Of a DNA stretch of 52,555 nt, positions 1-52,555 are shown in pieces (within the stretch, counting starts at the first letter, position 1; every line of letters starts with the position of its first letter). Below the pieces are notes generated by a model. The model saw only the letters and a list, made by a program, of their open reading frames with translations, ran no database searches and had not been told where the DNA came from. This DNA is from Methanotrichaceae archaeon (GTDB taxonomy: Archaea > Halobacteriota > Methanosarcinia > Methanotrichales > Methanotrichaceae): NCBI GenBank assembly GCA_963754945.1, contig CAVWIG010000008.1:1-52555 (forward strand). Direction: 5' to 3'. The translations under genes and the position numbers were made by a program.

Positions 1-262
1 ATGTAACAACTGTCGCAAGAGCTGGAGTAAAATTCATGATGAATTCGGTCGTTTACAACCTGGAACAGTTGAAATATTTAGTGCATAAACAAACAGCCTA
101 GCGGAAGCTCTCTAAAAAAGCGCAAAAATTAGAAACAACAAGGTAAATTGAAATCTAATAAGCCAATTTAGGGGTGAAATATGCTAAAAAACCACTATAA
201 AGATTGAAAATATTAACGCAAGAATTTAAGGCTTCATTAACCAACACTAAATCGAAACCCTC
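1..262 (+). mobile_element. 3' 262 bp of IS5-family element (end of transposase plus right terminal inverted repeat)
   Basis: Matches 7772-8033 of the full IS copy and ends in ...ATCGAAACCCTC. Confidence 0.95.
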
Positions 263-1264
263 CTTAGACAATCCAGAAGTAAAAAGGTAGTGCGGTTCGC
301 TGTGGATTGGAGAGTTGCAGTAGCGAGCCACATTATTGACGATATCAAGAGTCACGAAGCGTTCAAGGTGGTCATAGATTGTGCTGAAAAGGCTGATTGG
401 AGAGTCAAGGAAGATCATAGGACTCAAAATAAGTTTTGGGATCTGGTTGAGGCGTTTGCCATCCTTCGATATAGGCAACGAGTCATAGACACGGAGGGCT
501 GGCTCCATGCCCTTGTCGAGGATTTCAATGAAGCCAAGACGGTTTTCATGAAAAGGAGATTCAGCCACAGGACACACTTGACAGGCGCTCAAACCAAGGT
601 AGTTAAATCCGTGATCGCCTTGCAGAATGAGCCGGATGGAGCGACCCAGGCCCGAATAGCTGAGGATTTAGGAATTTCTTTTAGGGCCGTGTCCAAGAGT
701 CTTAATGCAATAGAAGCTAACACCCGGTTTATCGTACATGAATTGAATCGAGGGACCAACTTCTATAGATGTACGGTTCCCGCTCTTGAGGTTCTCTATT
801 CGGAGGGGAATATTGTCTCCCTGCCTGATGACTACAAGGATTCTACTATGTTTCTACCGCCTTTCTACCATGTTTCTACTACTATTCTATCTAATAAAAT
901 CAATAACAATGGATGTAAAAGGGTAGAAAGAGTGTCTAATTTAAAAGAATGTAACAATGAACTTCCTAAAGTCGATGAAACATTGCTATGCTCGGAAAAT
1001 AGGGCGAAACAGGCGAATGAGCAAGCTGCGACGCAGGCCAAGGTAGAAACACAGGTAGAAACCGGCCCAAATCCTCGAAAATTCGCTCTTCCTCTCAAGG
1101 TGAAATTCCTGAAACCCTGTGGCCGGTTTGTAGGTGAAGATCTCCACATTCCGGGTGAGATTACAAACTACGGTCCTTATGAAATTGGCAATGTGGCAAC
1201 CCTTCCAAAGCTAAACGCAACAACGCTGATCATGAAAGGCGTGGCGGTGGAGGCTTCTGCGTGA
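263..1264 (+). pseudogene. C-terminal part of MCM-like AAA+ replication protein with wHTH and C-terminal GINS B-domain-like module; 5' part cut off by IS5
   Basis: Frame is open from the IS end (LRQSRSKKVVRF...); FAILRYRQR...EDFNEAK aligns with 50973-52293; HTH ATQARIAEDLGISFRAVSKSL; tail VKFLKP...YGPYEIGNVATLPKLNATTLIMKGVAVE. Confidence 0.65.
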
Positions 1265-1383
1265 AAAAAAGCAGTTCACGTTCACGAATCATAAAGAGGG
1301 ACGTGGTAAGAGTCTGGGATCTGCAGAAGAAAGCCTATCCAAAGGAAGCCTACGATGGGCACGACTTAGGCCAGGAGGCTTAG
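1261..1383 (+). CDS. Small basic protein (40 aa, not in ORF track), homolog of 50216-50353
   Basis: GTG start overlaps the upstream stop; LQKKAYPKEAYDG vs LQKKPYSKENYDG in element B. Confidence 0.6.
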   Translation: MKKSSSRSRIIKRDVVRVWDLQKKAYPKEAYDGHDLGQEA

Positions 1384-1875
1384 ATGGGCAAGAGAGGGCC
1401 TAAGTGTTCTATCTGCGAAAATCCGAAGGTTGAAGAAATCAATACGCAGATACTCGATAATCAGAAACTCGCGGATATCTCGCGGAAATTCGCGGTTTCT
1501 GCAGATGCCCTACAAAGGCACAGTGACAAGTGTATTGTCAGAGCCCTGGCGGCCACTCCAACCACAGCCGAGGTTATCACTGGTGATAAGCTATTAGATC
1601 AATTGAAAGAGGCCCGAGAAAAGGCCGTAGCTCTCTTGGACAAGGCCATCGATGCAGCCGACACTAAGGTCTATGGTGCCCCTTCTCAGTACCTCCGGGA
1701 GATTAGGGAACAAATCAAGTTATGGGCTGAGCTCGAGGGCCGGTTAGCATCACAGCCACAGATCACAATTATCAATAGCCCTGAATGGATCGAAATTCGA
1801 ACCCTAATCGTGAAGGCCCTAGACCCATTCCCCGAAGCTAAAGAGGCGGTAGTTCTTGCCATTCATGGGCGATGA
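1384..1875 (+). CDS. Putative terminase small subunit (CxxC plus HTH N-terminus, helical C-terminus)
   Basis: CSIC, HTH LADISRKFAVSADALQRH; directly upstream of the terminase ATPase. Confidence 0.6.
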   Translation: MGKRGPKCSICENPKVEEINTQILDNQKLADISRKFAVSADALQRHSDKCIVRALAATPTTAEVITGDKLLDQLKEAREKAVALLDKAIDAADTKVYGAPSQYLREIREQIKLWAELEGRLASQPQITIINSPEWIEIRTLIVKALDPFPEAKEAVVLAIHGR

Positions 1876-2626
1876 TCTCACATACTCCCTGGATCCGGTG
1901 GTGTGGTCTAGGGAAGTCCTGGGATATCATCCGGATTCCTGGCAAGCAAAAGTACTTCGAAGTCGTTCAAGAAACATCATTCTGAACTGTAGTCGACAGA
2001 GCGGCAAGAGTACAACATGCGCGGCTCTGGGTCTTCATGAGTCGGTCTATCGTCGTCCCTCTTTTGGTCTTGTAATCGCACCTTCACAGGATCAAAGCTC
2101 AGAGCTTATGATGAAGTTTGATGAGTTCCGGGGTGCTGTTGAGCTACCAAGCGATTACTTAGACACCGACACTAAGCTTGCGGTGAAATTCAAGAACGGC
2201 AACCGATTCATAGCTAGGCCAGGCTCGGAGAAGACCGCCAGATCCTTCAGCGCTGTAACTCTGCTTCTTGAAGATGAAGCTTCAAGGGTTCTCGACCCGC
2301 TCTATAACACAGTTCGCCCTATGCTCTCCGTGAGCAATGGCCGTCACATCTTGATGAGCACTCCCTTCGGCAAGCGAGGCCATTTTTTCCATATTTGGGA
2401 TGAGCAGCGGGATATGTGGGAGTGGTACGAAATTCTTGCCGAAATGTGCCCGCGCATATCGAGAGAGTTCTTAGAAGAAGAGAAAAGGACTAACCCCTGG
2501 TTTGAACAAGAATACCACTGTAAGTTCATGGAGACAACAGATAGCGTTTTCAGCTATGATCAGGTAGTGGGCGCAATCTCGGATGAGGTTGAACCGTTAA
2601 GCTTTGAGGTAGACGAATGGCATTAA
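1865..2626 (+). CDS. Terminase large subunit, ATPase domain only
   Basis: Q-motif WQ, Walker A SRQSGKST, Walker B LLLEDEA, motif III STP, FEQEYHC. Confidence 0.85.
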   Translation: MGDDLTYSLDPVVWSREVLGYHPDSWQAKVLRSRSRNIILNCSRQSGKSTTCAALGLHESVYRRPSFGLVIAPSQDQSSELMMKFDEFRGAVELPSDYLDTDTKLAVKFKNGNRFIARPGSEKTARSFSAVTLLLEDEASRVLDPLYNTVRPMLSVSNGRHILMSTPFGKRGHFFHIWDEQRDMWEWYEILAEMCPRISREFLEEEKRTNPWFEQEYHCKFMETTDSVFSYDQVVGAISDEVEPLSFEVDEWH

Positions 2627-3240
2627 GATTCTTTGTAGGGCTGGATTTGGGCCAGGCTAACGATTATACGGCTCTGTCCATCCTCGAGCGAGTGACCAGC
2701 AACAGCGAAAATGTCTATAATATCCGTCTCCTGGAGCGGATTAGAGGCGCTCCATATCCAGCCATCGTTAACAAGGTTGTAGGCATCATGGGATCTTCTG
2801 AGCTGGCGGACAGCGCCTCGCTTGCAGTGGACCAAACCGGAGTAGGTGCACCGGTTGTTGATCTCTTTAGAGCCTCGGGCCTTTACCCGATAGGCATTCT
2901 GATCCATGGAGGAGACCGTGTGACCAGCGAGGGCCTAACCTGGCGGGTTCCTAAGAGGGACCTCGTTGGTGTCTTGCAGGTGCTTCTGCAGAACAATAGG
3001 CTGAAGGTTGCTGCCAAACTGAAGCTAGGCCCGGTCTTGCAAAGGGAAATGCTCAATTTTAAAGTTAAGATAGATCCAGCAACGGCTCATGACAGCTACT
3101 CAGCCTGGCGCGAGGATGAACATGATGATTTGGTTCTCTCGGTTGCCTTGGCTGCCTGGTGGGGAGAACAAAATCCGCTGTACGAGTGGGTAGAACCGAA
3201 GCAAATTATGGGCTCGCCTGGGTATGTCGATCCATTTTAA
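2617..3240 (+). CDS. Terminase large subunit, RNase H-like nuclease domain as a separate ORF
   Basis: VGLDLG..D, VDQTGVG, HDDLVLS acidic motifs; own GAGGT RBS. Confidence 0.8.
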   Translation: MALRFFVGLDLGQANDYTALSILERVTSNSENVYNIRLLERIRGAPYPAIVNKVVGIMGSSELADSASLAVDQTGVGAPVVDLFRASGLYPIGILIHGGDRVTSEGLTWRVPKRDLVGVLQVLLQNNRLKVAAKLKLGPVLQREMLNFKVKIDPATAHDSYSAWREDEHDDLVLSVALAAWWGEQNPLYEWVEPKQIMGSPGYVDPF

Positions 3241-3258
3241 GCTGATAGATATAAAAAA

Positions 3259-3747
3259 GTGGTGATAAATACGAACCTAGAAGGTGAAAAGCCGGTCGAT
3301 GCAATAACGACCAAAAAGAAAATTCTAACCTCTGAGGACCTTATCAATGGATTCCAAGCACCGGGTGTGATTTGTGGTCAACTTAATGAAAGCTACGTTT
3401 GGCGGGTGCTCATAACAAAACCGGACACCGTTGTACCCGTGTGGCTGCTTTACCATAATCGTTGTTCGGCTAGATTAAAACGGATAGTCCGGGGTACTTT
3501 GAAAAATATTCGGAACGGAAGACAATTAGATAAGAGCGTTGACCCAAAGGAATTGAACCTGATCGCGGATATTAACGAGCGTGCAAAAGGTCTCATTTCA
3601 AACAAATACTACGATATCAAATCCGAGAAAGAGCCCTTCTCGTTTGCATTTATTGTAGGTTGTGGTTACGAGATCAATATCAACGAAAAGGATGTGCTAG
3701 GCGTAATTTCTAAGATGATTAGCCATTACTTAGGAGGTGCATCATAA
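3259..3747 (+). CDS. Hypothetical protein
   Basis: 162 aa ORF coupled to the next gene; no recognised motif. Confidence 0.55.
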   Translation: MVINTNLEGEKPVDAITTKKKILTSEDLINGFQAPGVICGQLNESYVWRVLITKPDTVVPVWLLYHNRCSARLKRIVRGTLKNIRNGRQLDKSVDPKELNLIADINERAKGLISNKYYDIKSEKEPFSFAFIVGCGYEININEKDVLGVISKMISHYLGGAS

Positions 3748-4022
3748 TGGCGGTTAGATCATTTTATGCAGAGCTTGGCATTATCGACAAAATTACATCG
3801 AAGCTGCAACCGATTACCCAAGCAATTAATTCAGCTACTGTGGATCGTACTATCAAACTTAATGCCGACATCAGCGGCTTGAGCCAAAAAGTGGCCAATT
3901 CGGGTTCAGCCATCCAGAAGCACATTGGGGGCGGGGCTAAGATCGCAGAAGGTGCCGTAAAGGGGGTCGGCAAAGCTACTGAAGATATTACTACTGGCGC
4001 ATTACTAAAGCTAATTCAATGA
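3747..4022 (+). pseudogene. N-terminal fragment of tape-measure-like protein, truncated by cargo
   Basis: GGAGGTG RBS; MAVRSF start parallels MAIRDF of 45230-48031; same position in the module; runs into the ADH 3' end. Confidence 0.5.
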
Positions 4023-5060
4023 AGCCATGTCAATGATAAAGCGGTACTTCACATCGCCCTTTAGCATCCGCTCGTATGCCTCGTTGATCTTCTGGATCGG
4101 GATAACCTCCACGTCGGCAACGATGTTGTTCCTGGTGCAGAAGTCGATAATCTCTTGCGTCTCCTCGATGCTGCCGATTAAAGAGGACGCAATGCTGCGA
4201 CGCCGGAAAGCGAGCAGATCGACATCAAGGCTAGGCTCTAGCGGCTCAATCGCGCCCAGAATCACAAGCATGCCGTCTCGCTTCAGGAGCGCTGAATATG
4301 GGTTGATGTCGTGCGACTCAGGGATGGTATTCAGGATGAAGTCGAGGCTGGATGCATACTGCTTCATTGCCTCTTCGTCCGTCGAAAGGACTGCCTCATC
4401 AGCGCCCAATCGGGGAGCATCTGCTAACTTCCAGGGCGAGGTGGTGAAGACGGTCACATGTGCACCCATCGCCTTGGCGAGCTTGACGCCCATGTGGCCG
4501 AGACCCCCAAGGCCGACAATGCCGACACTGTGGCCTTTTCCGATCTTCCAGTGGCGGAGCGGGGAGTAGGTGGTGACACCTGCGCAAAGCAGCGGGGCAG
4601 CAGCCCTGGGGTCCAAGCTCTCAGGAACCTTAAACACGAAGTTCTCTGTCACGACGATCTTGTCGGAGTAGCCGCCGAAGGTGGGCTGACCAGTAAACCT
4701 GTCCACATCGTTATAAGTAAAAGTCGGTGCATTTTGGCAGTACTGCTCTAGACCTTCGGCACAGGCTTCACAGTGCTGGCAGGAGTCGACCATGCAGCCG
4801 ACTGCGGCTAGGTCTCCGCTCTTAAAATTGGTAACATGGTCGCCGACCTTGTCCACCCTGCCGATAATCTCGTGACCCGGCACCATGGGATAGATCGAGC
4901 TTTGCCACTTATTTCGGACAAAGTGAAGGTCTGTATGACACACGCCACAATATTGGATGTCGACCGACACGTCATGTGGACCAACCTTGTGGCGAGCGAT
5001 TTGAAAAGGACCTAATGGTTGAACGGCACTTTGAGCAGCGTACGCCATTGTTGGATACAT
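4011..5060 (-). CDS. Zn-dependent NAD(P) alcohol dehydrogenase (cinnamyl/AdhC/YahK type)
   Basis: CHTD, GHE, CxxCxxCx7C, GLGGLG. Confidence 0.95.
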   Translation of the reverse strand: MYPTMAYAAQSAVQPLGPFQIARHKVGPHDVSVDIQYCGVCHTDLHFVRNKWQSSIYPMVPGHEIIGRVDKVGDHVTNFKSGDLAAVGCMVDSCQHCEACAEGLEQYCQNAPTFTYNDVDRFTGQPTFGGYSDKIVVTENFVFKVPESLDPRAAAPLLCAGVTTYSPLRHWKIGKGHSVGIVGLGGLGHMGVKLAKAMGAHVTVFTTSPWKLADAPRLGADEAVLSTDEEAMKQYASSLDFILNTIPESHDINPYSALLKRDGMLVILGAIEPLEPSLDVDLLAFRRRSIASSLIGSIEETQEIIDFCTRNNIVADVEVIPIQKINEAYERMLKGDVKYRFIIDMASLN

Positions 5061-5117
5061 GATCTAATTCTCCTTCCTAGATCGCGTAAAGATCGTTGTA
5101 ATCAAATGAGCAAAGCC

Positions 5118-6128
5118 CTAGCCACTCAGCTTTCTGATCTTGGGAAGTACATCCCTGCCATATCCCTCGAGAAACTCCTTTTGATTGGGGCCTGCAGAAT
5201 GATAGAAAAAGTGATCGAACCCTAGGTCGATATACTTCCGAGCATAAGAGACGTGATCCTCCGGCCTGGAAGATATACACATCTTCTTCTCTATAGTGTC
5301 GCTGCCGACGGCCTCGCCATTTTTGGCAGCAAGCCTTGGCGTGTAGATCTTCTGGTTGAAAAGGGCAGGAAGGAAGCTCCCAGCCCAGTACTCTTTCATG
5401 GATTTGATAGCAGCGTCTTTATCTTCTGTGTAGGCCACGTTCAGCTCGATCAGCCGCGGCATCTTCGAGGGGTCTTTTCCCGCCTCTCTGGCTCCTGCCT
5501 CGAAGTTCTCTAATATCCGCTTATATGTCTCTGGCTTATCCCCGCCGACGGTTATCAGTCCGTCACCGTATCGACCCGCAAAAGAGGCGCTTTCGGGGAC
5601 CATGGTCGACACATACAGGGGAATGGGCTTTTCGGGCCTGGTATAAAGCCTGGCTTTGCGGGTGTGGTAGTAAATTCCATCAAAAGTTGTCTCCTGGCCA
5701 GTCCATAGAGATCTTATGAGATTGATGGCTTCTATCAACATCATCTGACGTTCTTCATATCCGGGCCACTCGCCTGTGGCAGCGTACTCGTTCAGAGCCT
5801 CGCCAGTTCCTACAGATAGATAAGCCCGGCCAGGTGCCATTACTCCCAGAGTGGCAGAGGCCTGAGCGACTATTGCAGGGTGGTAGCGATGGAGGGGGCA
5901 GGTTATGCCTGTGCCGAGTATGATCTTGCTGGTCTGGACAGCGACCGCTCCCAGCCACGTCCAGCTGAAGCAGGCCTGGCCCGACTCGCTCCATGGATGA
6001 AAATGATCGCTTACATCTATCGAATCAAAACCAGCATTTTCTGCTGCTATAGCGTACTCCAGCAGCTCCATTGGTGGGTACTGCTCAGGTCCTGCTTTCC
6101 ATCCCAGCTTTAACATTGTCGTCTCCAT
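5118..6128 (-). CDS. F420-dependent LLM-class oxidoreductase (G6PDH-F420 family)
   Basis: SDHFHPW, GTGEALNE; start chosen by family length. Confidence 0.9.
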   Translation of the reverse strand: METTMLKLGWKAGPEQYPPMELLEYAIAAENAGFDSIDVSDHFHPWSESGQACFSWTWLGAVAVQTSKIILGTGITCPLHRYHPAIVAQASATLGVMAPGRAYLSVGTGEALNEYAATGEWPGYEERQMMLIEAINLIRSLWTGQETTFDGIYYHTRKARLYTRPEKPIPLYVSTMVPESASFAGRYGDGLITVGGDKPETYKRILENFEAGAREAGKDPSKMPRLIELNVAYTEDKDAAIKSMKEYWAGSFLPALFNQKIYTPRLAAKNGEAVGSDTIEKKMCISSRPEDHVSYARKYIDLGFDHFFYHSAGPNQKEFLEGYGRDVLPKIRKLSG

Positions 6129-6748
6129 TCGCGGTTGATAAACTAATATAAAGAAAGAAGGCACAATATGCATTGTTATATAGACTCGTTCATAAATAAA
6201 CTTTTGGAAACTCTTCCCCTTGCCCAATTCCGAAATTTTGAAATCTGTATTAATCCCAAGTAAAGCATTGTCAAACCAATGACAGGAGCAACTCGACCGT
6301 TATCCTCCAGATATTCAGATCAAAGAAAGCTAATTTCAGGACTACACATTATGTCCTGCGATGAGATTCTAGCATATCCTTAATAGAATTCATATCATTA
6401 ATAGTAAATTGCTATTAACATCATCAAAGTAGATGAAATTACATATAAAGCTCCGGGTATAAAATGAGCCCCAAAATCTGGGCGAATCTTGCCTGAACGC
6501 TCAAATTGTAAAAGTTCTTCATCAGCAAAAAAAGATTCGGGATGACTATGCAGAAAAGCTTCGTATATTCTGAAGTAACCAAAATCGAAAAATGAACTGA
6601 GGCTGATTAAAACGACATTTGAAATGCCTCTAATAGTCATATCGAATCGAACATATATAGATCCAAGAAGGATAAATAAGACTGCAAAATGCAATATTGG
6701 TACGACGAATAAAATGATCCATGCTGCTAGCAAACGCTTAACATTATG

Positions 6749-8033
6749 GAGAGTTTCGAAAAACTAATCAATCGAAATACTTATATACTATTAATACTAT
6801 AATATAATGCATGAGGACTCTCATTGATTTTGCCATTCGAGCAGAATATGCTCGAGTAAAAGCCCTCGGAGATGATCTATCCGAGATCGGATCGTTGATC
6901 AATTGGGAGCGTTTCAGATTTTTGGAACCATTGATATACAAAAATAAAACTAGCCGCGGAGGTCGTCCGAACATTGACATCGTGATTATGGTGAAAGCTC
7001 TCGTAATTCAGCATTGGTTTGGTCTAACAGATCCAGAACTGGAGCGACAGGTTGCGGATAGGATCTCTTTTCGTATTTTCCTTGGCACCACTGAAGTAAT
7101 TCCTGATTTCAGCACAGTTTGGCTATTCCGTGAACGTTTGATTAAGTGCGACGTATACGATGATCTTTGGAATGAGCTTCAAAGGCAGCTCGATGAGATG
7201 GGGTTTACTGTAAAGAATGGCACTATCCAGGATGCAACCTTCATAACTTCGGACCCAGGTCGGAAGAGGAACAAGAAAGACGAGCAAGGCGGGGACAAAA
7301 AGGAAGGTCAAGATTCCGAAGCCACCAGTACGAGCCTGAATCAGGAGTTTGATAAAGAGCTAATTGGTATTTCAAATAATATTATTGATGACAAGGCCAA
7401 ACCACAGAGACTCGAAGAAGAGCCAATAAATGAGGGAAGTTGGGCAAAAAAGGGTGTCAAATCCTTTTTCGGATATAAAGGTCATATCTCAATCGATACC
7501 AATTACCACCTTATCAGATATTTTGAGACTACAACTGCTTCTGTACACGATAGTCAGGTAGATCTTGGAATTGAAGGGCTACCACGTTACGCCGATAAGG
7601 GATATGATGGTGCAAAAACTCGAGGATATGATGCAGCCATGAAAAAAGCTACAAGAGGTCACAAGCTTGGAATCATAGATCTTCTGAGGAATAAGAGAAT
7701 CAGTAAAACGCGATCGCACATCGAAAGATGCTTCGCTGTTATGAAGCGGGGGCATAAGGGAGCACATGTTTATGTAACAACTGTCGCAAGAGCTGGAGTA
7801 AAATTCATGATGAATTCGGTCGTTTACAACCTGGAACAGTTGAAATATTTAGTGCATAAACAAACAGCCTAGCGGAAGCTCTCTAAAAAAGCGCAAAAAT
7901 TAGAAACAACAAGGTAAATTGAAATCTAATAAGCCAATTTAGGGGTGAAATATGCTAAAAAACCACTATAAAGATTGAAAATATTAACGCAAGAATTTAA
8001 GGCTTCATTAACCAACACTAAATCGAAACCCTC
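6749..8033 (+). mobile_element. Complete IS5-family insertion sequence (1285 bp)
   Basis: TIRs GAGAGTTTCGA / TCGAAACCCTC; 4 bp TSD TATG at 6745-6748 and 8034-8037. Confidence 0.95.
6811..7872 (+). CDS. IS5-family DDE transposase
   Basis: GRP, PDFST, QDAT, FGYKGH, HDS, ADKGY, RSHIERCF motifs. Confidence 0.95.
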   Translation: MRTLIDFAIRAEYARVKALGDDLSEIGSLINWERFRFLEPLIYKNKTSRGGRPNIDIVIMVKALVIQHWFGLTDPELERQVADRISFRIFLGTTEVIPDFSTVWLFRERLIKCDVYDDLWNELQRQLDEMGFTVKNGTIQDATFITSDPGRKRNKKDEQGGDKKEGQDSEATSTSLNQEFDKELIGISNNIIDDKAKPQRLEEEPINEGSWAKKGVKSFFGYKGHISIDTNYHLIRYFETTTASVHDSQVDLGIEGLPRYADKGYDGAKTRGYDAAMKKATRGHKLGIIDLLRNKRISKTRSHIERCFAVMKRGHKGAHVYVTTVARAGVKFMMNSVVYNLEQLKYLVHKQTA

Positions 8034-8334
8034 TATGAGATTTTCCCCTCCAGGCATTATATGTGTCCCAAGGTTTGTACATTTGGTGAGAGCGATCTAT
8101 TATCAAAGCAAAATAAATTGCAAAGAATAATATAAATAACTCTTGTGGTTCGGTAAGGGGCATATTCTACCTGATTCGTGGATCTAAGTGATGTTTGAGC
8201 GGCTGTAATAGGAGCCGCTCACGTTGTATGTTCATTCTTTTTTTGGGTGCCCAAAGGCAACGATATAGCCGCCTGAGTTGGTGTATTGACACCGTTCCCC
8301 GTATGTATAAGCAGCATGCCACTCTTGCTCGTTC

Positions 8335-9036
8335 TTATCTTTCGATATGGCTGCCGTCACAGAACGGTTTGTTCTCCGATCTTCCGCATCTACAAAGGGT
8401 GACCCTGTTCCGGATTTCGTACGGTTCGCCATCGGACGATTCGATCGGGATGCTGCCGCGCACCCAGAGTGGCCCGTGCTCACCCCCGGGAGGATATTCA
8501 ATGACGACAATGGACTTCTCTAATTCGGGCTCTATCGCCTTCCCGCATTCATTGTCCGTGATCACCAGCCGACCAGAGGGGCAGTTGCACGCTTCCTCTA
8601 TGGCAGTTTCCTTTGCATCCTGGTTATCTGATTGTTCTACAAGGCTCCAGATACCGCCGGCTCGCATGCAGAACCTGGAATGGACGCAGAGATGCTTATT
8701 ATCGGCCAATGTCAGCGCAGGACCATGGATCACTTCTGCTGCTTTGTCAAAGGGCTCGCGGTCTTCTGCCTCAGTTCCGTCAAAGCTTATCTTTGCGTGA
8801 GTCCCGTCGCAGAAGGGTTTGTTCTTCGAGTGACCGCATCGGCAGAGTGCATACTTTTCCTGTACGGGGTATCTCTTAACTTCACGCCAGGTTCTGCAAT
8901 AACCTTCGTCATCGTTGCAGATCTCCGAGGTAATAAGGGGAACTTCGCCGGTCACGATATATGGGCCATTCTTGCTAACGGTGATCTTCATGGAGTCATC
9001 TTGGGTTCCTGACGGTCTTTCAATTTTTCCTGTCAT
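8335..9036 (-). CDS. CDGSH iron-sulfur protein with central divergent 4Fe-4S domain
   Basis: Two CRCGxSxNKPFCDG(T/S)H motifs; CVHSRFC...CPSG. Confidence 0.9.
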   Translation of the reverse strand: MTGKIERPSGTQDDSMKITVSKNGPYIVTGEVPLITSEICNDDEGYCRTWREVKRYPVQEKYALCRCGHSKNKPFCDGTHAKISFDGTEAEDREPFDKAAEVIHGPALTLADNKHLCVHSRFCMRAGGIWSLVEQSDNQDAKETAIEEACNCPSGRLVITDNECGKAIEPELEKSIVVIEYPPGGEHGPLWVRGSIPIESSDGEPYEIRNRVTLCRCGRSENKPFCDGSHIER

Positions 9037-9143
9037 GCTTTATTGTGTCCTTCTTTACGAGATGATAAAGTCTTGTGAAGGCTCATTCTTATATAATTTG
9101 ACTAGTAAATGGTATGCCTAATCATATCCTCGGAGGAGTTTGA

Positions 9144-9590
9144 ATGAGCGTTGAAGAAAACCTAAGGCTAATGAAAACGTTAGATGACGCCTGGAATGCG
9201 GGGCCAGGAAGTCCAGAGTGGGAGACGTTCAGGAAACGTCATGTTGACAATGTCGCCGTGTACTGGCCCGGTCAACCCGAACCAACAAGAGGAAGACATA
9301 ACCATGATAGTGAAGCTGTGGAATTCTTCAAAATATTTCCTGATAACCATCTAGTGAACAATCCGTATAAGATCCTTTTCGGACAAGGCGACTACACTTG
9401 CTCGGTGGCTGATTTTACAGGCACCATGAAAGGGCCAATGAAGGGCGCTGACGGGAAAATGATTCCTCCAACAAACAAAAGATTCCATATCGAGTTCTGC
9501 ACAGTAGCCACATGGAAGAACGGCGAGATCGTAGAGGAGAGGCTGAACTACGACTTGCTGGGAATGCTAAAGCAAATTGGCGTGATGTAA
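9144..9590 (+). CDS. SnoaL-like ester cyclase family protein
   Basis: FPD, GTMKGPM...IPPTNK, WKNGEIVEE. Confidence 0.85.
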   Translation: MSVEENLRLMKTLDDAWNAGPGSPEWETFRKRHVDNVAVYWPGQPEPTRGRHNHDSEAVEFFKIFPDNHLVNNPYKILFGQGDYTCSVADFTGTMKGPMKGADGKMIPPTNKRFHIEFCTVATWKNGEIVEERLNYDLLGMLKQIGVM

Positions 9591-9757
9591 GAAAATAACA
9601 CTCAAACCGCAGAATGCCTTTGCAGTATGTGCAACCCGTAATTCATCTCGTCATTTTTAGATAGGCTTTGAACTAAAAGATATTATTATAAGGATGCTTC
9701 TCCATGGGGCCGTGGGATTGATGACTAGGTGGTGGGGCTGGCAAAAATCTTGAAACT

Positions 9758-10012
9758 TCAGTCTTTATCCGGCTCCATATAATGTGGTATAATCCTTTTG
9801 ATACTATGTTTTGATATTAGCTCCTGTCCCTCCCTGGTTATCACTGATATGAAAGCCTCATCCTCTCCCTCAAGAATTCCTGTACATTTGCTATCCGCAA
9901 ATCCTACTTCAATTTCTTTGTTGAGGAGGTTTTTTAGATAAGGAGCTTTGAATATTAGTCCTTCGTGAGGTTTTCCTTTTGAATCTTTCATTATTGTATA
10001 TCCTTCTTTCAT
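9758..10012 (-). CDS. Sm/Hfq-like small protein
   Basis: YLKNLLNKEIEV...GILEGEDEAFISV...LISKHSI resembles the Sm1/Sm2 motifs (Hfq YKHAI). Confidence 0.55.
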   Translation of the reverse strand: MKEGYTIMKDSKGKPHEGLIFKAPYLKNLLNKEIEVGFADSKCTGILEGEDEAFISVITREGQELISKHSIKRIIPHYMEPDKD

Positions 10013-10091
10013 GATCTATACTGTGGTTTTTGTCCTCTTATATCTTGGGGATGTAGAGGACTTCAAAGGATGGGTTCAGGGGCCGTTTTCA

Positions 10092-10257
10092 TATCGTATA
10101 CGATAGCGATAAGTCGTTTTTACATCGGATGTAAAATGTGAAATCTTCGGAAGGGTAAGACAGGAAGGCGCTATATCTTGAAGATTCTTGAAGATCCTTG
10201 GAAAGACATTCTAAAATAAGACTGATGTAAAATCTAAGTCAAATCCGGCTTAGATTT
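10092..10257. repeat. Palindrome cluster downstream of the wHTH gene (candidate origin/operator array)
   Basis: TATCGTATACGATA 10092-10105; TTTTACATC-G-GATGTAAAA 10118-10136; AAATCTAAG/CTTAGATTT 10230-10257; GATGTAAAAT twice. Confidence 0.6.
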
Positions 10258-10316
10258 GGGTTCCGATTCAAAAATTACGATCTATTAGGTCTTCACCTCC
10301 TATGAGTTTTCAGATT

Positions 10317-10739
10317 TCATTTGAAAACGATGGGCTCCATAATCCTAACCCGGAGGCTCAGGACCTTCTCTCCTCGTTTCGATCCAGGGCGGCGAGTAAC
10401 TTCGAAGCTACGCTTATCAAGGCGGCTCACCAGATAGGTGAACTCCGAGGGGCTTAGGTCTAGGTCTTCCTGGAGCTTTTGGAAGGTCTGAGAGCCTCCA
10501 CGGGCCTTCAGGATCTCCTTTAACTTGGCAATTCTTGCGGAGGTCTTGGCTCCTGTTGAGCCCTTCGATCCGTTGTGCTCAAGTTTAATGATCCTGCCTT
10601 CCAGCTCGGAACAGATCTCGAAAAGTCCATCGACTCTCGATGGCAAAGCTTCGCCTTGCAGCTTTTTCACATTCCGCCTGAGGTCCTGCAGATCAACTAG
10701 GATAGTGGAGAGCTCGGGCTGGTCTGCTTGCGATGCCAT
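10317..10739 (-). CDS. Coiled-coil plus winged-HTH protein
   Basis: TFQKLQEDLDLSPSEFTYLVSRL; N-terminus homologous to 43133-43534. Confidence 0.7.
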   Translation of the reverse strand: MASQADQPELSTILVDLQDLRRNVKKLQGEALPSRVDGLFEICSELEGRIIKLEHNGSKGSTGAKTSARIAKLKEILKARGGSQTFQKLQEDLDLSPSEFTYLVSRLDKRSFEVTRRPGSKRGEKVLSLRVRIMEPIVFK

Positions 10740-10753
10740 GGGCAGCCCCTAAG

Positions 10754-11689
10754 CTAAACCCCTAGCTGCGGCACGTGCGCCAGATAGCTTTCCCTCAGTC
10801 CCTCTCGCGTGACGTGATTGTAGCCATCCATAGCGTCCCTGACTACATCGCCTCTGATCAGTTTGATATGATCCCGACGCATGTCGGCATTTATTGCCTC
10901 AGTAGTCCAGCAATGTCTGCAGCAGTGAGGTGTGAAGTGATCCTCAAGATGTGGAGAGCTTGAGTCATGGACGCCAATGGCCTCAGCATATTGTTTAAAC
11001 TTCTTCCGAATGGCCTCAGGCGATAATCTGCTCCCGCGCCTGCTGAGAAATAAGGCCTTAATGTTCTTTTTATTCTTCGCGTTTCTCGTCGGAAGGTAGC
11101 CCTTCACGGCTCGGATAGTCTCATCGTCGAGTGGAATCTCTCGGTTGCTGCGTTTCGCTTTGTGCTTCAGAGTCATCCAGCCGTTCACCAGGTCTACATT
11201 ATCGAGATCCAGGCTGACCAGCTCGCCCAGGCGGATCCCTGTCTTGAAGAGTAGGACTGCAATAGCCTGGTCCCTAGGGTCCAAGATCCTGCTTATCAAA
11301 AGCCGGACCTGGTCAAGAGGGATTACCTTTCGGGTCTCGCTGTCGCTTCCTTCCTTGTATTCCTTCAGATAGAGCCTCTTGAACTTAGGGATCAGATTCT
11401 TTTCTACCAGGCCGCGGTCCTCGAGGTAGACGTACAGCAAGCCAAGGACTGTGAAGGCTCGCTTTATCGTTGCTCTTTTTACTTTCCTTTCTTCTTTGAG
11501 ATACCGGAGGTATCCTTCCAAGTCGTCCTGAGTGCAGCCCTCAAGGGAACTGCCCCTGGACTCTAGGAACTCAGAGAACTGTTTAGAATAGCAGACGTAA
11601 TCCCGGGCAGAAGCCATCCCACGCAGGTGGCAATAAGAGATAAACTTGTCCAGGGCGCTTTCTGCCTTCCTGTGAGTTATGTCGCGCAT
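10754..11689 (-). CDS. Tyrosine recombinase/integrase (XerC/D-like)
   Basis: TGIRLGEL (R), K, HCCRH (HxxR), RGD, terminal Y (DGYNH). Confidence 0.92.
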   Translation of the reverse strand: MRDITHRKAESALDKFISYCHLRGMASARDYVCYSKQFSEFLESRGSSLEGCTQDDLEGYLRYLKEERKVKRATIKRAFTVLGLLYVYLEDRGLVEKNLIPKFKRLYLKEYKEGSDSETRKVIPLDQVRLLISRILDPRDQAIAVLLFKTGIRLGELVSLDLDNVDLVNGWMTLKHKAKRSNREIPLDDETIRAVKGYLPTRNAKNKKNIKALFLSRRGSRLSPEAIRKKFKQYAEAIGVHDSSSPHLEDHFTPHCCRHCWTTEAINADMRRDHIKLIRGDVVRDAMDGYNHVTREGLRESYLAHVPQLGV

Positions 11690-12096
11690 GAAGCCTCGTT
11701 TTCCCTGTTGAAAAGACGGGATTGCTTAACGTTACCCCAATACTCTGAAAAGGCCAGGCCGTCATCATAAAGGCGGGTTACCAGGTCAAGATTCTCTAGG
11801 CCGCCTGCATTGTAATCGAGCCTGTCCAAGCCTTGATTATTGAGTTTGTAATACTCCTTAACCGTCGCGTCAAAGCATATCCTATCGCCTCTGTGTGGGT
11901 TGAATTCAGCGACATCAGGCGAAACTTCAGTCCAAATATGCTGGGACACTACTATCACGGTTCCAGTATGCAACGCCACATCAAAGAGGAGCATACAGGC
12001 CTTTATTCCTTCTGGAGTATATCGCAAGCCGAATTTGCCAACGGTCGCAGAGAAGCGATATTTTCCTCCTAAAAAAAGCTGAAGCTGTCGTCTCAT
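11677..12096 (-). CDS. Hypothetical protein (OB-fold-like), paralog of 42607-43029
   Basis: Near-identical N-terminus MRRQLQLFLGGKY. Confidence 0.75.
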   Translation of the reverse strand: MRRQLQLFLGGKYRFSATVGKFGLRYTPEGIKACMLLFDVALHTGTVIVVSQHIWTEVSPDVAEFNPHRGDRICFDATVKEYYKLNNQGLDRLDYNAGGLENLDLVTRLYDDGLAFSEYWGNVKQSRLFNRENEASCAT

Positions 12097-12097
12097 T

Positions 12098-12886
12098 CTA
12101 GCTCGCCTCCAGCTCTCTCAGATAGAATTCATCATAGAATCTCGCCAGGCCGATGCGCTTGTTCATCAGCGGTTCAAGCCTGGCCAGCATCTCTTCCGGC
12201 AGTACGACCTGCTGATCGCCTATGGTGGCGATTATGCACTCGTCATCCTGCTGGATAGCTGAGAGGAGACCAAATGCACGGTCGCAATGGAGGGGCTTGT
12301 GGGGCCGTTCGCTGTCGGAAAAAGGATTCAAGTTCTCCTGCCCGATCTCGCTCTGGCGGCACTCAATTACGAATTTCTCCTGCATGATTCCAATAAGTGA
12401 ATCGGCCCGCTCGATCCTGGTCTGAAGCTCTTTAAATTCACAATCTAAGGTCACATTACACTTGAGCATATCAGCTAGACCATCGCAAATGGCCTCGAAG
12501 CCAAAACACCGTACGGCTCCAAAGCAATCGATCTCCTGTTCGTCATTGAACTCGAAGCAAGGACAGCCTTGTCCCCAATGCTCGACCACGTGGGATCGTG
12601 TAAGCCAGCCTTCTTCGTATAGGGTTAGCCTGTTACTGAACCTGAAACCGCTGTCGTCACTCGTGATTGCCCTCTCGGAGTGGTCGATTATGTCTATCTT
12701 GTTGCGGTAATAGGGTGCTTGGCCTTCAGTATCCATGTAGCGCATGACCGACCACACCCTGGCCAGGATCTTCTCAAGCGCTTCAGCTTCTTTCTGCATG
12801 ACTTCGGTTTTGGCATCGCTGACTTTTTTGGTCAGAGGTATGTAGTTATCAAGCAGAGCGTTCAGCTCGGCCAAAGAGGGTGCCAT
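12098..12886 (-). CDS. Hypothetical protein; fusion of the homologs of 41799-42353 and 42350-42610
   Basis: GGAGGT RBS before MAPSLAELN; high identity to the element B copy. Confidence 0.75.
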   Translation of the reverse strand: MAPSLAELNALLDNYIPLTKKVSDAKTEVMQKEAEALEKILARVWSVMRYMDTEGQAPYYRNKIDIIDHSERAITSDDSGFRFSNRLTLYEEGWLTRSHVVEHWGQGCPCFEFNDEQEIDCFGAVRCFGFEAICDGLADMLKCNVTLDCEFKELQTRIERADSLIGIMQEKFVIECRQSEIGQENLNPFSDSERPHKPLHCDRAFGLLSAIQQDDECIIATIGDQQVVLPEEMLARLEPLMNKRIGLARFYDEFYLRELEAS

Positions 12887-12888
12887 GA

Positions 12889-13173
12889 TTATACCTCCAC
12901 CTCTTCCTTTGCTTCCTGGCCGGCGAAAGTCCATCCGGCCTCAATTAGCTCAAGAAGCTTATCCTGGCCGCTGCCTTTGTAGGTTGCTCGGATGGAATTG
13001 CCGGTCACAGCTTGTATGGTTGCATTGTCTTTGACCAGGGCCCTGATAGCTTCAATGTGCTGTTTTGGATCTTTGACAACCATGAAGATCTCGATAATAG
13101 CGGGCTGAGTCGAAGTTGAACCAGCATCGCAGTGTTCTTCATCCCTGCAGAAGTACTCAATCTTCTTGATCAT
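12889..13173 (-). CDS. Hypothetical protein, present in element A only
   Basis: GGAGG RBS; tightly packed in the operon. Confidence 0.6.
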   Translation of the reverse strand: MIKKIEYFCRDEEHCDAGSTSTQPAIIEIFMVVKDPKQHIEAIRALVKDNATIQAVTGNSIRATYKGSGQDKLLELIEAGWTFAGQEAKEEVEV

Positions 13174-13176
13174 GGA

Positions 13177-13302
13177 TTAAGCCTCCTTCTCGTTAAGTTC
13201 GTGATACAGCCTGTCAACCAGCCAGCCTATGCGCTCAATATGCTCAAGGTCCTTCATGATGTCGTCGAGCTTTGAATTCAGCCCAGCTAGAGAGGAAGGC
13301 AT
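13177..13302 (-). CDS. 41 aa helical protein (not in ORF track), paralog of 41670-41795
   Basis: MPSSLAGLNSKLDDIMKDLEHIERIGWLVDRLYHELNEKEA, conserved in both elements. Confidence 0.7.
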   Translation of the reverse strand: MPSSLAGLNSKLDDIMKDLEHIERIGWLVDRLYHELNEKEA

Positions 13303-13518
13303 TTAAGCCGCCTCCTCTGGTAAGCACGGTTTGAATCCGCCTCTGGTCATGATCGCATCTATCGGCTCAGTATTTCCGATCCTGGCGGCATTTCGTTGCA
13401 GGCGTGCTTTGGCCTGATGCTCTCTGGCCTGGCGTTTCGCCTCTTCACACTTCAGCTTTGCAGCTTCAACGCGTTGCCTCATTGGGCTTCCGCTCTCGAA
13501 AATGATTTTATTCGTCAT
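13303..13518 (-). CDS. First gene of early operon; shares the C-terminus RGGFKPCLPEEAA with the element B SWIM gene
   Basis: ORF plus C-terminal identity. Confidence 0.65.
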   Translation of the reverse strand: MTNKIIFESGSPMRQRVEAAKLKCEEAKRQAREHQAKARLQRNAARIGNTEPIDAIMTRGGFKPCLPEEAA

Positions 13519-13530
13519 CGATTCTCGCCA

Positions 13531-13600
13531 TAGCACTACTTAGCACTACCACTATTTAAGCCTACTGGAGAATACCAAGTAGTAAGATATTTAAACGAAA
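13531..13600. promoter_or_regulatory. Divergent promoter/operator region of element A
   Basis: TAGCACTAC twice (13531, 13541), CTACT/AGTAG boxes, two TTTAA TATA-like boxes between divergent genes. Confidence 0.5.
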
Positions 13601-13619
13601 AAAGCTAAATCATAGAATC

Positions 13620-13796
13620 ATGCCGGTAAAAAAAATCAACATCAGTATAAGCCCGGAGACCTACGAAGCGGCGCTAAAACTAGTAGAATCCGGTGACTAC
13701 AGAAATGTGAGCCATTTCTTTGAGCAAGCAGGCAAAAAATTAGCACGTGAAAAGCTTGCAGAGAAAAGCGAAAACCCTTGTGAGGCTTCCGCTTAA
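13620..13796 (+). CDS. Ribbon-helix-helix (CopG/Arc/MetJ) regulator (58 aa, not in ORF track)
   Basis: MPVKKINISISPETYEAALKLVESGDYRNVSHFFEQA: alternating strand, helix, GxYxNxS turn, helix. Confidence 0.75.
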   Translation: MPVKKINISISPETYEAALKLVESGDYRNVSHFFEQAGKKLAREKLAEKSENPCEASA

Positions 13797-13883
13797 TCCC
13801 TGAGTCATTCACGTTTGACGAGAACCGAATGACCATAATATAATTTCAGCTCTAAAAACACTATCGTTTACTTAGTATTTATA

Positions 13884-13955
13884 TGCGCTGATCGGGATTC
13901 GAACCCGAGTTTAGGCGTTGGCAACGCCTAGTGATAACCGCTACACTATCAGCGC
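13884..13955 (-). tRNA. tRNA-Gly(GCC)
   Basis: GCGCTGA acceptor stem, TAGGCG-TTGCCAA-CGCCTA anticodon arm, GGTTCGAATCC T-arm; CCA not encoded. Confidence 0.96.
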
Positions 13956-14130
13956 GTTAGCCCCTTAGGGCACCACCCCCCATTTACCTTCTAAGGTAAA
14001 AACATTGCGGGAGGATGCTAGTATCCAGAACTGATTGCATCAGAAAGACGAATTCGGCTGGGTGGGCAGGGGAACCTGTTTGCACACCTTTTATCTACCA
14101 TGAGTCGGGCTTAACTATTGGTGAGTTCGG

Positions 14131-15030
14131 TTGCATGACGTTATAGTCGTGGGAGCAGGTCCAGCAGGACTAACATCGGGCATGTACTGCGCCAGAGGCG
14201 GAAAGAAGACGCTAGTCCTGGGAAATATCTACGGGTCTCAGCAATCTATGGGAGGCGTCTACGAGAACTACCCGGGCTTCCCAGACGGCGTAATGGGCAT
14301 GGAACTATCTGAGGCGATGCTTGCCCAGGCCCAGAAGTTCGGGATCGAGTACCAAACGGAGATGGTGCAGAAAATAGTTCATCTTGGTGATGTTTTCCGG
14401 GTTAAAACGGAGAACTGGCAGTACGAGGGCAAGGCCATTATACTCACCATGGGTGCGAGCCATCGCAAGCTGGAAGTGCCCGGTGAGAAGGAGTTCGCTG
14501 GCAGAGGTATCTCTTACTGCGTCCATTGCGACGGGACACTCTTCAAGAACAGAACGGTGGCTGTGGTTGGCTACGGCAACGGTGCGGCCAGGGGAGTTCT
14601 ATATCTGACGAACATCTGCGAAAAGGTCCACCTCCTGACAGCAAAGGGGTCTCTGATGGCTGAGGCGGTTTATCTTGAGCGGATCGGAAAATTGACCAAC
14701 TTCACCGCCACCTACGGCGCAGAAGTCATCCGGATAGTTGGAAATGACGTCGTTTCCGGCGTGGAGTTCACCGTGGGGGAGACTCCCAGGTCTTTGAAGG
14801 TAGATGGTGTCTTCGTGGAGATGGGCATGGAGCCCAACACCGAACTGGCGGAGGGATTGAGCCTTGAAATGACTAAAGGGGGTTACATAAAGGTGAACCG
14901 GCTCAACCAGGAGACCAGCATGTCCGGCGTCTTTGCCGCAGGAGATATCACCGGCGGCAGGATGCAGGTTGCAACAGCCGTGGGTTCCGGTGCCTCGGCT
15001 GCCATAAGCGCCATGCAGTACCTAGGATAG
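14131..15030 (+). CDS. trxB: Thioredoxin reductase-like flavoprotein
   Basis: GAGPAG, ENYPG, CVHCD, FAAGD. Confidence 0.85.
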   Translation: MHDVIVVGAGPAGLTSGMYCARGGKKTLVLGNIYGSQQSMGGVYENYPGFPDGVMGMELSEAMLAQAQKFGIEYQTEMVQKIVHLGDVFRVKTENWQYEGKAIILTMGASHRKLEVPGEKEFAGRGISYCVHCDGTLFKNRTVAVVGYGNGAARGVLYLTNICEKVHLLTAKGSLMAEAVYLERIGKLTNFTATYGAEVIRIVGNDVVSGVEFTVGETPRSLKVDGVFVEMGMEPNTELAEGLSLEMTKGGYIKVNRLNQETSMSGVFAAGDITGGRMQVATAVGSGASAAISAMQYLG

Positions 15031-15033
15031 ATC

Positions 15034-15993
15034 ATGGCCTCTACCAAAAAGCGCCTCGATCCTACAAGGCCAGTGGCTGTTTGGTCCTCTCAGGATCTTC
15101 TGAACGGACGACCTGTAAAGTCCTTGACAATTATCCTGAGGACAGTGGGCTGTAGATGGAACAGATGCACCATGTGCGGCTACGCCAGCGAGGGAGCACC
15201 TGCCACGGCCGATGATCTGATGGTTCAGTTCCTCGCGGCCATGAAGAAGCTCTCAGGTGAGGACCGGGTTGTCAAGATCTACACAAGCGGGAGCTTTCTT
15301 GACCCTCTGGAGATGCCCGAAGAGGCCAGGGCAAAGATCCTGGTGGATCTCCAGAGCCGGGGCATAGAGAAGCTTGTCGTGGAGTCCCGGCCAGAGTACA
15401 TTACTCCCGTTCGCGTGGAGGAGTGTCTGTCCATGATAGACACCGAGTTTGCCATTGGTCTAGAAACAGCAAACGATCTCATCAGGCAGAAGATAATACG
15501 GAAAGGGTTCAATTTCCAGGACTTCATCGATGCAGCAAAAACTGTACACGATCAGGGTGGAAAGGTCAAAGCCTACCTTCTGCTTAAGCCTCCATTTCTC
15601 TCCGAGGGTGAGGCAATCAGGGATGCCATCTCCTCGGCAATGACGGCTAGCCGGTACGCGGATATGCTGTCCCTCAACCTCTGCAACATCCAGCGAGGTA
15701 CCCTGGTAGAGCGTCTCTGGGAGCGCGGTGAGTACAGGCCGCCTTGGCTGTGGTCTGCAGTAGAGGTGCTGAAGAATGTCTCTTATCCTGTCATCTGTGA
15801 TCCAGTCGGCGCAGGCACAAGGCGTGGGCCTCACAACTGCGGCGAGTGTGATGCCGCCATCGCGAAGGCTATCAGGAGCCATGACCTGACCCAGGATCCA
15901 GGGATCTTCGAGGACCTGGAATGCAGATGCAAGGCCACTTGGCAGAAGATAGTGGAGCTGGAGGAGCAAACCTTCGGGACGCCGCTAGTATGA
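15034..15993 (+). CDS. Archaeosine biosynthesis radical SAM protein RaSEA
   Basis: CRWNRCTMC, YTSGSFLD, ESRPEY, YRPPWLWS, RGPHNC. Confidence 0.9.
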   Translation: MASTKKRLDPTRPVAVWSSQDLLNGRPVKSLTIILRTVGCRWNRCTMCGYASEGAPATADDLMVQFLAAMKKLSGEDRVVKIYTSGSFLDPLEMPEEARAKILVDLQSRGIEKLVVESRPEYITPVRVEECLSMIDTEFAIGLETANDLIRQKIIRKGFNFQDFIDAAKTVHDQGGKVKAYLLLKPPFLSEGEAIRDAISSAMTASRYADMLSLNLCNIQRGTLVERLWERGEYRPPWLWSAVEVLKNVSYPVICDPVGAGTRRGPHNCGECDAAIAKAIRSHDLTQDPGIFEDLECRCKATWQKIVELEEQTFGTPLV

Positions 15994-16261
15994 AGATGGT
16001 GCACGCATGAACTGGATCAGCTAGGATTCCGAGATCCTTCTCCTATTGCCATAATATCACTTACTCTCTGAATTCTCATGCAATTTCGGGTGATTCAATT
16101 CTAAATTTGTCTATTCATTTTTTTGGAAAAGTGAAATGCCAGGAAAGACAGATCATCAACGCTACCATCTATTATGATTATTATAAAGTCTCTTTAAGTC
16201 TTACATTTTTGTAGATAAGTTGAAATATTTTGAAGTATAAATGCTTAAGTAGTGACCTTCG

Positions 16262-17197
16262 ATGTTTAAAAAAATTTTAGTACCGACCGACTTCTCGGCA
16301 TATGCCCGCAAGGTCCTGGAGTGCATAGGCGATATTCCAGGTCTAACTGAGGTAGTGCTTCTGAACGTTGTTGCCAGGGACCCCTTGGCCAGGGTTTGGG
16401 ATCCGGTGGCTGAAGCCAGGGAAGCGGAGAAGAAGCTCGCCGGAGAGAAGAAGTACTTCAAAGCGCCTGGGGTTAACGTAAAAGTGAGGGCAGTCTCCGC
16501 CCTGGAAGGGGACATACCAGAGGCGATTAACCAGATAGCGAAAGAAGAGGATGCTCAGATGGTTGTCATGGGAGCCCGCGGAAGGAGCCTCATAAGCAGC
16601 GCCCTTCTGGGAAGTTCTTCCAGAAATGTCCTGCGCTTTGGTGACAGGCACCTCCTGATCATGCGCTACAGGATGCCTGGAGAGTCCGACCTTGGGCCTG
16701 TAGGACCCAAAGCTACCTGGGTCAAGATTGCTGAGCCTCCAAAGGCAGAGACTATGGAGAAGTACTGCGCCAGGGTCTTCTCTAAGGTGCTGGTTCCAAC
16801 GGACTTCTCTCAACCTGCGGAAGCGGCCATATCATTCGTCAAGGACATCGGGAACATAGGTGAAATCGTGTTGTTGCACGTGGTCTCCAAGGGTGAGTCG
16901 AAAGAGGAGATAGACGCGGCTATCAAAGAGTCCACAGAAAAGCTCAATGGGATCGCCATGGAGCTTGGCAAGGGCGGCCTGAAGGTAACCCCAAAGGTTG
17001 TTGTGGGAAGCCCGATCGAGCTTATACGGTCAATAGCCGAAGAGGAGGATGTTTCGCTAATAGCGATGAGTTCCGTAGGCAAGGACACCCTGAGGACAGG
17101 CAGGATTGGAAGCAGAACCTACGACGTGGCGAATAGTGCAAAGAGGCCTATCCTTGTAGTCAGGCTAAAGCCGGTCTTTGAAGCTAAATCAGCTTGA
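16262..17197 (+). CDS. Tandem-domain universal stress protein
   Basis: Two KxLVPTDFS domains, GARG, LGS. Confidence 0.92.
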   Translation: MFKKILVPTDFSAYARKVLECIGDIPGLTEVVLLNVVARDPLARVWDPVAEAREAEKKLAGEKKYFKAPGVNVKVRAVSALEGDIPEAINQIAKEEDAQMVVMGARGRSLISSALLGSSSRNVLRFGDRHLLIMRYRMPGESDLGPVGPKATWVKIAEPPKAETMEKYCARVFSKVLVPTDFSQPAEAAISFVKDIGNIGEIVLLHVVSKGESKEEIDAAIKESTEKLNGIAMELGKGGLKVTPKVVVGSPIELIRSIAEEEDVSLIAMSSVGKDTLRTGRIGSRTYDVANSAKRPILVVRLKPVFEAKSA

Positions 17198-17525
17198 ATT
17201 AGTCTATTTTATTTTTTATTTTAGCATTCAGGCCGTTAAGAATCGATCGCTTTCCTCAATGGAATCGATTTAACCTATTTTTAGCGATTCGGATTTTCTG
17301 TGCCCTATTTTTCATAAGAAAGGCAGGAGGACTACGACGCACATGGAATAATCGGTGGATCAATCCCTTTATCGTATCTAGATGCCTCTCGGCACGATTC
17401 CGTTTAAATAAGGTATTTATCATGATCTGAAACGAAAACCAAAAACGTTTAATATAGAAAGTACATCACCATATCAAACTCTCCCTTAGGAGAGCGGATG
17501 TAGGATAGAGAAAAGAGGTGGTCTT

Positions 17526-18614
17526 ATGGTAGAGCTTGCGGGACAAGTAGTAACCGCAGTAGATATCGGTTTGTTTGCTATATTCTTGATAGTATTGGCT
17601 GCACCTTTCAAGGTGAAGCTAGCTGAGAAGAACCTTGAGGCATTTCTGTTCCTTATGGGTGTTGTAGCCGTCACTGTAACCAGTCACTGGCGCATGGACC
17701 TAATCACAATGGCCGGGGAAGAGCCAATTCTGAAAGGCATAGTTCCAGCGGTACTGATTGCAGGCATCATATTCTTCTACGGAAAGAGCGCCTTCAAGAG
17801 CGTCATGAACGGCCTGATAAAATCAATTCCCATGCCCGTTCTTGTCTTCTTGATTGTATTCATCTGTGGAATGATCTCCAGCGTCGTTACCGCCATCATC
17901 ACATCATTGTTCCTGGTGGAGATCGTCAACCTGTTGCCCATGGAGCGCATGAACAAGATCAACCTGGTCATACTTGCCTGTTTCTCGATCGGCCTGGGAG
18001 CAGTTCTCACACCCTTGGGTGAGCCTCTGTCAACCATCGCCATTACCAAGTTGGCCGGTGAGCCGTACCATGCAACATTCTGGTACCTCGCAGACCAGTT
18101 AGGCGTACTGGTCGTTCTTGGTTGTGCCATATGCGCGGCCTTCGCTGCATTCTATGTCGGCAAAGCCGGCAAAGCAGAGGTCAAGGAAATCACTGAAGAG
18201 GGAGGCCTCCGAGAGGTCATCGTCAGAGCAGTTAAGGTCTACGTATTCGTGGCCGCTCTGTTCCTCCTTGGCGACGGAATGAACGTTCTAATCGACAAAT
18301 ACTTCACCCATGTCCCATCAATGGTTCTTTACTGGGTGAACATAGTCTCGGCCATCCTGGATAACGCCACGCTGACGGCAGCTGAGTTATCTCCAGCCAT
18401 GAGCCAGGCACAGATCAACGCTGCCCTGATGGGTCTGCTCATCTTCGGTGGCTGTTTGATCCCCGGAAATATCCCCAACATCATATCCGCAGGCAAGCTG
18501 GGCATCACCAGCGGCGAATATGCCAAGCTGGGAGTTCCCTTTGGACTTGTGCTAGGCGCGTTCTTCTTCGTGCTGATCTACTTCCTGCACTTCAGCCCGA
18601 CTCTGGGACTTTAA
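17526..18614 (+). CDS. DUF1646-family multi-pass membrane transporter, copy 1
   Basis: EKNLEAFLF, LTPLGEPLST, DNATLTAAE, GNIPNII. Confidence 0.85.
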   Translation: MVELAGQVVTAVDIGLFAIFLIVLAAPFKVKLAEKNLEAFLFLMGVVAVTVTSHWRMDLITMAGEEPILKGIVPAVLIAGIIFFYGKSAFKSVMNGLIKSIPMPVLVFLIVFICGMISSVVTAIITSLFLVEIVNLLPMERMNKINLVILACFSIGLGAVLTPLGEPLSTIAITKLAGEPYHATFWYLADQLGVLVVLGCAICAAFAAFYVGKAGKAEVKEITEEGGLREVIVRAVKVYVFVAALFLLGDGMNVLIDKYFTHVPSMVLYWVNIVSAILDNATLTAAELSPAMSQAQINAALMGLLIFGGCLIPGNIPNIISAGKLGITSGEYAKLGVPFGLVLGAFFFVLIYFLHFSPTLGL

Positions 18615-18655
18615 GCGGTGCGAAAGCATCGCTTTATTTCTCTCTTTTTTTTTGG
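18615..18655 (+). terminator. Hairpin plus T-tract terminator
   Basis: GCGGTGC-GAAA-GCATCGC followed by T runs; repeated after copy 2 at 19961. Confidence 0.6.
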
Positions 18656-18871
18656 AAGTTTAAGCGCTGTCTCTGATCCTTCTTTGACCTCCGTATCGCA
18701 TGAGGTTACTACTGATTCCAATTTAAAAATTGGTTTCTAGCAGCAATTTGATGATAGATTTTCACAGGTGGTCTATTACTCTCCTAATTTGAATTAATAC
18801 TTTTTAACCTTTTCGGTAGTTATGCCAAAAAGGTAAAATAGTCGAATGTAGGATGGGAAAGAGGTGATCTT

Positions 18872-19960
18872 ATGGTAGAGATTGCGGGACAAGTAGTAAC
18901 CGCAGTAGATGTAGGTTTGTTTGCTATATTCTTGATAGTATTGGCTGCACCTTTCAAGGTGAAGCTAGCAGAGAAGAACCTTGAGGCATTTCTGTTCGTT
19001 ATGGGTGTTGTAGCCGTCACAGTAACCAGCCATTGGCGCATGGAACTAGTTGAATTGGCCGCGAAAGAGCCAATACTGAAAGGCATAGTTCCGGCGGTCC
19101 TGATTGCAGGCATCATATTCTTCTACGGAAAGGGTGCCTTCAAAAGCGTCATGAATGGCCTGATAAAATCAATTCCCATGCCCGTTCTGGTCTTCTTGAT
19201 TGTATTCATCTGTGGAATGATCTCCAGCGTCATCACCGCCATCATCACATCCCTGTTCTTGGTGGAGATCGTCAACCTGATGCCTATGGAGCGCGTGAAC
19301 AAGATCAACCTAGTGATTCTCGCTTGTTTCTCGATCGGCTTGGGAGCTGTGCTCACTCCTCTTGGTGAACCTCTGTCCACCATTGCCATAACCAAGCTGC
19401 AGGGAGAGCCATATCATGCAACTTTCTGGTATCTCGCAGACCAGATAGGAATACTAGTCTTGCTGGGTTGTGCCATATGTGCAGCATTCGCAGCATTCTA
19501 TGTGGGCAAAGCTGGCAAGGCAGAAGTCAAGGAGATCGCCGATGAGGGCGGCTTGAGAGATGTTATCGTCAGAGCAGTTAAGGTCTATGTATTCGTGGCC
19601 GCTCTGTTCCTCCTGGGCGACGGAATGAACGTTCTCATTGACAAGTACTTCACCCACATCCCATCCGTGGTGCTGTACTGGGTGAATATGGTCTCGGCCA
19701 TCCTGGATAACGCTACCTTGACCGCAGCGGAGTTGTCTCCAGCCATGGACCAGGGTCAGATCAACGCTGCTCTGATGGGGCTGCTCATCTTCGGCGGAAT
19801 GCTGATCCCAGGCAACATCCCTAACATCATATCCGCAGGCAAGCTGGGCATCACTAGCGGCGAGTATGCCAAGCTGGGAGTTCCCTTTGGGCTTGTGCTA
19901 GGCGCGTTTTTCTTCGTCGTGATCTACGTCCTGCACTTCACCCCGAGACTAGGACTCTAA
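18872..19960 (+). CDS. DUF1646-family membrane transporter, copy 2 (tandem paralog)
   Basis: Same length as copy 1 and very similar. Confidence 0.85.
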   Translation: MVEIAGQVVTAVDVGLFAIFLIVLAAPFKVKLAEKNLEAFLFVMGVVAVTVTSHWRMELVELAAKEPILKGIVPAVLIAGIIFFYGKGAFKSVMNGLIKSIPMPVLVFLIVFICGMISSVITAIITSLFLVEIVNLMPMERVNKINLVILACFSIGLGAVLTPLGEPLSTIAITKLQGEPYHATFWYLADQIGILVLLGCAICAAFAAFYVGKAGKAEVKEIADEGGLRDVIVRAVKVYVFVAALFLLGDGMNVLIDKYFTHIPSVVLYWVNMVSAILDNATLTAAELSPAMDQGQINAALMGLLIFGGMLIPGNIPNIISAGKLGITSGEYAKLGVPFGLVLGAFFFVVIYVLHFTPRLGL

Positions 19961-20306
19961 GCGGTGCGAAAGCATCGCTTTATTTCTTCTCTTTTTTGGA
20001 GTTTAAGAGCTGTTTCTGGTCCTTCTTTGACGATCGTCTATCGTTCTAAGTTTCCTTCATGTTCCAATTTATTTCATAAAATTAGTTTGGATTTAGCTAG
20101 AATGTTGCGTGGCATAGAAACAAGGAATGGTCAATTTGGTCTTACACTTATAGGGTAGATCAGTATCTTTAGCGATGAAATCCGATTAGCTTCTCTATCC
20201 ATTTATCAAGCCTTTTTGCAGAAGAGCTTGGATCTTGAAGCTCAGCACCATTTTGAGTGATGGAATTTCATGACTGGTCTACCCTACTACCTTAGTTAAA
20301 ATTAAT

Positions 20307-20350
20307 CCTATTTTACCCTTTTGGTAATTATACCAAAAAGGTAAAATAGG
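20307..20350. promoter_or_regulatory. 44 bp palindrome (candidate operator); degenerate copy at ~18800-18841
   Basis: CCTATTTTACCCTTTTGGTA-ATTA-TACCAAAAAGGTAAAATAGG, 19/20 paired. Confidence 0.6.
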
Positions 20351-20531
20351 TATAAAACCTAACTTTGACTCGTAATTAGGCAGGGTGGAGTATGCATTAA
20401 AAGTTGGGTCGCCAAATGATGGGCTTGCAGGAAAGGGTGTTTTCGTATTGTTTCCTGCTGAACTGAGACGGCTCTTTGGGTAGAAGGGTTCCGCATTGAC
20501 TTTGCTTAATTCAAGAATGCGAGGTGAACGA

Positions 20532-20705
20532 ATGACAGGAATTACTGATGTAATGCGTCAATACGAGAAAAATACCGAACAGATTTTGAAGAATCGGCCA
20601 AAGCACTCCAAAGAATACGGGATCAAGCTCCCTGAGACGAGGAACATCATAATTGTTTTAGCAGGGCTTGTTCTTATTTTCGTATTCGTCTCCCAATTGA
20701 TGTAG
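20532..20705 (+). CDS. Small protein with C-terminal TM helix
   Basis: GAGGTGA RBS; hydrophobic IIIVLAGLVLIFVFV. Confidence 0.6.
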   Translation: MTGITDVMRQYEKNTEQILKNRPKHSKEYGIKLPETRNIIIVLAGLVLIFVFVSQLM

Positions 20706-20778
20706 AATTGGATTGCGAGAAGGAGGTTAGGTGATGATATCTTTATTTTTTATCAATTTTGCAATAGTGTAACTGAAC

Positions 20779-21213
20779 CTATTGGTTTTTTCTCATAATT
20801 ATGTCTGCGGCAATCACAGACGGGACTTTATTAATCTGGCAGACTGTTAATACACGAAAAAGCTCATCGCGTTGCATTGACGCAGTATTTTGAGCCACGA
20901 ACAGCATAGCCCCTTGGTACCCTTCGTCGAGGAGGGCATTTTTGACGCTTTCCAGGAGCTCCTTGTCTATATTTAGCTCTATAGCGCCGAAGTCCTCAAT
21001 CACCTTATCCACAATCTCGCTGCTGATTTTTTTCTTTATCTCGACAGAATACGTTGAATCCTGCACGAAATTCAATGCTTTTTTTGAAATTCCTTTTAAT
21101 ACCAACTCAGACGCAAGTTTCTTCAGGGTTTTTCCTTGGAGAATTGCTTCAGCCTCTAATGCTTCATAGGCTTCCTGAGTTATTTCTATCCTTGTGTATT
21201 TGACATTAGCCAT
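20779..21213 (-). CDS. Putative regulator: RHH-like N-terminus plus helical domain shared with 37541-37828
   Basis: YTRIEITQEAYEALEAEA...GKTLKKLASELV; EGYQGA...ELFRVL. Confidence 0.6.
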   Translation of the reverse strand: MANVKYTRIEITQEAYEALEAEAILQGKTLKKLASELVLKGISKKALNFVQDSTYSVEIKKKISSEIVDKVIEDFGAIELNIDKELLESVKNALLDEGYQGAMLFVAQNTASMQRDELFRVLTVCQINKVPSVIAADIIMRKNQ

Positions 21214-21444
21214 TTTACTCTTCCGGCCTCATTCCTGTCATTTGATTTAATTGCTTACATATTCATAACTATTAAAGCCTACTGAGCGAATGGAATTGAT
21301 CCTAAGCCCAAGGCGATTCAAAATAAAGGCCCATTATGCCGTTAAACAAAATATTTCCTTTTTCTCTCCGTGTTCCAAAATTAGGCAAAAGGGATAAATA
21401 CCTTTGTGGTAAAAAAGAAAAATAACCAAATGGAGGAAAAGAGA

Positions 21445-21522
21445 ATGAAAACGAATGTGTTTCCTTACTGGATTGGACTCTGGGTATTAGCCATCATTCT
21501 TGTGTTAGTATTCGGTCATTGA
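21445..21522 (+). CDS. 25 aa single-TM peptide (not in ORF track)
   Basis: GGAGG upstream; MKTNVFPYWIGLWVLAIILVLVFGH. Confidence 0.4.
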   Translation: MKTNVFPYWIGLWVLAIILVLVFGH

Positions 21523-21699
21523 GTATTACGAAGAGTCGGACAAGTTAGCACAATAAATGCCCATTACAAGGCAATCTAAATTAATATGAATTAAATGAGT
21601 TTGGCGAGAAAGAAAATAAAACATCGATCGCCATTCGCGTCCATACTTTGTCGTCTTTCTCGCCAGACCACCTCTTAATTCTGCTCAGAAGATAATTAA

Positions 21700-21795
21700 A
21701 TGTCAGACATTGCTATCGAATTAATTTCACTCGTTTTACTTGTGATTTGGCTGGGTATGATGTGGGTAGTGGTTCGAAAAATAAAAAGGCGATAA
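21700..21795 (+). CDS. 31 aa single-TM peptide with basic tail (not in ORF track)
   Basis: MSDIAIELISLVLLVIWLGMMWVVVRKIKRR. Confidence 0.4.
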   Translation: MSDIAIELISLVLLVIWLGMMWVVVRKIKRR

Positions 21796-21858
21796 TTTCA
21801 AATTTAGAGCTTAGCAAAAATCCTTGCCTCAATTCACGATTCTTAAATTAAGAACGCA

Positions 21859-22137
21859 CTATCGTTCCATAGGACGATCTTTATTGTACCTCACACCGGG
21901 CGTTGTAACATACCACCTGCCTTTCTTGCCCTTCATGAACTCCAAAGCCTGAGGATAGTCGTCGAAGAAATGGCGCTCACCGCTGTCTAAATCCACCACA
22001 TTGATCCTGGGGTCAAGAGTTATCCCTATTCTCTCCAGCATAGCCTCGATCTCCCTCCTGTTCTCGCTCTTCCTGCGTGGAATCTGCTCGGCCGATTCGG
22101 CTATCCTTTCGACATTCTCTTCGGGCATCGGGTTCAA
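21859..22137 (-). CDS. Hypothetical protein
   Basis: ORF downstream of 22159-22719 on the same strand. Confidence 0.6.
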   Translation of the reverse strand: MNPMPEENVERIAESAEQIPRRKSENRREIEAMLERIGITLDPRINVVDLDSGERHFFDDYPQALEFMKGKKGRWYVTTPGVRYNKDRPMER

Positions 22138-22158
22138 CCTCAGCTCATCATTCGGTTT

Positions 22159-22719
22159 TCAGAACTTAGAGGGCTTGGCTTTGCCGAGGGCCCAGCGGAT
22201 GTACTCAGCGGCTGGAAACTCATGGACCGATGTCGCTACGATCAGCCCTTGGCCGAATTTCCCGGCTACAAGAATTGCCCTTCCCTTCGAGTCTTTGAGG
22301 ACAGTCTCAAAGCCCTCGCCTGGAATGAGGTAACCGTCGCACTCTGGGGTCAATGTGCAGCACAGGCATGAACATTCGTGCTCCGTTGTAGTTATGGTCT
22401 GGCTGCCTAGCTCGCACACATACTTCAGTGGTAGCGGCAGCCATCCGTAGTCGTGCTCCGGCACCAGTGGTCCAAATACGGTCAGGATGCCTCCTTTTCG
22501 CACAAAGCCGGCTATGTTGGACCTGCATCTCTGAAGCACAGGCAGAGTTTTTGAGTACTGGTTATTGGCAAAGCCAGTGGGTATCATGATCATCTTGAAC
22601 TCGGGCAGGAAGGGGCTTCCAAGAACGCTTGCCTGTAGGAACTGATAGCTGGCCCCTAGCTCCTGGAACAGCTTCTCGAAGAGGAAGGTGCGATCGCCGA
22701 TTAGAGCAATATCGGGCAT
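22159..22719 (-). CDS. Hypothetical protein, class I glutamine amidotransferase-like fold
   Basis: FVRKGG.L.VFG, YGWLP, GKFGQG pattern. Confidence 0.6.
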   Translation of the reverse strand: MPDIALIGDRTFLFEKLFQELGASYQFLQASVLGSPFLPEFKMIMIPTGFANNQYSKTLPVLQRCRSNIAGFVRKGGILTVFGPLVPEHDYGWLPLPLKYVCELGSQTITTTEHECSCLCCTLTPECDGYLIPGEGFETVLKDSKGRAILVAGKFGQGLIVATSVHEFPAAEYIRWALGKAKPSKF

Positions 22720-22846
22720 ACCTTAATAGTTCCGGTTTAGCTTGAAATTCTTTGTGGCGCTCGTATTGTGGAATAGCCGCGAAATATTCAGACATATTGC
22801 CAACAGATTTATTACTAAATGTGACGAGAATAATTAACGAGGCATT

Positions 22847-23269
22847 ATGGAACAGGAACTCATGAGGATCGGAGTATCCCTGCCGGAGAAGCTCCTGAGC
22901 AGGTTCGACGACATAATCCTGCAGCGGGGATACTCCTCCCGGTCGGAGGGCATTAGAGACGCCATAAGGAACTACATCGTTCACTATGAGTGGATGAGCG
23001 ACGTCCAGGGAGAGCGAGTAGGAGTCATAACACTTGTGTACGCCCACTCTCAGAGGGGCCTAGTGGAGAACATAACCGAGATTCAACACGAGTATGGGGG
23101 CATAATTCAGTCTAGCCTTCATGTCCACCTCGACCACGATAATTGTCTGGAGGTTGTAGTGCTCCGGGGCGAAGGCCAGGATGTGAAGAAGGCCGCAGAG
23201 AGGATGATGTCCCTCAAGGGCGTCAAGCATGTGAAGCTGACCACTACCTCTATTGGAAAAGAGCTTTAG
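22847..23269 (+). CDS. nikR: Nickel-responsive regulator NikR
   Basis: [30 protein letters not shown]. Confidence 0.96.
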
Positions 23270-23273
23270 CGAT

Positions 23274-23939
23274 ATGGTGCAGGAGATGCGGACGATACTG
23301 CCTGGAGTCCGCTTTGTGGATGTCGTTGGTCATAAGAGGATAGCAACAGTTGCTACGTCTTCAAAATCAGTGTACGGCGAGAGAATTATAGATGGATTTC
23401 GTATCTGGGACCCTTACCGCTCAAAGTTGGCCGCCCTTCTACTCAAGAGCCGTTCGCCTTTGCCAATCGTGTTGTCCACGGATTCTATTGTACTGTACCT
23501 GGGAGCGTCCACAGGAACCACAGTCAGCCATGTCAGTGACATCGTGCGCGACGGTTTGGTCTATGCCGTCGAGATCTCTCCCCGCTCTATGCGCCAGCTT
23601 CTCCAGCTTGCAGAGTCCCGTCGGAACATAATACCAATACTGGGAGATGCAGCCAGGCCGGAATCCTACAGTAGACTGGTTGAGCCGGTCGACCTGGTCT
23701 ATCAGGATGTAGCCCAGCGCAATCAGGCAGAGATTGCCACCTTGAACTCTGCCAGGTACCTCAAGACTGGAGGTACATTGGTTCTGATGATCAAGACTAG
23801 GTCTATCGACTCAAGTGCATCGCCCGTAGAAATTCGCGGCTCCGAGATAGAAATGCTGACGGGCCTGGAGGTCCAATCTGTCACGGACCTCCTGCCGTAC
23901 CACCACGACCACTGGGCGGTTGTCGCCAAAAAGGTTTAG
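23274..23939 (+). CDS. flpA: Fibrillarin-like rRNA/tRNA 2'-O-methyltransferase
   Basis: VYGE, WDPYRSKL, LYLGASTGTTVSHVSD, YQDVAQ. Confidence 0.95.
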   Translation: MVQEMRTILPGVRFVDVVGHKRIATVATSSKSVYGERIIDGFRIWDPYRSKLAALLLKSRSPLPIVLSTDSIVLYLGASTGTTVSHVSDIVRDGLVYAVEISPRSMRQLLQLAESRRNIIPILGDAARPESYSRLVEPVDLVYQDVAQRNQAEIATLNSARYLKTGGTLVLMIKTRSIDSSASPVEIRGSEIEMLTGLEVQSVTDLLPYHHDHWAVVAKKV

Positions 23940-24712
23940 CTACCACCTAAAAGCTTGTGGATCTCGTCCCCGATTATGTTGGGTATCAACCTGACGTACC
24001 CAACAATAGGTATCCTGACTCTAGCCACTCCTATTACCCACTCCTTTTTAACGGGAGTCAGATAGCTTATTCCCTCGCCCACGTAAGTCTTGTTGCCCAT
24101 CTCATAGAGGATCAGGCCAGTTTTTTTGTCTCTGTATATGCCTCCCGGGCTGACCTCGACGATCTGGTCAGTGTGCTCTTTGATGTAGCTTGCGTTGGCC
24201 ATTCCCAATATCGCGCCAGCCATCTGGTCTATTCTATCGTTATGGTCTCCCTTGGTTATGTATCCGGAGAATGGTGCCTTTGGCCCCCCGTCCCACATGG
24301 GCTGGCCCTGATCTACATAGCTCATGGCCCGATGGATTATAGGAGTCGCTTTATCAGGCGGGTAGGGTACGCCAAAAATAGCCTTGGCCTGGTCTATAAG
24401 ACCCAGCCTCTCCTTTCCATAAGGTAGGTAGAGGATGACATCTCCCGGATTGTTAAAGGCGGTGTACCCTTTGGTCACAGCCGCATCCCAAGGTATCACC
24501 TCTGTCCTGGATGCCCCCTGAACTACAACGATGTCTCCTATGTTCATGTTGGGAACCATGCTGCCCGACTCCACTGCTACCATGGGCGTCCACAGGCCGA
24601 GGGCTAATTGGGACACTGCCGATATAACCCCAATGACCACAACCACGAACAGTATATCGCTGACAAATCCTGGAAGATGTAGATCCTCTCTCAGCTTGTC
24701 TCTGATCTTCAT
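23936..24712 (-). CDS. S26 signal peptidase I (Sec11-type)
   Basis: VESGSMVP, GD, IIHR, TKGDHN. Confidence 0.9.
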   Translation of the reverse strand: MKIRDKLREDLHLPGFVSDILFVVVVIGVISAVSQLALGLWTPMVAVESGSMVPNMNIGDIVVVQGASRTEVIPWDAAVTKGYTAFNNPGDVILYLPYGKERLGLIDQAKAIFGVPYPPDKATPIIHRAMSYVDQGQPMWDGGPKAPFSGYITKGDHNDRIDQMAGAILGMANASYIKEHTDQIVEVSPGGIYRDKKTGLILYEMGNKTYVGEGISYLTPVKKEWVIGVARVRIPIVGYVRLIPNIIGDEIHKLLGGS

Positions 24713-24753
24713 CAGCCAACTTTATCAGTTTGTACGCTCTTATACCCCTTTCG

Positions 24754-26289
24754 ATGCTGGAGATAGTTCAGAGGTTTGCCGAGGAAGGCTACCAGATAGA
24801 ACCGGAGGCCCTTGAGATGATCCGGTCCTACAGTGGGGCAAGAGAGGAACTGGTGGGGCAAATCCTGAGCAACATAGACGGCTCCGTCATTGTCGTCCGG
24901 GCAGGACATGTATCCGACATCCTTTCTCCCTCTGAAGGCCTGGCTAGTCTTGTCCGTAATTCTGAAGCTCCTTATGGCATTGTTGGACCATCTTGGGCCA
25001 GAGTTGGTTTAGAGGTTGTGGGGGGGTTGCATGGGTCCTTGGCAGGGGATCTTGGCTCGCCTTTGGTAAAGGAACCATGTCATCCTGGAATCGAAGTGAA
25101 TTCTGACATAACTGGCAACTCCACCTGTGTGGGTGAATACGAGGACTTTGTTAGGTACTTCCGCGATAGATACTCGAAGATCAGAGAGATTCTCTCCAGG
25201 AGGCTGAACGCCCGTCCCATTGAAAGCCTGGGGAAGAGCATGGTGGGCCGTGAGGTCTCATTGATCGGAATGGTCATGGATGTTCGGACAACAGCCAAAG
25301 GCCACCGCGTTCTGGAGCTCGAGGACCCAACGGGAATGGTGGTCGCCATAATCCAGAAGGACTCTGAGCTGTTCGAGCAGTCCAGCTATATAGTTCCCGA
25401 TGAGGTCTTGGGTATTACGGCCGTTTCGGACGGAAATGGAAGGGTCTTCGTCAAATCGCTCCTTTGGCCGGACATGCCCAATCAGAGTAAGTCTCTAGAG
25501 GCTGGAACCGGCTTTACAGTGCTTACATCCGACCTCCACGTGGGCAGCAAGTATTTTATGGAAGATGCTTGGGAGCGGTTTGTGGCTTGGATAAACGGCG
25601 ATGTAGAAGACCCTTCGGGTTTGGCATATCAGGTGAAGTATATCGTGATCGCAGGGGATTTAGTAGACGGCATAGGGATATACCCTGGACAAGAAAGTGA
25701 CCTAGCAATTAAGGACATCTACGAACAATACGAAGCTGCGGCCCAATGCCTGAACAGCATCAGGAAGGATGTCGAGATGGTGCTCTCTCCAGGGAATCAC
25801 GATATTGTGAGACAGGCGGAGCCCCAGCCTGCTCTTCCCACGTCGGTCCAGAGGTTCTTCTCCGGGCCGATACACTTTGTTGGCAACCCGGCGTGGGTAA
25901 CCCTCGAAGGAGCCTCTCTTCTGGTCTATCACGGCAGGAGCATAGACGATCTGGTCATGAGAGTTCCTGGAATGTCGTACAGCGAACCGGAAAAGGCCAT
26001 GGTGGAGATGCTTAGGAAACGGCACCTCTCCCCAATATACGGAGGCAGAGTCTCCATTGCTCCAGAGCATCAGGACCATTACGTAATTCACAAACCTCCC
26101 AATATCCTTCACTGCGGCCATGTTCATACTGTCGGAATAGCTAGGTACAAGGGCGTAGCAGCAATAAACAGCGGAACCTGGCAGTCCCAGACCGAATTTC
26201 AGAAGAAGATGAACATACAGCCTACTCCTGCAGCGGTTCCCATAATCGATATGGCAACCATGAAAGTGAAGAAACTCCTTTTCGCTTAG
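24754..26289 (+). CDS. DNA polymerase D small (proofreading) subunit DP1
   Basis: OB fold LEDPTG; SDLHVGS, GDLVDGIG, PGNHD, HGRSIDD, GHVH. Confidence 0.95.
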   Translation: MLEIVQRFAEEGYQIEPEALEMIRSYSGAREELVGQILSNIDGSVIVVRAGHVSDILSPSEGLASLVRNSEAPYGIVGPSWARVGLEVVGGLHGSLAGDLGSPLVKEPCHPGIEVNSDITGNSTCVGEYEDFVRYFRDRYSKIREILSRRLNARPIESLGKSMVGREVSLIGMVMDVRTTAKGHRVLELEDPTGMVVAIIQKDSELFEQSSYIVPDEVLGITAVSDGNGRVFVKSLLWPDMPNQSKSLEAGTGFTVLTSDLHVGSKYFMEDAWERFVAWINGDVEDPSGLAYQVKYIVIAGDLVDGIGIYPGQESDLAIKDIYEQYEAAAQCLNSIRKDVEMVLSPGNHDIVRQAEPQPALPTSVQRFFSGPIHFVGNPAWVTLEGASLLVYHGRSIDDLVMRVPGMSYSEPEKAMVEMLRKRHLSPIYGGRVSIAPEHQDHYVIHKPPNILHCGHVHTVGIARYKGVAAINSGTWQSQTEFQKKMNIQPTPAAVPIIDMATMKVKKLLFA

Positions 26290-26684
26290 AAGGTTTTATT
26301 AATAAGTTCAGCAGTAATTCTAAGCGGGTAATAAATTCAGTAGCAAAGAAGGGGCATAAATGGGTAGGACTCCTTGCCCATTATGTGATTAAGGGTTTAC
26401 GCGAAATGCTCCACCAATTCGACATCTAACAGTGCGAACTTTATTAGTATAATCTTTATTTATATTTTATTAAAGTTTTATAAAAATCAACCCACTACAT
26501 GGAATAATAAATTCCAATATTATTCCTATATTCAGTAATTTTTGGCTAGAAGGTACGATTATTGGGAAATTACTCAGTTTGAATATCATAAGAACTGATT
26601 TCAGGTCTTGTATTCCATACCAAAAAATATAAGTATAATAGATGCGAACACAATTGTAAAATAAAGGATGTATGGGGTGAGATT

Positions 26685-27149
26685 ATCGAAAAAGTAGCAA
26701 TAATCGCTATGCTGGCGTTGGCTATCGTCGCCGTTCCAGTCATGGCGCAGGACGCATCCGCAATGGGCGGAAAAGGCACAGACATCTTGGGCAACGGGAT
26801 ATTCGAGTGCGGGGACAACGCTTTCAAGTTCCCCATTCTCGCGGACACCAACTTCGACAGCATAACTGTTGGAAATGACAACGCTCACGCATATGGACTC
26901 GAAGGGTTCTTCCCGTTCTTCGGCCCCAAAGCCGAGGCTGTGAATAACTTAGAGATCAAGAAGAACCAGCAAGTAGGTCCATGTGAGAGCTGCTGTAAGG
27001 CAGGTAGCCCTGATTCCTGCTCCGCATGCCAGTCTCCCTGCACAACGGTAAACATAGATCAGGTTCATGTTGGAGACCGGAACGCTCAGGCCTATGGTAA
27101 TGCCGAAGCCGAGAACAACGTCAAGCTAGTCCTTAACCAGGCACGTTAG
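26685..27149 (+). CDS. Secreted beta-repeat protein with Cys-rich linker, copy 1 (probable ATC start)
   Basis: GGGGTGA SD at 26674; signal peptide; two repeats; CESCC..C..C...C. Confidence 0.75.
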   Translation: MEKVAIIAMLALAIVAVPVMAQDASAMGGKGTDILGNGIFECGDNAFKFPILADTNFDSITVGNDNAHAYGLEGFFPFFGPKAEAVNNLEIKKNQQVGPCESCCKAGSPDSCSACQSPCTTVNIDQVHVGDRNAQAYGNAEAENNVKLVLNQAR

Positions 27150-27177
27150 GGTTTATTCCGTTCTCGGATGAGCTGAT

Positions 27178-27681
27178 ATGAACAAGATGCTACAACCCAC
27201 CGGCGCAATTCTGGTGGGTTTGGCTTTCCTTTTTTTATGCTTGTTTTCACAGTCAGTATCAGCAGAGCCAACTAAGGCTATTTATCCCGAGTCTCTCGAT
27301 ATGATAAAGGATTTCCATAATCAATTTACGAGTCCCTCTTATTCTTCTTTTGGCCAAGCGCGGTCGAAGTTGCCAGAGATGGCTGAATCATCTCGATTGG
27401 CGGACGAGAAGATTTTCATGAATGGTTCTTCTCAATCATTGGAAGGTCTAATCTCCGTCAACGGAATGAAAAGTAGGAGTGTGGCGTACGATGGCCTCCT
27501 TGAATCTACCAACAGTAAAATGAATGCCATGGACATCGCCGTTACAGGGATAACTGTAATAGCAATTAACATGGCTGAAGGCGGCCACGCAGTTGCAACT
27601 TCTAATATTGTCCTAAATCCCATCCAGAGCCTGGGATGGACCGTCGCGGCCAATCCTGAAGTTGATGAAAAGCTAAAGTGA
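27178..27681 (+). CDS. Secreted partner protein, copy 1
   Basis: Signal peptide; C-terminal DIAVTGITVIAINMAEGGHAVATSNIVLNPIQ. Confidence 0.75.
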   Translation: MNKMLQPTGAILVGLAFLFLCLFSQSVSAEPTKAIYPESLDMIKDFHNQFTSPSYSSFGQARSKLPEMAESSRLADEKIFMNGSSQSLEGLISVNGMKSRSVAYDGLLESTNSKMNAMDIAVTGITVIAINMAEGGHAVATSNIVLNPIQSLGWTVAANPEVDEKLK

Positions 27682-28125
27682 GCCGATAACAATCGGTTCC
27701 TCGGAGCAAATCTTTAGTTGATTGATGCGTGAGACAGTTGAAATAGGACAATCCATCAATCCTCAAAAGAATTGAATGTTCCTATCTGGTTCTGGGTATA
27801 ACCTCTCTTGTTGGCCCCCGCGTAGGAAGACACTGTCTTGATCTCCATTTTCTTCCTGAATCATAGGCCTCTTAGGCATCAGGCTTGCATCATTAGGATC
27901 TGCTTTCGAAAATGATAATTGAATATCATATAAGTATCTCGTATAATGTATGGTTCTACGAAATCAGAGTCTAATGACCCTATTATGGAATCAGCATTTC
28001 ATAGATTAAATTATACGAGTAGAATACCGCAATTTATCTACTTAAAATAGCTAAAAAACACCAAAACATATAAATATAAATGGAGTGTAGTTAAGTTCAA
28101 ACTAAAGTAAGGAAGGGGTGAGACT

Positions 28126-28590
28126 ATCAAAAAGGTAGCAATAATCGCTATACTGGCATTGGCTATAGTTGCCGCTCCAGGCATGGCGAAGGAATCATCA
28201 GCAATGATGAGCGGTACTGACATCTTAGGCAATGGGATATTCGAGTCTTCGGATGGGCTCAAGTTCCCCGAAAGCATTACCTCGGACATCAACTTCGACA
28301 GCATAACTGTCGGAAACGACAATGCTCGTGCGTTTGGATTTGAGGGGATGTTCCCGTTCTTCAACGAACCAGCCAAGGCAGTCAACAACTTGGAGATCAA
28401 GAAGAACCAGCAAGTAGGTCCTTGTGAGAGCTGCTGTAAGGAAGGTAGCCCTGAATCCTGCTCCGCATGCCAGTCTCCTTGCACAACGGTAAACATTGAT
28501 CAGGTCCACGTAGGGGACAGGAATGCATTTGCCACTGGCAACGCCGAAGCCGTGAACAACGTCAAGCTAGTCCTTAACCAGGCGCGGTAA
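28126..28590 (+). CDS. Secreted beta-repeat protein with Cys-rich linker, copy 2 (probable ATC start)
   Basis: SD at 28115; in-frame TAA at 28108; paralog of copy 1. Confidence 0.75.
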   Translation: MKKVAIIAILALAIVAAPGMAKESSAMMSGTDILGNGIFESSDGLKFPESITSDINFDSITVGNDNARAFGFEGMFPFFNEPAKAVNNLEIKKNQQVGPCESCCKEGSPESCSACQSPCTTVNIDQVHVGDRNAFATGNAEAVNNVKLVLNQAR

Positions 28591-28619
28591 GGTTTTATTC
28601 CGGCCCCGGATGAGCTGAT

Positions 28620-29123
28620 ATGATCAAGATGCTACAACCCACAGGCGTAATGCTGGTGGGTTTGGCTTTCTTTTTATCCTACTTCTGCTTACAGCCTATT
28701 GTAGCAGAGCCCACAAAGGCCATTTATCCCGAATCTCTCGATCGAATAAAGGATTTCCATAATCAATTCACGAGCCCATCTTATTCCTCTGCCGGACTGG
28801 CTCGGTCAAAGTTGCCGGAGATGGCCGAAAAATCTCGGTTGGCGGATGAGAAGACAATCATGAATGGATCTTCTCAATCATTGGAAGGTCTAATCTCCTT
28901 CAATGATGGGAAGCACAGGAGTGTGGCGTATGACGGCCTCCTTGAATCGACCAACAGCAAAATTAATGCGATGGACATCTCTGTCACGGGAATAACTGTA
29001 ATAGCCATAAACATGGCCGAAGGGGGCAGCGCGGTCGCATCTTCTGATATTGTCTTACACCCGGTTCAGAGCCTGGGAGAAGCTGCGGTTGTTAATCCTG
29101 AGGTTGATGAGAAGCTAAAGTGA
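28620..29123 (+). CDS. Secreted partner protein, copy 2
   Basis: 167 aa paralog of 27178-27681. Confidence 0.75.
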   Translation: MIKMLQPTGVMLVGLAFFLSYFCLQPIVAEPTKAIYPESLDRIKDFHNQFTSPSYSSAGLARSKLPEMAEKSRLADEKTIMNGSSQSLEGLISFNDGKHRSVAYDGLLESTNSKINAMDISVTGITVIAINMAEGGSAVASSDIVLHPVQSLGEAAVVNPEVDEKLK

Positions 29124-29219
29124 ACCGATAACGAATCAGATCGTTCGGGGATATTCTCTTTTGGTTGATGACATCGGCCAATGTTCGATGCAGTCTTTTA
29201 AATCTTTGCGACGGTTCCC

Positions 29220-29712
29220 TATCCAAGTCTGAATCCCATCGCCCAGACTAGCATTATAACAAGAGCAATCAGCATCATCAGAAGTGCAGTCTTGGGTCCG
29301 AGCCTACCAGGACGGGTATGGGACCTATCATCACCACAGCTCCTCCCCGAATATTCTTGCCTTTGGCCTCTTTATCTGCGTCTTCTAGGTGCTTACAGGT
29401 CCCTCTCTTTTCACCCACACGGGACTGGATCAACATCAAAAATCCAATGAAAATCAGAACAATTTCCAACTACAATCGAGCGTCAGCTCTTACGCCTCCT
29501 GAAAAGAAGAATGCGAACACCATCAGCCCAGGTGCCACGATCATGGCCAAAATGGCCATCTCGAGGGCTCGATCCGAAGACGATTGGGTATCGGCCCGAT
29601 CAGGATCACCTCGCCGTAGCCGGAGTTACCGGTGACTGGAGTTCTGTAAAAGGGATGCCACAACCAGCAGGAATCCGTTGAGATAGCAGCAGACCTATCT
29701 CCTGTCTATCAT
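29220..29712 (-). pseudogene. Two tandem frameshifted DUF131 (TIGR00304-like) membrane protein genes
   Basis: GGAVVMIGPIPVLVGSD and ILIGPIP..FGSS motifs; TM tails continue in shifted frames. Confidence 0.55.
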
Positions 29713-29767
29713 TTCGGTTCTTACATGCACAAACTATAAGGGCATTTTGAGACATCTCTACCACGAT

Positions 29768-31129
29768 ATGATCATTCAGAGACCTAGGGGCACGAGGGAT
29801 TTTCTTCCGGAGGATACCTGGATGAGGGGGCAGGTCAGGAAGGCCATGCAGGATGTTATCGAGCGCTGGGGCTACCAGGAGGTAGCCACGCCTACTTTCG
29901 AGCACTTGGAGCTATTCACAATCAAGTCAGGCGAATCAGTGACCGAGGAGATCTACAGCTTCCAGGATAAGGGCGGAAGGGACATTGCTCTACGACCAGA
30001 GCTGACGGCGCCAGTTATGCGCATGTACGTTAGCGAGCTGCAGAACGCCCCCAAACCCCAACGGCTCTACTATTACGGTAGCTGTTTTAGGTATGAACGC
30101 CCTCAGCGAGGGCGGTTCAGGGAGTTCTGGCAGCTTGGGGCAGAGCTGATCGGGGGAACCAAGACCGACTCCGAAGCAGAGGTCATAGCCCTGGCCGATC
30201 AGATGCTGAAGTCCGTTGGCATCTCCGGAGATATCCACATCGGTTACCTTGGTCTTATCAGGTCCATGCTTTCCAAGGTGCCCAAGGAGCACCGGGCAGC
30301 GATCATGAGGATGATCGACAAGAAAGAACGTGAGAATCTTCAGGCTTACCTTGGGGATATCGGCGCAGATCATCTTGGTCTCCTCGAACTGATAGACCTC
30401 AAAGGCAGGTTTGCTCTGGATAGGGCGATAGAGCTTTCGCGAGACCTGGAGAATTCAACTGACGCCTCTAGGTCACCTGACGATCTAGTCTCTACTGCAG
30501 TCCAATCACCAGCGGCTGCTGATCAATCCGGCAGATCTTCCGCACGGATTGGGCGGGAGGTAGCTGCAGAGCTCGGGCTGGAGAAGTTCCAGGAGATGGT
30601 AGATCTGCTGGACGCCTATGGAGTGGATGCCACCATCGACTTCGAGATCGTTCGCGGCCTGGAGTACTACTCAGGCACAGTCTTCGAGATGTATGCTTCA
30701 GGCCTGGGTGCCCAAAAGCAGATCTGTGGAGGAGGAACCTATGAGCTGTGCAGCCTCTTCGGAGGAGCTGAGACAAGCTCCACTGGTTTTGGCCTAGGCT
30801 TTGATAGGATCATGGAGATAGTCCAGATTGAATCCAAGAGAAAGACACCAGTAGTGCTGGCTTACACACCGGACGTAAAGCATGAAGCTGTAAAGGTAGC
30901 CAAAGAGCTGCGCAAAGCTGTTCCGCTGGTCTTGGACGTTATGGGCCGGAGCCTTGGTGCTCAGCTCAAGGCTGCGGCAAGTTACGGGGCTACGCACGTC
31001 GTAATCGTGGGAAGGAAGGAGCTCGATTCAGGAAAGCTGACGTTGAGGGACATGTTGAGCGGAGGGCAGGAGAGCCTGACGTTGGGGGAGATTGCAGAGA
31101 GGCTTGCCGGGAAGTACTCATGCACGTAA
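29768..31129 (+). CDS. hisS: Histidyl-tRNA synthetase
   Basis: PRGTRD, LRPELTA, FRYERPQRGRFREF, VRGLEYYSG, GGG.Y. Confidence 0.97.
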   Translation: MIIQRPRGTRDFLPEDTWMRGQVRKAMQDVIERWGYQEVATPTFEHLELFTIKSGESVTEEIYSFQDKGGRDIALRPELTAPVMRMYVSELQNAPKPQRLYYYGSCFRYERPQRGRFREFWQLGAELIGGTKTDSEAEVIALADQMLKSVGISGDIHIGYLGLIRSMLSKVPKEHRAAIMRMIDKKERENLQAYLGDIGADHLGLLELIDLKGRFALDRAIELSRDLENSTDASRSPDDLVSTAVQSPAAADQSGRSSARIGREVAAELGLEKFQEMVDLLDAYGVDATIDFEIVRGLEYYSGTVFEMYASGLGAQKQICGGGTYELCSLFGGAETSSTGFGLGFDRIMEIVQIESKRKTPVVLAYTPDVKHEAVKVAKELRKAVPLVLDVMGRSLGAQLKAAASYGATHVVIVGRKELDSGKLTLRDMLSGGQESLTLGEIAERLAGKYSCT

Positions 31130-31205
31130 GTGCCTACGAATCTCGTTTAATAAGAAAAAGATAAAAAAAAGTGAAAAAACGTCGCAGCTCTTTCATTAGA
31201 TCTGG

Positions 31206-31838
31206 CTAAGGTGCGTTCAGGTAGTTGTAAGCGTAGTAGTACCAGTTATCCCCCTGAATTCCGTTGTACAAGCCATAGAGGTCCATAGTGTTTCCGTTAG
31301 GGAATTTGCACACGTCAACGTCTCCGTAGGGAGTGTGCACGCTAGACACAACGCCTCCGCGGCTCGTGCATGCATCGATTGACCCGCCAGGAGTCATTCC
31401 AGGATACGAATACCCATTGGAGTAAGGATAGTCGTAGAAGTATGGATAGTAGTTGCCGTATGGATTGTAGAAGCCGTTGGTACCGACGTTGGCACCGCAC
31501 TTTCCTGTGGCGAAGGCATTGGCATCGCACCAGCTGTAGTCCGAGAACTGGCATATTGGCTGGTTGCCGTTCACTCCAGGGGTCGTTCTGTAGAGGTAAC
31601 CCATGCTCATGCAATAGGTCCTGTCTGAGCCTGAAGAGGACGAGACTGGAGCAATAGATCCGGAAACGGCCGAGCTTTGAGGATAAGACATAGAAGCAGA
31701 CGAGCTGGGAGCATAAGATCCCGAAGAGTATGAGCCCTGCCCGGCAACAGTCACTACACCCGCAGTGAGAACTACCGCCATGAAAAGTCCTACGACCAAG
31801 AGTCCCGATTTCCCAGAATTAAGTTTACCTTTCATCAT
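31206..31838 (-). CDS. Secreted Ser/Tyr-rich protein with two DUF333-like motifs
   Basis: Signal peptide; YC...G...C.F...WC and C..RGG...C.FPNG. Confidence 0.65.
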   Translation of the reverse strand: MMKGKLNSGKSGLLVVGLFMAVVLTAGVVTVAGQGSYSSGSYAPSSSASMSYPQSSAVSGSIAPVSSSSGSDRTYCMSMGYLYRTTPGVNGNQPICQFSDYSWCDANAFATGKCGANVGTNGFYNPYGNYYPYFYDYPYSNGYSYPGMTPGGSIDACTSRGGVVSSVHTPYGDVDVCKFPNGNTMDLYGLYNGIQGDNWYYYAYNYLNAP

Positions 31839-31850
31839 CTTTTCCTCCGT

Positions 31851-32744
31851 TCAAGGCCTCACAGATCCGAAGACTGCCCATCTCCAGTCCATAGCCTTGA
31901 TAGGGGAGTACGGGCCTTGAGCCTCTTTGGGAAGCACTATATTCAGATGAGAACCGAAGTTATTGTAAACTGTAGATTCATTCATTGTGCTCACAATCTT
32001 GAAGTCCGGAGAAGAGATATTCAGGATCTTAGGAGTAACGGTCAGGCTCGAGTTGATGTCCACCCTCCTCAGAAGATATTTATCTTTGGATACCCAGGCA
32101 GTCAGTACCGTGTGGCTGTTGTTCAGCAGGCTGGTGGTGTTGATGTCCAATGTTCCGTTTTTGAGTTTCTCTGGTAATGGTAAGGGTGACTGGATGTAGG
32201 CTGACAGTAGCTCGAGACCACAAATTCCGTTGCATATGAACTCGAAAGGAGAACCGACGAGTTTGTAGGTATCTTCGCCTTGGAACTTCTCTGTGCCAAC
32301 TATCTTCAAGTTGGAGTATTTTATGAGATTGACCTCTCCAGGAATCTCATTGTAATTTTGCATCATTCGGGCTGTGTCATTGACGGGGAACTTCGTCCAA
32401 TTCTGGTTTTGGTTCCAGTATTCAGAACCGTTCACGAAGTAGCCTGCCCATGTAAGTACCTTTCTGCTCTCCTCATCAGTAAGCTTCGAACTCCACCACC
32501 CTGATTTGTTTACCAGATCTACCTTCCCTTCTGTAGACTTATAAAGATCGAATTCCGTTTTAAGGGATGCATTTGAGTAAAGAAACTCGCTATCTGCAGA
32601 CCTAGAATACGTGTACGTGGTGAGATTTCCTGCGGACTTCTCCATCATCTGCTTGAGCTGATCGACGCTGGCTTCTTGGGCCGAGACGACGGTGGCCGCT
32701 GCCAGAATCGCGAGCAACATGACGAGCAATTGATTGAATTTCAT
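31851..32744 (-). CDS. Secreted LppX/LolA-like beta-sheet protein
   Basis: Signal peptide; many N-x-S/T sequons; WVSKD..LRR, YNNFG...I.LP pattern. Confidence 0.6.
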   Translation of the reverse strand: MKFNQLLVMLLAILAAATVVSAQEASVDQLKQMMEKSAGNLTTYTYSRSADSEFLYSNASLKTEFDLYKSTEGKVDLVNKSGWWSSKLTDEESRKVLTWAGYFVNGSEYWNQNQNWTKFPVNDTARMMQNYNEIPGEVNLIKYSNLKIVGTEKFQGEDTYKLVGSPFEFICNGICGLELLSAYIQSPLPLPEKLKNGTLDINTTSLLNNSHTVLTAWVSKDKYLLRRVDINSSLTVTPKILNISSPDFKIVSTMNESTVYNNFGSHLNIVLPKEAQGPYSPIKAMDWRWAVFGSVRP

Positions 32745-33097
32745 GACAAAACCTCCAGAATTATGTCGGACTTCAATGCTCATAAATTTTTGCATGCCGT
32801 TGCATGCCGCTTCGTGAATTTTCGTGTATTAAGAAACGATTGATCTAAAACCCAAAGCAACTGAATCGGTGAAGAAAAACAATTGAATCTAGCACTACAT
32901 GATACCCTCATCAAACACAGTGCCAGCCTCTTTGAGGGTTAGTAATGTCCCAAGACGGAGGTCCTGAGGTGGTCGGAAAGTGCGAGGTTCCCACCATAGT
33001 ACAATCTCTGGATAGATGAGACAGCTCTAATTCCAGCAGAGTCTTTAGGTCCAAGGAATACTATTTATCATGATACAACAGAACGGCTAAGTACTTA

Positions 33098-33607
33098 ATG
33101 AGCGATATTAACCCCAGCAGCATCGCTGTCTATAGAGGCCTCAAGAGTTCCGGCATCGACTTCGTTGCATCTGTACCCTGCGTCAACCTGCAGCAGCTCC
33201 TAAAACTGATCAACGCTGACCCGGAGATCGTCCACCTTCCTGTCACCCGCGAGGAGGAGGGAGTCGGTCTATGTGCTGGTGCGTGGATGGGGGGCAAAAG
33301 ACCGGCGTTGCTCATGCAAAACTCCGGCCTGGGCAACAGCATTAACGCCCTTGCTTCGCTGGATTTTCTTTACGGCATACCGCTCCTGATGATAATAAGC
33401 CACCGTGGGTGTGAGGGGGAGCCTGTTGTAGGCCAGATGCCCATGGGCAGGCTCACGCCAAAGCTGCTGGACGCTATGGGAATACCTCGCTTCTCTCCTA
33501 GTCCGGCGGAGGCTGAAGCTTTCGTCGCCAGGGCATGGAGGGTGGCCGCCACTAAGAAAAAACCGGTAGCTTTGCTCCTGGATTTGCAGTTTTGGAAGGG
33601 TGCATGA
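33098..33607 (+). CDS. comD: Sulfopyruvate decarboxylase alpha subunit
   Basis: SVPC, TREEEGVG, MQNSGLGN. Confidence 0.93.
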   Translation: MSDINPSSIAVYRGLKSSGIDFVASVPCVNLQQLLKLINADPEIVHLPVTREEEGVGLCAGAWMGGKRPALLMQNSGLGNSINALASLDFLYGIPLLMIISHRGCEGEPVVGQMPMGRLTPKLLDAMGIPRFSPSPAEAEAFVARAWRVAATKKKPVALLLDLQFWKGA

Positions 33608-34164
33608 AGAGGATGGAGGCTATTTCAGAGGCGGCTGCAGCAGCCGAGAACGCTCTTATAGTCTGCAACATAGGATTCCCAAGCAGGGAGCTTTATGCCG
33701 CAGCCGATAGGCCCGAGAACTTCTATATGCTGGGCTCTATGGGCTTAGCCTCATCCATCGGTCTAGGCCTGGCGCTGTCAAGGCCGGAAAGAAAGGTCAT
33801 CGTACTGGATGGCGACGGGTCTGTTCTGATGAACCTCGGGACACTGGCGACAATCGCCAACCACGCGCCTGATAACTACCTGCTGATCATCTTGGACAAC
33901 TGCTGCTACGGCTCCACTGGATCCCAGCCCACATGCACATCGCAGAGAACAGACTTGGCATTGGTGGCCAGGGCTGCAGGGGTGCAACAGGTACGCACCG
34001 TCACCACGCCAGAGGGCCTATTCGATGCGCTCTCCTGCTGGGGCGTGGTAGTGGCCAGGGTGGAGCCAGGGAACGCAGATGTCCCCCTCATCGATATCGC
34101 GCCAGAGCATATATTAGAGAGGTTCATGGGATCTCTCCTACCGGCTCGTCTTTTCAAAATCTAG
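33604..34164 (+). CDS. comE: Sulfopyruvate decarboxylase beta subunit
   Basis: NIGFPSREL, FYMLGSMG, TPP motif DGDGS...DN. Confidence 0.93.
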   Translation: MKRMEAISEAAAAAENALIVCNIGFPSRELYAAADRPENFYMLGSMGLASSIGLGLALSRPERKVIVLDGDGSVLMNLGTLATIANHAPDNYLLIILDNCCYGSTGSQPTCTSQRTDLALVARAAGVQQVRTVTTPEGLFDALSCWGVVVARVEPGNADVPLIDIAPEHILERFMGSLLPARLFKI

Positions 34165-34346
34165 GTGCAGGCTCAAATCTTTGGCACTGAACCAGCCTCT
34201 CTATCGATTATCCATGTTTTATAGGACGGTTGTAGAATATGTTTTAATTTTTAGCCTTTTTAGGATTATATTTTCATCTGGCTGGAAAGTGCTTTATATG
34301 GAACTACCGCACGACGTAAGCCAAAGTCGTCAAAAGGTGATAGTGC

Positions 34347-35372
34347 TTGAGAAAATTGATCCTTGTAGCGGTTCTGGCAGCCGTTGTGGTGATCTCCCTC
34401 GGATGCATCTCAGCTCCGGAGAAGAAACAGGGGAATGAATCCACTCTGGCGGCTCCGACGAAAGTGCCTGGGAATATCACTACCCTGCGGATAGGGTACC
34501 AGCCCAGCACCCACCAGATCGCTGAGATGGTAGCATCTGCAAAGGGCTGGTGGGCAGAAGACCTGAAACCCTTTGGAGTAGTAACAATACAGGAAAAGGA
34601 ATTTCAGTCAGGCCCTCCCGAGATGCAGGGAATGTTGGCAGGAGCTTTGGACATCGCTTATGTAGGAACCGCTCCGCCCATAACAGCCATAGCTCAGGGC
34701 TTGGACGCAAAGATAGTCGCCGCCGTTAACATCAACGGTTCGGACCTCGTCTTGAGACCTGATGTTGCTTATAACGGACCAAAGTCCCTTGAAGGGCTGA
34801 GCATAGGCACCTTCCCGCCCGGGTCTATTCAGGACATTGTCATGAAGAAGTGGCTGAATGACAACGGCGTTAACATCTCGACGATTCAGATACACGGCAT
34901 GGGGCCCGGTGATGCTGTTACAGCAATAGAAGCCGGCAAGGTAGACGGTGTCTTCCTGCCTCATCCATCCCCGTCGCAGATCGAGCTCGATGGAAAGGGC
35001 AAATCCGTCGTCCAATCGGGTCAGATGTGGCCTGGTCATGCCTGCTGCAGCCTTCTGATAAGCGGAAAGCTGATTAGGGAACACCCTGATCTGGTCAACC
35101 AGATAATCAAGACCCACATAAAGGCCACAAACTACGTCAACGCCAACCCAGAGGATTCTGCGAAGATCTTCGCGAACAGGACAAAGCAGAAACTCGCCGT
35201 TGTCGAAGCCTCCATGAAGAACTGGGACGGAAAGTGGGTCAGCGACCCTGCGATTCAGATCCCATCGACGGTGCAATACGCAAAGGTCGACAAGGACTTA
35301 GGCTATATCAATAAGACCTTGACCAAAGAGGACCTGTTCGATACCTCCTTCTACGAGAAGGCCAAAGCTTAG
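34347..35372 (+). CDS. NitT/TauT-family ABC substrate-binding lipoprotein
   Basis: Lipobox SLGC; GYQPSTH; GSIQD. Confidence 0.9.
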   Translation: MRKLILVAVLAAVVVISLGCISAPEKKQGNESTLAAPTKVPGNITTLRIGYQPSTHQIAEMVASAKGWWAEDLKPFGVVTIQEKEFQSGPPEMQGMLAGALDIAYVGTAPPITAIAQGLDAKIVAAVNINGSDLVLRPDVAYNGPKSLEGLSIGTFPPGSIQDIVMKKWLNDNGVNISTIQIHGMGPGDAVTAIEAGKVDGVFLPHPSPSQIELDGKGKSVVQSGQMWPGHACCSLLISGKLIREHPDLVNQIIKTHIKATNYVNANPEDSAKIFANRTKQKLAVVEASMKNWDGKWVSDPAIQIPSTVQYAKVDKDLGYINKTLTKEDLFDTSFYEKAKA

Positions 35373-35383
35373 AGGAAATCGAG

Positions 35384-36166
35384 ATGTCCAAATCTGTCGG
35401 AGTTCTGTTAAGCCGGCGAGGCATCGAGGTAGTGTCTATCGTGGCCTTGATAGGACTCTGGCAGCTAGCAGCAGTGGCGGTTAACGACACCCTGATTCTA
35501 CCTAGCTTCATCCAGGTTGTTTACGCCCTCACAAAAAGCTGGCAGGCGATCTTGATGGAGGATCTGCCCGTCAGCCTGGTTCATTTTGGCTTTGGAATGC
35601 TTGCGGGACTTTTGATCGCACTGCCCATCGGCATGCTAATGGGATGGTTCAGGGCGGCGGACAGGGTCATGGATCCAATAGTTGAGATCGTCAGGCCCAT
35701 ACCGCCTCTTGCATGGATTCCCTTTGCTATAATCTGGTTCGGCCTGACGGACCAGGCAGCAGGTTTCATCATATTCGTGGGGGCGGTGTTTCCAATACTG
35801 ATAAACACTTATATTGGTTTCAGAAGCCTCCCTCGCGTCTACGTCGAATCGGCCAAAGTCTTGGGAGCTACCAAAGATCGAGACCTCATAAGGTACATCG
35901 CCTTTCCCTTCGCCCTGCCGTCGATAGCTGGCGGCATAAGAATAGCCATGGGCATAGCATGGATGTGCCTGGTGGCCGCCGAGGAGTTCGGCGTAAGCAC
36001 CAGCGGCCTTGGGTACAAGATCTGGTCTTATTACTATCTGCACGAGATGGACTACGTCCTGCTTTACATGATAGTCCTGGGACTGCTAGGTCTCCTTATA
36101 GACAGGAGTTTCAGGTATCTTATCGAAGAGAGGATGCTGAAGTGGCGAGTCGGGCTGACTCAGTAG
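35384..36166 (+). CDS. NitT/TauT-family ABC permease
   Basis: RPIPPLAWIP, ESAKVLGA (EAA), LVAAE. Confidence 0.92.
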   Translation: MSKSVGVLLSRRGIEVVSIVALIGLWQLAAVAVNDTLILPSFIQVVYALTKSWQAILMEDLPVSLVHFGFGMLAGLLIALPIGMLMGWFRAADRVMDPIVEIVRPIPPLAWIPFAIIWFGLTDQAAGFIIFVGAVFPILINTYIGFRSLPRVYVESAKVLGATKDRDLIRYIAFPFALPSIAGGIRIAMGIAWMCLVAAEEFGVSTSGLGYKIWSYYYLHEMDYVLLYMIVLGLLGLLIDRSFRYLIEERMLKWRVGLTQ

Positions 36167-36256
36167 TCGCAATCAGCCCAGCTTCCATCTATTTTTTTCC
36201 TGTTTATAAATGGCCAAACGATCTTGCTTCAATCAACTTAGCTTAGCAATGACCAG

Positions 36257-37216
36257 TTATGGCAGATCGATGGTGCCTACAACTCTGAGCTTGCCACCTT
36301 CAGGATATGTGAGAACCGCTCGAGCACCAGGCTCGTAGACGAGCATCTTGTCCAGGGCCAGGGTCAGAGTTGGCTTGTGCCAGTCGGCTTCGGACTTTAC
36401 AGCCACTACCCTGGCTGGCACGAACTGCATCCAGTGGCCTATGTGCAGCACCATCCCCTCCTTGATGGGAGTTGGCCAGTATTTGACCAGTTCGGCCTTT
36501 GCTTCAATAGCAGATGTGGTTTTGATGGATTTGTCGTTTGTGAGGATGGTTCCCCGGTCCAGCTCGTCTACCTCAATGCCCTTGAGGGCCATGCCGGTCC
36601 TGTCCCCCACGCCCGCACAGTCGAAATCTTCGTCGTGCTTCTGGACGGATCTGACCTGGGCGGTCTTTTTGGTCGGCAGCACCAATAGCTCGTCGTGCTT
36701 GTGGATCGCTCCTTCGACAACGCTTCCGAGGACTACTGTCCCTATACCTCGCACGTTGAAGAAATGGTCCACAGGCATGGTCCCTACTTTCGAGTCGCAG
36801 TTGGTCTCCATCTTTTCGACATCCTGTAGCAGACATTCTCTGATAACGTTCTTGTCGTCTTCCACGAACTCGTAGCCATCGACCACAGTCCCCTTGATCA
36901 ATGGGGCTATCTGTTCTCGGGATATAAAGTTCCTCAAGACCACCATGCCATCCTTCAGGTCGACGCACTGCAGCATGATGACCGACTCACCGAAGGCCGG
37001 GTTGATCTGATCAACTATCAGAATGACCTTCTTGGCCATGGACAATGCGTAGAACAATGGAGCAACCCTCTCTGGATATCTGGAAGGCTCTATCAGAGTG
37101 ACTGTATTGGCACCCTTCTTGAGGTTGTAGAAGGTCATGTCGCTGGTAGTGCCTTTCTTTCCCAGGTCCTTAGCGTAATCCTGCACTCCCAGGACCGCTA
37201 CGTTCAGATTCGCCAT
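36257..37216 (-). CDS. SelB/EF-Tu-related protein with degenerate G domain
   Basis: LGKKGTTSD, VDHFFNVRGIGTVVLG, VRSVQKHD; no intact P-loop. Confidence 0.8.
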   Translation of the reverse strand: MANLNVAVLGVQDYAKDLGKKGTTSDMTFYNLKKGANTVTLIEPSRYPERVAPLFYALSMAKKVILIVDQINPAFGESVIMLQCVDLKDGMVVLRNFISREQIAPLIKGTVVDGYEFVEDDKNVIRECLLQDVEKMETNCDSKVGTMPVDHFFNVRGIGTVVLGSVVEGAIHKHDELLVLPTKKTAQVRSVQKHDEDFDCAGVGDRTGMALKGIEVDELDRGTILTNDKSIKTTSAIEAKAELVKYWPTPIKEGMVLHIGHWMQFVPARVVAVKSEADWHKPTLTLALDKMLVYEPGARAVLTYPEGGKLRVVGTIDLP

Positions 37217-37540
37217 AGACTTTCAGGAATATGCCCGTGGATAATAGGTCTTGCGGTGAGGAGATCTAGCGTCTTATTTATAGAAGCGCTCTCGAAACTT
37301 GCAGGACATGTGCGGAGCTGATATCCCAGACTTATCTGAGTTAGAAGGCATGGCGAAAGAGAGAGACAAGAAGACGAGAATCGGGTGCGAAAATCCTGAG
37401 AAAACTCCTGTTGCAACGTCTCCCGTCGGAGATTGATGCTTACCATCAAAGTGCTTAATCAAATCCTCTTCTAACCCTTCAAAAGATTCTTATCTGATGC
37501 GAGGGATAACTATCTTAGTTATATTTGGATAATCTAAGGA

Positions 37541-37828
37541 GTGATCGAGTTGATAAGCAGCAAAGAAATGGAGAATATGGGAAAGGCTATCGCTGAGATC
37601 GGCGAAAACAAGACTTGCATGACGGAGCCTGTGATAAAAGGGGCCAAAGAGGCTCTAAAGAAGAATGGTTATGAAGGAGCCGAGGCGTACGCAGCACAGC
37701 TTGGTGGAACGGACGATAACACCGAGCTGCTTCGTGTACTGATGATCTCCAAGAAGTACAATCTGGGCTCAGAAGCTGCAATGAAGGTTCTGGATAACCT
37801 GACTAAGATAGAGTCCGGAAAATGGTAG
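37541..37828 (+). CDS. Hypothetical helical protein, homolog of the 20779-21213 C-terminal domain
   Basis: AAGGAG RBS; ALKKNGYEGA...ELLRVL. Confidence 0.65.
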   Translation: MIELISSKEMENMGKAIAEIGENKTCMTEPVIKGAKEALKKNGYEGAEAYAAQLGGTDDNTELLRVLMISKKYNLGSEAAMKVLDNLTKIESGKW

Positions 37829-38250
37829 ACGGTTGAAGTTAACGGAGGCATGCACCTCCTATCATATTTAGTAATATATTTTGGTTTTGAGCTAATATAA
37901 GGCGTAATCCTTGTTCTTGATTTGAAGTGGTGTTGCTTCGAGCGGAGTATATTTGCAACTTTCGAAATACATTTGAATGGTCATGGGCTCGGCGTAGGGC
38001 CAGGATAGGCAGTTTGGCATCGGTGCCTAGTAAGATGCAATCCACCATAGCTATGTGACAATCGCATAGTACAATCCACAGAAGAATTAGAGTATCGCCT
38101 ACAAAATGAATTGGCAAATAGAACAAGATCCAATACAGTATCTAAAATTGCAAGGTTATTTTGGAATCGCTATACTAGATCAGAAGGAACAGGTTCAATC
38201 ATCATATTGAACGGCATCTTTAAAGCACATTGCTCATAATCTTCGCATCC

Positions 38251-38979
38251 ATGTCCTTCGCTCTCTTCCCCGCCGTTGACCTTCGCGGCGGAAAATGTGT
38301 GCAGCTTGTTGGCGGCGTACCAGGCACCGAAGTAGTTGCTCTAGACAATCCCCTGGCCCAGGCCGAGCGCTGGGCAGCCGAGGGCGCAGACCACCTGCAC
38401 ATCATCGACCTGGACGGTGCCATCCAAAGAAAAAGAATCAATGCTCCCATTCTAACCGAAATTGTACAGAAGCTCGATCTCTTCATCCAGGTCGGGGGCG
38501 GCATAAGAACCAGGCAGGATGCAGAATCGCTCCTGGATTTGGACGTTGATAGGGTAATCCTTGGTACTGCTGCCCTGGAGAATCCGAGGCTGGTCGAAGA
38601 CCTTGCAGGTCAGTACGGATCGTCCCGGATAATGGTTGCTCTCGATGTCAAGCGCGGCCTGGTCACCTCCGAAGGCTGGCAGAAGGTTCTGAACGAGAAA
38701 GCCGTGGAGTTAGGTCGGCTCTTTGAGACGAAGGGCGCTGGCTCGATCCTGTTCACCAACATCGACGTGGAGGGCCAGCAGCGTGGGATAGACATCACTC
38801 CAACAAAGCAGTTGATAGGAGCACTGAAGATCCCAGTAATCGCCGCGGGAGGAGTTACAACCATAGAAGACATCTTGTCGTTGAGAGAGGCCGGCAGTGG
38901 AGGAGCGGTTGTGGGCACTGCCATCTACACCGGAAAGCTGAACTTCCGTACAGCCCTTAAGGCATTAAAGGGTGATTAG
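38251..38979 (+). CDS. hisA: ProFAR isomerase HisA
   Basis: PAVDLRGGKCVQL, HIIDLDGA, QVGGGIR, FTNIDVEG. Confidence 0.95.
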   Translation: MSFALFPAVDLRGGKCVQLVGGVPGTEVVALDNPLAQAERWAAEGADHLHIIDLDGAIQRKRINAPILTEIVQKLDLFIQVGGGIRTRQDAESLLDLDVDRVILGTAALENPRLVEDLAGQYGSSRIMVALDVKRGLVTSEGWQKVLNEKAVELGRLFETKGAGSILFTNIDVEGQQRGIDITPTKQLIGALKIPVIAAGGVTTIEDILSLREAGSGGAVVGTAIYTGKLNFRTALKALKGD

Positions 38980-39544
38980 ATTGAGAAAGGGCAGTTCCGA
39001 TCTGGAGTTCAGAGGGGCAAAGGCAAGCGTAAAGATCGACCTGGATGGTTCCGGCAAAGTCAGTTCGTCTTCCGGCTCAGCATTTCTGGACCACATGCTT
39101 GCAGCCTTCTCCGGGACGAGCCGTGTCGATCTGGTTGTAAAGGCGGAGGGCAGCTCTTATGAAATCGCCACGGTCATTGGCAGGGCCATCGGCCTCGCCC
39201 TGAACGATGCTCTTGAAGACCACAGCGGAATCCGCCGCTACGGTGCTGCAGTTGTGCCCATGGACGAATCTCTGGCCGAAGTCGCCCTGGACTTCAGCGG
39301 TAGGCCTTACCTCGTGTTCTGCGGCGAGTTTGCCGGCCACAGTATTGGCGACCTTGAGACCCAGGATCTCAAGGCCTTCATGGAATCGCTGGCCGACGGA
39401 GCAAGATTGACTCTGCACACAAGGTTCTACGGAGAAAACGATCACCACAAGGCGGAGAGCATCTTCAAGGCTCTGGGCTTTGCAGTAAGAGACGCTTTGA
39501 GAAAAGAAGGGACTGGAGTTCCCAGCACCAAGGGAGTTATTTAA
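38972..39544 (+). CDS. hisB: Imidazoleglycerol-phosphate dehydratase-like protein lacking the first HHxxE motif
   Basis: FLDHML, RYG...PMDE, SGRP, NDHHKAE, PSTKG. Confidence 0.8.
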   Translation: MIRLRKGSSDLEFRGAKASVKIDLDGSGKVSSSSGSAFLDHMLAAFSGTSRVDLVVKAEGSSYEIATVIGRAIGLALNDALEDHSGIRRYGAAVVPMDESLAEVALDFSGRPYLVFCGEFAGHSIGDLETQDLKAFMESLADGARLTLHTRFYGENDHHKAESIFKALGFAVRDALRKEGTGVPSTKGVI

Positions 39545-39628
39545 CCTCACCAAATCAAAATTGCATTTGTATGTCTATTTCGATGAGCTTGAACGCAGAA
39601 CTTCGGCCCGTTGTACCATCTTGGTTAT

Positions 39629-40543
39629 TTACTCGAACTCTATAGTCCCCGGTGGTTTGGGCGTGATGTCGTACACGACCCGGGTAACAGACGGTATCTC
39701 GCCGGTGATCCTGCTGGAGATTCGCCTAAGGACCTCCCACGGCAGTTCCATCACATCCGCAGTCATTGCATCACGAGAGGAGACAGACCTAACGGCAACA
39801 ACCCAGCCATAGACCCTGTTGTCTCCCTTAACACCAGTGGCCATGCCAAGGACCGCTGCAAAGGCCTGCCAGGGGGCGAACTTCACGATCTCTTCTTCTA
39901 CGATAGCGTTGGCCTTTCTTATGATTGCAAGCTTCTCTTTAGTCACATCTCCGACGATTCTAACCGCGAGTCCGGGTCCAGGGTAAGGCATCCTCTCGCT
40001 TATCTCTGTCGGAAGGCCAAGCCTCCGAGCCACCTCTCTAACCTCATCCTTGTATAGATCGCGAAGCGGCTCGACGATGCGTGCAAACTCAATACGACTG
40101 GGAAGTCCGCCTACATTGTGGTGAGCCTTTATCCCGCCTTCAGACTCTATCCGATCTGGATAGATGGTCCCTTGAATGAGGGTATCAGCTCCTATTTTCC
40201 TGGCCTCATCCTCGAAGATCCTGATGAACGTCTCGCCAACGATCTTCCTCTTGGCTTCCGGATCAGTGACGCCCTTGAGCGCGTCCAGGAACCTTTCCTC
40301 TGCGTCCACTCTGACAAGTGATATGTCTTTGAAAAGTTCCTCGATCCTTTCAGACTCAAACTGTCTCATGAGGCCGGAGTCAACATAAACCGGTACTAGC
40401 CTGTCCCCTAATGCCATGTGAGCAAGCTTTGCACATACCGAACTGTCCACTCCACCCGAGAGACCAATGATGGCTTTGCCCTTCACTTCCTGCCGAATCC
40501 CTGCGATCGCGTCTTCTATAAAACGCTCAACGTTCATGACCAT
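39629..40543 (-). CDS. guaAB: GMP synthase subunit B (ATP pyrophosphatase)
   Basis: [40 protein letters not shown]. Confidence 0.96.
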
Positions 40544-40653
40544 AGTACATGGAGGCCGGGTCCATGAATAATAGGCTTACGGTTATGCGTTCAGATAACT
40601 CCGATATGACCTGTACATGAAAAATAAGGATTTAAATTATCGCAAGAGAGTGT

Positions 40654-40723
40654 GTCTGGCGAGGTAGTGGAGTGGGGCTTCACCATCAGTTCGCCAGAGG
40701 GAGGGCGGTCTTTCCGGCCCTCC
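40654..40723 (+). ncRNA. Candidate ~70 nt two-hairpin small RNA
   Basis: TTTAAAT TATA at 40631 with purine-rich BRE; stems TCTGGCGA/TCGCCAGA and GGAGGGC/GCCCTCC. Confidence 0.35.
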
Positions 40724-40984
40724 TTAATAAGTCGTCTCGGGATCTATTATTTCGTTGTTTGATACAACTTCTTGGTCGGTTTCGTTTCCTTTTTCAGTTT
40801 CTGTATTATTTTCCGTATAATTTTCGTCCACCATCTGAGTGTTCGGATCATCATCAGCACATATAATTACTAAGTAAATTCCACTTTTATATTAAGGTGA
40901 ATCTAAGCGTCGTTAATGTCTTATTCTTCCTTTGATAAATGTATGTCGGCATCTCAACTCACCATTGAAGATGCTGGGGCGGGC

Positions 40985-41143
40985 TCAAGCCTGTCCCTTC
41001 TCAATATCATCTTTAAGTTGGGCTACTGCGACTTCAAGCGCATGAGTGCGACTGGCAAAACGTCTATTTTCGATTTCCTTGTCTATCCAGTCCACTAAAT
41101 CAGAATCCATTGAGGCTGTAACTTTTACCTTCTCATCTGCCAT
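40985..41143 (-). CDS. Ribbon-helix-helix regulator (52 aa, not in ORF track)
   Basis: MADEKVKVTASMDSDLVDWIDKEIENRRFASRTHALEVAV. Confidence 0.78.
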   Translation of the reverse strand: MADEKVKVTASMDSDLVDWIDKEIENRRFASRTHALEVAVAQLKDDIEKGQA

Positions 41144-41163
41144 GTTGTGATGTATTTCTTTTC

Positions 41164-41217
41164 TATCGTATTTAAGTCTATCTTATACTCAATAATACGA
41201 TACGCTTAAATACGATA
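41164..41217. promoter_or_regulatory. Divergent promoter/operator: perfect 13 bp inverted repeat
   Basis: TATCGTATTTAAG 41164-41176 / CTTAAATACGATA 41205-41217; extra TACGATA at 41196. Confidence 0.7.
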
Positions 41218-41245
41218 AATGCGTATAGTAGGTTGGTGAGTTGAG

Positions 41246-41669
41246 ATGTTTGAAAGAAATCTCTTAGAAGGCATAAGCCCTGTTACACAGACAATCGAAA
41301 GCGGTAAAGCCTTAGCGAAGTTCTTAGGGCTATCCGAAGAATTGCCAGAGAGCATCGCCCTGGCGAACGGCGCACGGTTGACCTTGAGCAACAAAGGCGA
41401 TTGCTTCTATGTCACATCGCCGCAAGGCTGCTCATGCCCTGAGTTCGCCCACCGCCGCACATGCGAGCACATGAATGCCCTGAAAGGCTCCAAGCCTCGC
41501 GGACAGACCGTGGCCGAGGGTACTGGAAGAGCATGACAGGAACCGCCACAAGATGCCTGCCAGCTATCAGCGCATGGTCAGGATGGCCAGGGAAGAGGCC
41601 GAAGCTGAGCCTACTGAGCTGATTAGCAGAGGCGGATTCAAGCCTTGCTTGCCAGAGGAGGCGGCTTAA
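41246..41669 (+). pseudogene. SWIM zinc-finger protein with a frameshift near 41520
   Basis: CSCPEF...CEH; removing one G gives EVLEEHDRN...RGGFKPCLPEEAA, matching the element A C-terminus. Confidence 0.7.
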
Positions 41670-41795
41670 ATGCCCTCCTCAATGGTTGAGCTGAATTCGA
41701 AGCTCGATGACATCATGACGGGCCTTGCTCATATTGAACGCATAGGCTGGCTGGTTGACCGGCTATATCACGAGCTTAACGAGCAGGAGGAGTAG
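41670..41795 (+). CDS. 41 aa helical protein, paralog of 13177-13302
   Basis: MPSSMVELNSKLDDIMTGLAHIERIGWLVDRLYHELNEQEE. Confidence 0.7.
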   Translation: MPSSMVELNSKLDDIMTGLAHIERIGWLVDRLYHELNEQEE

Positions 41796-41798
41796 ATC

Positions 41799-42353
41799 AT
41801 GGCAGCCTCTTTAGTCGATCTGAACGCATTGCTTGATAACTTCATACCTCTGACCAAAAAGGTCAGTGATGCTAAGATTACAGCCATGCAGAAGGAAGCT
41901 GAAGCGCTTGAGAAGATCCTGGCCAGGGTGTGGCTGGTTATGCGCTATATGGATACTGAAGGCCGGGCACCCTATTACCGCAACAAGATAGACATAATCG
42001 ACCACTCCGAGAAGGCAATCACGAGCGACAACAGCGGTTTCAGGTTCAGCAACAAGCTAACCTTGTACGAAGAAGGCAGGCTTACACGCTCCCACGCGGT
42101 CGAGCATTGGGGTCAAGGCCCCTGCTTCGAGTTCAATGACGAGCAGGAAATAGATTGCTTTGGAGCCATTCGATGTTTCGGCTTCGAGGCTATTTGCGAT
42201 GGCCTAGCTGATATGCTCAAGTGTAATGTGACCTTAGATTGTGAATTTAAAGAGCTTCAGACCAGGATCGAGCGGGCCGATTCACTTATTGGAATCATGC
42301 AGGAGAAATTCGAAATAGAATGCCGCCAGAGCGAGGTGGAGGTTACACTATGA
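41799..42353 (+). CDS. Hypothetical protein, paralog of 12098-12886 N-terminal part
   Basis: Long identical stretches. Confidence 0.8.
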   Translation: MAASLVDLNALLDNFIPLTKKVSDAKITAMQKEAEALEKILARVWLVMRYMDTEGRAPYYRNKIDIIDHSEKAITSDNSGFRFSNKLTLYEEGRLTRSHAVEHWGQGPCFEFNDEQEIDCFGAIRCFGFEAICDGLADMLKCNVTLDCEFKELQTRIERADSLIGIMQEKFEIECRQSEVEVTL

Positions 42354-42610
42354 GAGGAGGTGAAAAGATAAAATCAAAACTGCCTTATAATACTTTTTCC
42401 GATCAATCTAGCATCCTGCTCGAGGAAAGAGATTCGCTTGAAGGCGTGCTCGAATCTGTCCAGCCCTATGGTGATGGCCTCATTCAGATTCAGATGTGGG
42501 GGAAGAGCTGGCTGGTAGGAGAGGAGCTGGAGAGCGACCTGATGCAGATGATTGGGCAGCAGGTCAGCATCTTGAGGCTGGAAGGATGGAGCGCGAGGAG
42601 GATGCCATGA
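42350..42610 (+). CDS. Small hypothetical protein, distant homolog of 12098-12886 C-terminal part
   Basis: GGAGGT RBS, ATGA overlap; EGVLESVQ...EELESDL..MIGQQVSILR. Confidence 0.6.
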   Translation: MRGGEKIKSKLPYNTFSDQSSILLEERDSLEGVLESVQPYGDGLIQIQMWGKSWLVGEELESDLMQMIGQQVSILRLEGWSARRMP

Positions 42611-43029
42611 GGCGGCAACTTCAGCTTTTTTTAGGAGGAAAATATCACTTCTCCGCAACCGTTGGCAAGTTTGGCTTGAGATATACTCCAGAAGGCATCA
42701 AGGCGTGTATGCTGCTCTTCGATGTAGGGTTGCACCTAAATTCTGAGGCGGTGGTGATGTCTCAGCATTGTTGGACTGAGGTTTCATCTATCGTGGCTGG
42801 ATTCAACCCACACAGAGGAGATAAGATCAGCTTTGATGCGACGATTAAGGAGTACTACAAGCTCAATAGTCTAGGCCTGGATAGGCTAGATTACAACGTA
42901 GGCGACTTAGAGAACATCGATCTGATAACCCGACCTTGCGTTGATGGCCTCGCCTTCTCGGAGTATTGGGGCAACGTCAAGCAGTCCCACCTTTTCAACC
43001 GTGAAAACGAGGTCCCATGCACGGCATAG
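42607..43029 (+). CDS. Hypothetical protein, paralog of 11677-12096
   Basis: MRRQLQLFLGGKY. Confidence 0.78.
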   Translation: MRRQLQLFLGGKYHFSATVGKFGLRYTPEGIKACMLLFDVGLHLNSEAVVMSQHCWTEVSSIVAGFNPHRGDKISFDATIKEYYKLNSLGLDRLDYNVGDLENIDLITRPCVDGLAFSEYWGNVKQSHLFNRENEVPCTA

Positions 43030-43132
43030 GCAGGCAGAAGGCCAGAAGATCTGCAGGCAATAGCCGCCAGGTAGCTAGGAGATGGAGACAGGCCGCTATC
43101 CTGGCCAATCTTCTTTTTTGAGGCGGTGTCTC

Positions 43133-43534
43133 ATGGCATCGCAAGCAGACAAGCCCGGGCTCTCCTCTATCTTAGCTGAGCTGCGGGACCTCAAGGATAC
43201 AGTTGCCCTCCAGGAAGAGAAGATGGCAGCCTTGGAGCGCACACAAGACCTCCAGGCTGAGAATTCGTTTATCCAGCTCCAGCTTATCAATGATCTCCGA
43301 AAGAAGGATCCTGGAAAGATGGAACTCTCCAGGGCAGAAAAGATTGAGAAGTATCTGCTCTCCAGACCTGATCACAAGGCAACCTTCGAGACTTTGAAGG
43401 GCTATCTCGGAGTGGATAAGGATAGGCTGAAAGAGGCTATCAGAACGCTTATGGAAGCCTCTCCAGGAAGATACGGAATAGCCCGAACACCTGGTGATAA
43501 GCGAAAGCGAAGTTTAGTTATGCTTCCAAAATAG
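43133..43534 (+). CDS. Coiled-coil plus winged-HTH protein
   Basis: MASQADKP shared with 10317-10739; ATFETLKGYLGVDKDRLKEAIRTL. Confidence 0.7.
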   Translation: MASQADKPGLSSILAELRDLKDTVALQEEKMAALERTQDLQAENSFIQLQLINDLRKKDPGKMELSRAEKIEKYLLSRPDHKATFETLKGYLGVDKDRLKEAIRTLMEASPGRYGIARTPGDKRKRSLVMLPK

Positions 43535-43735
43535 GCGCATTGCGCCTAATCCTATTATCGCTATCACTGGAAAGCTAACCAAAAAATCGGTAAAATCTGA
43601 GGTGATTTCCTCAGATTGATTGATATTGATTAGTTTGAGATAGAGATAGGATTGATAGAGATATATATAAACAAATAGAAAAGAATCTTCTTGCTCTCGT
43701 TTTATCAAGATAGGAATAGGCGCAATGCGCCTATT
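43530..43735. repeat. 26 bp inverted repeats flanking an AT-rich spacer (candidate origin)
   Basis: AATAGGCGCATTGCGCCTAATCCTAT 43530-43555 vs 43710-43735 (1 mismatch); each arm is itself palindromic. Confidence 0.75.
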
Positions 43736-43738
43736 CGG

Positions 43739-44410
43739 TCAAGTACACAAGATCTTTTTCTTCTGGGCTTGAAATTCTTCTTCCGTTAATGCCCCTTGCT
43801 CTTTTAACTTTGCTAATCGCTCGATTAGCACGATAACGTCATTCTGATTGCTCAGTTGGGTGTTTTGTGTCGACATATTGGCATCCAGGTTCTTCGTTCT
43901 TAACCATTCCTGAGTTCTAACGTATGTGATTGTAACTTTGCCCTTAGATCGGCTTCCGGCAGTGAGTAACCCTAACCCGCCCAATAGGAACACGCTCCTA
44001 CCGATTGTTCCCAGGTCGCTATGACCGTCAGTCGTAGATGTCCCTTGTGGCATCCAGCCATATTGGGCTGCTGCATTTGCTTCTGCTGTTGCTTTCTCAA
44101 CTGAATCGTAGGATGCAACATAGGACATTTTTCTATCATCACCGTACCATGGAATTTTGGCCCAAAATATCAACATTTTTTCATTTTTTGGATCTAGCTG
44201 GATGGCCTTGTCTAATGCTTGGTAAGCCTCGTTATATTTCCCCTGTTCGCTGAGCAATTTTATCATTTGATACCAGGCCGGTTTCGATTTTGGATCTAGC
44301 TCGATAGCCTTGTCAAAGGCTTGTTTTGCCTCGTTGTATTCGCCCTTCTTAAGGTGGGCCTTGCCCTCATCTAACCAAGACTTTTTGGATAATCCATACG
44401 GCATTTTCAT
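43739..44410 (-). CDS. TPR-repeat protein with C-terminal SHOCT domain (cargo)
   Basis: GEYNEAKQAFDKAIELDP twice; LAKLKEQGALTEEEFQAQKKKIL. Confidence 0.85.
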   Translation of the reverse strand: MKMPYGLSKKSWLDEGKAHLKKGEYNEAKQAFDKAIELDPKSKPAWYQMIKLLSEQGKYNEAYQALDKAIQLDPKNEKMLIFWAKIPWYGDDRKMSYVASYDSVEKATAEANAAAQYGWMPQGTSTTDGHSDLGTIGRSVFLLGGLGLLTAGSRSKGKVTITYVRTQEWLRTKNLDANMSTQNTQLSNQNDVIVLIERLAKLKEQGALTEEEFQAQKKKILCT

Positions 44411-44738
44411 CCCTCCACCAAAACAACAGTCTTGCATTATGAAAAATCTTTGTACAAAAAAACTAGAAAGATACGAAAGGAGTATCTGCGCCCTACTGAC
44501 CTATTAGGGATACTAATCACCGTCCTTGTCTGCAGTAATCCTTATTCTGCTTTCCCTGGCCAGCTCCTCAAGAATAGGGTTCAGTAATGCATATCTCATC
44601 CCCGTGCGTGCCCTCAATCTGCTCCGCTCCATCTTACTGCCGTTGTTTGCCTGTATCAAGAGGATACGATAAGGTATTTTTAAATAGCTCCTTTTCGTAT
44701 GTTAGAATGCCCTGAAAAGGGGATGAGGTGAATGCGTA

Positions 44739-45008
44739 ATGCTTTTCATTGCATTGGCTAAGTTCAAGAAAAAGCTGAGCAAGGAAGTTATTGCTGAGAA
44801 CCTGAAGGATATAGAAGACGACACGAAAGGACAGGTTCGATACCTGGGCATCTACTGGACGCTCGGAAGGTACGATACCGTCGTGCTATTTGAAGCCCCC
44901 AATGAAAAAGTAGCGATGAATATGGCCTTAAAAAGGGCGGACCGGATGGATATAGAGATTCTCGTGGCCGTACCAGCGGAAGAAGGGAGTCCAGCTGGAC
45001 CGACCTAA
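44739..45008 (+). CDS. GYD domain-containing protein (cargo)
   Basis: YWTLGRYDTVVLFEAP. Confidence 0.85.
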   Translation: MLFIALAKFKKKLSKEVIAENLKDIEDDTKGQVRYLGIYWTLGRYDTVVLFEAPNEKVAMNMALKRADRMDIEILVAVPAEEGSPAGPT

Positions 45009-45229
45009 CCTGGTTGTTGATGCATTCCGCGCCGATCCTTCAGTCTAGGCCGTACGCCTCTCGGTCTTGAGGCACCTTGTCTAATATTGGTCCATCACGC
45101 CGGGAGATAGCCGGTTCTAGGGCATTGTAGAAATTATTAATATAGCACAATAAACGTAAAAGTCGATAAAAAAAAAGAGGGCGTTTAGCCCTCAAGCATT
45201 GTAGTGCCTCATGCCTCTGTTCCTATTGT

Positions 45230-48031
45230 TCAACTACCGCCACCATAGTGTGCGCTGCCTCTTTTCACGACTTCCTCGACTGCTCTTGCGATTTCGAACG
45301 GGTTCAATTTACTTTCCACAATCTCTTCGAACAATCGTCTGATCGTGCTTTCGTCAAGCTTTTCAGTAGCAGCGCCAGATATGGATATATCTCCTATGTT
45401 AATGTCTACTTTGATCGGTGACGACTGAGACGACGATCCACCAGATCTATCTATTGGAGGCATAACAGCCACAGGAGAATCGATCAGGGACTCTAGAATC
45501 TCTTGTAATCTAGATGAGCTGGCTATCTCGGCAGGAATGATAGGTTCCCCTTCGTGACCAATCAGCCCCCCCGAACTTGTGATTAGCCCGCCTTTTTGAG
45601 CAGGGACGTAATTGGCCTGCTGGTCTGGCCCAAGATAGTTATCGTATGTCTTTTTGTCTATGATATGTCCATCGATCTTGCTCTTGTACTGTGTTATTGG
45701 AGTTGGCGATGAGGGAGTTGGAGAAGATGGTGTTGTATCAGTTGTTGGTGTTGGTGTTGGGGTTCCTTTGAGATTGTCGATTAGCCCCATTGCAGCCGAG
45801 TATCCATATTTAAAGAGTGCAACTGGACCCTGATCGACCGATGCCGACGCTGGGCCGACTTGGTTTTTGTCCCACGCATTGAATTGTTGTTCCTGATTTT
45901 GGAGTTCGTTGTTAACCCCCTGGCTTAAACCAGCGCGCGCATCACTGAGAACATTTCTTGGGGCAGGTGTTGATGGCGTTGGAGTGTCTGGTTTTTTTGC
46001 GTCTGGGTGGTTCTTATAATAATCATCCCATGCTCGTTTCATCAGGTCAGGGTTTTGATTGTCTGGCAGATGATTATATGTAGCTGCTCCGATTGATTTG
46101 TCATCTGGCCCAACGATTATAAGCTGATCGCCTTCGCCAGGCGCTGTTTTATATCCTGGCGGCATCTGCGTTGTATCCAGGTTCAACGCTGGCGTTGTAC
46201 TTCCCGTAGACTGCGATTTGGCAATGTCGGCGTTTGTCTGATATCCTTTGCCTTGAGACCAGTTGCCAAGCCGCTCAAGCTCATCAGTTATCGGTTTCGC
46301 AATTCCCAGAATTGCACCAACTATGTCATCCCAGACACCCTTGATCCAAGTCACAAAGTCGGTATATACGGTCAGGAGTTCTCTAATCAGATAGTAAATC
46401 AGCTTGGTGAAGGAGTCGATCGGATCCAGGTGAGCCTCTATTAAAGGTAGGCCAGTTATCAATGCCCCTATAGGCCCGCCTATGGCAAATCCCAGCACCA
46501 CGTCGAGCGCATCATGGTCTTTTAGGAACTTGTAGAATCCGTCGGCCTTCTCGAAGGCACCGCCAACGACCTCTTCGAAGACGGTTACTCCCTGGACAGC
46601 TCCATTAAGAAAATGACCGCCCAGATCGACTGCTCCACTGCTTAGCAGGCCTACTAGCATCTGGACGTCGTTGATGAGATCTTTGCCCATGCTAGATTGG
46701 CTGAAGACTGTCCAGGCGTTTGAGAAGGCATGAGTCTTCTGTTCGACCTCATACAGGCCCACTCCTAGAAGGACCAATCCTGCCACAAGAGCAATTATTG
46801 GAAGGAAAGCGGCATATTCTGCCACTGCCATGGACCCGAACGCGCCTTCTGCCGCCAGTGCTGCATCACCAGTGTAGAACAGGCCCGTAGCCAATGTGTA
46901 AGCTGTACCTCCGACCGCAATCATTGGAAAGACAAGACCGTCAACAAGTCCTATGAGAGGCCCAACAATTCCTGCCAGAACGAGTGCAACTGCTGCTACG
47001 CCTAGCAATTGAGGTGCGCCTGGGATAGCATTTATCACATCAACGAGACCACCAACTGCATCCGTAAGTGCTAATAGGTAAGGCAGAGCACCGTCCTCGA
47101 TCGAGTCTGTCAGATCCTCAATTCGAGCCTCAAACATTTGGACTTTCTGTGTGGCTGACAGGTTAAAGTAATCAACGTCTGTCGTCTTTTTGATCAACTG
47201 ATCCTGAACAGCCTGAAGAAGAATTGCCTGGCGAATTTGTTGATCTGTGAGTCCGATAAGCTCTCCTTTATTTTTTAGCTCTCTCTCTGCGGCGGATTGA
47301 TCTTTTTCGGTTGGAGCCGAAATGCCGAGATTCGCCAAGACCATTCCGGCTCGACCCATGCTCCCAAGCACTGCGCCTCCTTGGGATGCGGCCTTGCTGG
47401 GCTCCATGTTAGAAAGACGTTGAGAATACTGTGCCATCAACGCGGTTATATCAGGCGCTCCAACTTCGCCCAGTCTTGCCGCGTTCGAAAACTGGAACTT
47501 CTCTGCCGCTTCCTGAAACGCCATTGCTTGCTCAGTACCAACGCCATGGAATCTCAACTGGATTAGGGCCTGGGCTCTTTCATCGTACGAAATTTGTGGA
47601 GGGCGCGATGCCAACCATTGTTGAATACCTGCCTGCTCTGCCGTGGTGAACGACTCGGCGATAGCGTCCTGGATTCGCTGATTCTCAAAAACGTGATTAG
47701 CGCCAAGGGCTATAATAGCACCCGCAGCAACTTTGGTCGCCGATATAGAGTCGACCATGTTGCCGATAGACTCTGAGACACCTTCAGCCGTGCCCTTCAA
47801 GCTCTCAAACATGTCACTTAGATACCCAGTAATCGATTGAGTCTCCTGTTCGGTTTCTCCGAGTTGATCAACTGAGGCCACCAGAGCATCAACGCCTCCG
47901 GTGTCCGCGTCTATGTTGATCTCCCACGCATTTTCTACTAACTGTTGGGCCAGGTCTAACGTGGACTGGAGCTCGTCTTTAGCTCCATTATCGTTGAACA
48001 AAGTGCGAATGATGAAGTCACGTATTGCCAT
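45230..48031 (-). CDS. Tape-measure-like protein (933 aa)
   Basis: Helical N-half, central hydrophobic segments, Pro/Thr linkers, C-terminal AQKGGLI...GHEGEPIIP motif typical of TMP ends. Confidence 0.7.
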   Translation of the reverse strand: MAIRDFIIRTLFNDNGAKDELQSTLDLAQQLVENAWEINIDADTGGVDALVASVDQLGETEQETQSITGYLSDMFESLKGTAEGVSESIGNMVDSISATKVAAGAIIALGANHVFENQRIQDAIAESFTTAEQAGIQQWLASRPPQISYDERAQALIQLRFHGVGTEQAMAFQEAAEKFQFSNAARLGEVGAPDITALMAQYSQRLSNMEPSKAASQGGAVLGSMGRAGMVLANLGISAPTEKDQSAAERELKNKGELIGLTDQQIRQAILLQAVQDQLIKKTTDVDYFNLSATQKVQMFEARIEDLTDSIEDGALPYLLALTDAVGGLVDVINAIPGAPQLLGVAAVALVLAGIVGPLIGLVDGLVFPMIAVGGTAYTLATGLFYTGDAALAAEGAFGSMAVAEYAAFLPIIALVAGLVLLGVGLYEVEQKTHAFSNAWTVFSQSSMGKDLINDVQMLVGLLSSGAVDLGGHFLNGAVQGVTVFEEVVGGAFEKADGFYKFLKDHDALDVVLGFAIGGPIGALITGLPLIEAHLDPIDSFTKLIYYLIRELLTVYTDFVTWIKGVWDDIVGAILGIAKPITDELERLGNWSQGKGYQTNADIAKSQSTGSTTPALNLDTTQMPPGYKTAPGEGDQLIIVGPDDKSIGAATYNHLPDNQNPDLMKRAWDDYYKNHPDAKKPDTPTPSTPAPRNVLSDARAGLSQGVNNELQNQEQQFNAWDKNQVGPASASVDQGPVALFKYGYSAAMGLIDNLKGTPTPTPTTDTTPSSPTPSSPTPITQYKSKIDGHIIDKKTYDNYLGPDQQANYVPAQKGGLITSSGGLIGHEGEPIIPAEIASSSRLQEILESLIDSPVAVMPPIDRSGGSSSQSSPIKVDINIGDISISGAATEKLDESTIRRLFEEIVESKLNPFEIARAVEEVVKRGSAHYGGGS

Positions 48032-48212
48032 CAGGACCTCGCCTGGATTTCGATTTCGAGCGCGATCAAAAGGTCAACAGATTTGACTGTTTTTTCCAAG
48101 TGCGTTTTCAGTACTCTCAGTCCTTCAATGCGTTTATCTTGCAAACTTTTTTGCGAAATAGTCATTTCAAATCACCCTGCCATTCTTGCCTTGAACCAAA
48201 AAGCTCAAAGGA

Positions 48213-48401
48213 TTACTTTTGTTGCAACTGGTATGCTTTTGTGCCGGGTTGCACCTTGCCGTTTTTAAGAAGGACTTTAGGTTGTTTCTTTGTCTGATCG
48301 CGTCCTAAGGTCCCACCCTGTATGCGGGGTCCGCCCTGAAATCCAGATGTTCCAATTTCGTTCTTACGACCCGTGCGGGTCCCGCCCTTGTCACCACCCA
48401 T
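48213..48401 (-). CDS. Small Gly/Lys-rich protein starting MGG
   Basis: Starts immediately after the DUF4417-like stop. Confidence 0.55.
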   Translation of the reverse strand: MGGDKGGTRTGRKNEIGTSGFQGGPRIQGGTLGRDQTKKQPKVLLKNGKVQPGTKAYQLQQK

Positions 48402-49184
48402 TTATATCATCTCCAAAGTCAATTGTTTTTGTTGTTCAACATGCTCAACTTCTAATTGCAACGACCCTTTCCTTGCCTTGTTTGATTCTCGTTTATTCCA
48501 GATCGTTGCTTGCTCGTCGACGTAGATCCAGCCGCGTCTCCGACAGAGATCTTCCATCTCCTGCCGGTGACCATAGATTACGAACTTGATAGCGTCCGTA
48601 CCTGCTTGTGATTCTGCTAAAGAAGCCTGATCCATTATGCTCTGTAGCGAACTGCTCTTCTCGATCCTGGTCGCATATGCTTTCCAGCCCAAAGGAACGC
48701 CCAGAAGATTGATGTCCCACCACTTCGGAGCTACGTTGAGATCGACCCAGCATCGCATTCCACGCTCTTGCCAATACCTTGACAAGAACCGCTTTTTGCC
48801 TATCTGCTCCAGAGCTCTCCAACGAGGCTGGGAGTTCGAAGTCGAGAAGTTGACCTCCACAAACGAAGGAGCTCCACTTTGCCATACTCGATCAGGCTTA
48901 TTCCAGACCGCTGCAAAGCGATAATCGTCCGTGTAGAAGTGGATAGTTCTGCCCCGAAAATCCCCAGTTCGGCGAACAGATCCCCAGGCCAGAGGATAAT
49001 CAAAGAAATCCCCCTGCCTGTCTACGAGGAGATCAGCAACCCCCTCGGTGTTTGATGCTGGAAATATACAATCAGGAACTGCGTCCATTGACATTGACAT
49101 AGACCTCTCAAAATAAGGAGACCGGACAAGGCTCTTCAAGTTCGAACTTTCAAATACTCGGCCCAACTCCTTCGCAATGCTCAC
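48402..49184 (-). CDS. DUF4417-like phage protein
   Basis: HFYTDDYRF...W..P, NFS, SRYWQERG; start uncertain (49184 or ~49088). Confidence 0.7.
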   Translation of the reverse strand: MSIAKELGRVFESSNLKSLVRSPYFERSMSMSMDAVPDCIFPASNTEGVADLLVDRQGDFFDYPLAWGSVRRTGDFRGRTIHFYTDDYRFAAVWNKPDRVWQSGAPSFVEVNFSTSNSQPRWRALEQIGKKRFLSRYWQERGMRCWVDLNVAPKWWDINLLGVPLGWKAYATRIEKSSSLQSIMDQASLAESQAGTDAIKFVIYGHRQEMEDLCRRRGWIYVDEQATIWNKRESNKARKGSLQLEVEHVEQQKQLTLEMI

Positions 49185-49364
49185 GTCTCTCCTCCATTTT
49201 TGCAAACGCCTTCTCTAGCATCTCTTTAAATGCCGGGTCCCATCGGACGTTAGGATCGCGGCCATGGGCACGCCAGAGGGCGTAATCAGCAAGATCATCA
49301 ATAATAGGGGCACTATTTCTAGCGCAGCTACGCGGCGGTTGAGTGCAACAGCAACAGCACTCAT
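49150..49364 (-). pseudogene. Small protein, N-terminal LNRRVAALE heptad, probably frameshifted near 49317
   Basis: MSAVAVALNRRVAALE then NSAPIIDDLADYALW... in a shifted frame. Confidence 0.45.
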
Positions 49365-49519
49365 AGCCTGACCTCGTCCAACCAGCGTAATTGAATATGG
49401 ATCGCGTTCGGGTCCAACGGCTCCGGGTCGTCATCATACCAACGCAAGCGGATCTTCGGTGGTTCTTCTTGCTGACTTTCGAGGTTTTCCAGCCGCCTAC
49501 TCAAAGAATCCGTTTTCAT
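49361..49519 (-). CDS. 52 aa protein MKTDSLSRRLENLE... (not in ORF track)
   Basis: ATGA overlaps at both ends; first 10 aa identical to the upstream ORF. Confidence 0.65.
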   Translation of the reverse strand: MKTDSLSRRLENLESQQEEPPKIRLRWYDDDPEPLDPNAIHIQLRWLDEVRL

Positions 49520-49698
49520 TTCTCATCAATCCATTCAAATTTGAACATCTCATAACTACTACGAGGGATCCGGCGCTCGATCAATGGTCCGGCTGGTGTG
49601 CCATCCTCATGCAGCCACTGATGAGCAACCTGGACCGTATCCTGCTCTGGATCTTCCTCCAGTGCCGAGAGTCGCCGGGAAAGGCTATCTGTTTTCAT
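49516..49698 (-). CDS. Small protein MKTDSLSRRLSALE...
   Basis: Coupled ORF with shared heptad. Confidence 0.65.
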   Translation of the reverse strand: MKTDSLSRRLSALEEDPEQDTVQVAHQWLHEDGTPAGPLIERRIPRSSYEMFKFEWIDEK

Positions 49699-49700
49699 TG

Positions 49701-49979
49701 TCACTCCGAGGCAGCGATGCCGGTCTCTTGGTCTTCAAAGTCTTCACAATATTCTTGGTAGCGGGCCAGCCTTGCGTCTCGGGCGAATCTGGCATCTCTT
49801 TCGGCCTTTCTTTCTGGTGTCCCAGTGCATTCCCATGGCCTTGTGTCATCGAAATAGCTGGCATATCTTGCAAGACGCTTGTTCGGATTGCAGTCATGGG
49901 GTGGCCATCGATCGCCGGAAACGCGGCTTTGCGTGGCCTCCAGCGCCTCGATGCGTTTCTCTAAATGCAGGGTCCTCAT
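49701..49979 (-). CDS. Small protein MRTLHLEKRIEALE...
   Basis: ATGA overlap; shared heptad. Confidence 0.65.
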   Translation of the reverse strand: MRTLHLEKRIEALEATQSRVSGDRWPPHDCNPNKRLARYASYFDDTRPWECTGTPERKAERDARFARDARLARYQEYCEDFEDQETGIAASE

Positions 49980-50212
49980 TTCTTGGTCTCCTTCTCTTTC
50001 TCCAAGGTCGTAAGCCTGGCCTCGATGTCCTCTAATTTATTCAATTCATAAGATTTCAACCAAACAGATAATATTTGGCTGATCCTACCCAGATATTCAA
50101 TTTCAGCATCCGGACCGCGTTCTTTCAGATTCCTCAGCAGCCGACGGATGTACTCTTGTGCATCCTCTGGATTATTCAATTTAAGTCGCAGATATCGCTT
50201 CTTTTCGGGCAT
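49976..50212 (-). CDS. Helical protein in the terminase-small-subunit position, C-terminal IEARLTTLE heptad
   Basis: GGCGGTGA RBS; follows the conserved small ORF, as TerS does in element A. Confidence 0.6.
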   Translation of the reverse strand: MPEKKRYLRLKLNNPEDAQEYIRRLLRNLKERGPDAEIEYLGRISQILSVWLKSYELNKLEDIEARLTTLEKEKETKK

Positions 50213-50215
50213 GGT

Positions 50216-50353
50216 TCACCGCCAGCGCTTTTTGAATTCGGGTTGATCCCCGGCTCCCTCGGAGCCGTCGTAGTTTTCCTTCGAGTAGGGTTTCTTCTGT
50301 AGGGTTCGAACTCTTCGCCTTGCGATTTGTAAATGTAAGTTGCCTTTTTTCAT
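50216..50353 (-). CDS. 45 aa basic protein, homolog of 1261-1383 (not in ORF track)
   Basis: MKKGNLHLQIARRRVRTLQKKPYSKENYDG. Confidence 0.55.
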   Translation of the reverse strand: MKKGNLHLQIARRRVRTLQKKPYSKENYDGSEGAGDQPEFKKRWR

Positions 50354-50455
50354 ATGCTGGCCCCCACAATCTCGATCATTCCATTTTTGCTAGAATCTCA
50401 GCCATTCTGCCAACCAATGCGGAATTTAGATGACGGAAATATACAATCAGGAACT

Positions 50456-50791
50456 TCAGACATCCTTACCGCCTCCGCATGCAAGCCAGTTGCCCTTATT
50501 GTCCCGAGGCAGATTTGCCAAGAACTCATCTATCCCTTTTGTTCGATCGATTGGTGGCACTGGCTGAACTGGACGCTCGAACAAGGGTGTCAAAAAGGCA
50601 ATCTCCTCCGAGGTCAGATTTTCAAAAGGCTGATCGCCCGCAAGCGCGTGTTTGATGAAGATTTCGGTCATTTGGTCGAGCTCTGCCCAGCTGAGACCAG
50701 CCAGAAATGCCTTGCAATCGTCGCTGATGGTCTCATGTGAGCCGATCGACAAAGTGACAAGCCGCCTCTCGAAGGCCTTAAGGCTCTTCAT
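50456..50791 (-). CDS. Hypothetical protein with N-terminal FERRLVTL heptad
   Basis: GGAGGT RBS, ATGA overlap. Confidence 0.6.
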   Translation of the reverse strand: MKSLKAFERRLVTLSIGSHETISDDCKAFLAGLSWAELDQMTEIFIKHALAGDQPFENLTSEEIAFLTPLFERPVQPVPPIDRTKGIDEFLANLPRDNKGNWLACGGGKDV

Positions 50792-50976
50792 GTTTTGACC
50801 TCCACAGGGGTGACAACTCCATGTTTTGCTAGAATCTTAGCCAACCAATACGGAATTTCGGCTATATCGCCTCGTGCAATGTCTTTATTTTCCAAAAAAC
50901 CACACTCTATAGCAGCTGAGATTATCTCGTCTGAGGATAGCCCCTCTATAAGCTTCTCGAAATCGGAGGGATTCAT
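50788..50976 (-). CDS. Small protein ending in a GINS B-domain-like segment
   Basis: GDIAEIPYWLAKILAKHGVV. Confidence 0.5.
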   Translation of the reverse strand: MNPSDFEKLIEGLSSDEIISAAIECGFLENKDIARGDIAEIPYWLAKILAKHGVVTPVEVKT

Positions 50977-52293
50977 GCTGCGACCAGCTCCACAATACCG
51001 CGCTTGAGTAAGTCTTCAGCCATCCATCTCTGTAACATGACGGTATCGCCGGCCTCGTAAAGATGGTCTGCATACTTCTTAGGATTGTCCGGATCTGCGA
51101 TTTGAGTCCTGTAATCCTTCAAGAATCGAACCTTTACGAGGTCAGTGGGTTGGGGCTTCTTGGCGTGCTCCTCGGTTTTGCTGGCTAACTCTTCGCCTCG
51201 TTGGTTCGCTAACCTAGAACCGCTATCCTCTGCCTTCTTCGTGGGATAGTTCGCGCTTGGTGCACTGGAAGTTCGCACGGAAGAATCCACACCTGGAGGC
51301 TCTAAGTTCGCAAGTTCGCAAGATTTCGCTGGGTGAGAGAGAGAAAAAGAATTTTCCTTATCCAGATGAGAGGGGTGTACGTTGTTCGTACCTCTCTCTC
51401 TTATATTATTATATTCTACGAACTTACGAACTACATCTTTACCGAACTCGTTTTTGACCTGCGAACTATCCGCGAACTCAGACGAACTATCCGAACAATG
51501 CCGCTTGATATTGGTTTCGTCAGTATCCAAAGAAACCGCTTTACCGTATGCTTTCAGAATATCGTAGTCCTCGGAGAGCCGATAGACTTTCTTTTTCTTG
51601 CTGATCTTAGTATCCCTGTCAACCCATTTCAGTGTTCCTTCGTCTTCCTCTGTCAATGCAGCGCATTTGTGCAACAGTCCATATTTGGCCTGACCATCTC
51701 GACTCCGGCCATTCAAGATATCAGATAATGCACCTTTGGAGAACCCTGTCTTCTCCATTATCATTTCTCGGGTAGCCTCGCCGTGCAAGTCCTTGATAGC
51801 CTGGAGGGTTCGAAGTTCACCAGGGGTGTACTTGGTGTCGCTGTGACCTTTTATGGCATTGAAAAAAGTTTCAGCATCCTTGTAATCTTCATAGCTGGCT
51901 ATCACAGCGCCGTTCTTGCCCTTCTCCCTGGTCTGGTGTCTCCAGATTGCAAAACTGGACACCAAGTCAGCAAAGATTGTAGCTCCTCGGGGATCTCCGT
52001 AGAACTTAATGTGATCAGCAAATGGAATCACCACATCAACGAATACCTGTTTTAACAAGTAGACTATGGCCCTACAAACTTCAATCTCATGAGGGTCGAA
52101 GGTAGCAGCACCGCTTTTCCTCTGCTCGAAAATGAAGTCTATGATTTCCTGGGTGTGCTTTGGGTCCTCTGTGATGTCAATCCTAAGTAGCCTGTCCCTT
52201 ACCTGTTCGTCTGTTTGGGCGTCGGCTGTGGTTATCCAAAATATGATACGGGGAGCTGTCTTGAACTGTTGAATTTCTTGGTCTACAACTACA
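50973..52293 (-). pseudogene. C-terminal part of MCM-like AAA+ replication protein with wHTH and GINS B-domain-like tail; 5' part cut off by IS5
   Basis: ITTAD...DEQVRDR (sensor-1/Arg-finger-like), PRG, ASYEDY; HTH; VKVRFLKDY...YEAGDTVMLQRWMAEDLLKRGIVELV. The ORF-track start 52352 lies inside the IS. Confidence 0.7.
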
Positions 52294-52555
52294 GAGGGTT
52301 TCGATTTAGTGTTGGTTAATGAAGCCTTAAATTCTTGCGTTAATATTTTCAATCTTTATAGTGGTTTTTTAGCATATTTCACCCCTAAATTGGCTTATTA
52401 GATTTCAATTTACCTTGTTGTTTCTAATTTTTGCGCTTTTTTAGAGAGCTTCCGCTAGGCTGTTTGTTTATGCACTAAATATTTCAACTGTTCCAGGTTG
52501 TAAACGACCGAATTCATCATGAATTTTACTCCAGCTCTTGCGACAGTTGTTACAT
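52294..52555 (-). mobile_element. 3' 262 bp of the same IS5 element, inverted
   Basis: Reverse complement of 1-262. Confidence 0.95.

Follow-up and report, generated by a model that had tools for sequence, protein, structure and literature searches.

What kind of mobile element carries genes for packaging DNA and for building a virus tail, and no recognisable gene for a capsid? The question is raised by contig C8 of a Methanotrichaceae archaeon, which was analysed over its whole length of 52,555 nucleotides (hereafter, the window) and is best read as holding two inverted, IS-eroded representatives of a family of small Methanothrix mobile elements (Table 1).

Table 1 Features of the window.
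Feature	Position	Strand	Basis or remark
Partial IS copy, contig end	1-262		Right end of the 1,285-bp IS
Left Rep, C-terminal 324 aa	290-1264	+	Primase-helicase type, GINS-like C-terminal domain
40-aa ORF downstream of Rep	1261-1383	+	Conserved
Putative TerS-like protein, 163 aa	1384-1875	+	Position and architecture
TerL-N, large terminase ATPase	1856-2626	+	Terminase_6N 2.4e-10; phrog_7579 2.7e-42
TerL-C, large terminase nuclease	2617-3240	+	phrog_27743 2.2e-37; phrog_5909 (TerL) 0.0019
162-aa ORF, no assigned function	3259-3747	+	
Tape-measure-type stub, 91 aa	3747-4022	+	N-terminal, truncated
YahK-like Zn alcohol dehydrogenase	4011-5060	-	PDB sequence match 4e-123
F420-dependent dehydrogenase, luciferase-like family	5118-6227	-	PDB sequence match 7e-82
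Full IS copy	6749-8033	+	353-aa transposase ORF 6811-7872
CDGSH iron-sulfur protein	8335-9036	-	zf-CDGSH 1.8e-41
SnoaL-like protein	9144-9590	+	SnoaL 1.3e-24
140-aa protein labelled 'wHTH'	10317-10739	-	Family conserved in capsid-less elements and one provirus
Tyrosine integrase	10754-11689	-	Phage_integrase 4.4e-23, SAM-like N-terminal domains (Pfam)
Left early operon	11677-13536	-	ORFs of 139, 278, 94, 41, 77 aa
58-aa divergent ORF	13620-13796	+	RHH-like by pattern only
att-like 26-mer	13867-13892		Overlaps 3' end of tRNA-Gly(GCC) 13884-13955 (-); ARAGORN
att-like 26-mer, inverted copy	40853-40878	+	24/26 match to left copy
52-aa divergent ORF	40985-41143	-	RHH-like by pattern only
Right early operon	41246-43029	+	ORFs of 96, 41 aa, split 278-aa homologue, 139-aa homologue
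150-aa 'wHTH'-family protein	43082-43534	+	Homologues L011, L022, L051, 60-69% identical
TPR protein	43739-44437	-	TPR families (Pfam scan)
GYD-domain protein	44739-45008	+	C18 homologue matches GYD, 9.2e-9
Tape-measure-type protein, 933 aa, intact	45230-48031	-	
DUF4417 protein, 267 aa	48402-49205	-	DUF4417 2.5e-15; phrog_940 'nuclease' 2.2e-26
Small-ORF run	49150-50976	-	95, 52, 62, 92, 78, 45, 111, 62 aa
Second Rep, C-terminal ~440 aa	50973-52352	-	IS-cut
Partial IS copy, inverted, contig end	52293-52555		

Copies of a single IS, inverted relative to each other, occupy both contig termini (1-267 and 52289-52555), and the segment 1-262 is 100% identical to 7772-8033. A BLAST search with this IS against its own genome (87.7% complete) gave 60 full or partial matches, spread over 26 of the 54 contigs. 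The flank just past the left-end IS reads CTTA, and a matching target duplication is absent from all contig ends of the assembly. The left Rep gene is interrupted by the partial copy at 1-262, and the first ~20 codons of the right Rep ORF are IS sequence. Because Rep is cut by the IS in both copies, the left tape-measure gene is shortened, the right integrase is missing and a right early gene is split (the homologue of the 278-aa protein is broken into 184 and 96 aa), the two members in the window are probably dead.

The original prediction saw two mirror-image flanks, which holds for the early regions but not for the late ones. Six inverted arm pairs (62-324 nt each, 80-94% complementary) link 10679-13357 to 41615-43193, and the corresponding left and right proteins are 79% (139/177 aa), 91% (278/184 aa) and 83% (41 aa) identical; the likeness of the flanks is confined to these early regions (80-94% DNA identity, inverted), and the late modules differ, the right one having a DUF4417 gene and no terminase. 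Likewise, the predicted integrase is present in the left copy and absent from the right early operon. The left 139-aa and 278-aa ORFs gave no Pfam matches. A profile search with the 140-aa ORF found matches in 10 loci, the family of the right-hand 150-aa ORF included; the Pfam scan was empty for both ORFs, and 'wHTH' is a tentative label for them. The same applies to 'RHH' for the small divergent ORFs, whose PDB matches are all non-significant (E 0.24-0.4; for the 58-aa ORF the best are CopG/Arc/MetJ proteins, E 0.4). A homologue of the 58-aa ORF (64% identical) lies at the end of an att-bounded element (L012), and homologues of the 52-aa ORF (47-62% identity) adjoin full proviruses (L015 and L016). 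The att-like 26-mers sit at the RHH-side ends of both flanks; a degenerate tRNA-Gly 3' remnant directly follows the right one, at which ARAGORN found no tRNA. The supposed palindromic region is weak, with a 10-nt repeat on the left and, on the right, an 11-nt perfect palindrome (43714-43736) and a 23-nt inverted repeat (41164-41217) adjoining the 52-aa ORF.

A replication gene at both flank ends was correctly foreseen, the two Rep fragments being 32% identical across 99 aa. The left one matches Gins51_C (3e-10, Pfam) and shares 38-52% identity with the C-terminal portions of relatives' Rep ORFs (799-976 aa), and a Rep profile derived from relative L041 matches the window at 251-1261 (8e-16); the right one aligns at 59% identity with residues 366-775 of the L010 Rep (799 aa). 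The conserved 40-45-aa ORF was borne out too: a profile search with the left 40-aa ORF recovered the contig C18 homologue of the right 45-aa ORF (50216-50353) at 1.5e-10, so that the two are homologous through the C18 copy. A terminase slot exists on the left, where TerL-C is a separate ORF overlapping TerL-N by 10 nt and is 34% identical (6e-33) to an ORF of contig C21 that matches Terminase_6C (3.6e-11); on the right the slot is taken by the unrelated DUF4417 protein. Position and architecture suggest that the 163-aa ORF is TerS-like: homologues lie immediately upstream of TerL-N in 47 loci, full viruses among them, and its AF2 model (pLDDT 75.8) shows an HTH at the N-terminus together with long helices, with no significant match in a fold search and none in Pfam or PHROG. 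The 162-aa ORF is also empty in Pfam and PHROG, and its profile recovered only itself from all fetched loci.

Tape-measure-like genes had been proposed for both flanks; the right one is intact, but the left is a 91-aa N-terminal stub that aligns over 83 aa with the N-terminus of an 841-aa family member, P0096 (61% identity, 6e-31), and ends where the opposite-strand alcohol dehydrogenase gene ends. The 933-aa protein itself has no match in Pfam, PHROG, PDB or phage records. It is hydrophobic in a central region, carries the conserved motif G..G..H.GE..IP in its C-terminal part, and matches an 867-aa ORF in the tape-measure position of a contractile-tail cluster (E 8.6e-7; 2e-12 for its C18 copy). 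The family profile found 746 representatives. One family member follows sheath, tube and two small ORFs and precedes Baseplate_J; Atlas neighbours of the 933-aa protein include tape-measure clusters, and P0096 aligns with the C-terminal end of the protein annotated as tape measure in Methanosarcinales virus BK063673.1 (39% identity, 4e-12). Synteny and this match to an archaeal virus protein support the tape-measure assignment. The C18 copies of the 933-aa protein and of the DUF4417 protein are 67% and 97% identical, with dN/dS of 0.23 and 0.14, respectively. The small ORFs recur in C18 in the same order at 49-97% identity, except for the 62-aa ORF at 50788-50976; the last of the run is weakly GINS-like (PSF3_N and Gins51_C matches below cut-offs). 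As to the cargo position, the two oxidoreductase genes are present, at the DNA level, in two of 20 related genomes and there only partly, and the segment 44382-45035 is 96.7% identical to C18. The zf-CDGSH and SnoaL matches come from a Pfam scan of 51 proteins and were assigned to their ORFs by sequence.

The expectation that the window lacks portal, capsid, protease and tail-tube genes was confirmed among the scanned ORFs and the matches listed (25 of the 40 families matched by the 51 proteins), and lineage-specific profiles of two head modules matched nothing in the window. The largest unassigned late ORF, the tape-measure-type and DUF4417 proteins aside, is the 162-aa one. Searches of the host's own genome with four families and the provirus proteins found no portal or capsid gene, and six of 10 sampled genomes with a TerL-N at least 76% identical lack either capsid type; any helper would therefore in most cases need to come from outside. 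'No capsid' is here a statement from homology searches, with the L041 ORFs outside the Pfam and PHROG protein scans. Head module 2 was missed by the first profiles, and four loci initially scored as capsid-less carry this unrelated module, so such a head module can escape detection.

TerL-N relatives were surveyed in 17 genomic and 37 IMG/VR loci. Within the 30-row clade that includes the window gene, 14 loci have no portal or capsid gene despite at least 3 kb of downstream sequence, head modules 1 and 2 occur in four loci each, and 8 loci are too short for classification. Iterated profiles of module 1 (portal, major capsid, minor head, adaptor) and module 2 (portal, Mu-F/protease, decoration, capsid) matched none of the 14; a scaffold-like profile matched one, a 114-aa ORF of L011. 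The eight loci with head modules are full tailed viruses, so that a terminase without a capsid is a trait of some loci and not of the whole clade. Proviruses of this kind have portal (phrog_533 2e-14), capsid (phrog_267 1.5e-44), minor head and adaptor genes and a TerL-N 60-80% identical to that of the window, a kinship with real viruses that is observed directly. One starred subclade (99) groups four full viruses with two of the small elements: L011, one of the 14, and L010, from the loci too short for classification. Among 81 genomes of the family, matches to TerL-N numbered 45, in 29 genomes; those to the two capsid types numbered 18, in 13 genomes, and 4, in 4 genomes.

Three capsid-less relatives are complete, at 14.9, 17.65 and 21.1 kb with IS included. 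The C21 element, in the same genome as the window, spans 14.9 kb between perfect 57-bp repeats, one within tRNA-Leu, and encodes Rep, TerS-like, TerL-N, TerL-C, an IS and an integrase. The L012 element lies in a closed 3.6-Mb chromosome between 18-bp repeats spaced 21,083 bp apart; this chromosome also carries a full provirus with a 1,089-aa tape measure, a TerL-N 62-64% identical to those of other family members and a 50% identical integrase. L041 is a 17,738-bp record whose 87-bp terminal repeat (also classed by IMG/VR as direct terminal repeats) gives a circle of 17,651 bp with no integrase. For member pairs with computable dS, the dN/dS values among capsid-less members are 0.04-0.07 for TerL-N, at saturated dS, and 0.08-0.18 for TerL-C, and the window's TerL-N likewise gives 0.04-0.07 against capsid-less relatives; purifying selection on the terminase of these relatives is strong. 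Many assemblies repeat the order Rep, small ORF, TerS-like, TerL. A capsid-less family, as originally proposed, is thus supported at the level of complete members, but the window copies are not equivalent to each other and are probably dead; and whereas intact relatives without portal and capsid exist, their TerL clade also includes full viruses.

This gene content fits, rather than proves, a parasitic life in shells borrowed from tailed archaeal viruses, and we put the chances at about even that the family hijacks head-tailed Methanothrix viruses in the manner of a satellite. A member combines a divergent switch and early operon, in many cases accompanied by a tyrosine integrase that targets tRNA genes; its own primase-helicase-type Rep; and a short late module drawn from head-tailed viruses, namely TerS-like plus a two-gene large terminase (the type of the left copy) and/or a single tail gene, usually of tape-measure type, as in both window copies, and hub-like or tube-like in some relatives. 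Portal and major capsid genes are absent by homology search. The element would replicate on its own. In a cell where a head-tailed Methanothrix virus is also multiplying, the element's terminase may recognise the element's DNA and pump it into the portal-bearing procapsids of the virus, to which virus tails would then be joined; the tape-measure-type protein may be incorporated into those tails or serve at ejection. The family's gene content, completeness, conservation and selection are observed, whereas packaging in helper capsids, the identity of the helper and any role of the tape-measure gene are what we infer from the genes. Having no terminase, the right copy and its C18 twin fall outside the packaging argument.

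Alternatively, these could be ordinary proviruses in decay, whose head and most tail genes were lost to deletions and IS traffic and whose terminase and tape-measure genes are leftovers with no function of their own. The erosion of both window copies, the 60 IS matches, a left tape-measure gene that stops after 91 codons and the full viruses in the TerL clade all agree with this, as do the odd lone morphogenesis genes of relatives (protease-like, scaffold-like, tube-like or hub-like); the prohead-protease-like (phrog_12864 8.8e-8) and scaffold-like genes of some members could equally be decay leftovers. We nevertheless consider decay distinctly unlikely, given that repeats or circularity mark three relatives as complete and these still have no head genes, that the Rep to TerL order recurs across assemblies, and that TerL is intact and, unlike relics, strongly constrained, with purifying selection also on the tape-measure-type and DUF4417 genes.

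Integrative plasmid-like elements might instead have acquired virus genes for uses other than travel in capsids, for example to disturb the packaging or tail assembly of viruses, as a defence to the advantage of both element and host, or to process the products of their own replication. For such a purpose, a TerS-like, ATPase and nuclease set under strong purifying selection, which is what active packaging needs, would be surprising, as would a TerL-N that stays 60-83% identical to those of real viruses, expected if portal docking is required; no known defence domain was seen, in a search outside the PADLOC library. Own Rep, integrase and switch, the 17.65-kb circle without integrase, cargo-like metabolic genes, a right-hand type with tape-measure-type and DUF4417 genes but no terminase, and the lack of either capsid type in most element-bearing genomes speak for this possibility, which we hold to be unlikely. 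Even less probable are small autonomous viruses with portal and capsid proteins too divergent, or of too different a fold, to be recognised: although several ORFs of complete members have no assignment, module 2 was overlooked at first and the contigs are listed as viral in IMG/VR, the full viruses of the clade start their portal gene within about 2.5 kb after TerL-N, where the small elements have short ORFs, a tape-measure-type gene or reverse-strand early genes, and the unassigned late ORFs of the window do not exceed 162 aa, the tape-measure-type and DUF4417 proteins excepted.

No such family was found in print in the literature searched. In the available part of Zhou et al. 2025, archaeal satellites are described only for spindle-shaped viruses.

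Although wrecked, both element copies at the window ends are members of a genuine and conserved family of elements that replicate themselves. The mirror symmetry originally noted for the two flanks holds for the early regions, which are inverted homologues, but not for the late modules, which differ. Six inverted arm pairs in the early regions are 80-94% complementary, and the early proteins of the two flanks are 79-91% identical. Both early regions end in a small divergent ORF followed by an att-like 26-mer; the two 26-mers, inverted relative to each other, are alike in 24 of 26 bases, the left one overlapping the 3' end of tRNA-Gly and the right one being followed by a degenerate remnant of the tRNA-Gly end. 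A tyrosine integrase (Phage_integrase, 4.4e-23) is encoded in the left copy and is missing from the right copy, in which the homologue of a 278-aa early gene is split. A 27-kb host block with tRNA-Gly at its left end is bracketed by the inverted att-like sites and by early-region homology of 2.4 kb, likewise inverted, and this block could flip by recombination. Within the host block, two tandem duplications were observed, one made up of two 362-aa ORFs (92% identical over 300 nt) and the other a repeat of ~1.44 kb (78-84%) with paired 167-aa ORFs.

Coordinates of the features discussed (window positions unless a contig or locus is named)
Feature	Coordinates	Basis or remark
IS copies	1-262, 6749-8033, 52293-52555	identity to one 1,285-bp IS
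Left Rep fragment	290-1264	equals last third of relatives' 800-980-aa Rep proteins; GINS-like domain at its end
Right Rep fragment	50973-52352	equals residues 366-775 of the 799-aa Rep of L010
62-aa ORF downstream of right Rep	50788-50976
Inverted arm pairs	10679-13357 vs 41615-43193	six pairs
Left att-like 26-mer	13867-13892
Right att-like 26-mer	40853-40878
Host-block tandem duplications	17512-19960, 26619-29123
Cargo block	3700-6400
DNA homology to C18	50803 down to 44382
Tape-measure-type paralogues	45230-48031; G000:C18:191590-194391
Split TerL	1856-3240; L003 10202-11834; L016 9938-11405; L018 9941-12771
C21 element	G000:C21:18347-33266 (L003 348-15267)	14.9 kb between perfect 57-bp repeats, one inside tRNA-Leu(TAG)
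Family member in contractile-tail cluster	L030:13767-16370
Contractile-tail cluster (L030/L031)	G004:C1:2580000-2612000
Scaffold-like ORF	L011 11589-11933
Prohead-protease-like ORF	L012 8624-9202

Only three features are common to the late parts of the flanks: replication proteins (Rep) of one family, 32% identical over 99 aa; a conserved ORF of 40-45 aa; and a gene of the tape-measure type. In the left module, a TerS-like gene is followed by TerL-N and TerL-C, the ATPase and nuclease genes of a split large terminase, then by an orphan 162-aa ORF and the first 91 codons of a tape-measure-type gene, which stops at the end of an opposite-strand alcohol dehydrogenase gene. TerL-N matches Terminase_6N (2.4e-10) and phrog_7579 (2.7e-42), and TerL-C matches phrog_27743 and is 34% identical to a Terminase_6C-positive ORF on contig C21 of the same genome. 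The right module comprises several small ORFs in a row, a protein with DUF4417 (2.5e-15; phrog_940, 2.2e-26) and one intact protein of 933 aa. Thus, of the terminase slots proposed for both flanks, the left one holds TerL-N and TerL-C, but in the right one no terminase was found and the DUF4417 protein is present instead. Comparison with PDB yielded only chance-level matches for the right-copy DUF4417 protein and no significant match for the ORFs labelled RHH on first inspection. Contig C18 of the same genome repeats the right late module in the same order, behind another IS and a different Rep, a primase-polymerase with an NrS-1 HBD domain (1.2e-31); the DNA homology between the two includes the GYD gene. 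The cargo block, sought in 20 relatives, yielded one 232-bp piece and one 67% match, and appears to be neither clearly host core nor clearly part of the element.

The contig that forms the entire window (C8) is one of 54 in an assembly of 2.97 Mb (estimated completeness 87.7%), and all closest relatives of the mobile genes in the window come from Methanothrix/Methanotrichaceae assemblies. Both contig ends are formed by partial, inverted copies of a 1,285-bp IS, a full copy of which lies inside the contig, and each terminal copy interrupts one Rep gene. There were 60 full or partial BLAST matches to this IS, on 26 of the 54 contigs, which indicates that the assembly breaks at the IS. The genome is unusually IS-ridden, with this IS at many contig ends and several mobile elements cut by it. 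When the contigs of the genome were searched by tblastn with the full-length Rep proteins of relatives, no N-terminal Rep halves adjoining IS ends were found, and none of the five IS left-end flanks examined (four contig ends and one inside C53) shows the target duplications that the two ends of the window call for. The sequence beyond the two IS breaks, recovery of which had been proposed, was accordingly not obtained, there being no matching contig end or Rep half in the assembly. A GINS-like domain (Gins51_C, 3e-10) forms the end of the left Rep; in the right copy, weak GINS-like matches below the cut-offs came from a distinct ORF of 62 aa, situated immediately downstream of Rep. This suggests that the GINS-like part may be a replisome-recruiting module, either fused to Rep or split off.

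Tape-measure-type genes had been predicted on both flanks. The left stub is 61% identical (6e-31) to the N-terminus of P0096, an 841-aa member of the family described below, so that both flanks carry the same kind of gene, but only the right one is intact. The 933-aa protein showed no match in Pfam, PHROGs, PDB (profile, 0 matches) or phage records (tblastn), and word-index searches, with the single sequence and with a profile, recovered its own paralogue only. It is related to four other ORFs of 790-870 aa (E 1e-5 to 1e-12), and a profile built from the five sequences gathers 746 representatives, mostly of 750-1,100 aa. Four lines of comparison point to a putative protein of the tape-measure type. 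One related ORF, on a closed Methanothrix chromosome (locus L030), takes the tape-measure position in a contractile-tail cluster, in the order sheath-like ORF (Phage_sheath_1C, 1.2e-4, below the cut-off), tube-like ORF, two small ORFs, family member and Baseplate_J (1.1e-18). P0096 matches (39%, 4e-12) the C-terminal 98 residues of a protein annotated 'tail length tape measure protein' (phrog_28) in BK063673.1, a 60-kb Methanosarcinales virus in which the sheath gene and a pair of small ORFs precede this gene. In the member carried by L012, an att-bounded element, the region of the conserved C-terminal motif matches phrog_15478 (tape measure) at 1e-3, and the language-model (atlas) neighbours of the 933-aa protein include tape-measure clusters (TMP_3). 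There is no detectable relation between the family and either the 1,089-aa tape measure of the provirus in the Methanothrix genome G004 or a 950-aa ORF of locus L006, and no tail module surrounds either window copy.

The intact paralogues in the window and on C18 have a dN/dS of 0.23 and a nearly identical middle stretch. They are mosaic, with a dS of 0.069 at codons 601-750 and saturation in the N-terminal 300 codons, a pattern that points to probable recent recombination between the right-copy and C18 elements. The L030/L031 cluster lies on one strand, with sheath-like, tube-like, tape-measure-family, hub-like and Baseplate_J genes, and would represent a Methanothrix provirus of the myovirus type or else a system resembling tailocins. 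Single tail-cluster genes were also observed alone in small elements, tube-like in L022 and hub-like in L041 and L007.

Three complete members, of 14.9, 17.65 and 21.1 kb, were found among the intact relatives checked for a structural module, and in profile searches all three are free of portal and capsid genes, as predicted. The largest full-virus records are 38.6-46.9 kb long, and the full provirus of G004 extends over ~34 kb from a gene of the family labelled 'wHTH' to the integrase. The 14.9-kb member, on C21 of the window's own genome, encodes Rep, a TerS-like protein, TerL-N (Terminase_6N, 1.7e-14), TerL-C (Terminase_6C, 3.6e-11), an IS, an integrase and a 407-aa secreted-looking protein. 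Its split TerL is only 37% identical to that of the window and represents a second, deeply divergent terminase lineage in the same genome. The largest member (L012) lies in the closed 3.6-Mb chromosome of G004 between 18-bp repeats 21,083 bp apart, and carries an integrase, TerS-like and TerL genes, an 808-aa tape-measure-type gene, a prohead-protease-like ORF (phrog_12864, 8.8e-8) and at least two IS (ISAZ013, 3.4e-142; DDE_3-type). The full provirus, 0.83 Mb from this element, has its own split TerL, portal, capsid and tape measure, and the integrases of the two are 50% identical. Recent exchange between them, considered on account of two 99%-identical genes, was dropped as an explanation, the genes pointing to transposases (DDE_3 and HTH families, with two members each). 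The remaining member, the IMG/VR record L041, has an 87-bp terminal repeat giving a 17,651-bp circle and encodes Rep, TerS-like, TerL and a hub-like 425-aa protein related to the ORF one gene past the tape measure in the contractile-tail cluster; it has no integrase. Each of 20 sequencing runs, searched as Logan contigs, contained at most 0.20 of the sampled words. Four runs compared with the C21 element gave mostly IS sequence and thinly covered, dispersed fragments, and at such depth no junction of the att repeats was seen.

Relatives of TerL-N came from genome assemblies (17 loci) and from IMG/VR (37 loci), and these loci are of three kinds. In full head-tailed (pro)viruses with head module 1, the two TerL genes are followed by portal (phrog_533, 2.2e-14; SPP1_portal, 3.1e-12), minor head, scaffold-like, major capsid (phrog_267, 1.5e-44) and adaptor genes. 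Loci L036-L039 carry an unrelated head module 2, with ORFs of 457-463, 598-603, 234-236 and 304 aa, the second of which is related, by sequence inspection, to the protease-like ORF of L012. These four loci were first counted as capsid-less, an assignment rejected because the downstream ORFs of 457, 599, 234 and 304 aa constitute the second head module. At the small loci, the genes after TerL-C are short ORFs, one of the tape-measure type or early genes on the reverse strand. The 30-row TerL-N clade that includes the window gene comprises 14 small loci (counted as such given at least 3 kb downstream and no portal or capsid), 4 with head module 1, 4 with head module 2 and 8 that are too short. 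The basal branches of the TerL-N tree are full viruses, and the tree requires at least four state changes (counted with L036-L039 as capsid-less). The small elements L010 and L011 group with four full viruses in a subclade starred in the tree (99), indicating that the terminase moved between the two kinds of genome. Between pairs of small elements, dN/dS is 0.04-0.07 for TerL-N and 0.08-0.18 for TerL-C (where dS is not saturated). Among 81 sampled genomes of the family, TerL-N has 45 matches in 29 genomes, capsid type 1 has 18 in 13 and capsid type 2 has 4 in 4; of the 10 genomes with a TerL-N at least 76% identical to that of the window, 4 have one capsid type and 6 have neither.

TerL is split into ATPase and nuclease genes in every member of the clade, full viruses included, and in L018 ORFs of 397 and 57 aa lie between the two halves. 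The nearest phage relatives of TerL belong to Thermus phage Riverbug and Meiothermus phages MMP7 and MMP17 (39-40% identity), that of MMP17 being annotated as 'terminase, ATPase subunit'. For the model of the TerS-like protein (pLDDT 75.8), Foldseek gave 0 matches in PDB at E <= 0.001, with the small terminase 4xvn only at rank 16 (E 4.6). One IMG/VR record, L051 (6,612 bp), resembles a 6.5-kb circle, given its terminal repeat of 127 bp; it contains TerL-N (72% identity), small ORFs and a protein homologous (69%) to the right-hand one of 150 aa, with no recognisable TerL-C, and could represent a minimal relative or an artefact of assembly.

In agreement with the predicted absence of head genes, the scanned window ORFs gave no match to portal, capsid, protease or tube families, the capsid families sought including those of the HK97-fold major capsid protein, and profiles of the two local capsid lineages matched neither the window nor the 14 small loci. 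The whole genome (87.7% complete) likewise contains no portal or capsid gene by tblastn or by four families (capsid, PF05065 and phrog_267; portal, PF04860 and PF05133), and two TerL genes are present. In L041, L034, L035 and other small loci, the check for head genes was by our own profiles, PF04860 and PF05065. Portal profiles match full viruses only (portal 1 in 18 loci and portal 2 in 4), and the iterated profiles of module 1 (portal, capsid, minor head, adaptor) and module 2 (portal, Mu-F/protease, decoration, capsid) match 0 of the 14 small loci; the scaffold-like profile matches one of the 14, at a 114-aa ORF of L011. Truncated head-assembly genes occur in two small elements, namely this homologue of the full viruses' scaffold-like protein and a 192-aa prohead-protease-like ORF in L012, the sole relative with such an ORF. 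Either could serve to remodel the capsids of a helper, or be no more than a leftover.

Satellite traits are apparent in the window as the integrase and the Rep fragments, and in the complete relatives as Rep, att repeats, absence of portal and capsid and, in some, an integrase. The original prediction of a satellite-like, capsid-less family is partly supported by the complete relatives, but in the window itself the modules are broken. Judged from sequence, selection maintains in the family a putative packaging enzyme of virus type, and in many cases a single tail gene, without a shell. The candidate genes for redirected packaging, TerL and the TerS-like gene (the latter by position), are retained, and selection is purifying; no pac or cos site was recognised. 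The simplest use of such a set without a portal would be to load element DNA into the portal-bearing procapsids of another virus. Identity to the co-occurring viruses is 60-83% for TerL-N compared with 19-36% for the TerS-like protein, which fits the loading of helper procapsids: the motor would need to go on fitting the portals of the helper, whereas DNA recognition would stay private. Candidate helper lineages are the L036-L039 type, which has the closest TerS-like gene and TerL-N, and the L045/L053 type. We tentatively propose that these elements may be the first satellites of head-tailed archaeal viruses, with a design for which no bacterial counterpart is described either, in which an element would combine its own terminase, and often a tail protein, with the portal-capsids and the remaining tail of a helper, and which would include a terminase-less sister type. 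The latter, represented by the right copy and its C18 twin, appears to keep only the tape-measure-type gene (dN/dS as given for the paralogues, 0.23) and the DUF4417 protein (0.14), with no other virion gene. We know of no parallel for a terminase-less element with a selected tape-measure-type gene and a DUF4417 protein, and this type is the least explained.

Other explanations can be set beside the same observations. Plasmid-like elements could use terminase and tail genes for interference, which would accommodate a type devoid of terminase; purifying selection on the terminase and the 60-83% identity of TerL-N to that of viruses are to be set against it, and we regard interference as unlikely, though conceivable. 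Decay of proviruses would account for the broken modules of the window, and for truncated head genes if these are leftovers; complete members bounded by repeats and dN/dS values of 0.04-0.07 for TerL-N are to be set against it, and we consider it quite unlikely. Small viruses with unrecognised capsids would be in line with the listing of these loci as viral in IMG/VR, and the finding of two unrelated head modules among the relatives leaves room for such viruses; the iterated profiles of both modules found no portal or capsid at the small loci. We judge this reading very unlikely. Even if the elements are not satellites, a conserved terminase on which purifying selection is strong needs explaining in a capsid-less element.

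In digesters, sediments and peat, Methanothrix is one of the main methane producers that use acetate, and to our knowledge its mobile elements are almost unstudied. If the elements ride in the capsids of head-tailed viruses, satellite-helper parasitism would extend to archaeal Caudoviricetes, with a new division of labour whereby the satellite supplies the motor and tail ruler and the helper supplies the shell; cargo (oxidoreductases, Fe-S, GYD and TPR proteins) could move between methanogens, and virus yield could drop. For annotation, 37 such IMG/VR loci are already listed as viruses, and provirus counts in Methanotrichaceae may include such elements. Consistent with this, the accessible part of one report gives seven predicted provirus regions for a Methanotrichaceae assembly (PMC13573593).

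In the literature searched, no account was found of methanogen elements that bear a terminase but lack a capsid; supplementary tables, such as those of Medvedeva et al. 2023 and PMC13573593, may list such loci. Within the accessible text of Zhou et al. 2025 (bioRxiv 10.1101/2025.02.15.638363), archaeal satellites are described only for spindle-shaped viruses, namely pSSVx, pSSVi and the SRCE elements, and neither a terminase nor a tape-measure gene is described for these. NMV2S, a putative Asgard satellite, is a small circle with a helicase-primase, an Arc-like regulator and a Cas4-like nuclease, and the accessible portion of its description does not mention a terminase or tail gene (bioRxiv 10.64898/2026.08.12.739948). 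As far as these sources go, what the Methanothrix elements have in common with them is a plasmid-like archaeal element and the proposed use of a co-infecting virus's morphogenetic module.

With head-tailed (pro)viruses of Methanothrix and Methanosarcinales (L015, L016, L018, L025/L026, L036-L039 and BK063673.1), the elements share the TerS-like gene, the split TerL (TerL-N 60-83%), the integrase family (50%), the RHH-like and 'wHTH' families and the C-terminal domain of the tape measure, whereas portal, minor head, scaffold, capsid, adaptor and a full tail module are confined to the (pro)viruses and are found neither in the window elements nor as a set in the 14 small loci. The layout resembles that of bacterial PICIs, which are small, with an integrase at a conserved site, a divergent switch and no known capsid gene, and with their own primase-type replication and a small-terminase-like gene beside the cargo. 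PICIs, including SaPIs, redirect the large terminase of the helper and are not known to carry a TerL or tape-measure gene; in contrast, the Methanothrix elements carry a TerS-like gene and a two-gene TerL, often one tail gene, and have an archaeal host. The capsid-forming PICIs (cf-PICIs) encode capsid, portal, protease and connectors, as well as their own TerS and TerL, and are known to steal only tails. Unlike these, the Methanothrix elements are devoid of portal and capsid, but they resemble cf-PICIs in having their own TerS-like gene and TerL and in what would be a dependence on a helper for part of the virion.

Follow-up and report, generated by a model that had tools for sequence, protein, structure and literature searches.

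The two ends of a contig from a Methanothrix-family methanogen each carry the remnant of a Rep gene that belonged to a virus-like mobile element, and the C-terminal tail of one of them, gene A, is a GINS B-domain of the Gins51C type, in identity as well as in fold. For the intact relatives of these Rep proteins, we consider the odds somewhat in favor of the tail being a hook that docks GAN (the Cdc45/RecJ homologue) and/or PolD of the host, bypassing MCM-GINS, and the arrangement suggests that an element could in this way connect its own helicase with the replication machinery of the host. The domain itself is a known one in a new context, and the architecture was already visible in precomputed Pfam tables.

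The window (the whole stretch of 52,555 nucleotides that was analyzed) is one complete contig (G000:C8) of an assembly of 2.97 Mb in 54 contigs with a completeness of 87.7%, and the host is archaeal, with an MCM gene of a 704-aa frame (329 bits). It begins within an insertion sequence (IS), the right end of which, i.e., the last 262 bp of ~1285 bp, occupies positions 1..262 (plus strand), and it finishes within the right end of another copy at 52294..52555 (minus strand). A complete reference copy encoding a 353-aa DDE transposase (Pfam DUF772 and DDE_Tnp_1) is found at 6749..8033 (plus strand), and positions 1-262 match positions 7772-8033, as well as over 40 further copies in the genome, at 100% identity. 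Across the assembly, more than 40 copies were recovered at 99.5–100% identity, several of them at contig ends, and many of the contig breaks are caused by these highly identical copies of ~1285 bp. The IS shows imperfect terminal inverted repeats and apparent 4-bp target duplications, and two of its copies interrupt the two different Rep genes at comparable points, lying the same way round relative to the gene.

Gene A (263..1264, plus strand) is the 3' remnant of a member of the PF27228-type Rep NTPase family. The IS end directly precedes nucleotide 263, which is exactly where homology to the relatives begins; the in-frame translation from this nucleotide (...LRQSRSKKVVRFAVDW) aligns with the relative P0001 from residue ~221 on, and the copy begins after both the Walker A and the Walker B motif. 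The ORF at 290-1264 (plus strand) encodes a protein of 324 aa with the C-terminus ...LKVKFLKPCGRFVGEDLHIPGEITNYGPYEIGNVATLPKLNATTLIMKGVAVEASA, and the interval 1060-1264 corresponds to its last 68 codons (a codon boundary falls at 1058, and 1060 is out of frame). A probable HTH or winged-helix DNA-binding region was located at 620..739 (plus strand), weakly, by a Pfam HTH_11 match to residues 111-150 that stays under the cut-off (E 0.0058), and the family profile of A gave weak matches to MarR-type regulators (E ~0.1). At the other end of the contig, gene B (50973..52293, minus strand) was delimited by alignment to the 578-aa relative P0060 as the 3' remnant of a second Rep gene, ~30% identical to A (32% over 99 residues, E 2e-9). 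Its listed ORF (50973-52352, minus strand, 459 aa, C-terminus ...VKVRFLKDYRTQIADPDNPKKYADHLYEAGDTVMLQRWMAEDLLKRGIVELVAA) opens with 20 codons of IS sequence, and the native part begins at 52293, corresponding to residue 173 of P0060, just past the Walker A and Walker B motifs of that protein.

Because the insertions removed the part with both Walker motifs, A and B cannot be NTPases or helicases. The fusion of a helicase, a winged HTH and a GINS B-domain that was proposed in the preliminary description thus holds for full-length relatives but not for the genes of the window, from which the Walker A and B region has been cut off by the IS. A tblastn search with three full-length relatives as queries found none of the missing N-terminal halves in the assembly, and these are either unassembled or deleted; the four bases abutting the IS at A or B, read as target duplications, ended the left-end flank of no IS copy. 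Since both genes are truncated and their missing halves are absent from the assembly, the local copies are probably dead, and any hook function is lost in this genome unless fragments consisting of HTH and hook are still expressed.

The B-domain of A, of the Gins51C type, lies at 1097..1246 (plus strand), as delimited by a Pfam match and by the predicted fold. Pfam Gins51_C (PF22090) matched residues 270-319 with an E-value of 3e-10 and 40.2 bits (cut-off 27), and in a PF22090 scan of the whole genome this site came first (40.8 bits), followed by a 62-aa ORF downstream of B, with no further match at E up to 1. An AF2 model of the last 68 residues, built with an alignment of 34 relatives, reached a mean pLDDT of 87.9 and showed the order strand-strand-strand-strand-helix-strand. 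When it was compared with the PDB using Foldseek, the top four matches were all C-terminal chains of Thermococcus kodakarensis Gins51 (5ghr_D, 5ghs_D, 3anw_A, and 5ghr_B; E 0.013–0.024, rmsd 1.5–1.7 Å), with target-normalized TM-scores of 0.28–0.85, of which 0.81 and 0.85 belong to the domain-only 5ghr chains, and eukaryotic Psf1 was next in the ranking. A Foldseek-independent structure search of 48,161 chains, for which the tool's trust mark is Z 8, again placed 3anw_A first (Z 9.6, rmsd 1.6 over 58 residues) and 5ghr_B second (Z 9.1, rmsd 1.1 over 53 residues), while the lower matches comprised B-domains of Gins23, Psf2, and Sld5 (Z 6.7–7.2), phage gpFI-C (6.4), the C-terminus of PriS (1zt2_A, 6.0) and N-domains of L9 (~5).

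The sequence comparisons pointed in the same direction. With the whole-family profile of A, T. kodakarensis Gins51 gave the only significant matches in the PDB (E 3.2e-5 and 4.4e-5), and a family profile was required for this, as a single-sequence phmmer search of the A tail against the PDB returned only spurious leucine-rich-repeat matches; searches of PHROGs and NCBIfam gave nothing useful. The identity between tails of the A type and the B-domain of Gins51 from a genome of the same genus is 39–46%. The preliminary description had made its reading of a GINS B-domain-like C-terminal module depend on a structural match to the GINS B-domain fold; such a match was found, Pfam and profile matches agree with it, and the end sequences quoted there for A, B, and the next ORF are all three present. 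No Pfam match to a helical GINS A-domain was obtained in A, where only Gins51_C and the weak HTH were detected, and none to PF05916 in the genome, a model that is weak on archaea (above the cut-off in only 1 of 14 control genomes).

The tail of B (50976..51143, minus strand) was delimited by hhalign, AF2, and fold searches, and we take it to be a divergent GINS B-domain, mainly on profile evidence. Pfam had no match in B, and Gins51_C was likewise found in none of 80 listed relatives of B; a region search with the B tail in a set of 5.8 billion proteins recovered the query itself only. When a 6-sequence B-type profile was aligned with the 35-sequence A-type profile, hhalign gave a probability of 94% and an E-value of 1.4e-7 over 55 columns, and the top matches of B alone in a phmmer search of the PDB, though sub-significant, were GINS B-domains, namely 3anw_B (E 0.49) and residues 141-194 of human PSF1 (E 0.85). 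The AF2 model, which was built with an alignment of only six rows, has a pLDDT of 80.3 and the strand-helix order of A. Its top Foldseek matches were human PSF1, gpFI-C, Sulfolobus solfataricus GINS, and T. kodakarensis Gins51 (E 0.02–0.07), and the Foldseek-independent search was headed by 9moj_D (Z 7.1), 3anw_A (6.4), human Sld5 (6.2) and 5ghr_B (6.1); seven of the eight top rows of that search were GINS or PriS at Z 5.7–7.1, under the trust mark of 8, with PriS 1zt2_A (Z 5.7) ranked under the Gins51 chains, as was the case for A.

Downstream of B, the 62-aa ORF (50788..50976, minus strand; contains GDIAEIPYWLAKIL) has half of a B-domain in its C-terminal half according to profile alignment. 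Its start codon overlaps the stop codon of B (ATGA), which suggests that the translation of the two is coupled. Taken alone, the ORF gave sub-threshold Pfam matches to PSF3_N (E 0.0016) and Gins51_C (E 0.0047). Five homologues of 60–62 aa and 68–76% identity were found, and the ORF is therefore a real small gene. The resulting 6-member family aligned with the B-type profile at a probability of 94.2% (E 1.2e-7) over only 30 columns, which correspond to strand 4, the helix, and strand 5, and with the A-type profile at 31.7%, where the best of 50 column-shuffled controls against the same profile reached 3.6%. On these alignments, the ORF appears to carry only the second half of a B-domain, i.e., a half-domain.

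The Rep family, for which the PF27228 label (MTBMA_p00010_2nd) was taken from precomputed tables, could be characterized from its longer members. Protein A has 58 longer relatives of 568–922 aa (top identity 67%); PF27228 is precomputed for all 58 and for B itself, PF22090 is additionally precomputed in 34 of the 58, and with our own domain HMM the tail was found in 39. The relatives possess the motifs GEKGHGKT (Walker A) and IIFSDD (Walker B), and the full-length order is an optional primase-polymerase, a P-loop NTPase, the HTH, a long linker and the B-domain, with ~90 residues of low complexity between the HTH region and the tail. In some relatives, the N-terminal part is a primase-polymerase of the Prim-Pol or NrS-1 type, and P0001 (585 aa) has the tail without a Pfam-detectable primase domain. 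Among the relatives of B, the B-domain tail is a minority feature (8 of 149 listed, 6 of these 8 having been used to build the HMM): where P0066, P0068, and P0076 have the B-domain, other close relatives have a zinc ribbon (P0060), a winged-helix-like segment (P0061) or another module (P0064). Proteins that are 58–73% identical to B in the core thus end in quite different C-terminal tails, which indicates that tail modules are shuffled among them; this fits an adaptor role of the tail without pointing to the partner. A search for loci with the family pattern returned one locus on a genome contig and two on viral contigs, and a tblastn search of the family had no match in phages and three distant matches in plasmids.

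Next to the A remnant, the rest of the element (1384..3240, plus strand) encodes a 163-aa Cys-rich protein and a terminase large subunit (Terminase_6N, E 2.4e-10 in Pfam) that is divided between two overlapping ORFs, the N-terminal ATPase part at 1856-2626 and a 207-aa part at 2617-3240 (both plus strand); the split may reflect a frameshift, or it may be programmed. Two further ORFs follow the terminase before host genes start at ~4011, and host genes occupy the stretch between elements A and B. Element B consists of the Rep remnant, small ORFs, a DUF4417 protein (48402-49205, minus strand) and then a 933-aa ORF with Pro/Thr-rich stretches and no Pfam match (45230-48031, minus strand), whose length and composition alone suggest a possible tape-measure-like protein; the interval between the Rep of element B and this ORF contains neither a terminase nor a capsid gene. 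Two small basic ORFs, one of 40 aa in element A (1261-1383, plus strand) and one of 45 aa in element B (50216-50353, minus strand), have the motif ...LQKK.Y.KE.YDG... in common, suggesting a conserved small protein of the two elements. Elsewhere in the window, a tyrosine integrase (Phage_integrase and SAM-like N-domains) and two adjacent ORFs without a Pfam match at 10754-12934 (minus strand) may represent a third integrated element, and two 362-aa DUF1646 paralogues form a tandem pair at 17526-18614 and 18872-19960 (plus strand). On another contig of the assembly (G000:C18:163292-166057), a Prim-Pol protein that is 37% identical to the N-terminus of P0052 and has a matching zinc-ribbon end likely marks a further element.

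The association of Gins51_C with other proteins was examined in 31 related genomes. Chromosomal Gins51 proteins of the Methanothrix family (frames of ~190–220 aa), encoded beside a presumed priS, scored weakly on PF22090 (18–24 bits), and long ORFs in two genomes (G010 and G013) had strong matches. One of these long ORFs, of 937 aa (L040), combines a D5_N + DUF5906 helicase with a Gins51_C tail; an 867-aa ORF (L039) with such a tail and no other Pfam match has an N-terminal region in common with L040, and an 897-aa ORF (L103), which comes from another family of the phylum sample and also lacks other Pfam matches, is unrelated to L040 outside the tail. Stand-alone Gins51_C ORFs of 70 aa and 141 aa were present as well, one of which adjoins VirB4/HerA-like and TraG-like genes, RadC, and DUF6610. 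A 7.4-kb viral contig (L106) carries a Rep with a Gins51_C tail followed by a terminase, as in element A, and a 56-kb viral contig (L107) has a tail-less family member beside a virus-encoded PCNA, a single case. In two same-genus genomes (G001 and G002; loci L037 and L038), the gene directly upstream of chromosomal gins51 is presumably priS, given the known priS-gins operon, and its C-terminus also ends with a B-domain-like motif; a locus of this priS-gins51 type is absent from the window's own assembly.

The proposal that the tail recruits host proteins draws on the Gins51C complexes of T. kodakarensis. There, structural work describes Gins51C as a mobile hook whose fourth strand binds the DHH domain of GAN, a binding abolished by D163A and by M164A/I166A (PMC5100581), and a further study reports that it also binds the N-terminal domain of DP1, a contact abolished by V148D and V170D, and that a ternary DP1N-Gins51C-GAN crystal structure exists (PMC9023282). 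We mapped the contact positions by a profile alignment of the A family to T. kodakarensis Gins51, with D163-M164-A165-I166-I167-P168 as the reference contact strand. In the 35-sequence A-type alignment, the equivalents of this strand are D in 30, V in 30, A in 31, T/S in 32, and P in all 35 sequences, and those of the DP1N positions are F in 33 and I/L/V in 31; the conservation at these positions is no proof of a common partner, because they are also determinants of the fold. The contact strand reads N-V-A-T-L-P in copy A, with N in place of the GAN-contacting D that 30 of the 35 relatives keep, and D-T-V-M-L-Q in copy B, which lacks the conserved P.

Candidate partners are encoded by the host. 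Its GAN orthologue has 483 aa (E 1.6e-76 to 5ghr_A), and DP1, the small subunit of PolD, lies within the window at 24730..26289 (plus strand; Pfam DNA_pol_E_B, Metallophos, and OB fold; E 1.9e-91 to DP1 chains of the PDB). Neither Pfam nor the PDB sequence search recognized a DP1 N-terminal domain in the host protein, whose first ~60 residues look helical. Gins51 and PriS of the host were not found in the 87.7%-complete assembly and are present in same-genus genomes. When the host GAN (alignment of 27 rows) and the B-domain of A (35 rows) were put through complex prediction, both runs ended with no answer (score 0.00), which counts neither for nor against binding.

From the published Gins51C complexes and the conservation of the contact strand, we infer that the hook of an intact element would recruit host proteins. 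Such an element would encode a Rep helicase with its own Gins51C-type hook, tethered by the linker, and the hook would dock host GAN and/or PolD (via DP1) straight onto the element's helicase, so that MCM-GINS would be bypassed. In a wider reading, which we advance tentatively and rate a little below even, elements of PolD-containing archaea have repeatedly captured the Gins51C hook, either fused to unrelated helicases of the PF27228 type, the D5 type and others or alone, and use it to couple PolD and GAN or to titrate them. If this is true, a helicase would be coupled to host PolD and GAN without MCM/GINS, or the factors would be drawn off the host fork, and the zinc-ribbon, winged-helix-like, and B-domain tails would represent alternative adaptors to different parts of the host replisome.

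Other roles of the tail have to be weighed against recruitment. It is possible, though we think it unlikely, that the tail competes as a decoy with host Gins51C for GAN or PolD, diverting or stopping host replication or blocking rival elements; no replisome would then be built on the element's helicase, and truncated fragments of HTH and hook, as well as stand-alone B-domain proteins, would act in this manner. The 70-aa and 141-aa stand-alone Gins51_C ORFs of other genomes, one of them within a conjugation-like gene cluster, are in line with it, as are the conserved half-domain ORF apparently coupled to B and the fact that frames of 324 and 439 aa have stayed open in the truncated copies, with start codons at or inside the IS end. 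However, the identity of ~100% among the IS copies marks the insertions as recent, and intact frames of A and B may persist without selection; moreover, the domain is covalently joined to a helicase in 34–39 of the 58 relatives, a situation that recruitment fits better.

We regard it as distinctly improbable that the tail acts in cis, for the primase-polymerase activity of the element itself, and does not contact host proteins. PriS 1zt2_A does occur among the fold matches (Z 6.0 for A and 5.7 for B), a relationship between PriS and GINS domains has been published (PMC2861644), and some relatives carry N-terminal Prim-Pol domains. The matches to Gins51C are, however, clearly stronger (E 3e-10; Z 9.6 vs. 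6.0), relatives of the P0001 type (585 aa) have the tail and no Pfam-detectable primase, and the tail sits behind a long linker, distant from any primase part. Very improbable, too, is a generic beta-alpha module comparable to the L9 N-domain, engaged in nucleic-acid binding or self-association and without a link to the replisome: the fold matches do include L9 N-domains and phage gpFI-C (Z 4–6.4), and all Z-scores of the B tail stay under the trust mark of 8, but at the sequence level both Pfam and the PDB single out Gins51, and GINS domains ranked above L9 in all four fold searches. The chance that the resemblance is an accident or a product of sequence composition is negligible: B alone and the 62-aa ORF alone have only sub-threshold single-sequence matches, but the match of A at E 3e-10 exceeds the curated cut-off, two structure searches concur independently of each other, and the profile-profile E-values are ~1e-7 with shuffled controls at no more than 3.6%; for A, the Pfam match above the cut-off and the fold matches rule it out.

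The reading bears on the question of how an archaeal virus or plasmid without a DNA polymerase gains access to the replicase of its host. A helicase carrying a domain whose T. kodakarensis counterpart is an established binder of GAN and PolD would provide a concrete mechanism, testable by mutation, and a hook-bearing helicase would be a natural minimal system in which helicase-polymerase coupling could be studied. No description of a GINS B-domain on a mobile-element helicase was found in open-access PubMed Central and bioRxiv, a check that included passages of Raymann et al. 2014 and of the Haloferax review, and the word "GINS" has zero occurrences in the searched portions of Kazlauskas et al. 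2016 and 2018. Likewise, a term search returned no plasmid, virus, or mobile-element wording from the portions of PMC2861644 that it covered.

Among known systems, Gins51C of T. kodakarensis (3ANW, 5GHR, 5GHS, and 7E15) is the one with which the element tail has the fold, the strand-helix order, and a significant sequence match in common, together with a tether by a flexible linker, comparable to the mobile hook of GINS as described in PMC5100581 and PMC9023282, and, in most A-type sequences, the D-hydrophobic-A-x-hydrophobic-P strand that in Gins51C pairs with GAN. In contrast to Gins51, the tail of the element is joined to a Rep NTPase and an HTH instead of a helical GINS A-domain, the element protein is devoid of the tetramer-forming part, and the binding of partners by the tail is putative. 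The C-terminal domain of PriS from archaeal primase offers a second parallel, being a B-domain fold that occurs outside GINS in a replication enzyme (Swiatek and MacNeill 2010, PMC2861644), but its similarity to the tail is weaker than that of Gins51C, and PriS is a core protein of the host rather than the tail of a helicase. The Rep of pMTBMA4/pMTB1, from which PF27228 originates, is a distant homologue of the family in the NTPase-HTH core (22–23% identity over residues 55-412 of P0002) and differs in that these plasmid proteins of ~800 aa have no Gins51_C domain. Finally, D5-type primase-helicases (D5_N + DUF5906) have a helicase core unrelated to that of A and B, yet they resemble the Rep family in their role as replicative helicases of elements, and the Methanothrix-family member L040 likewise ends in a Gins51_C tail.
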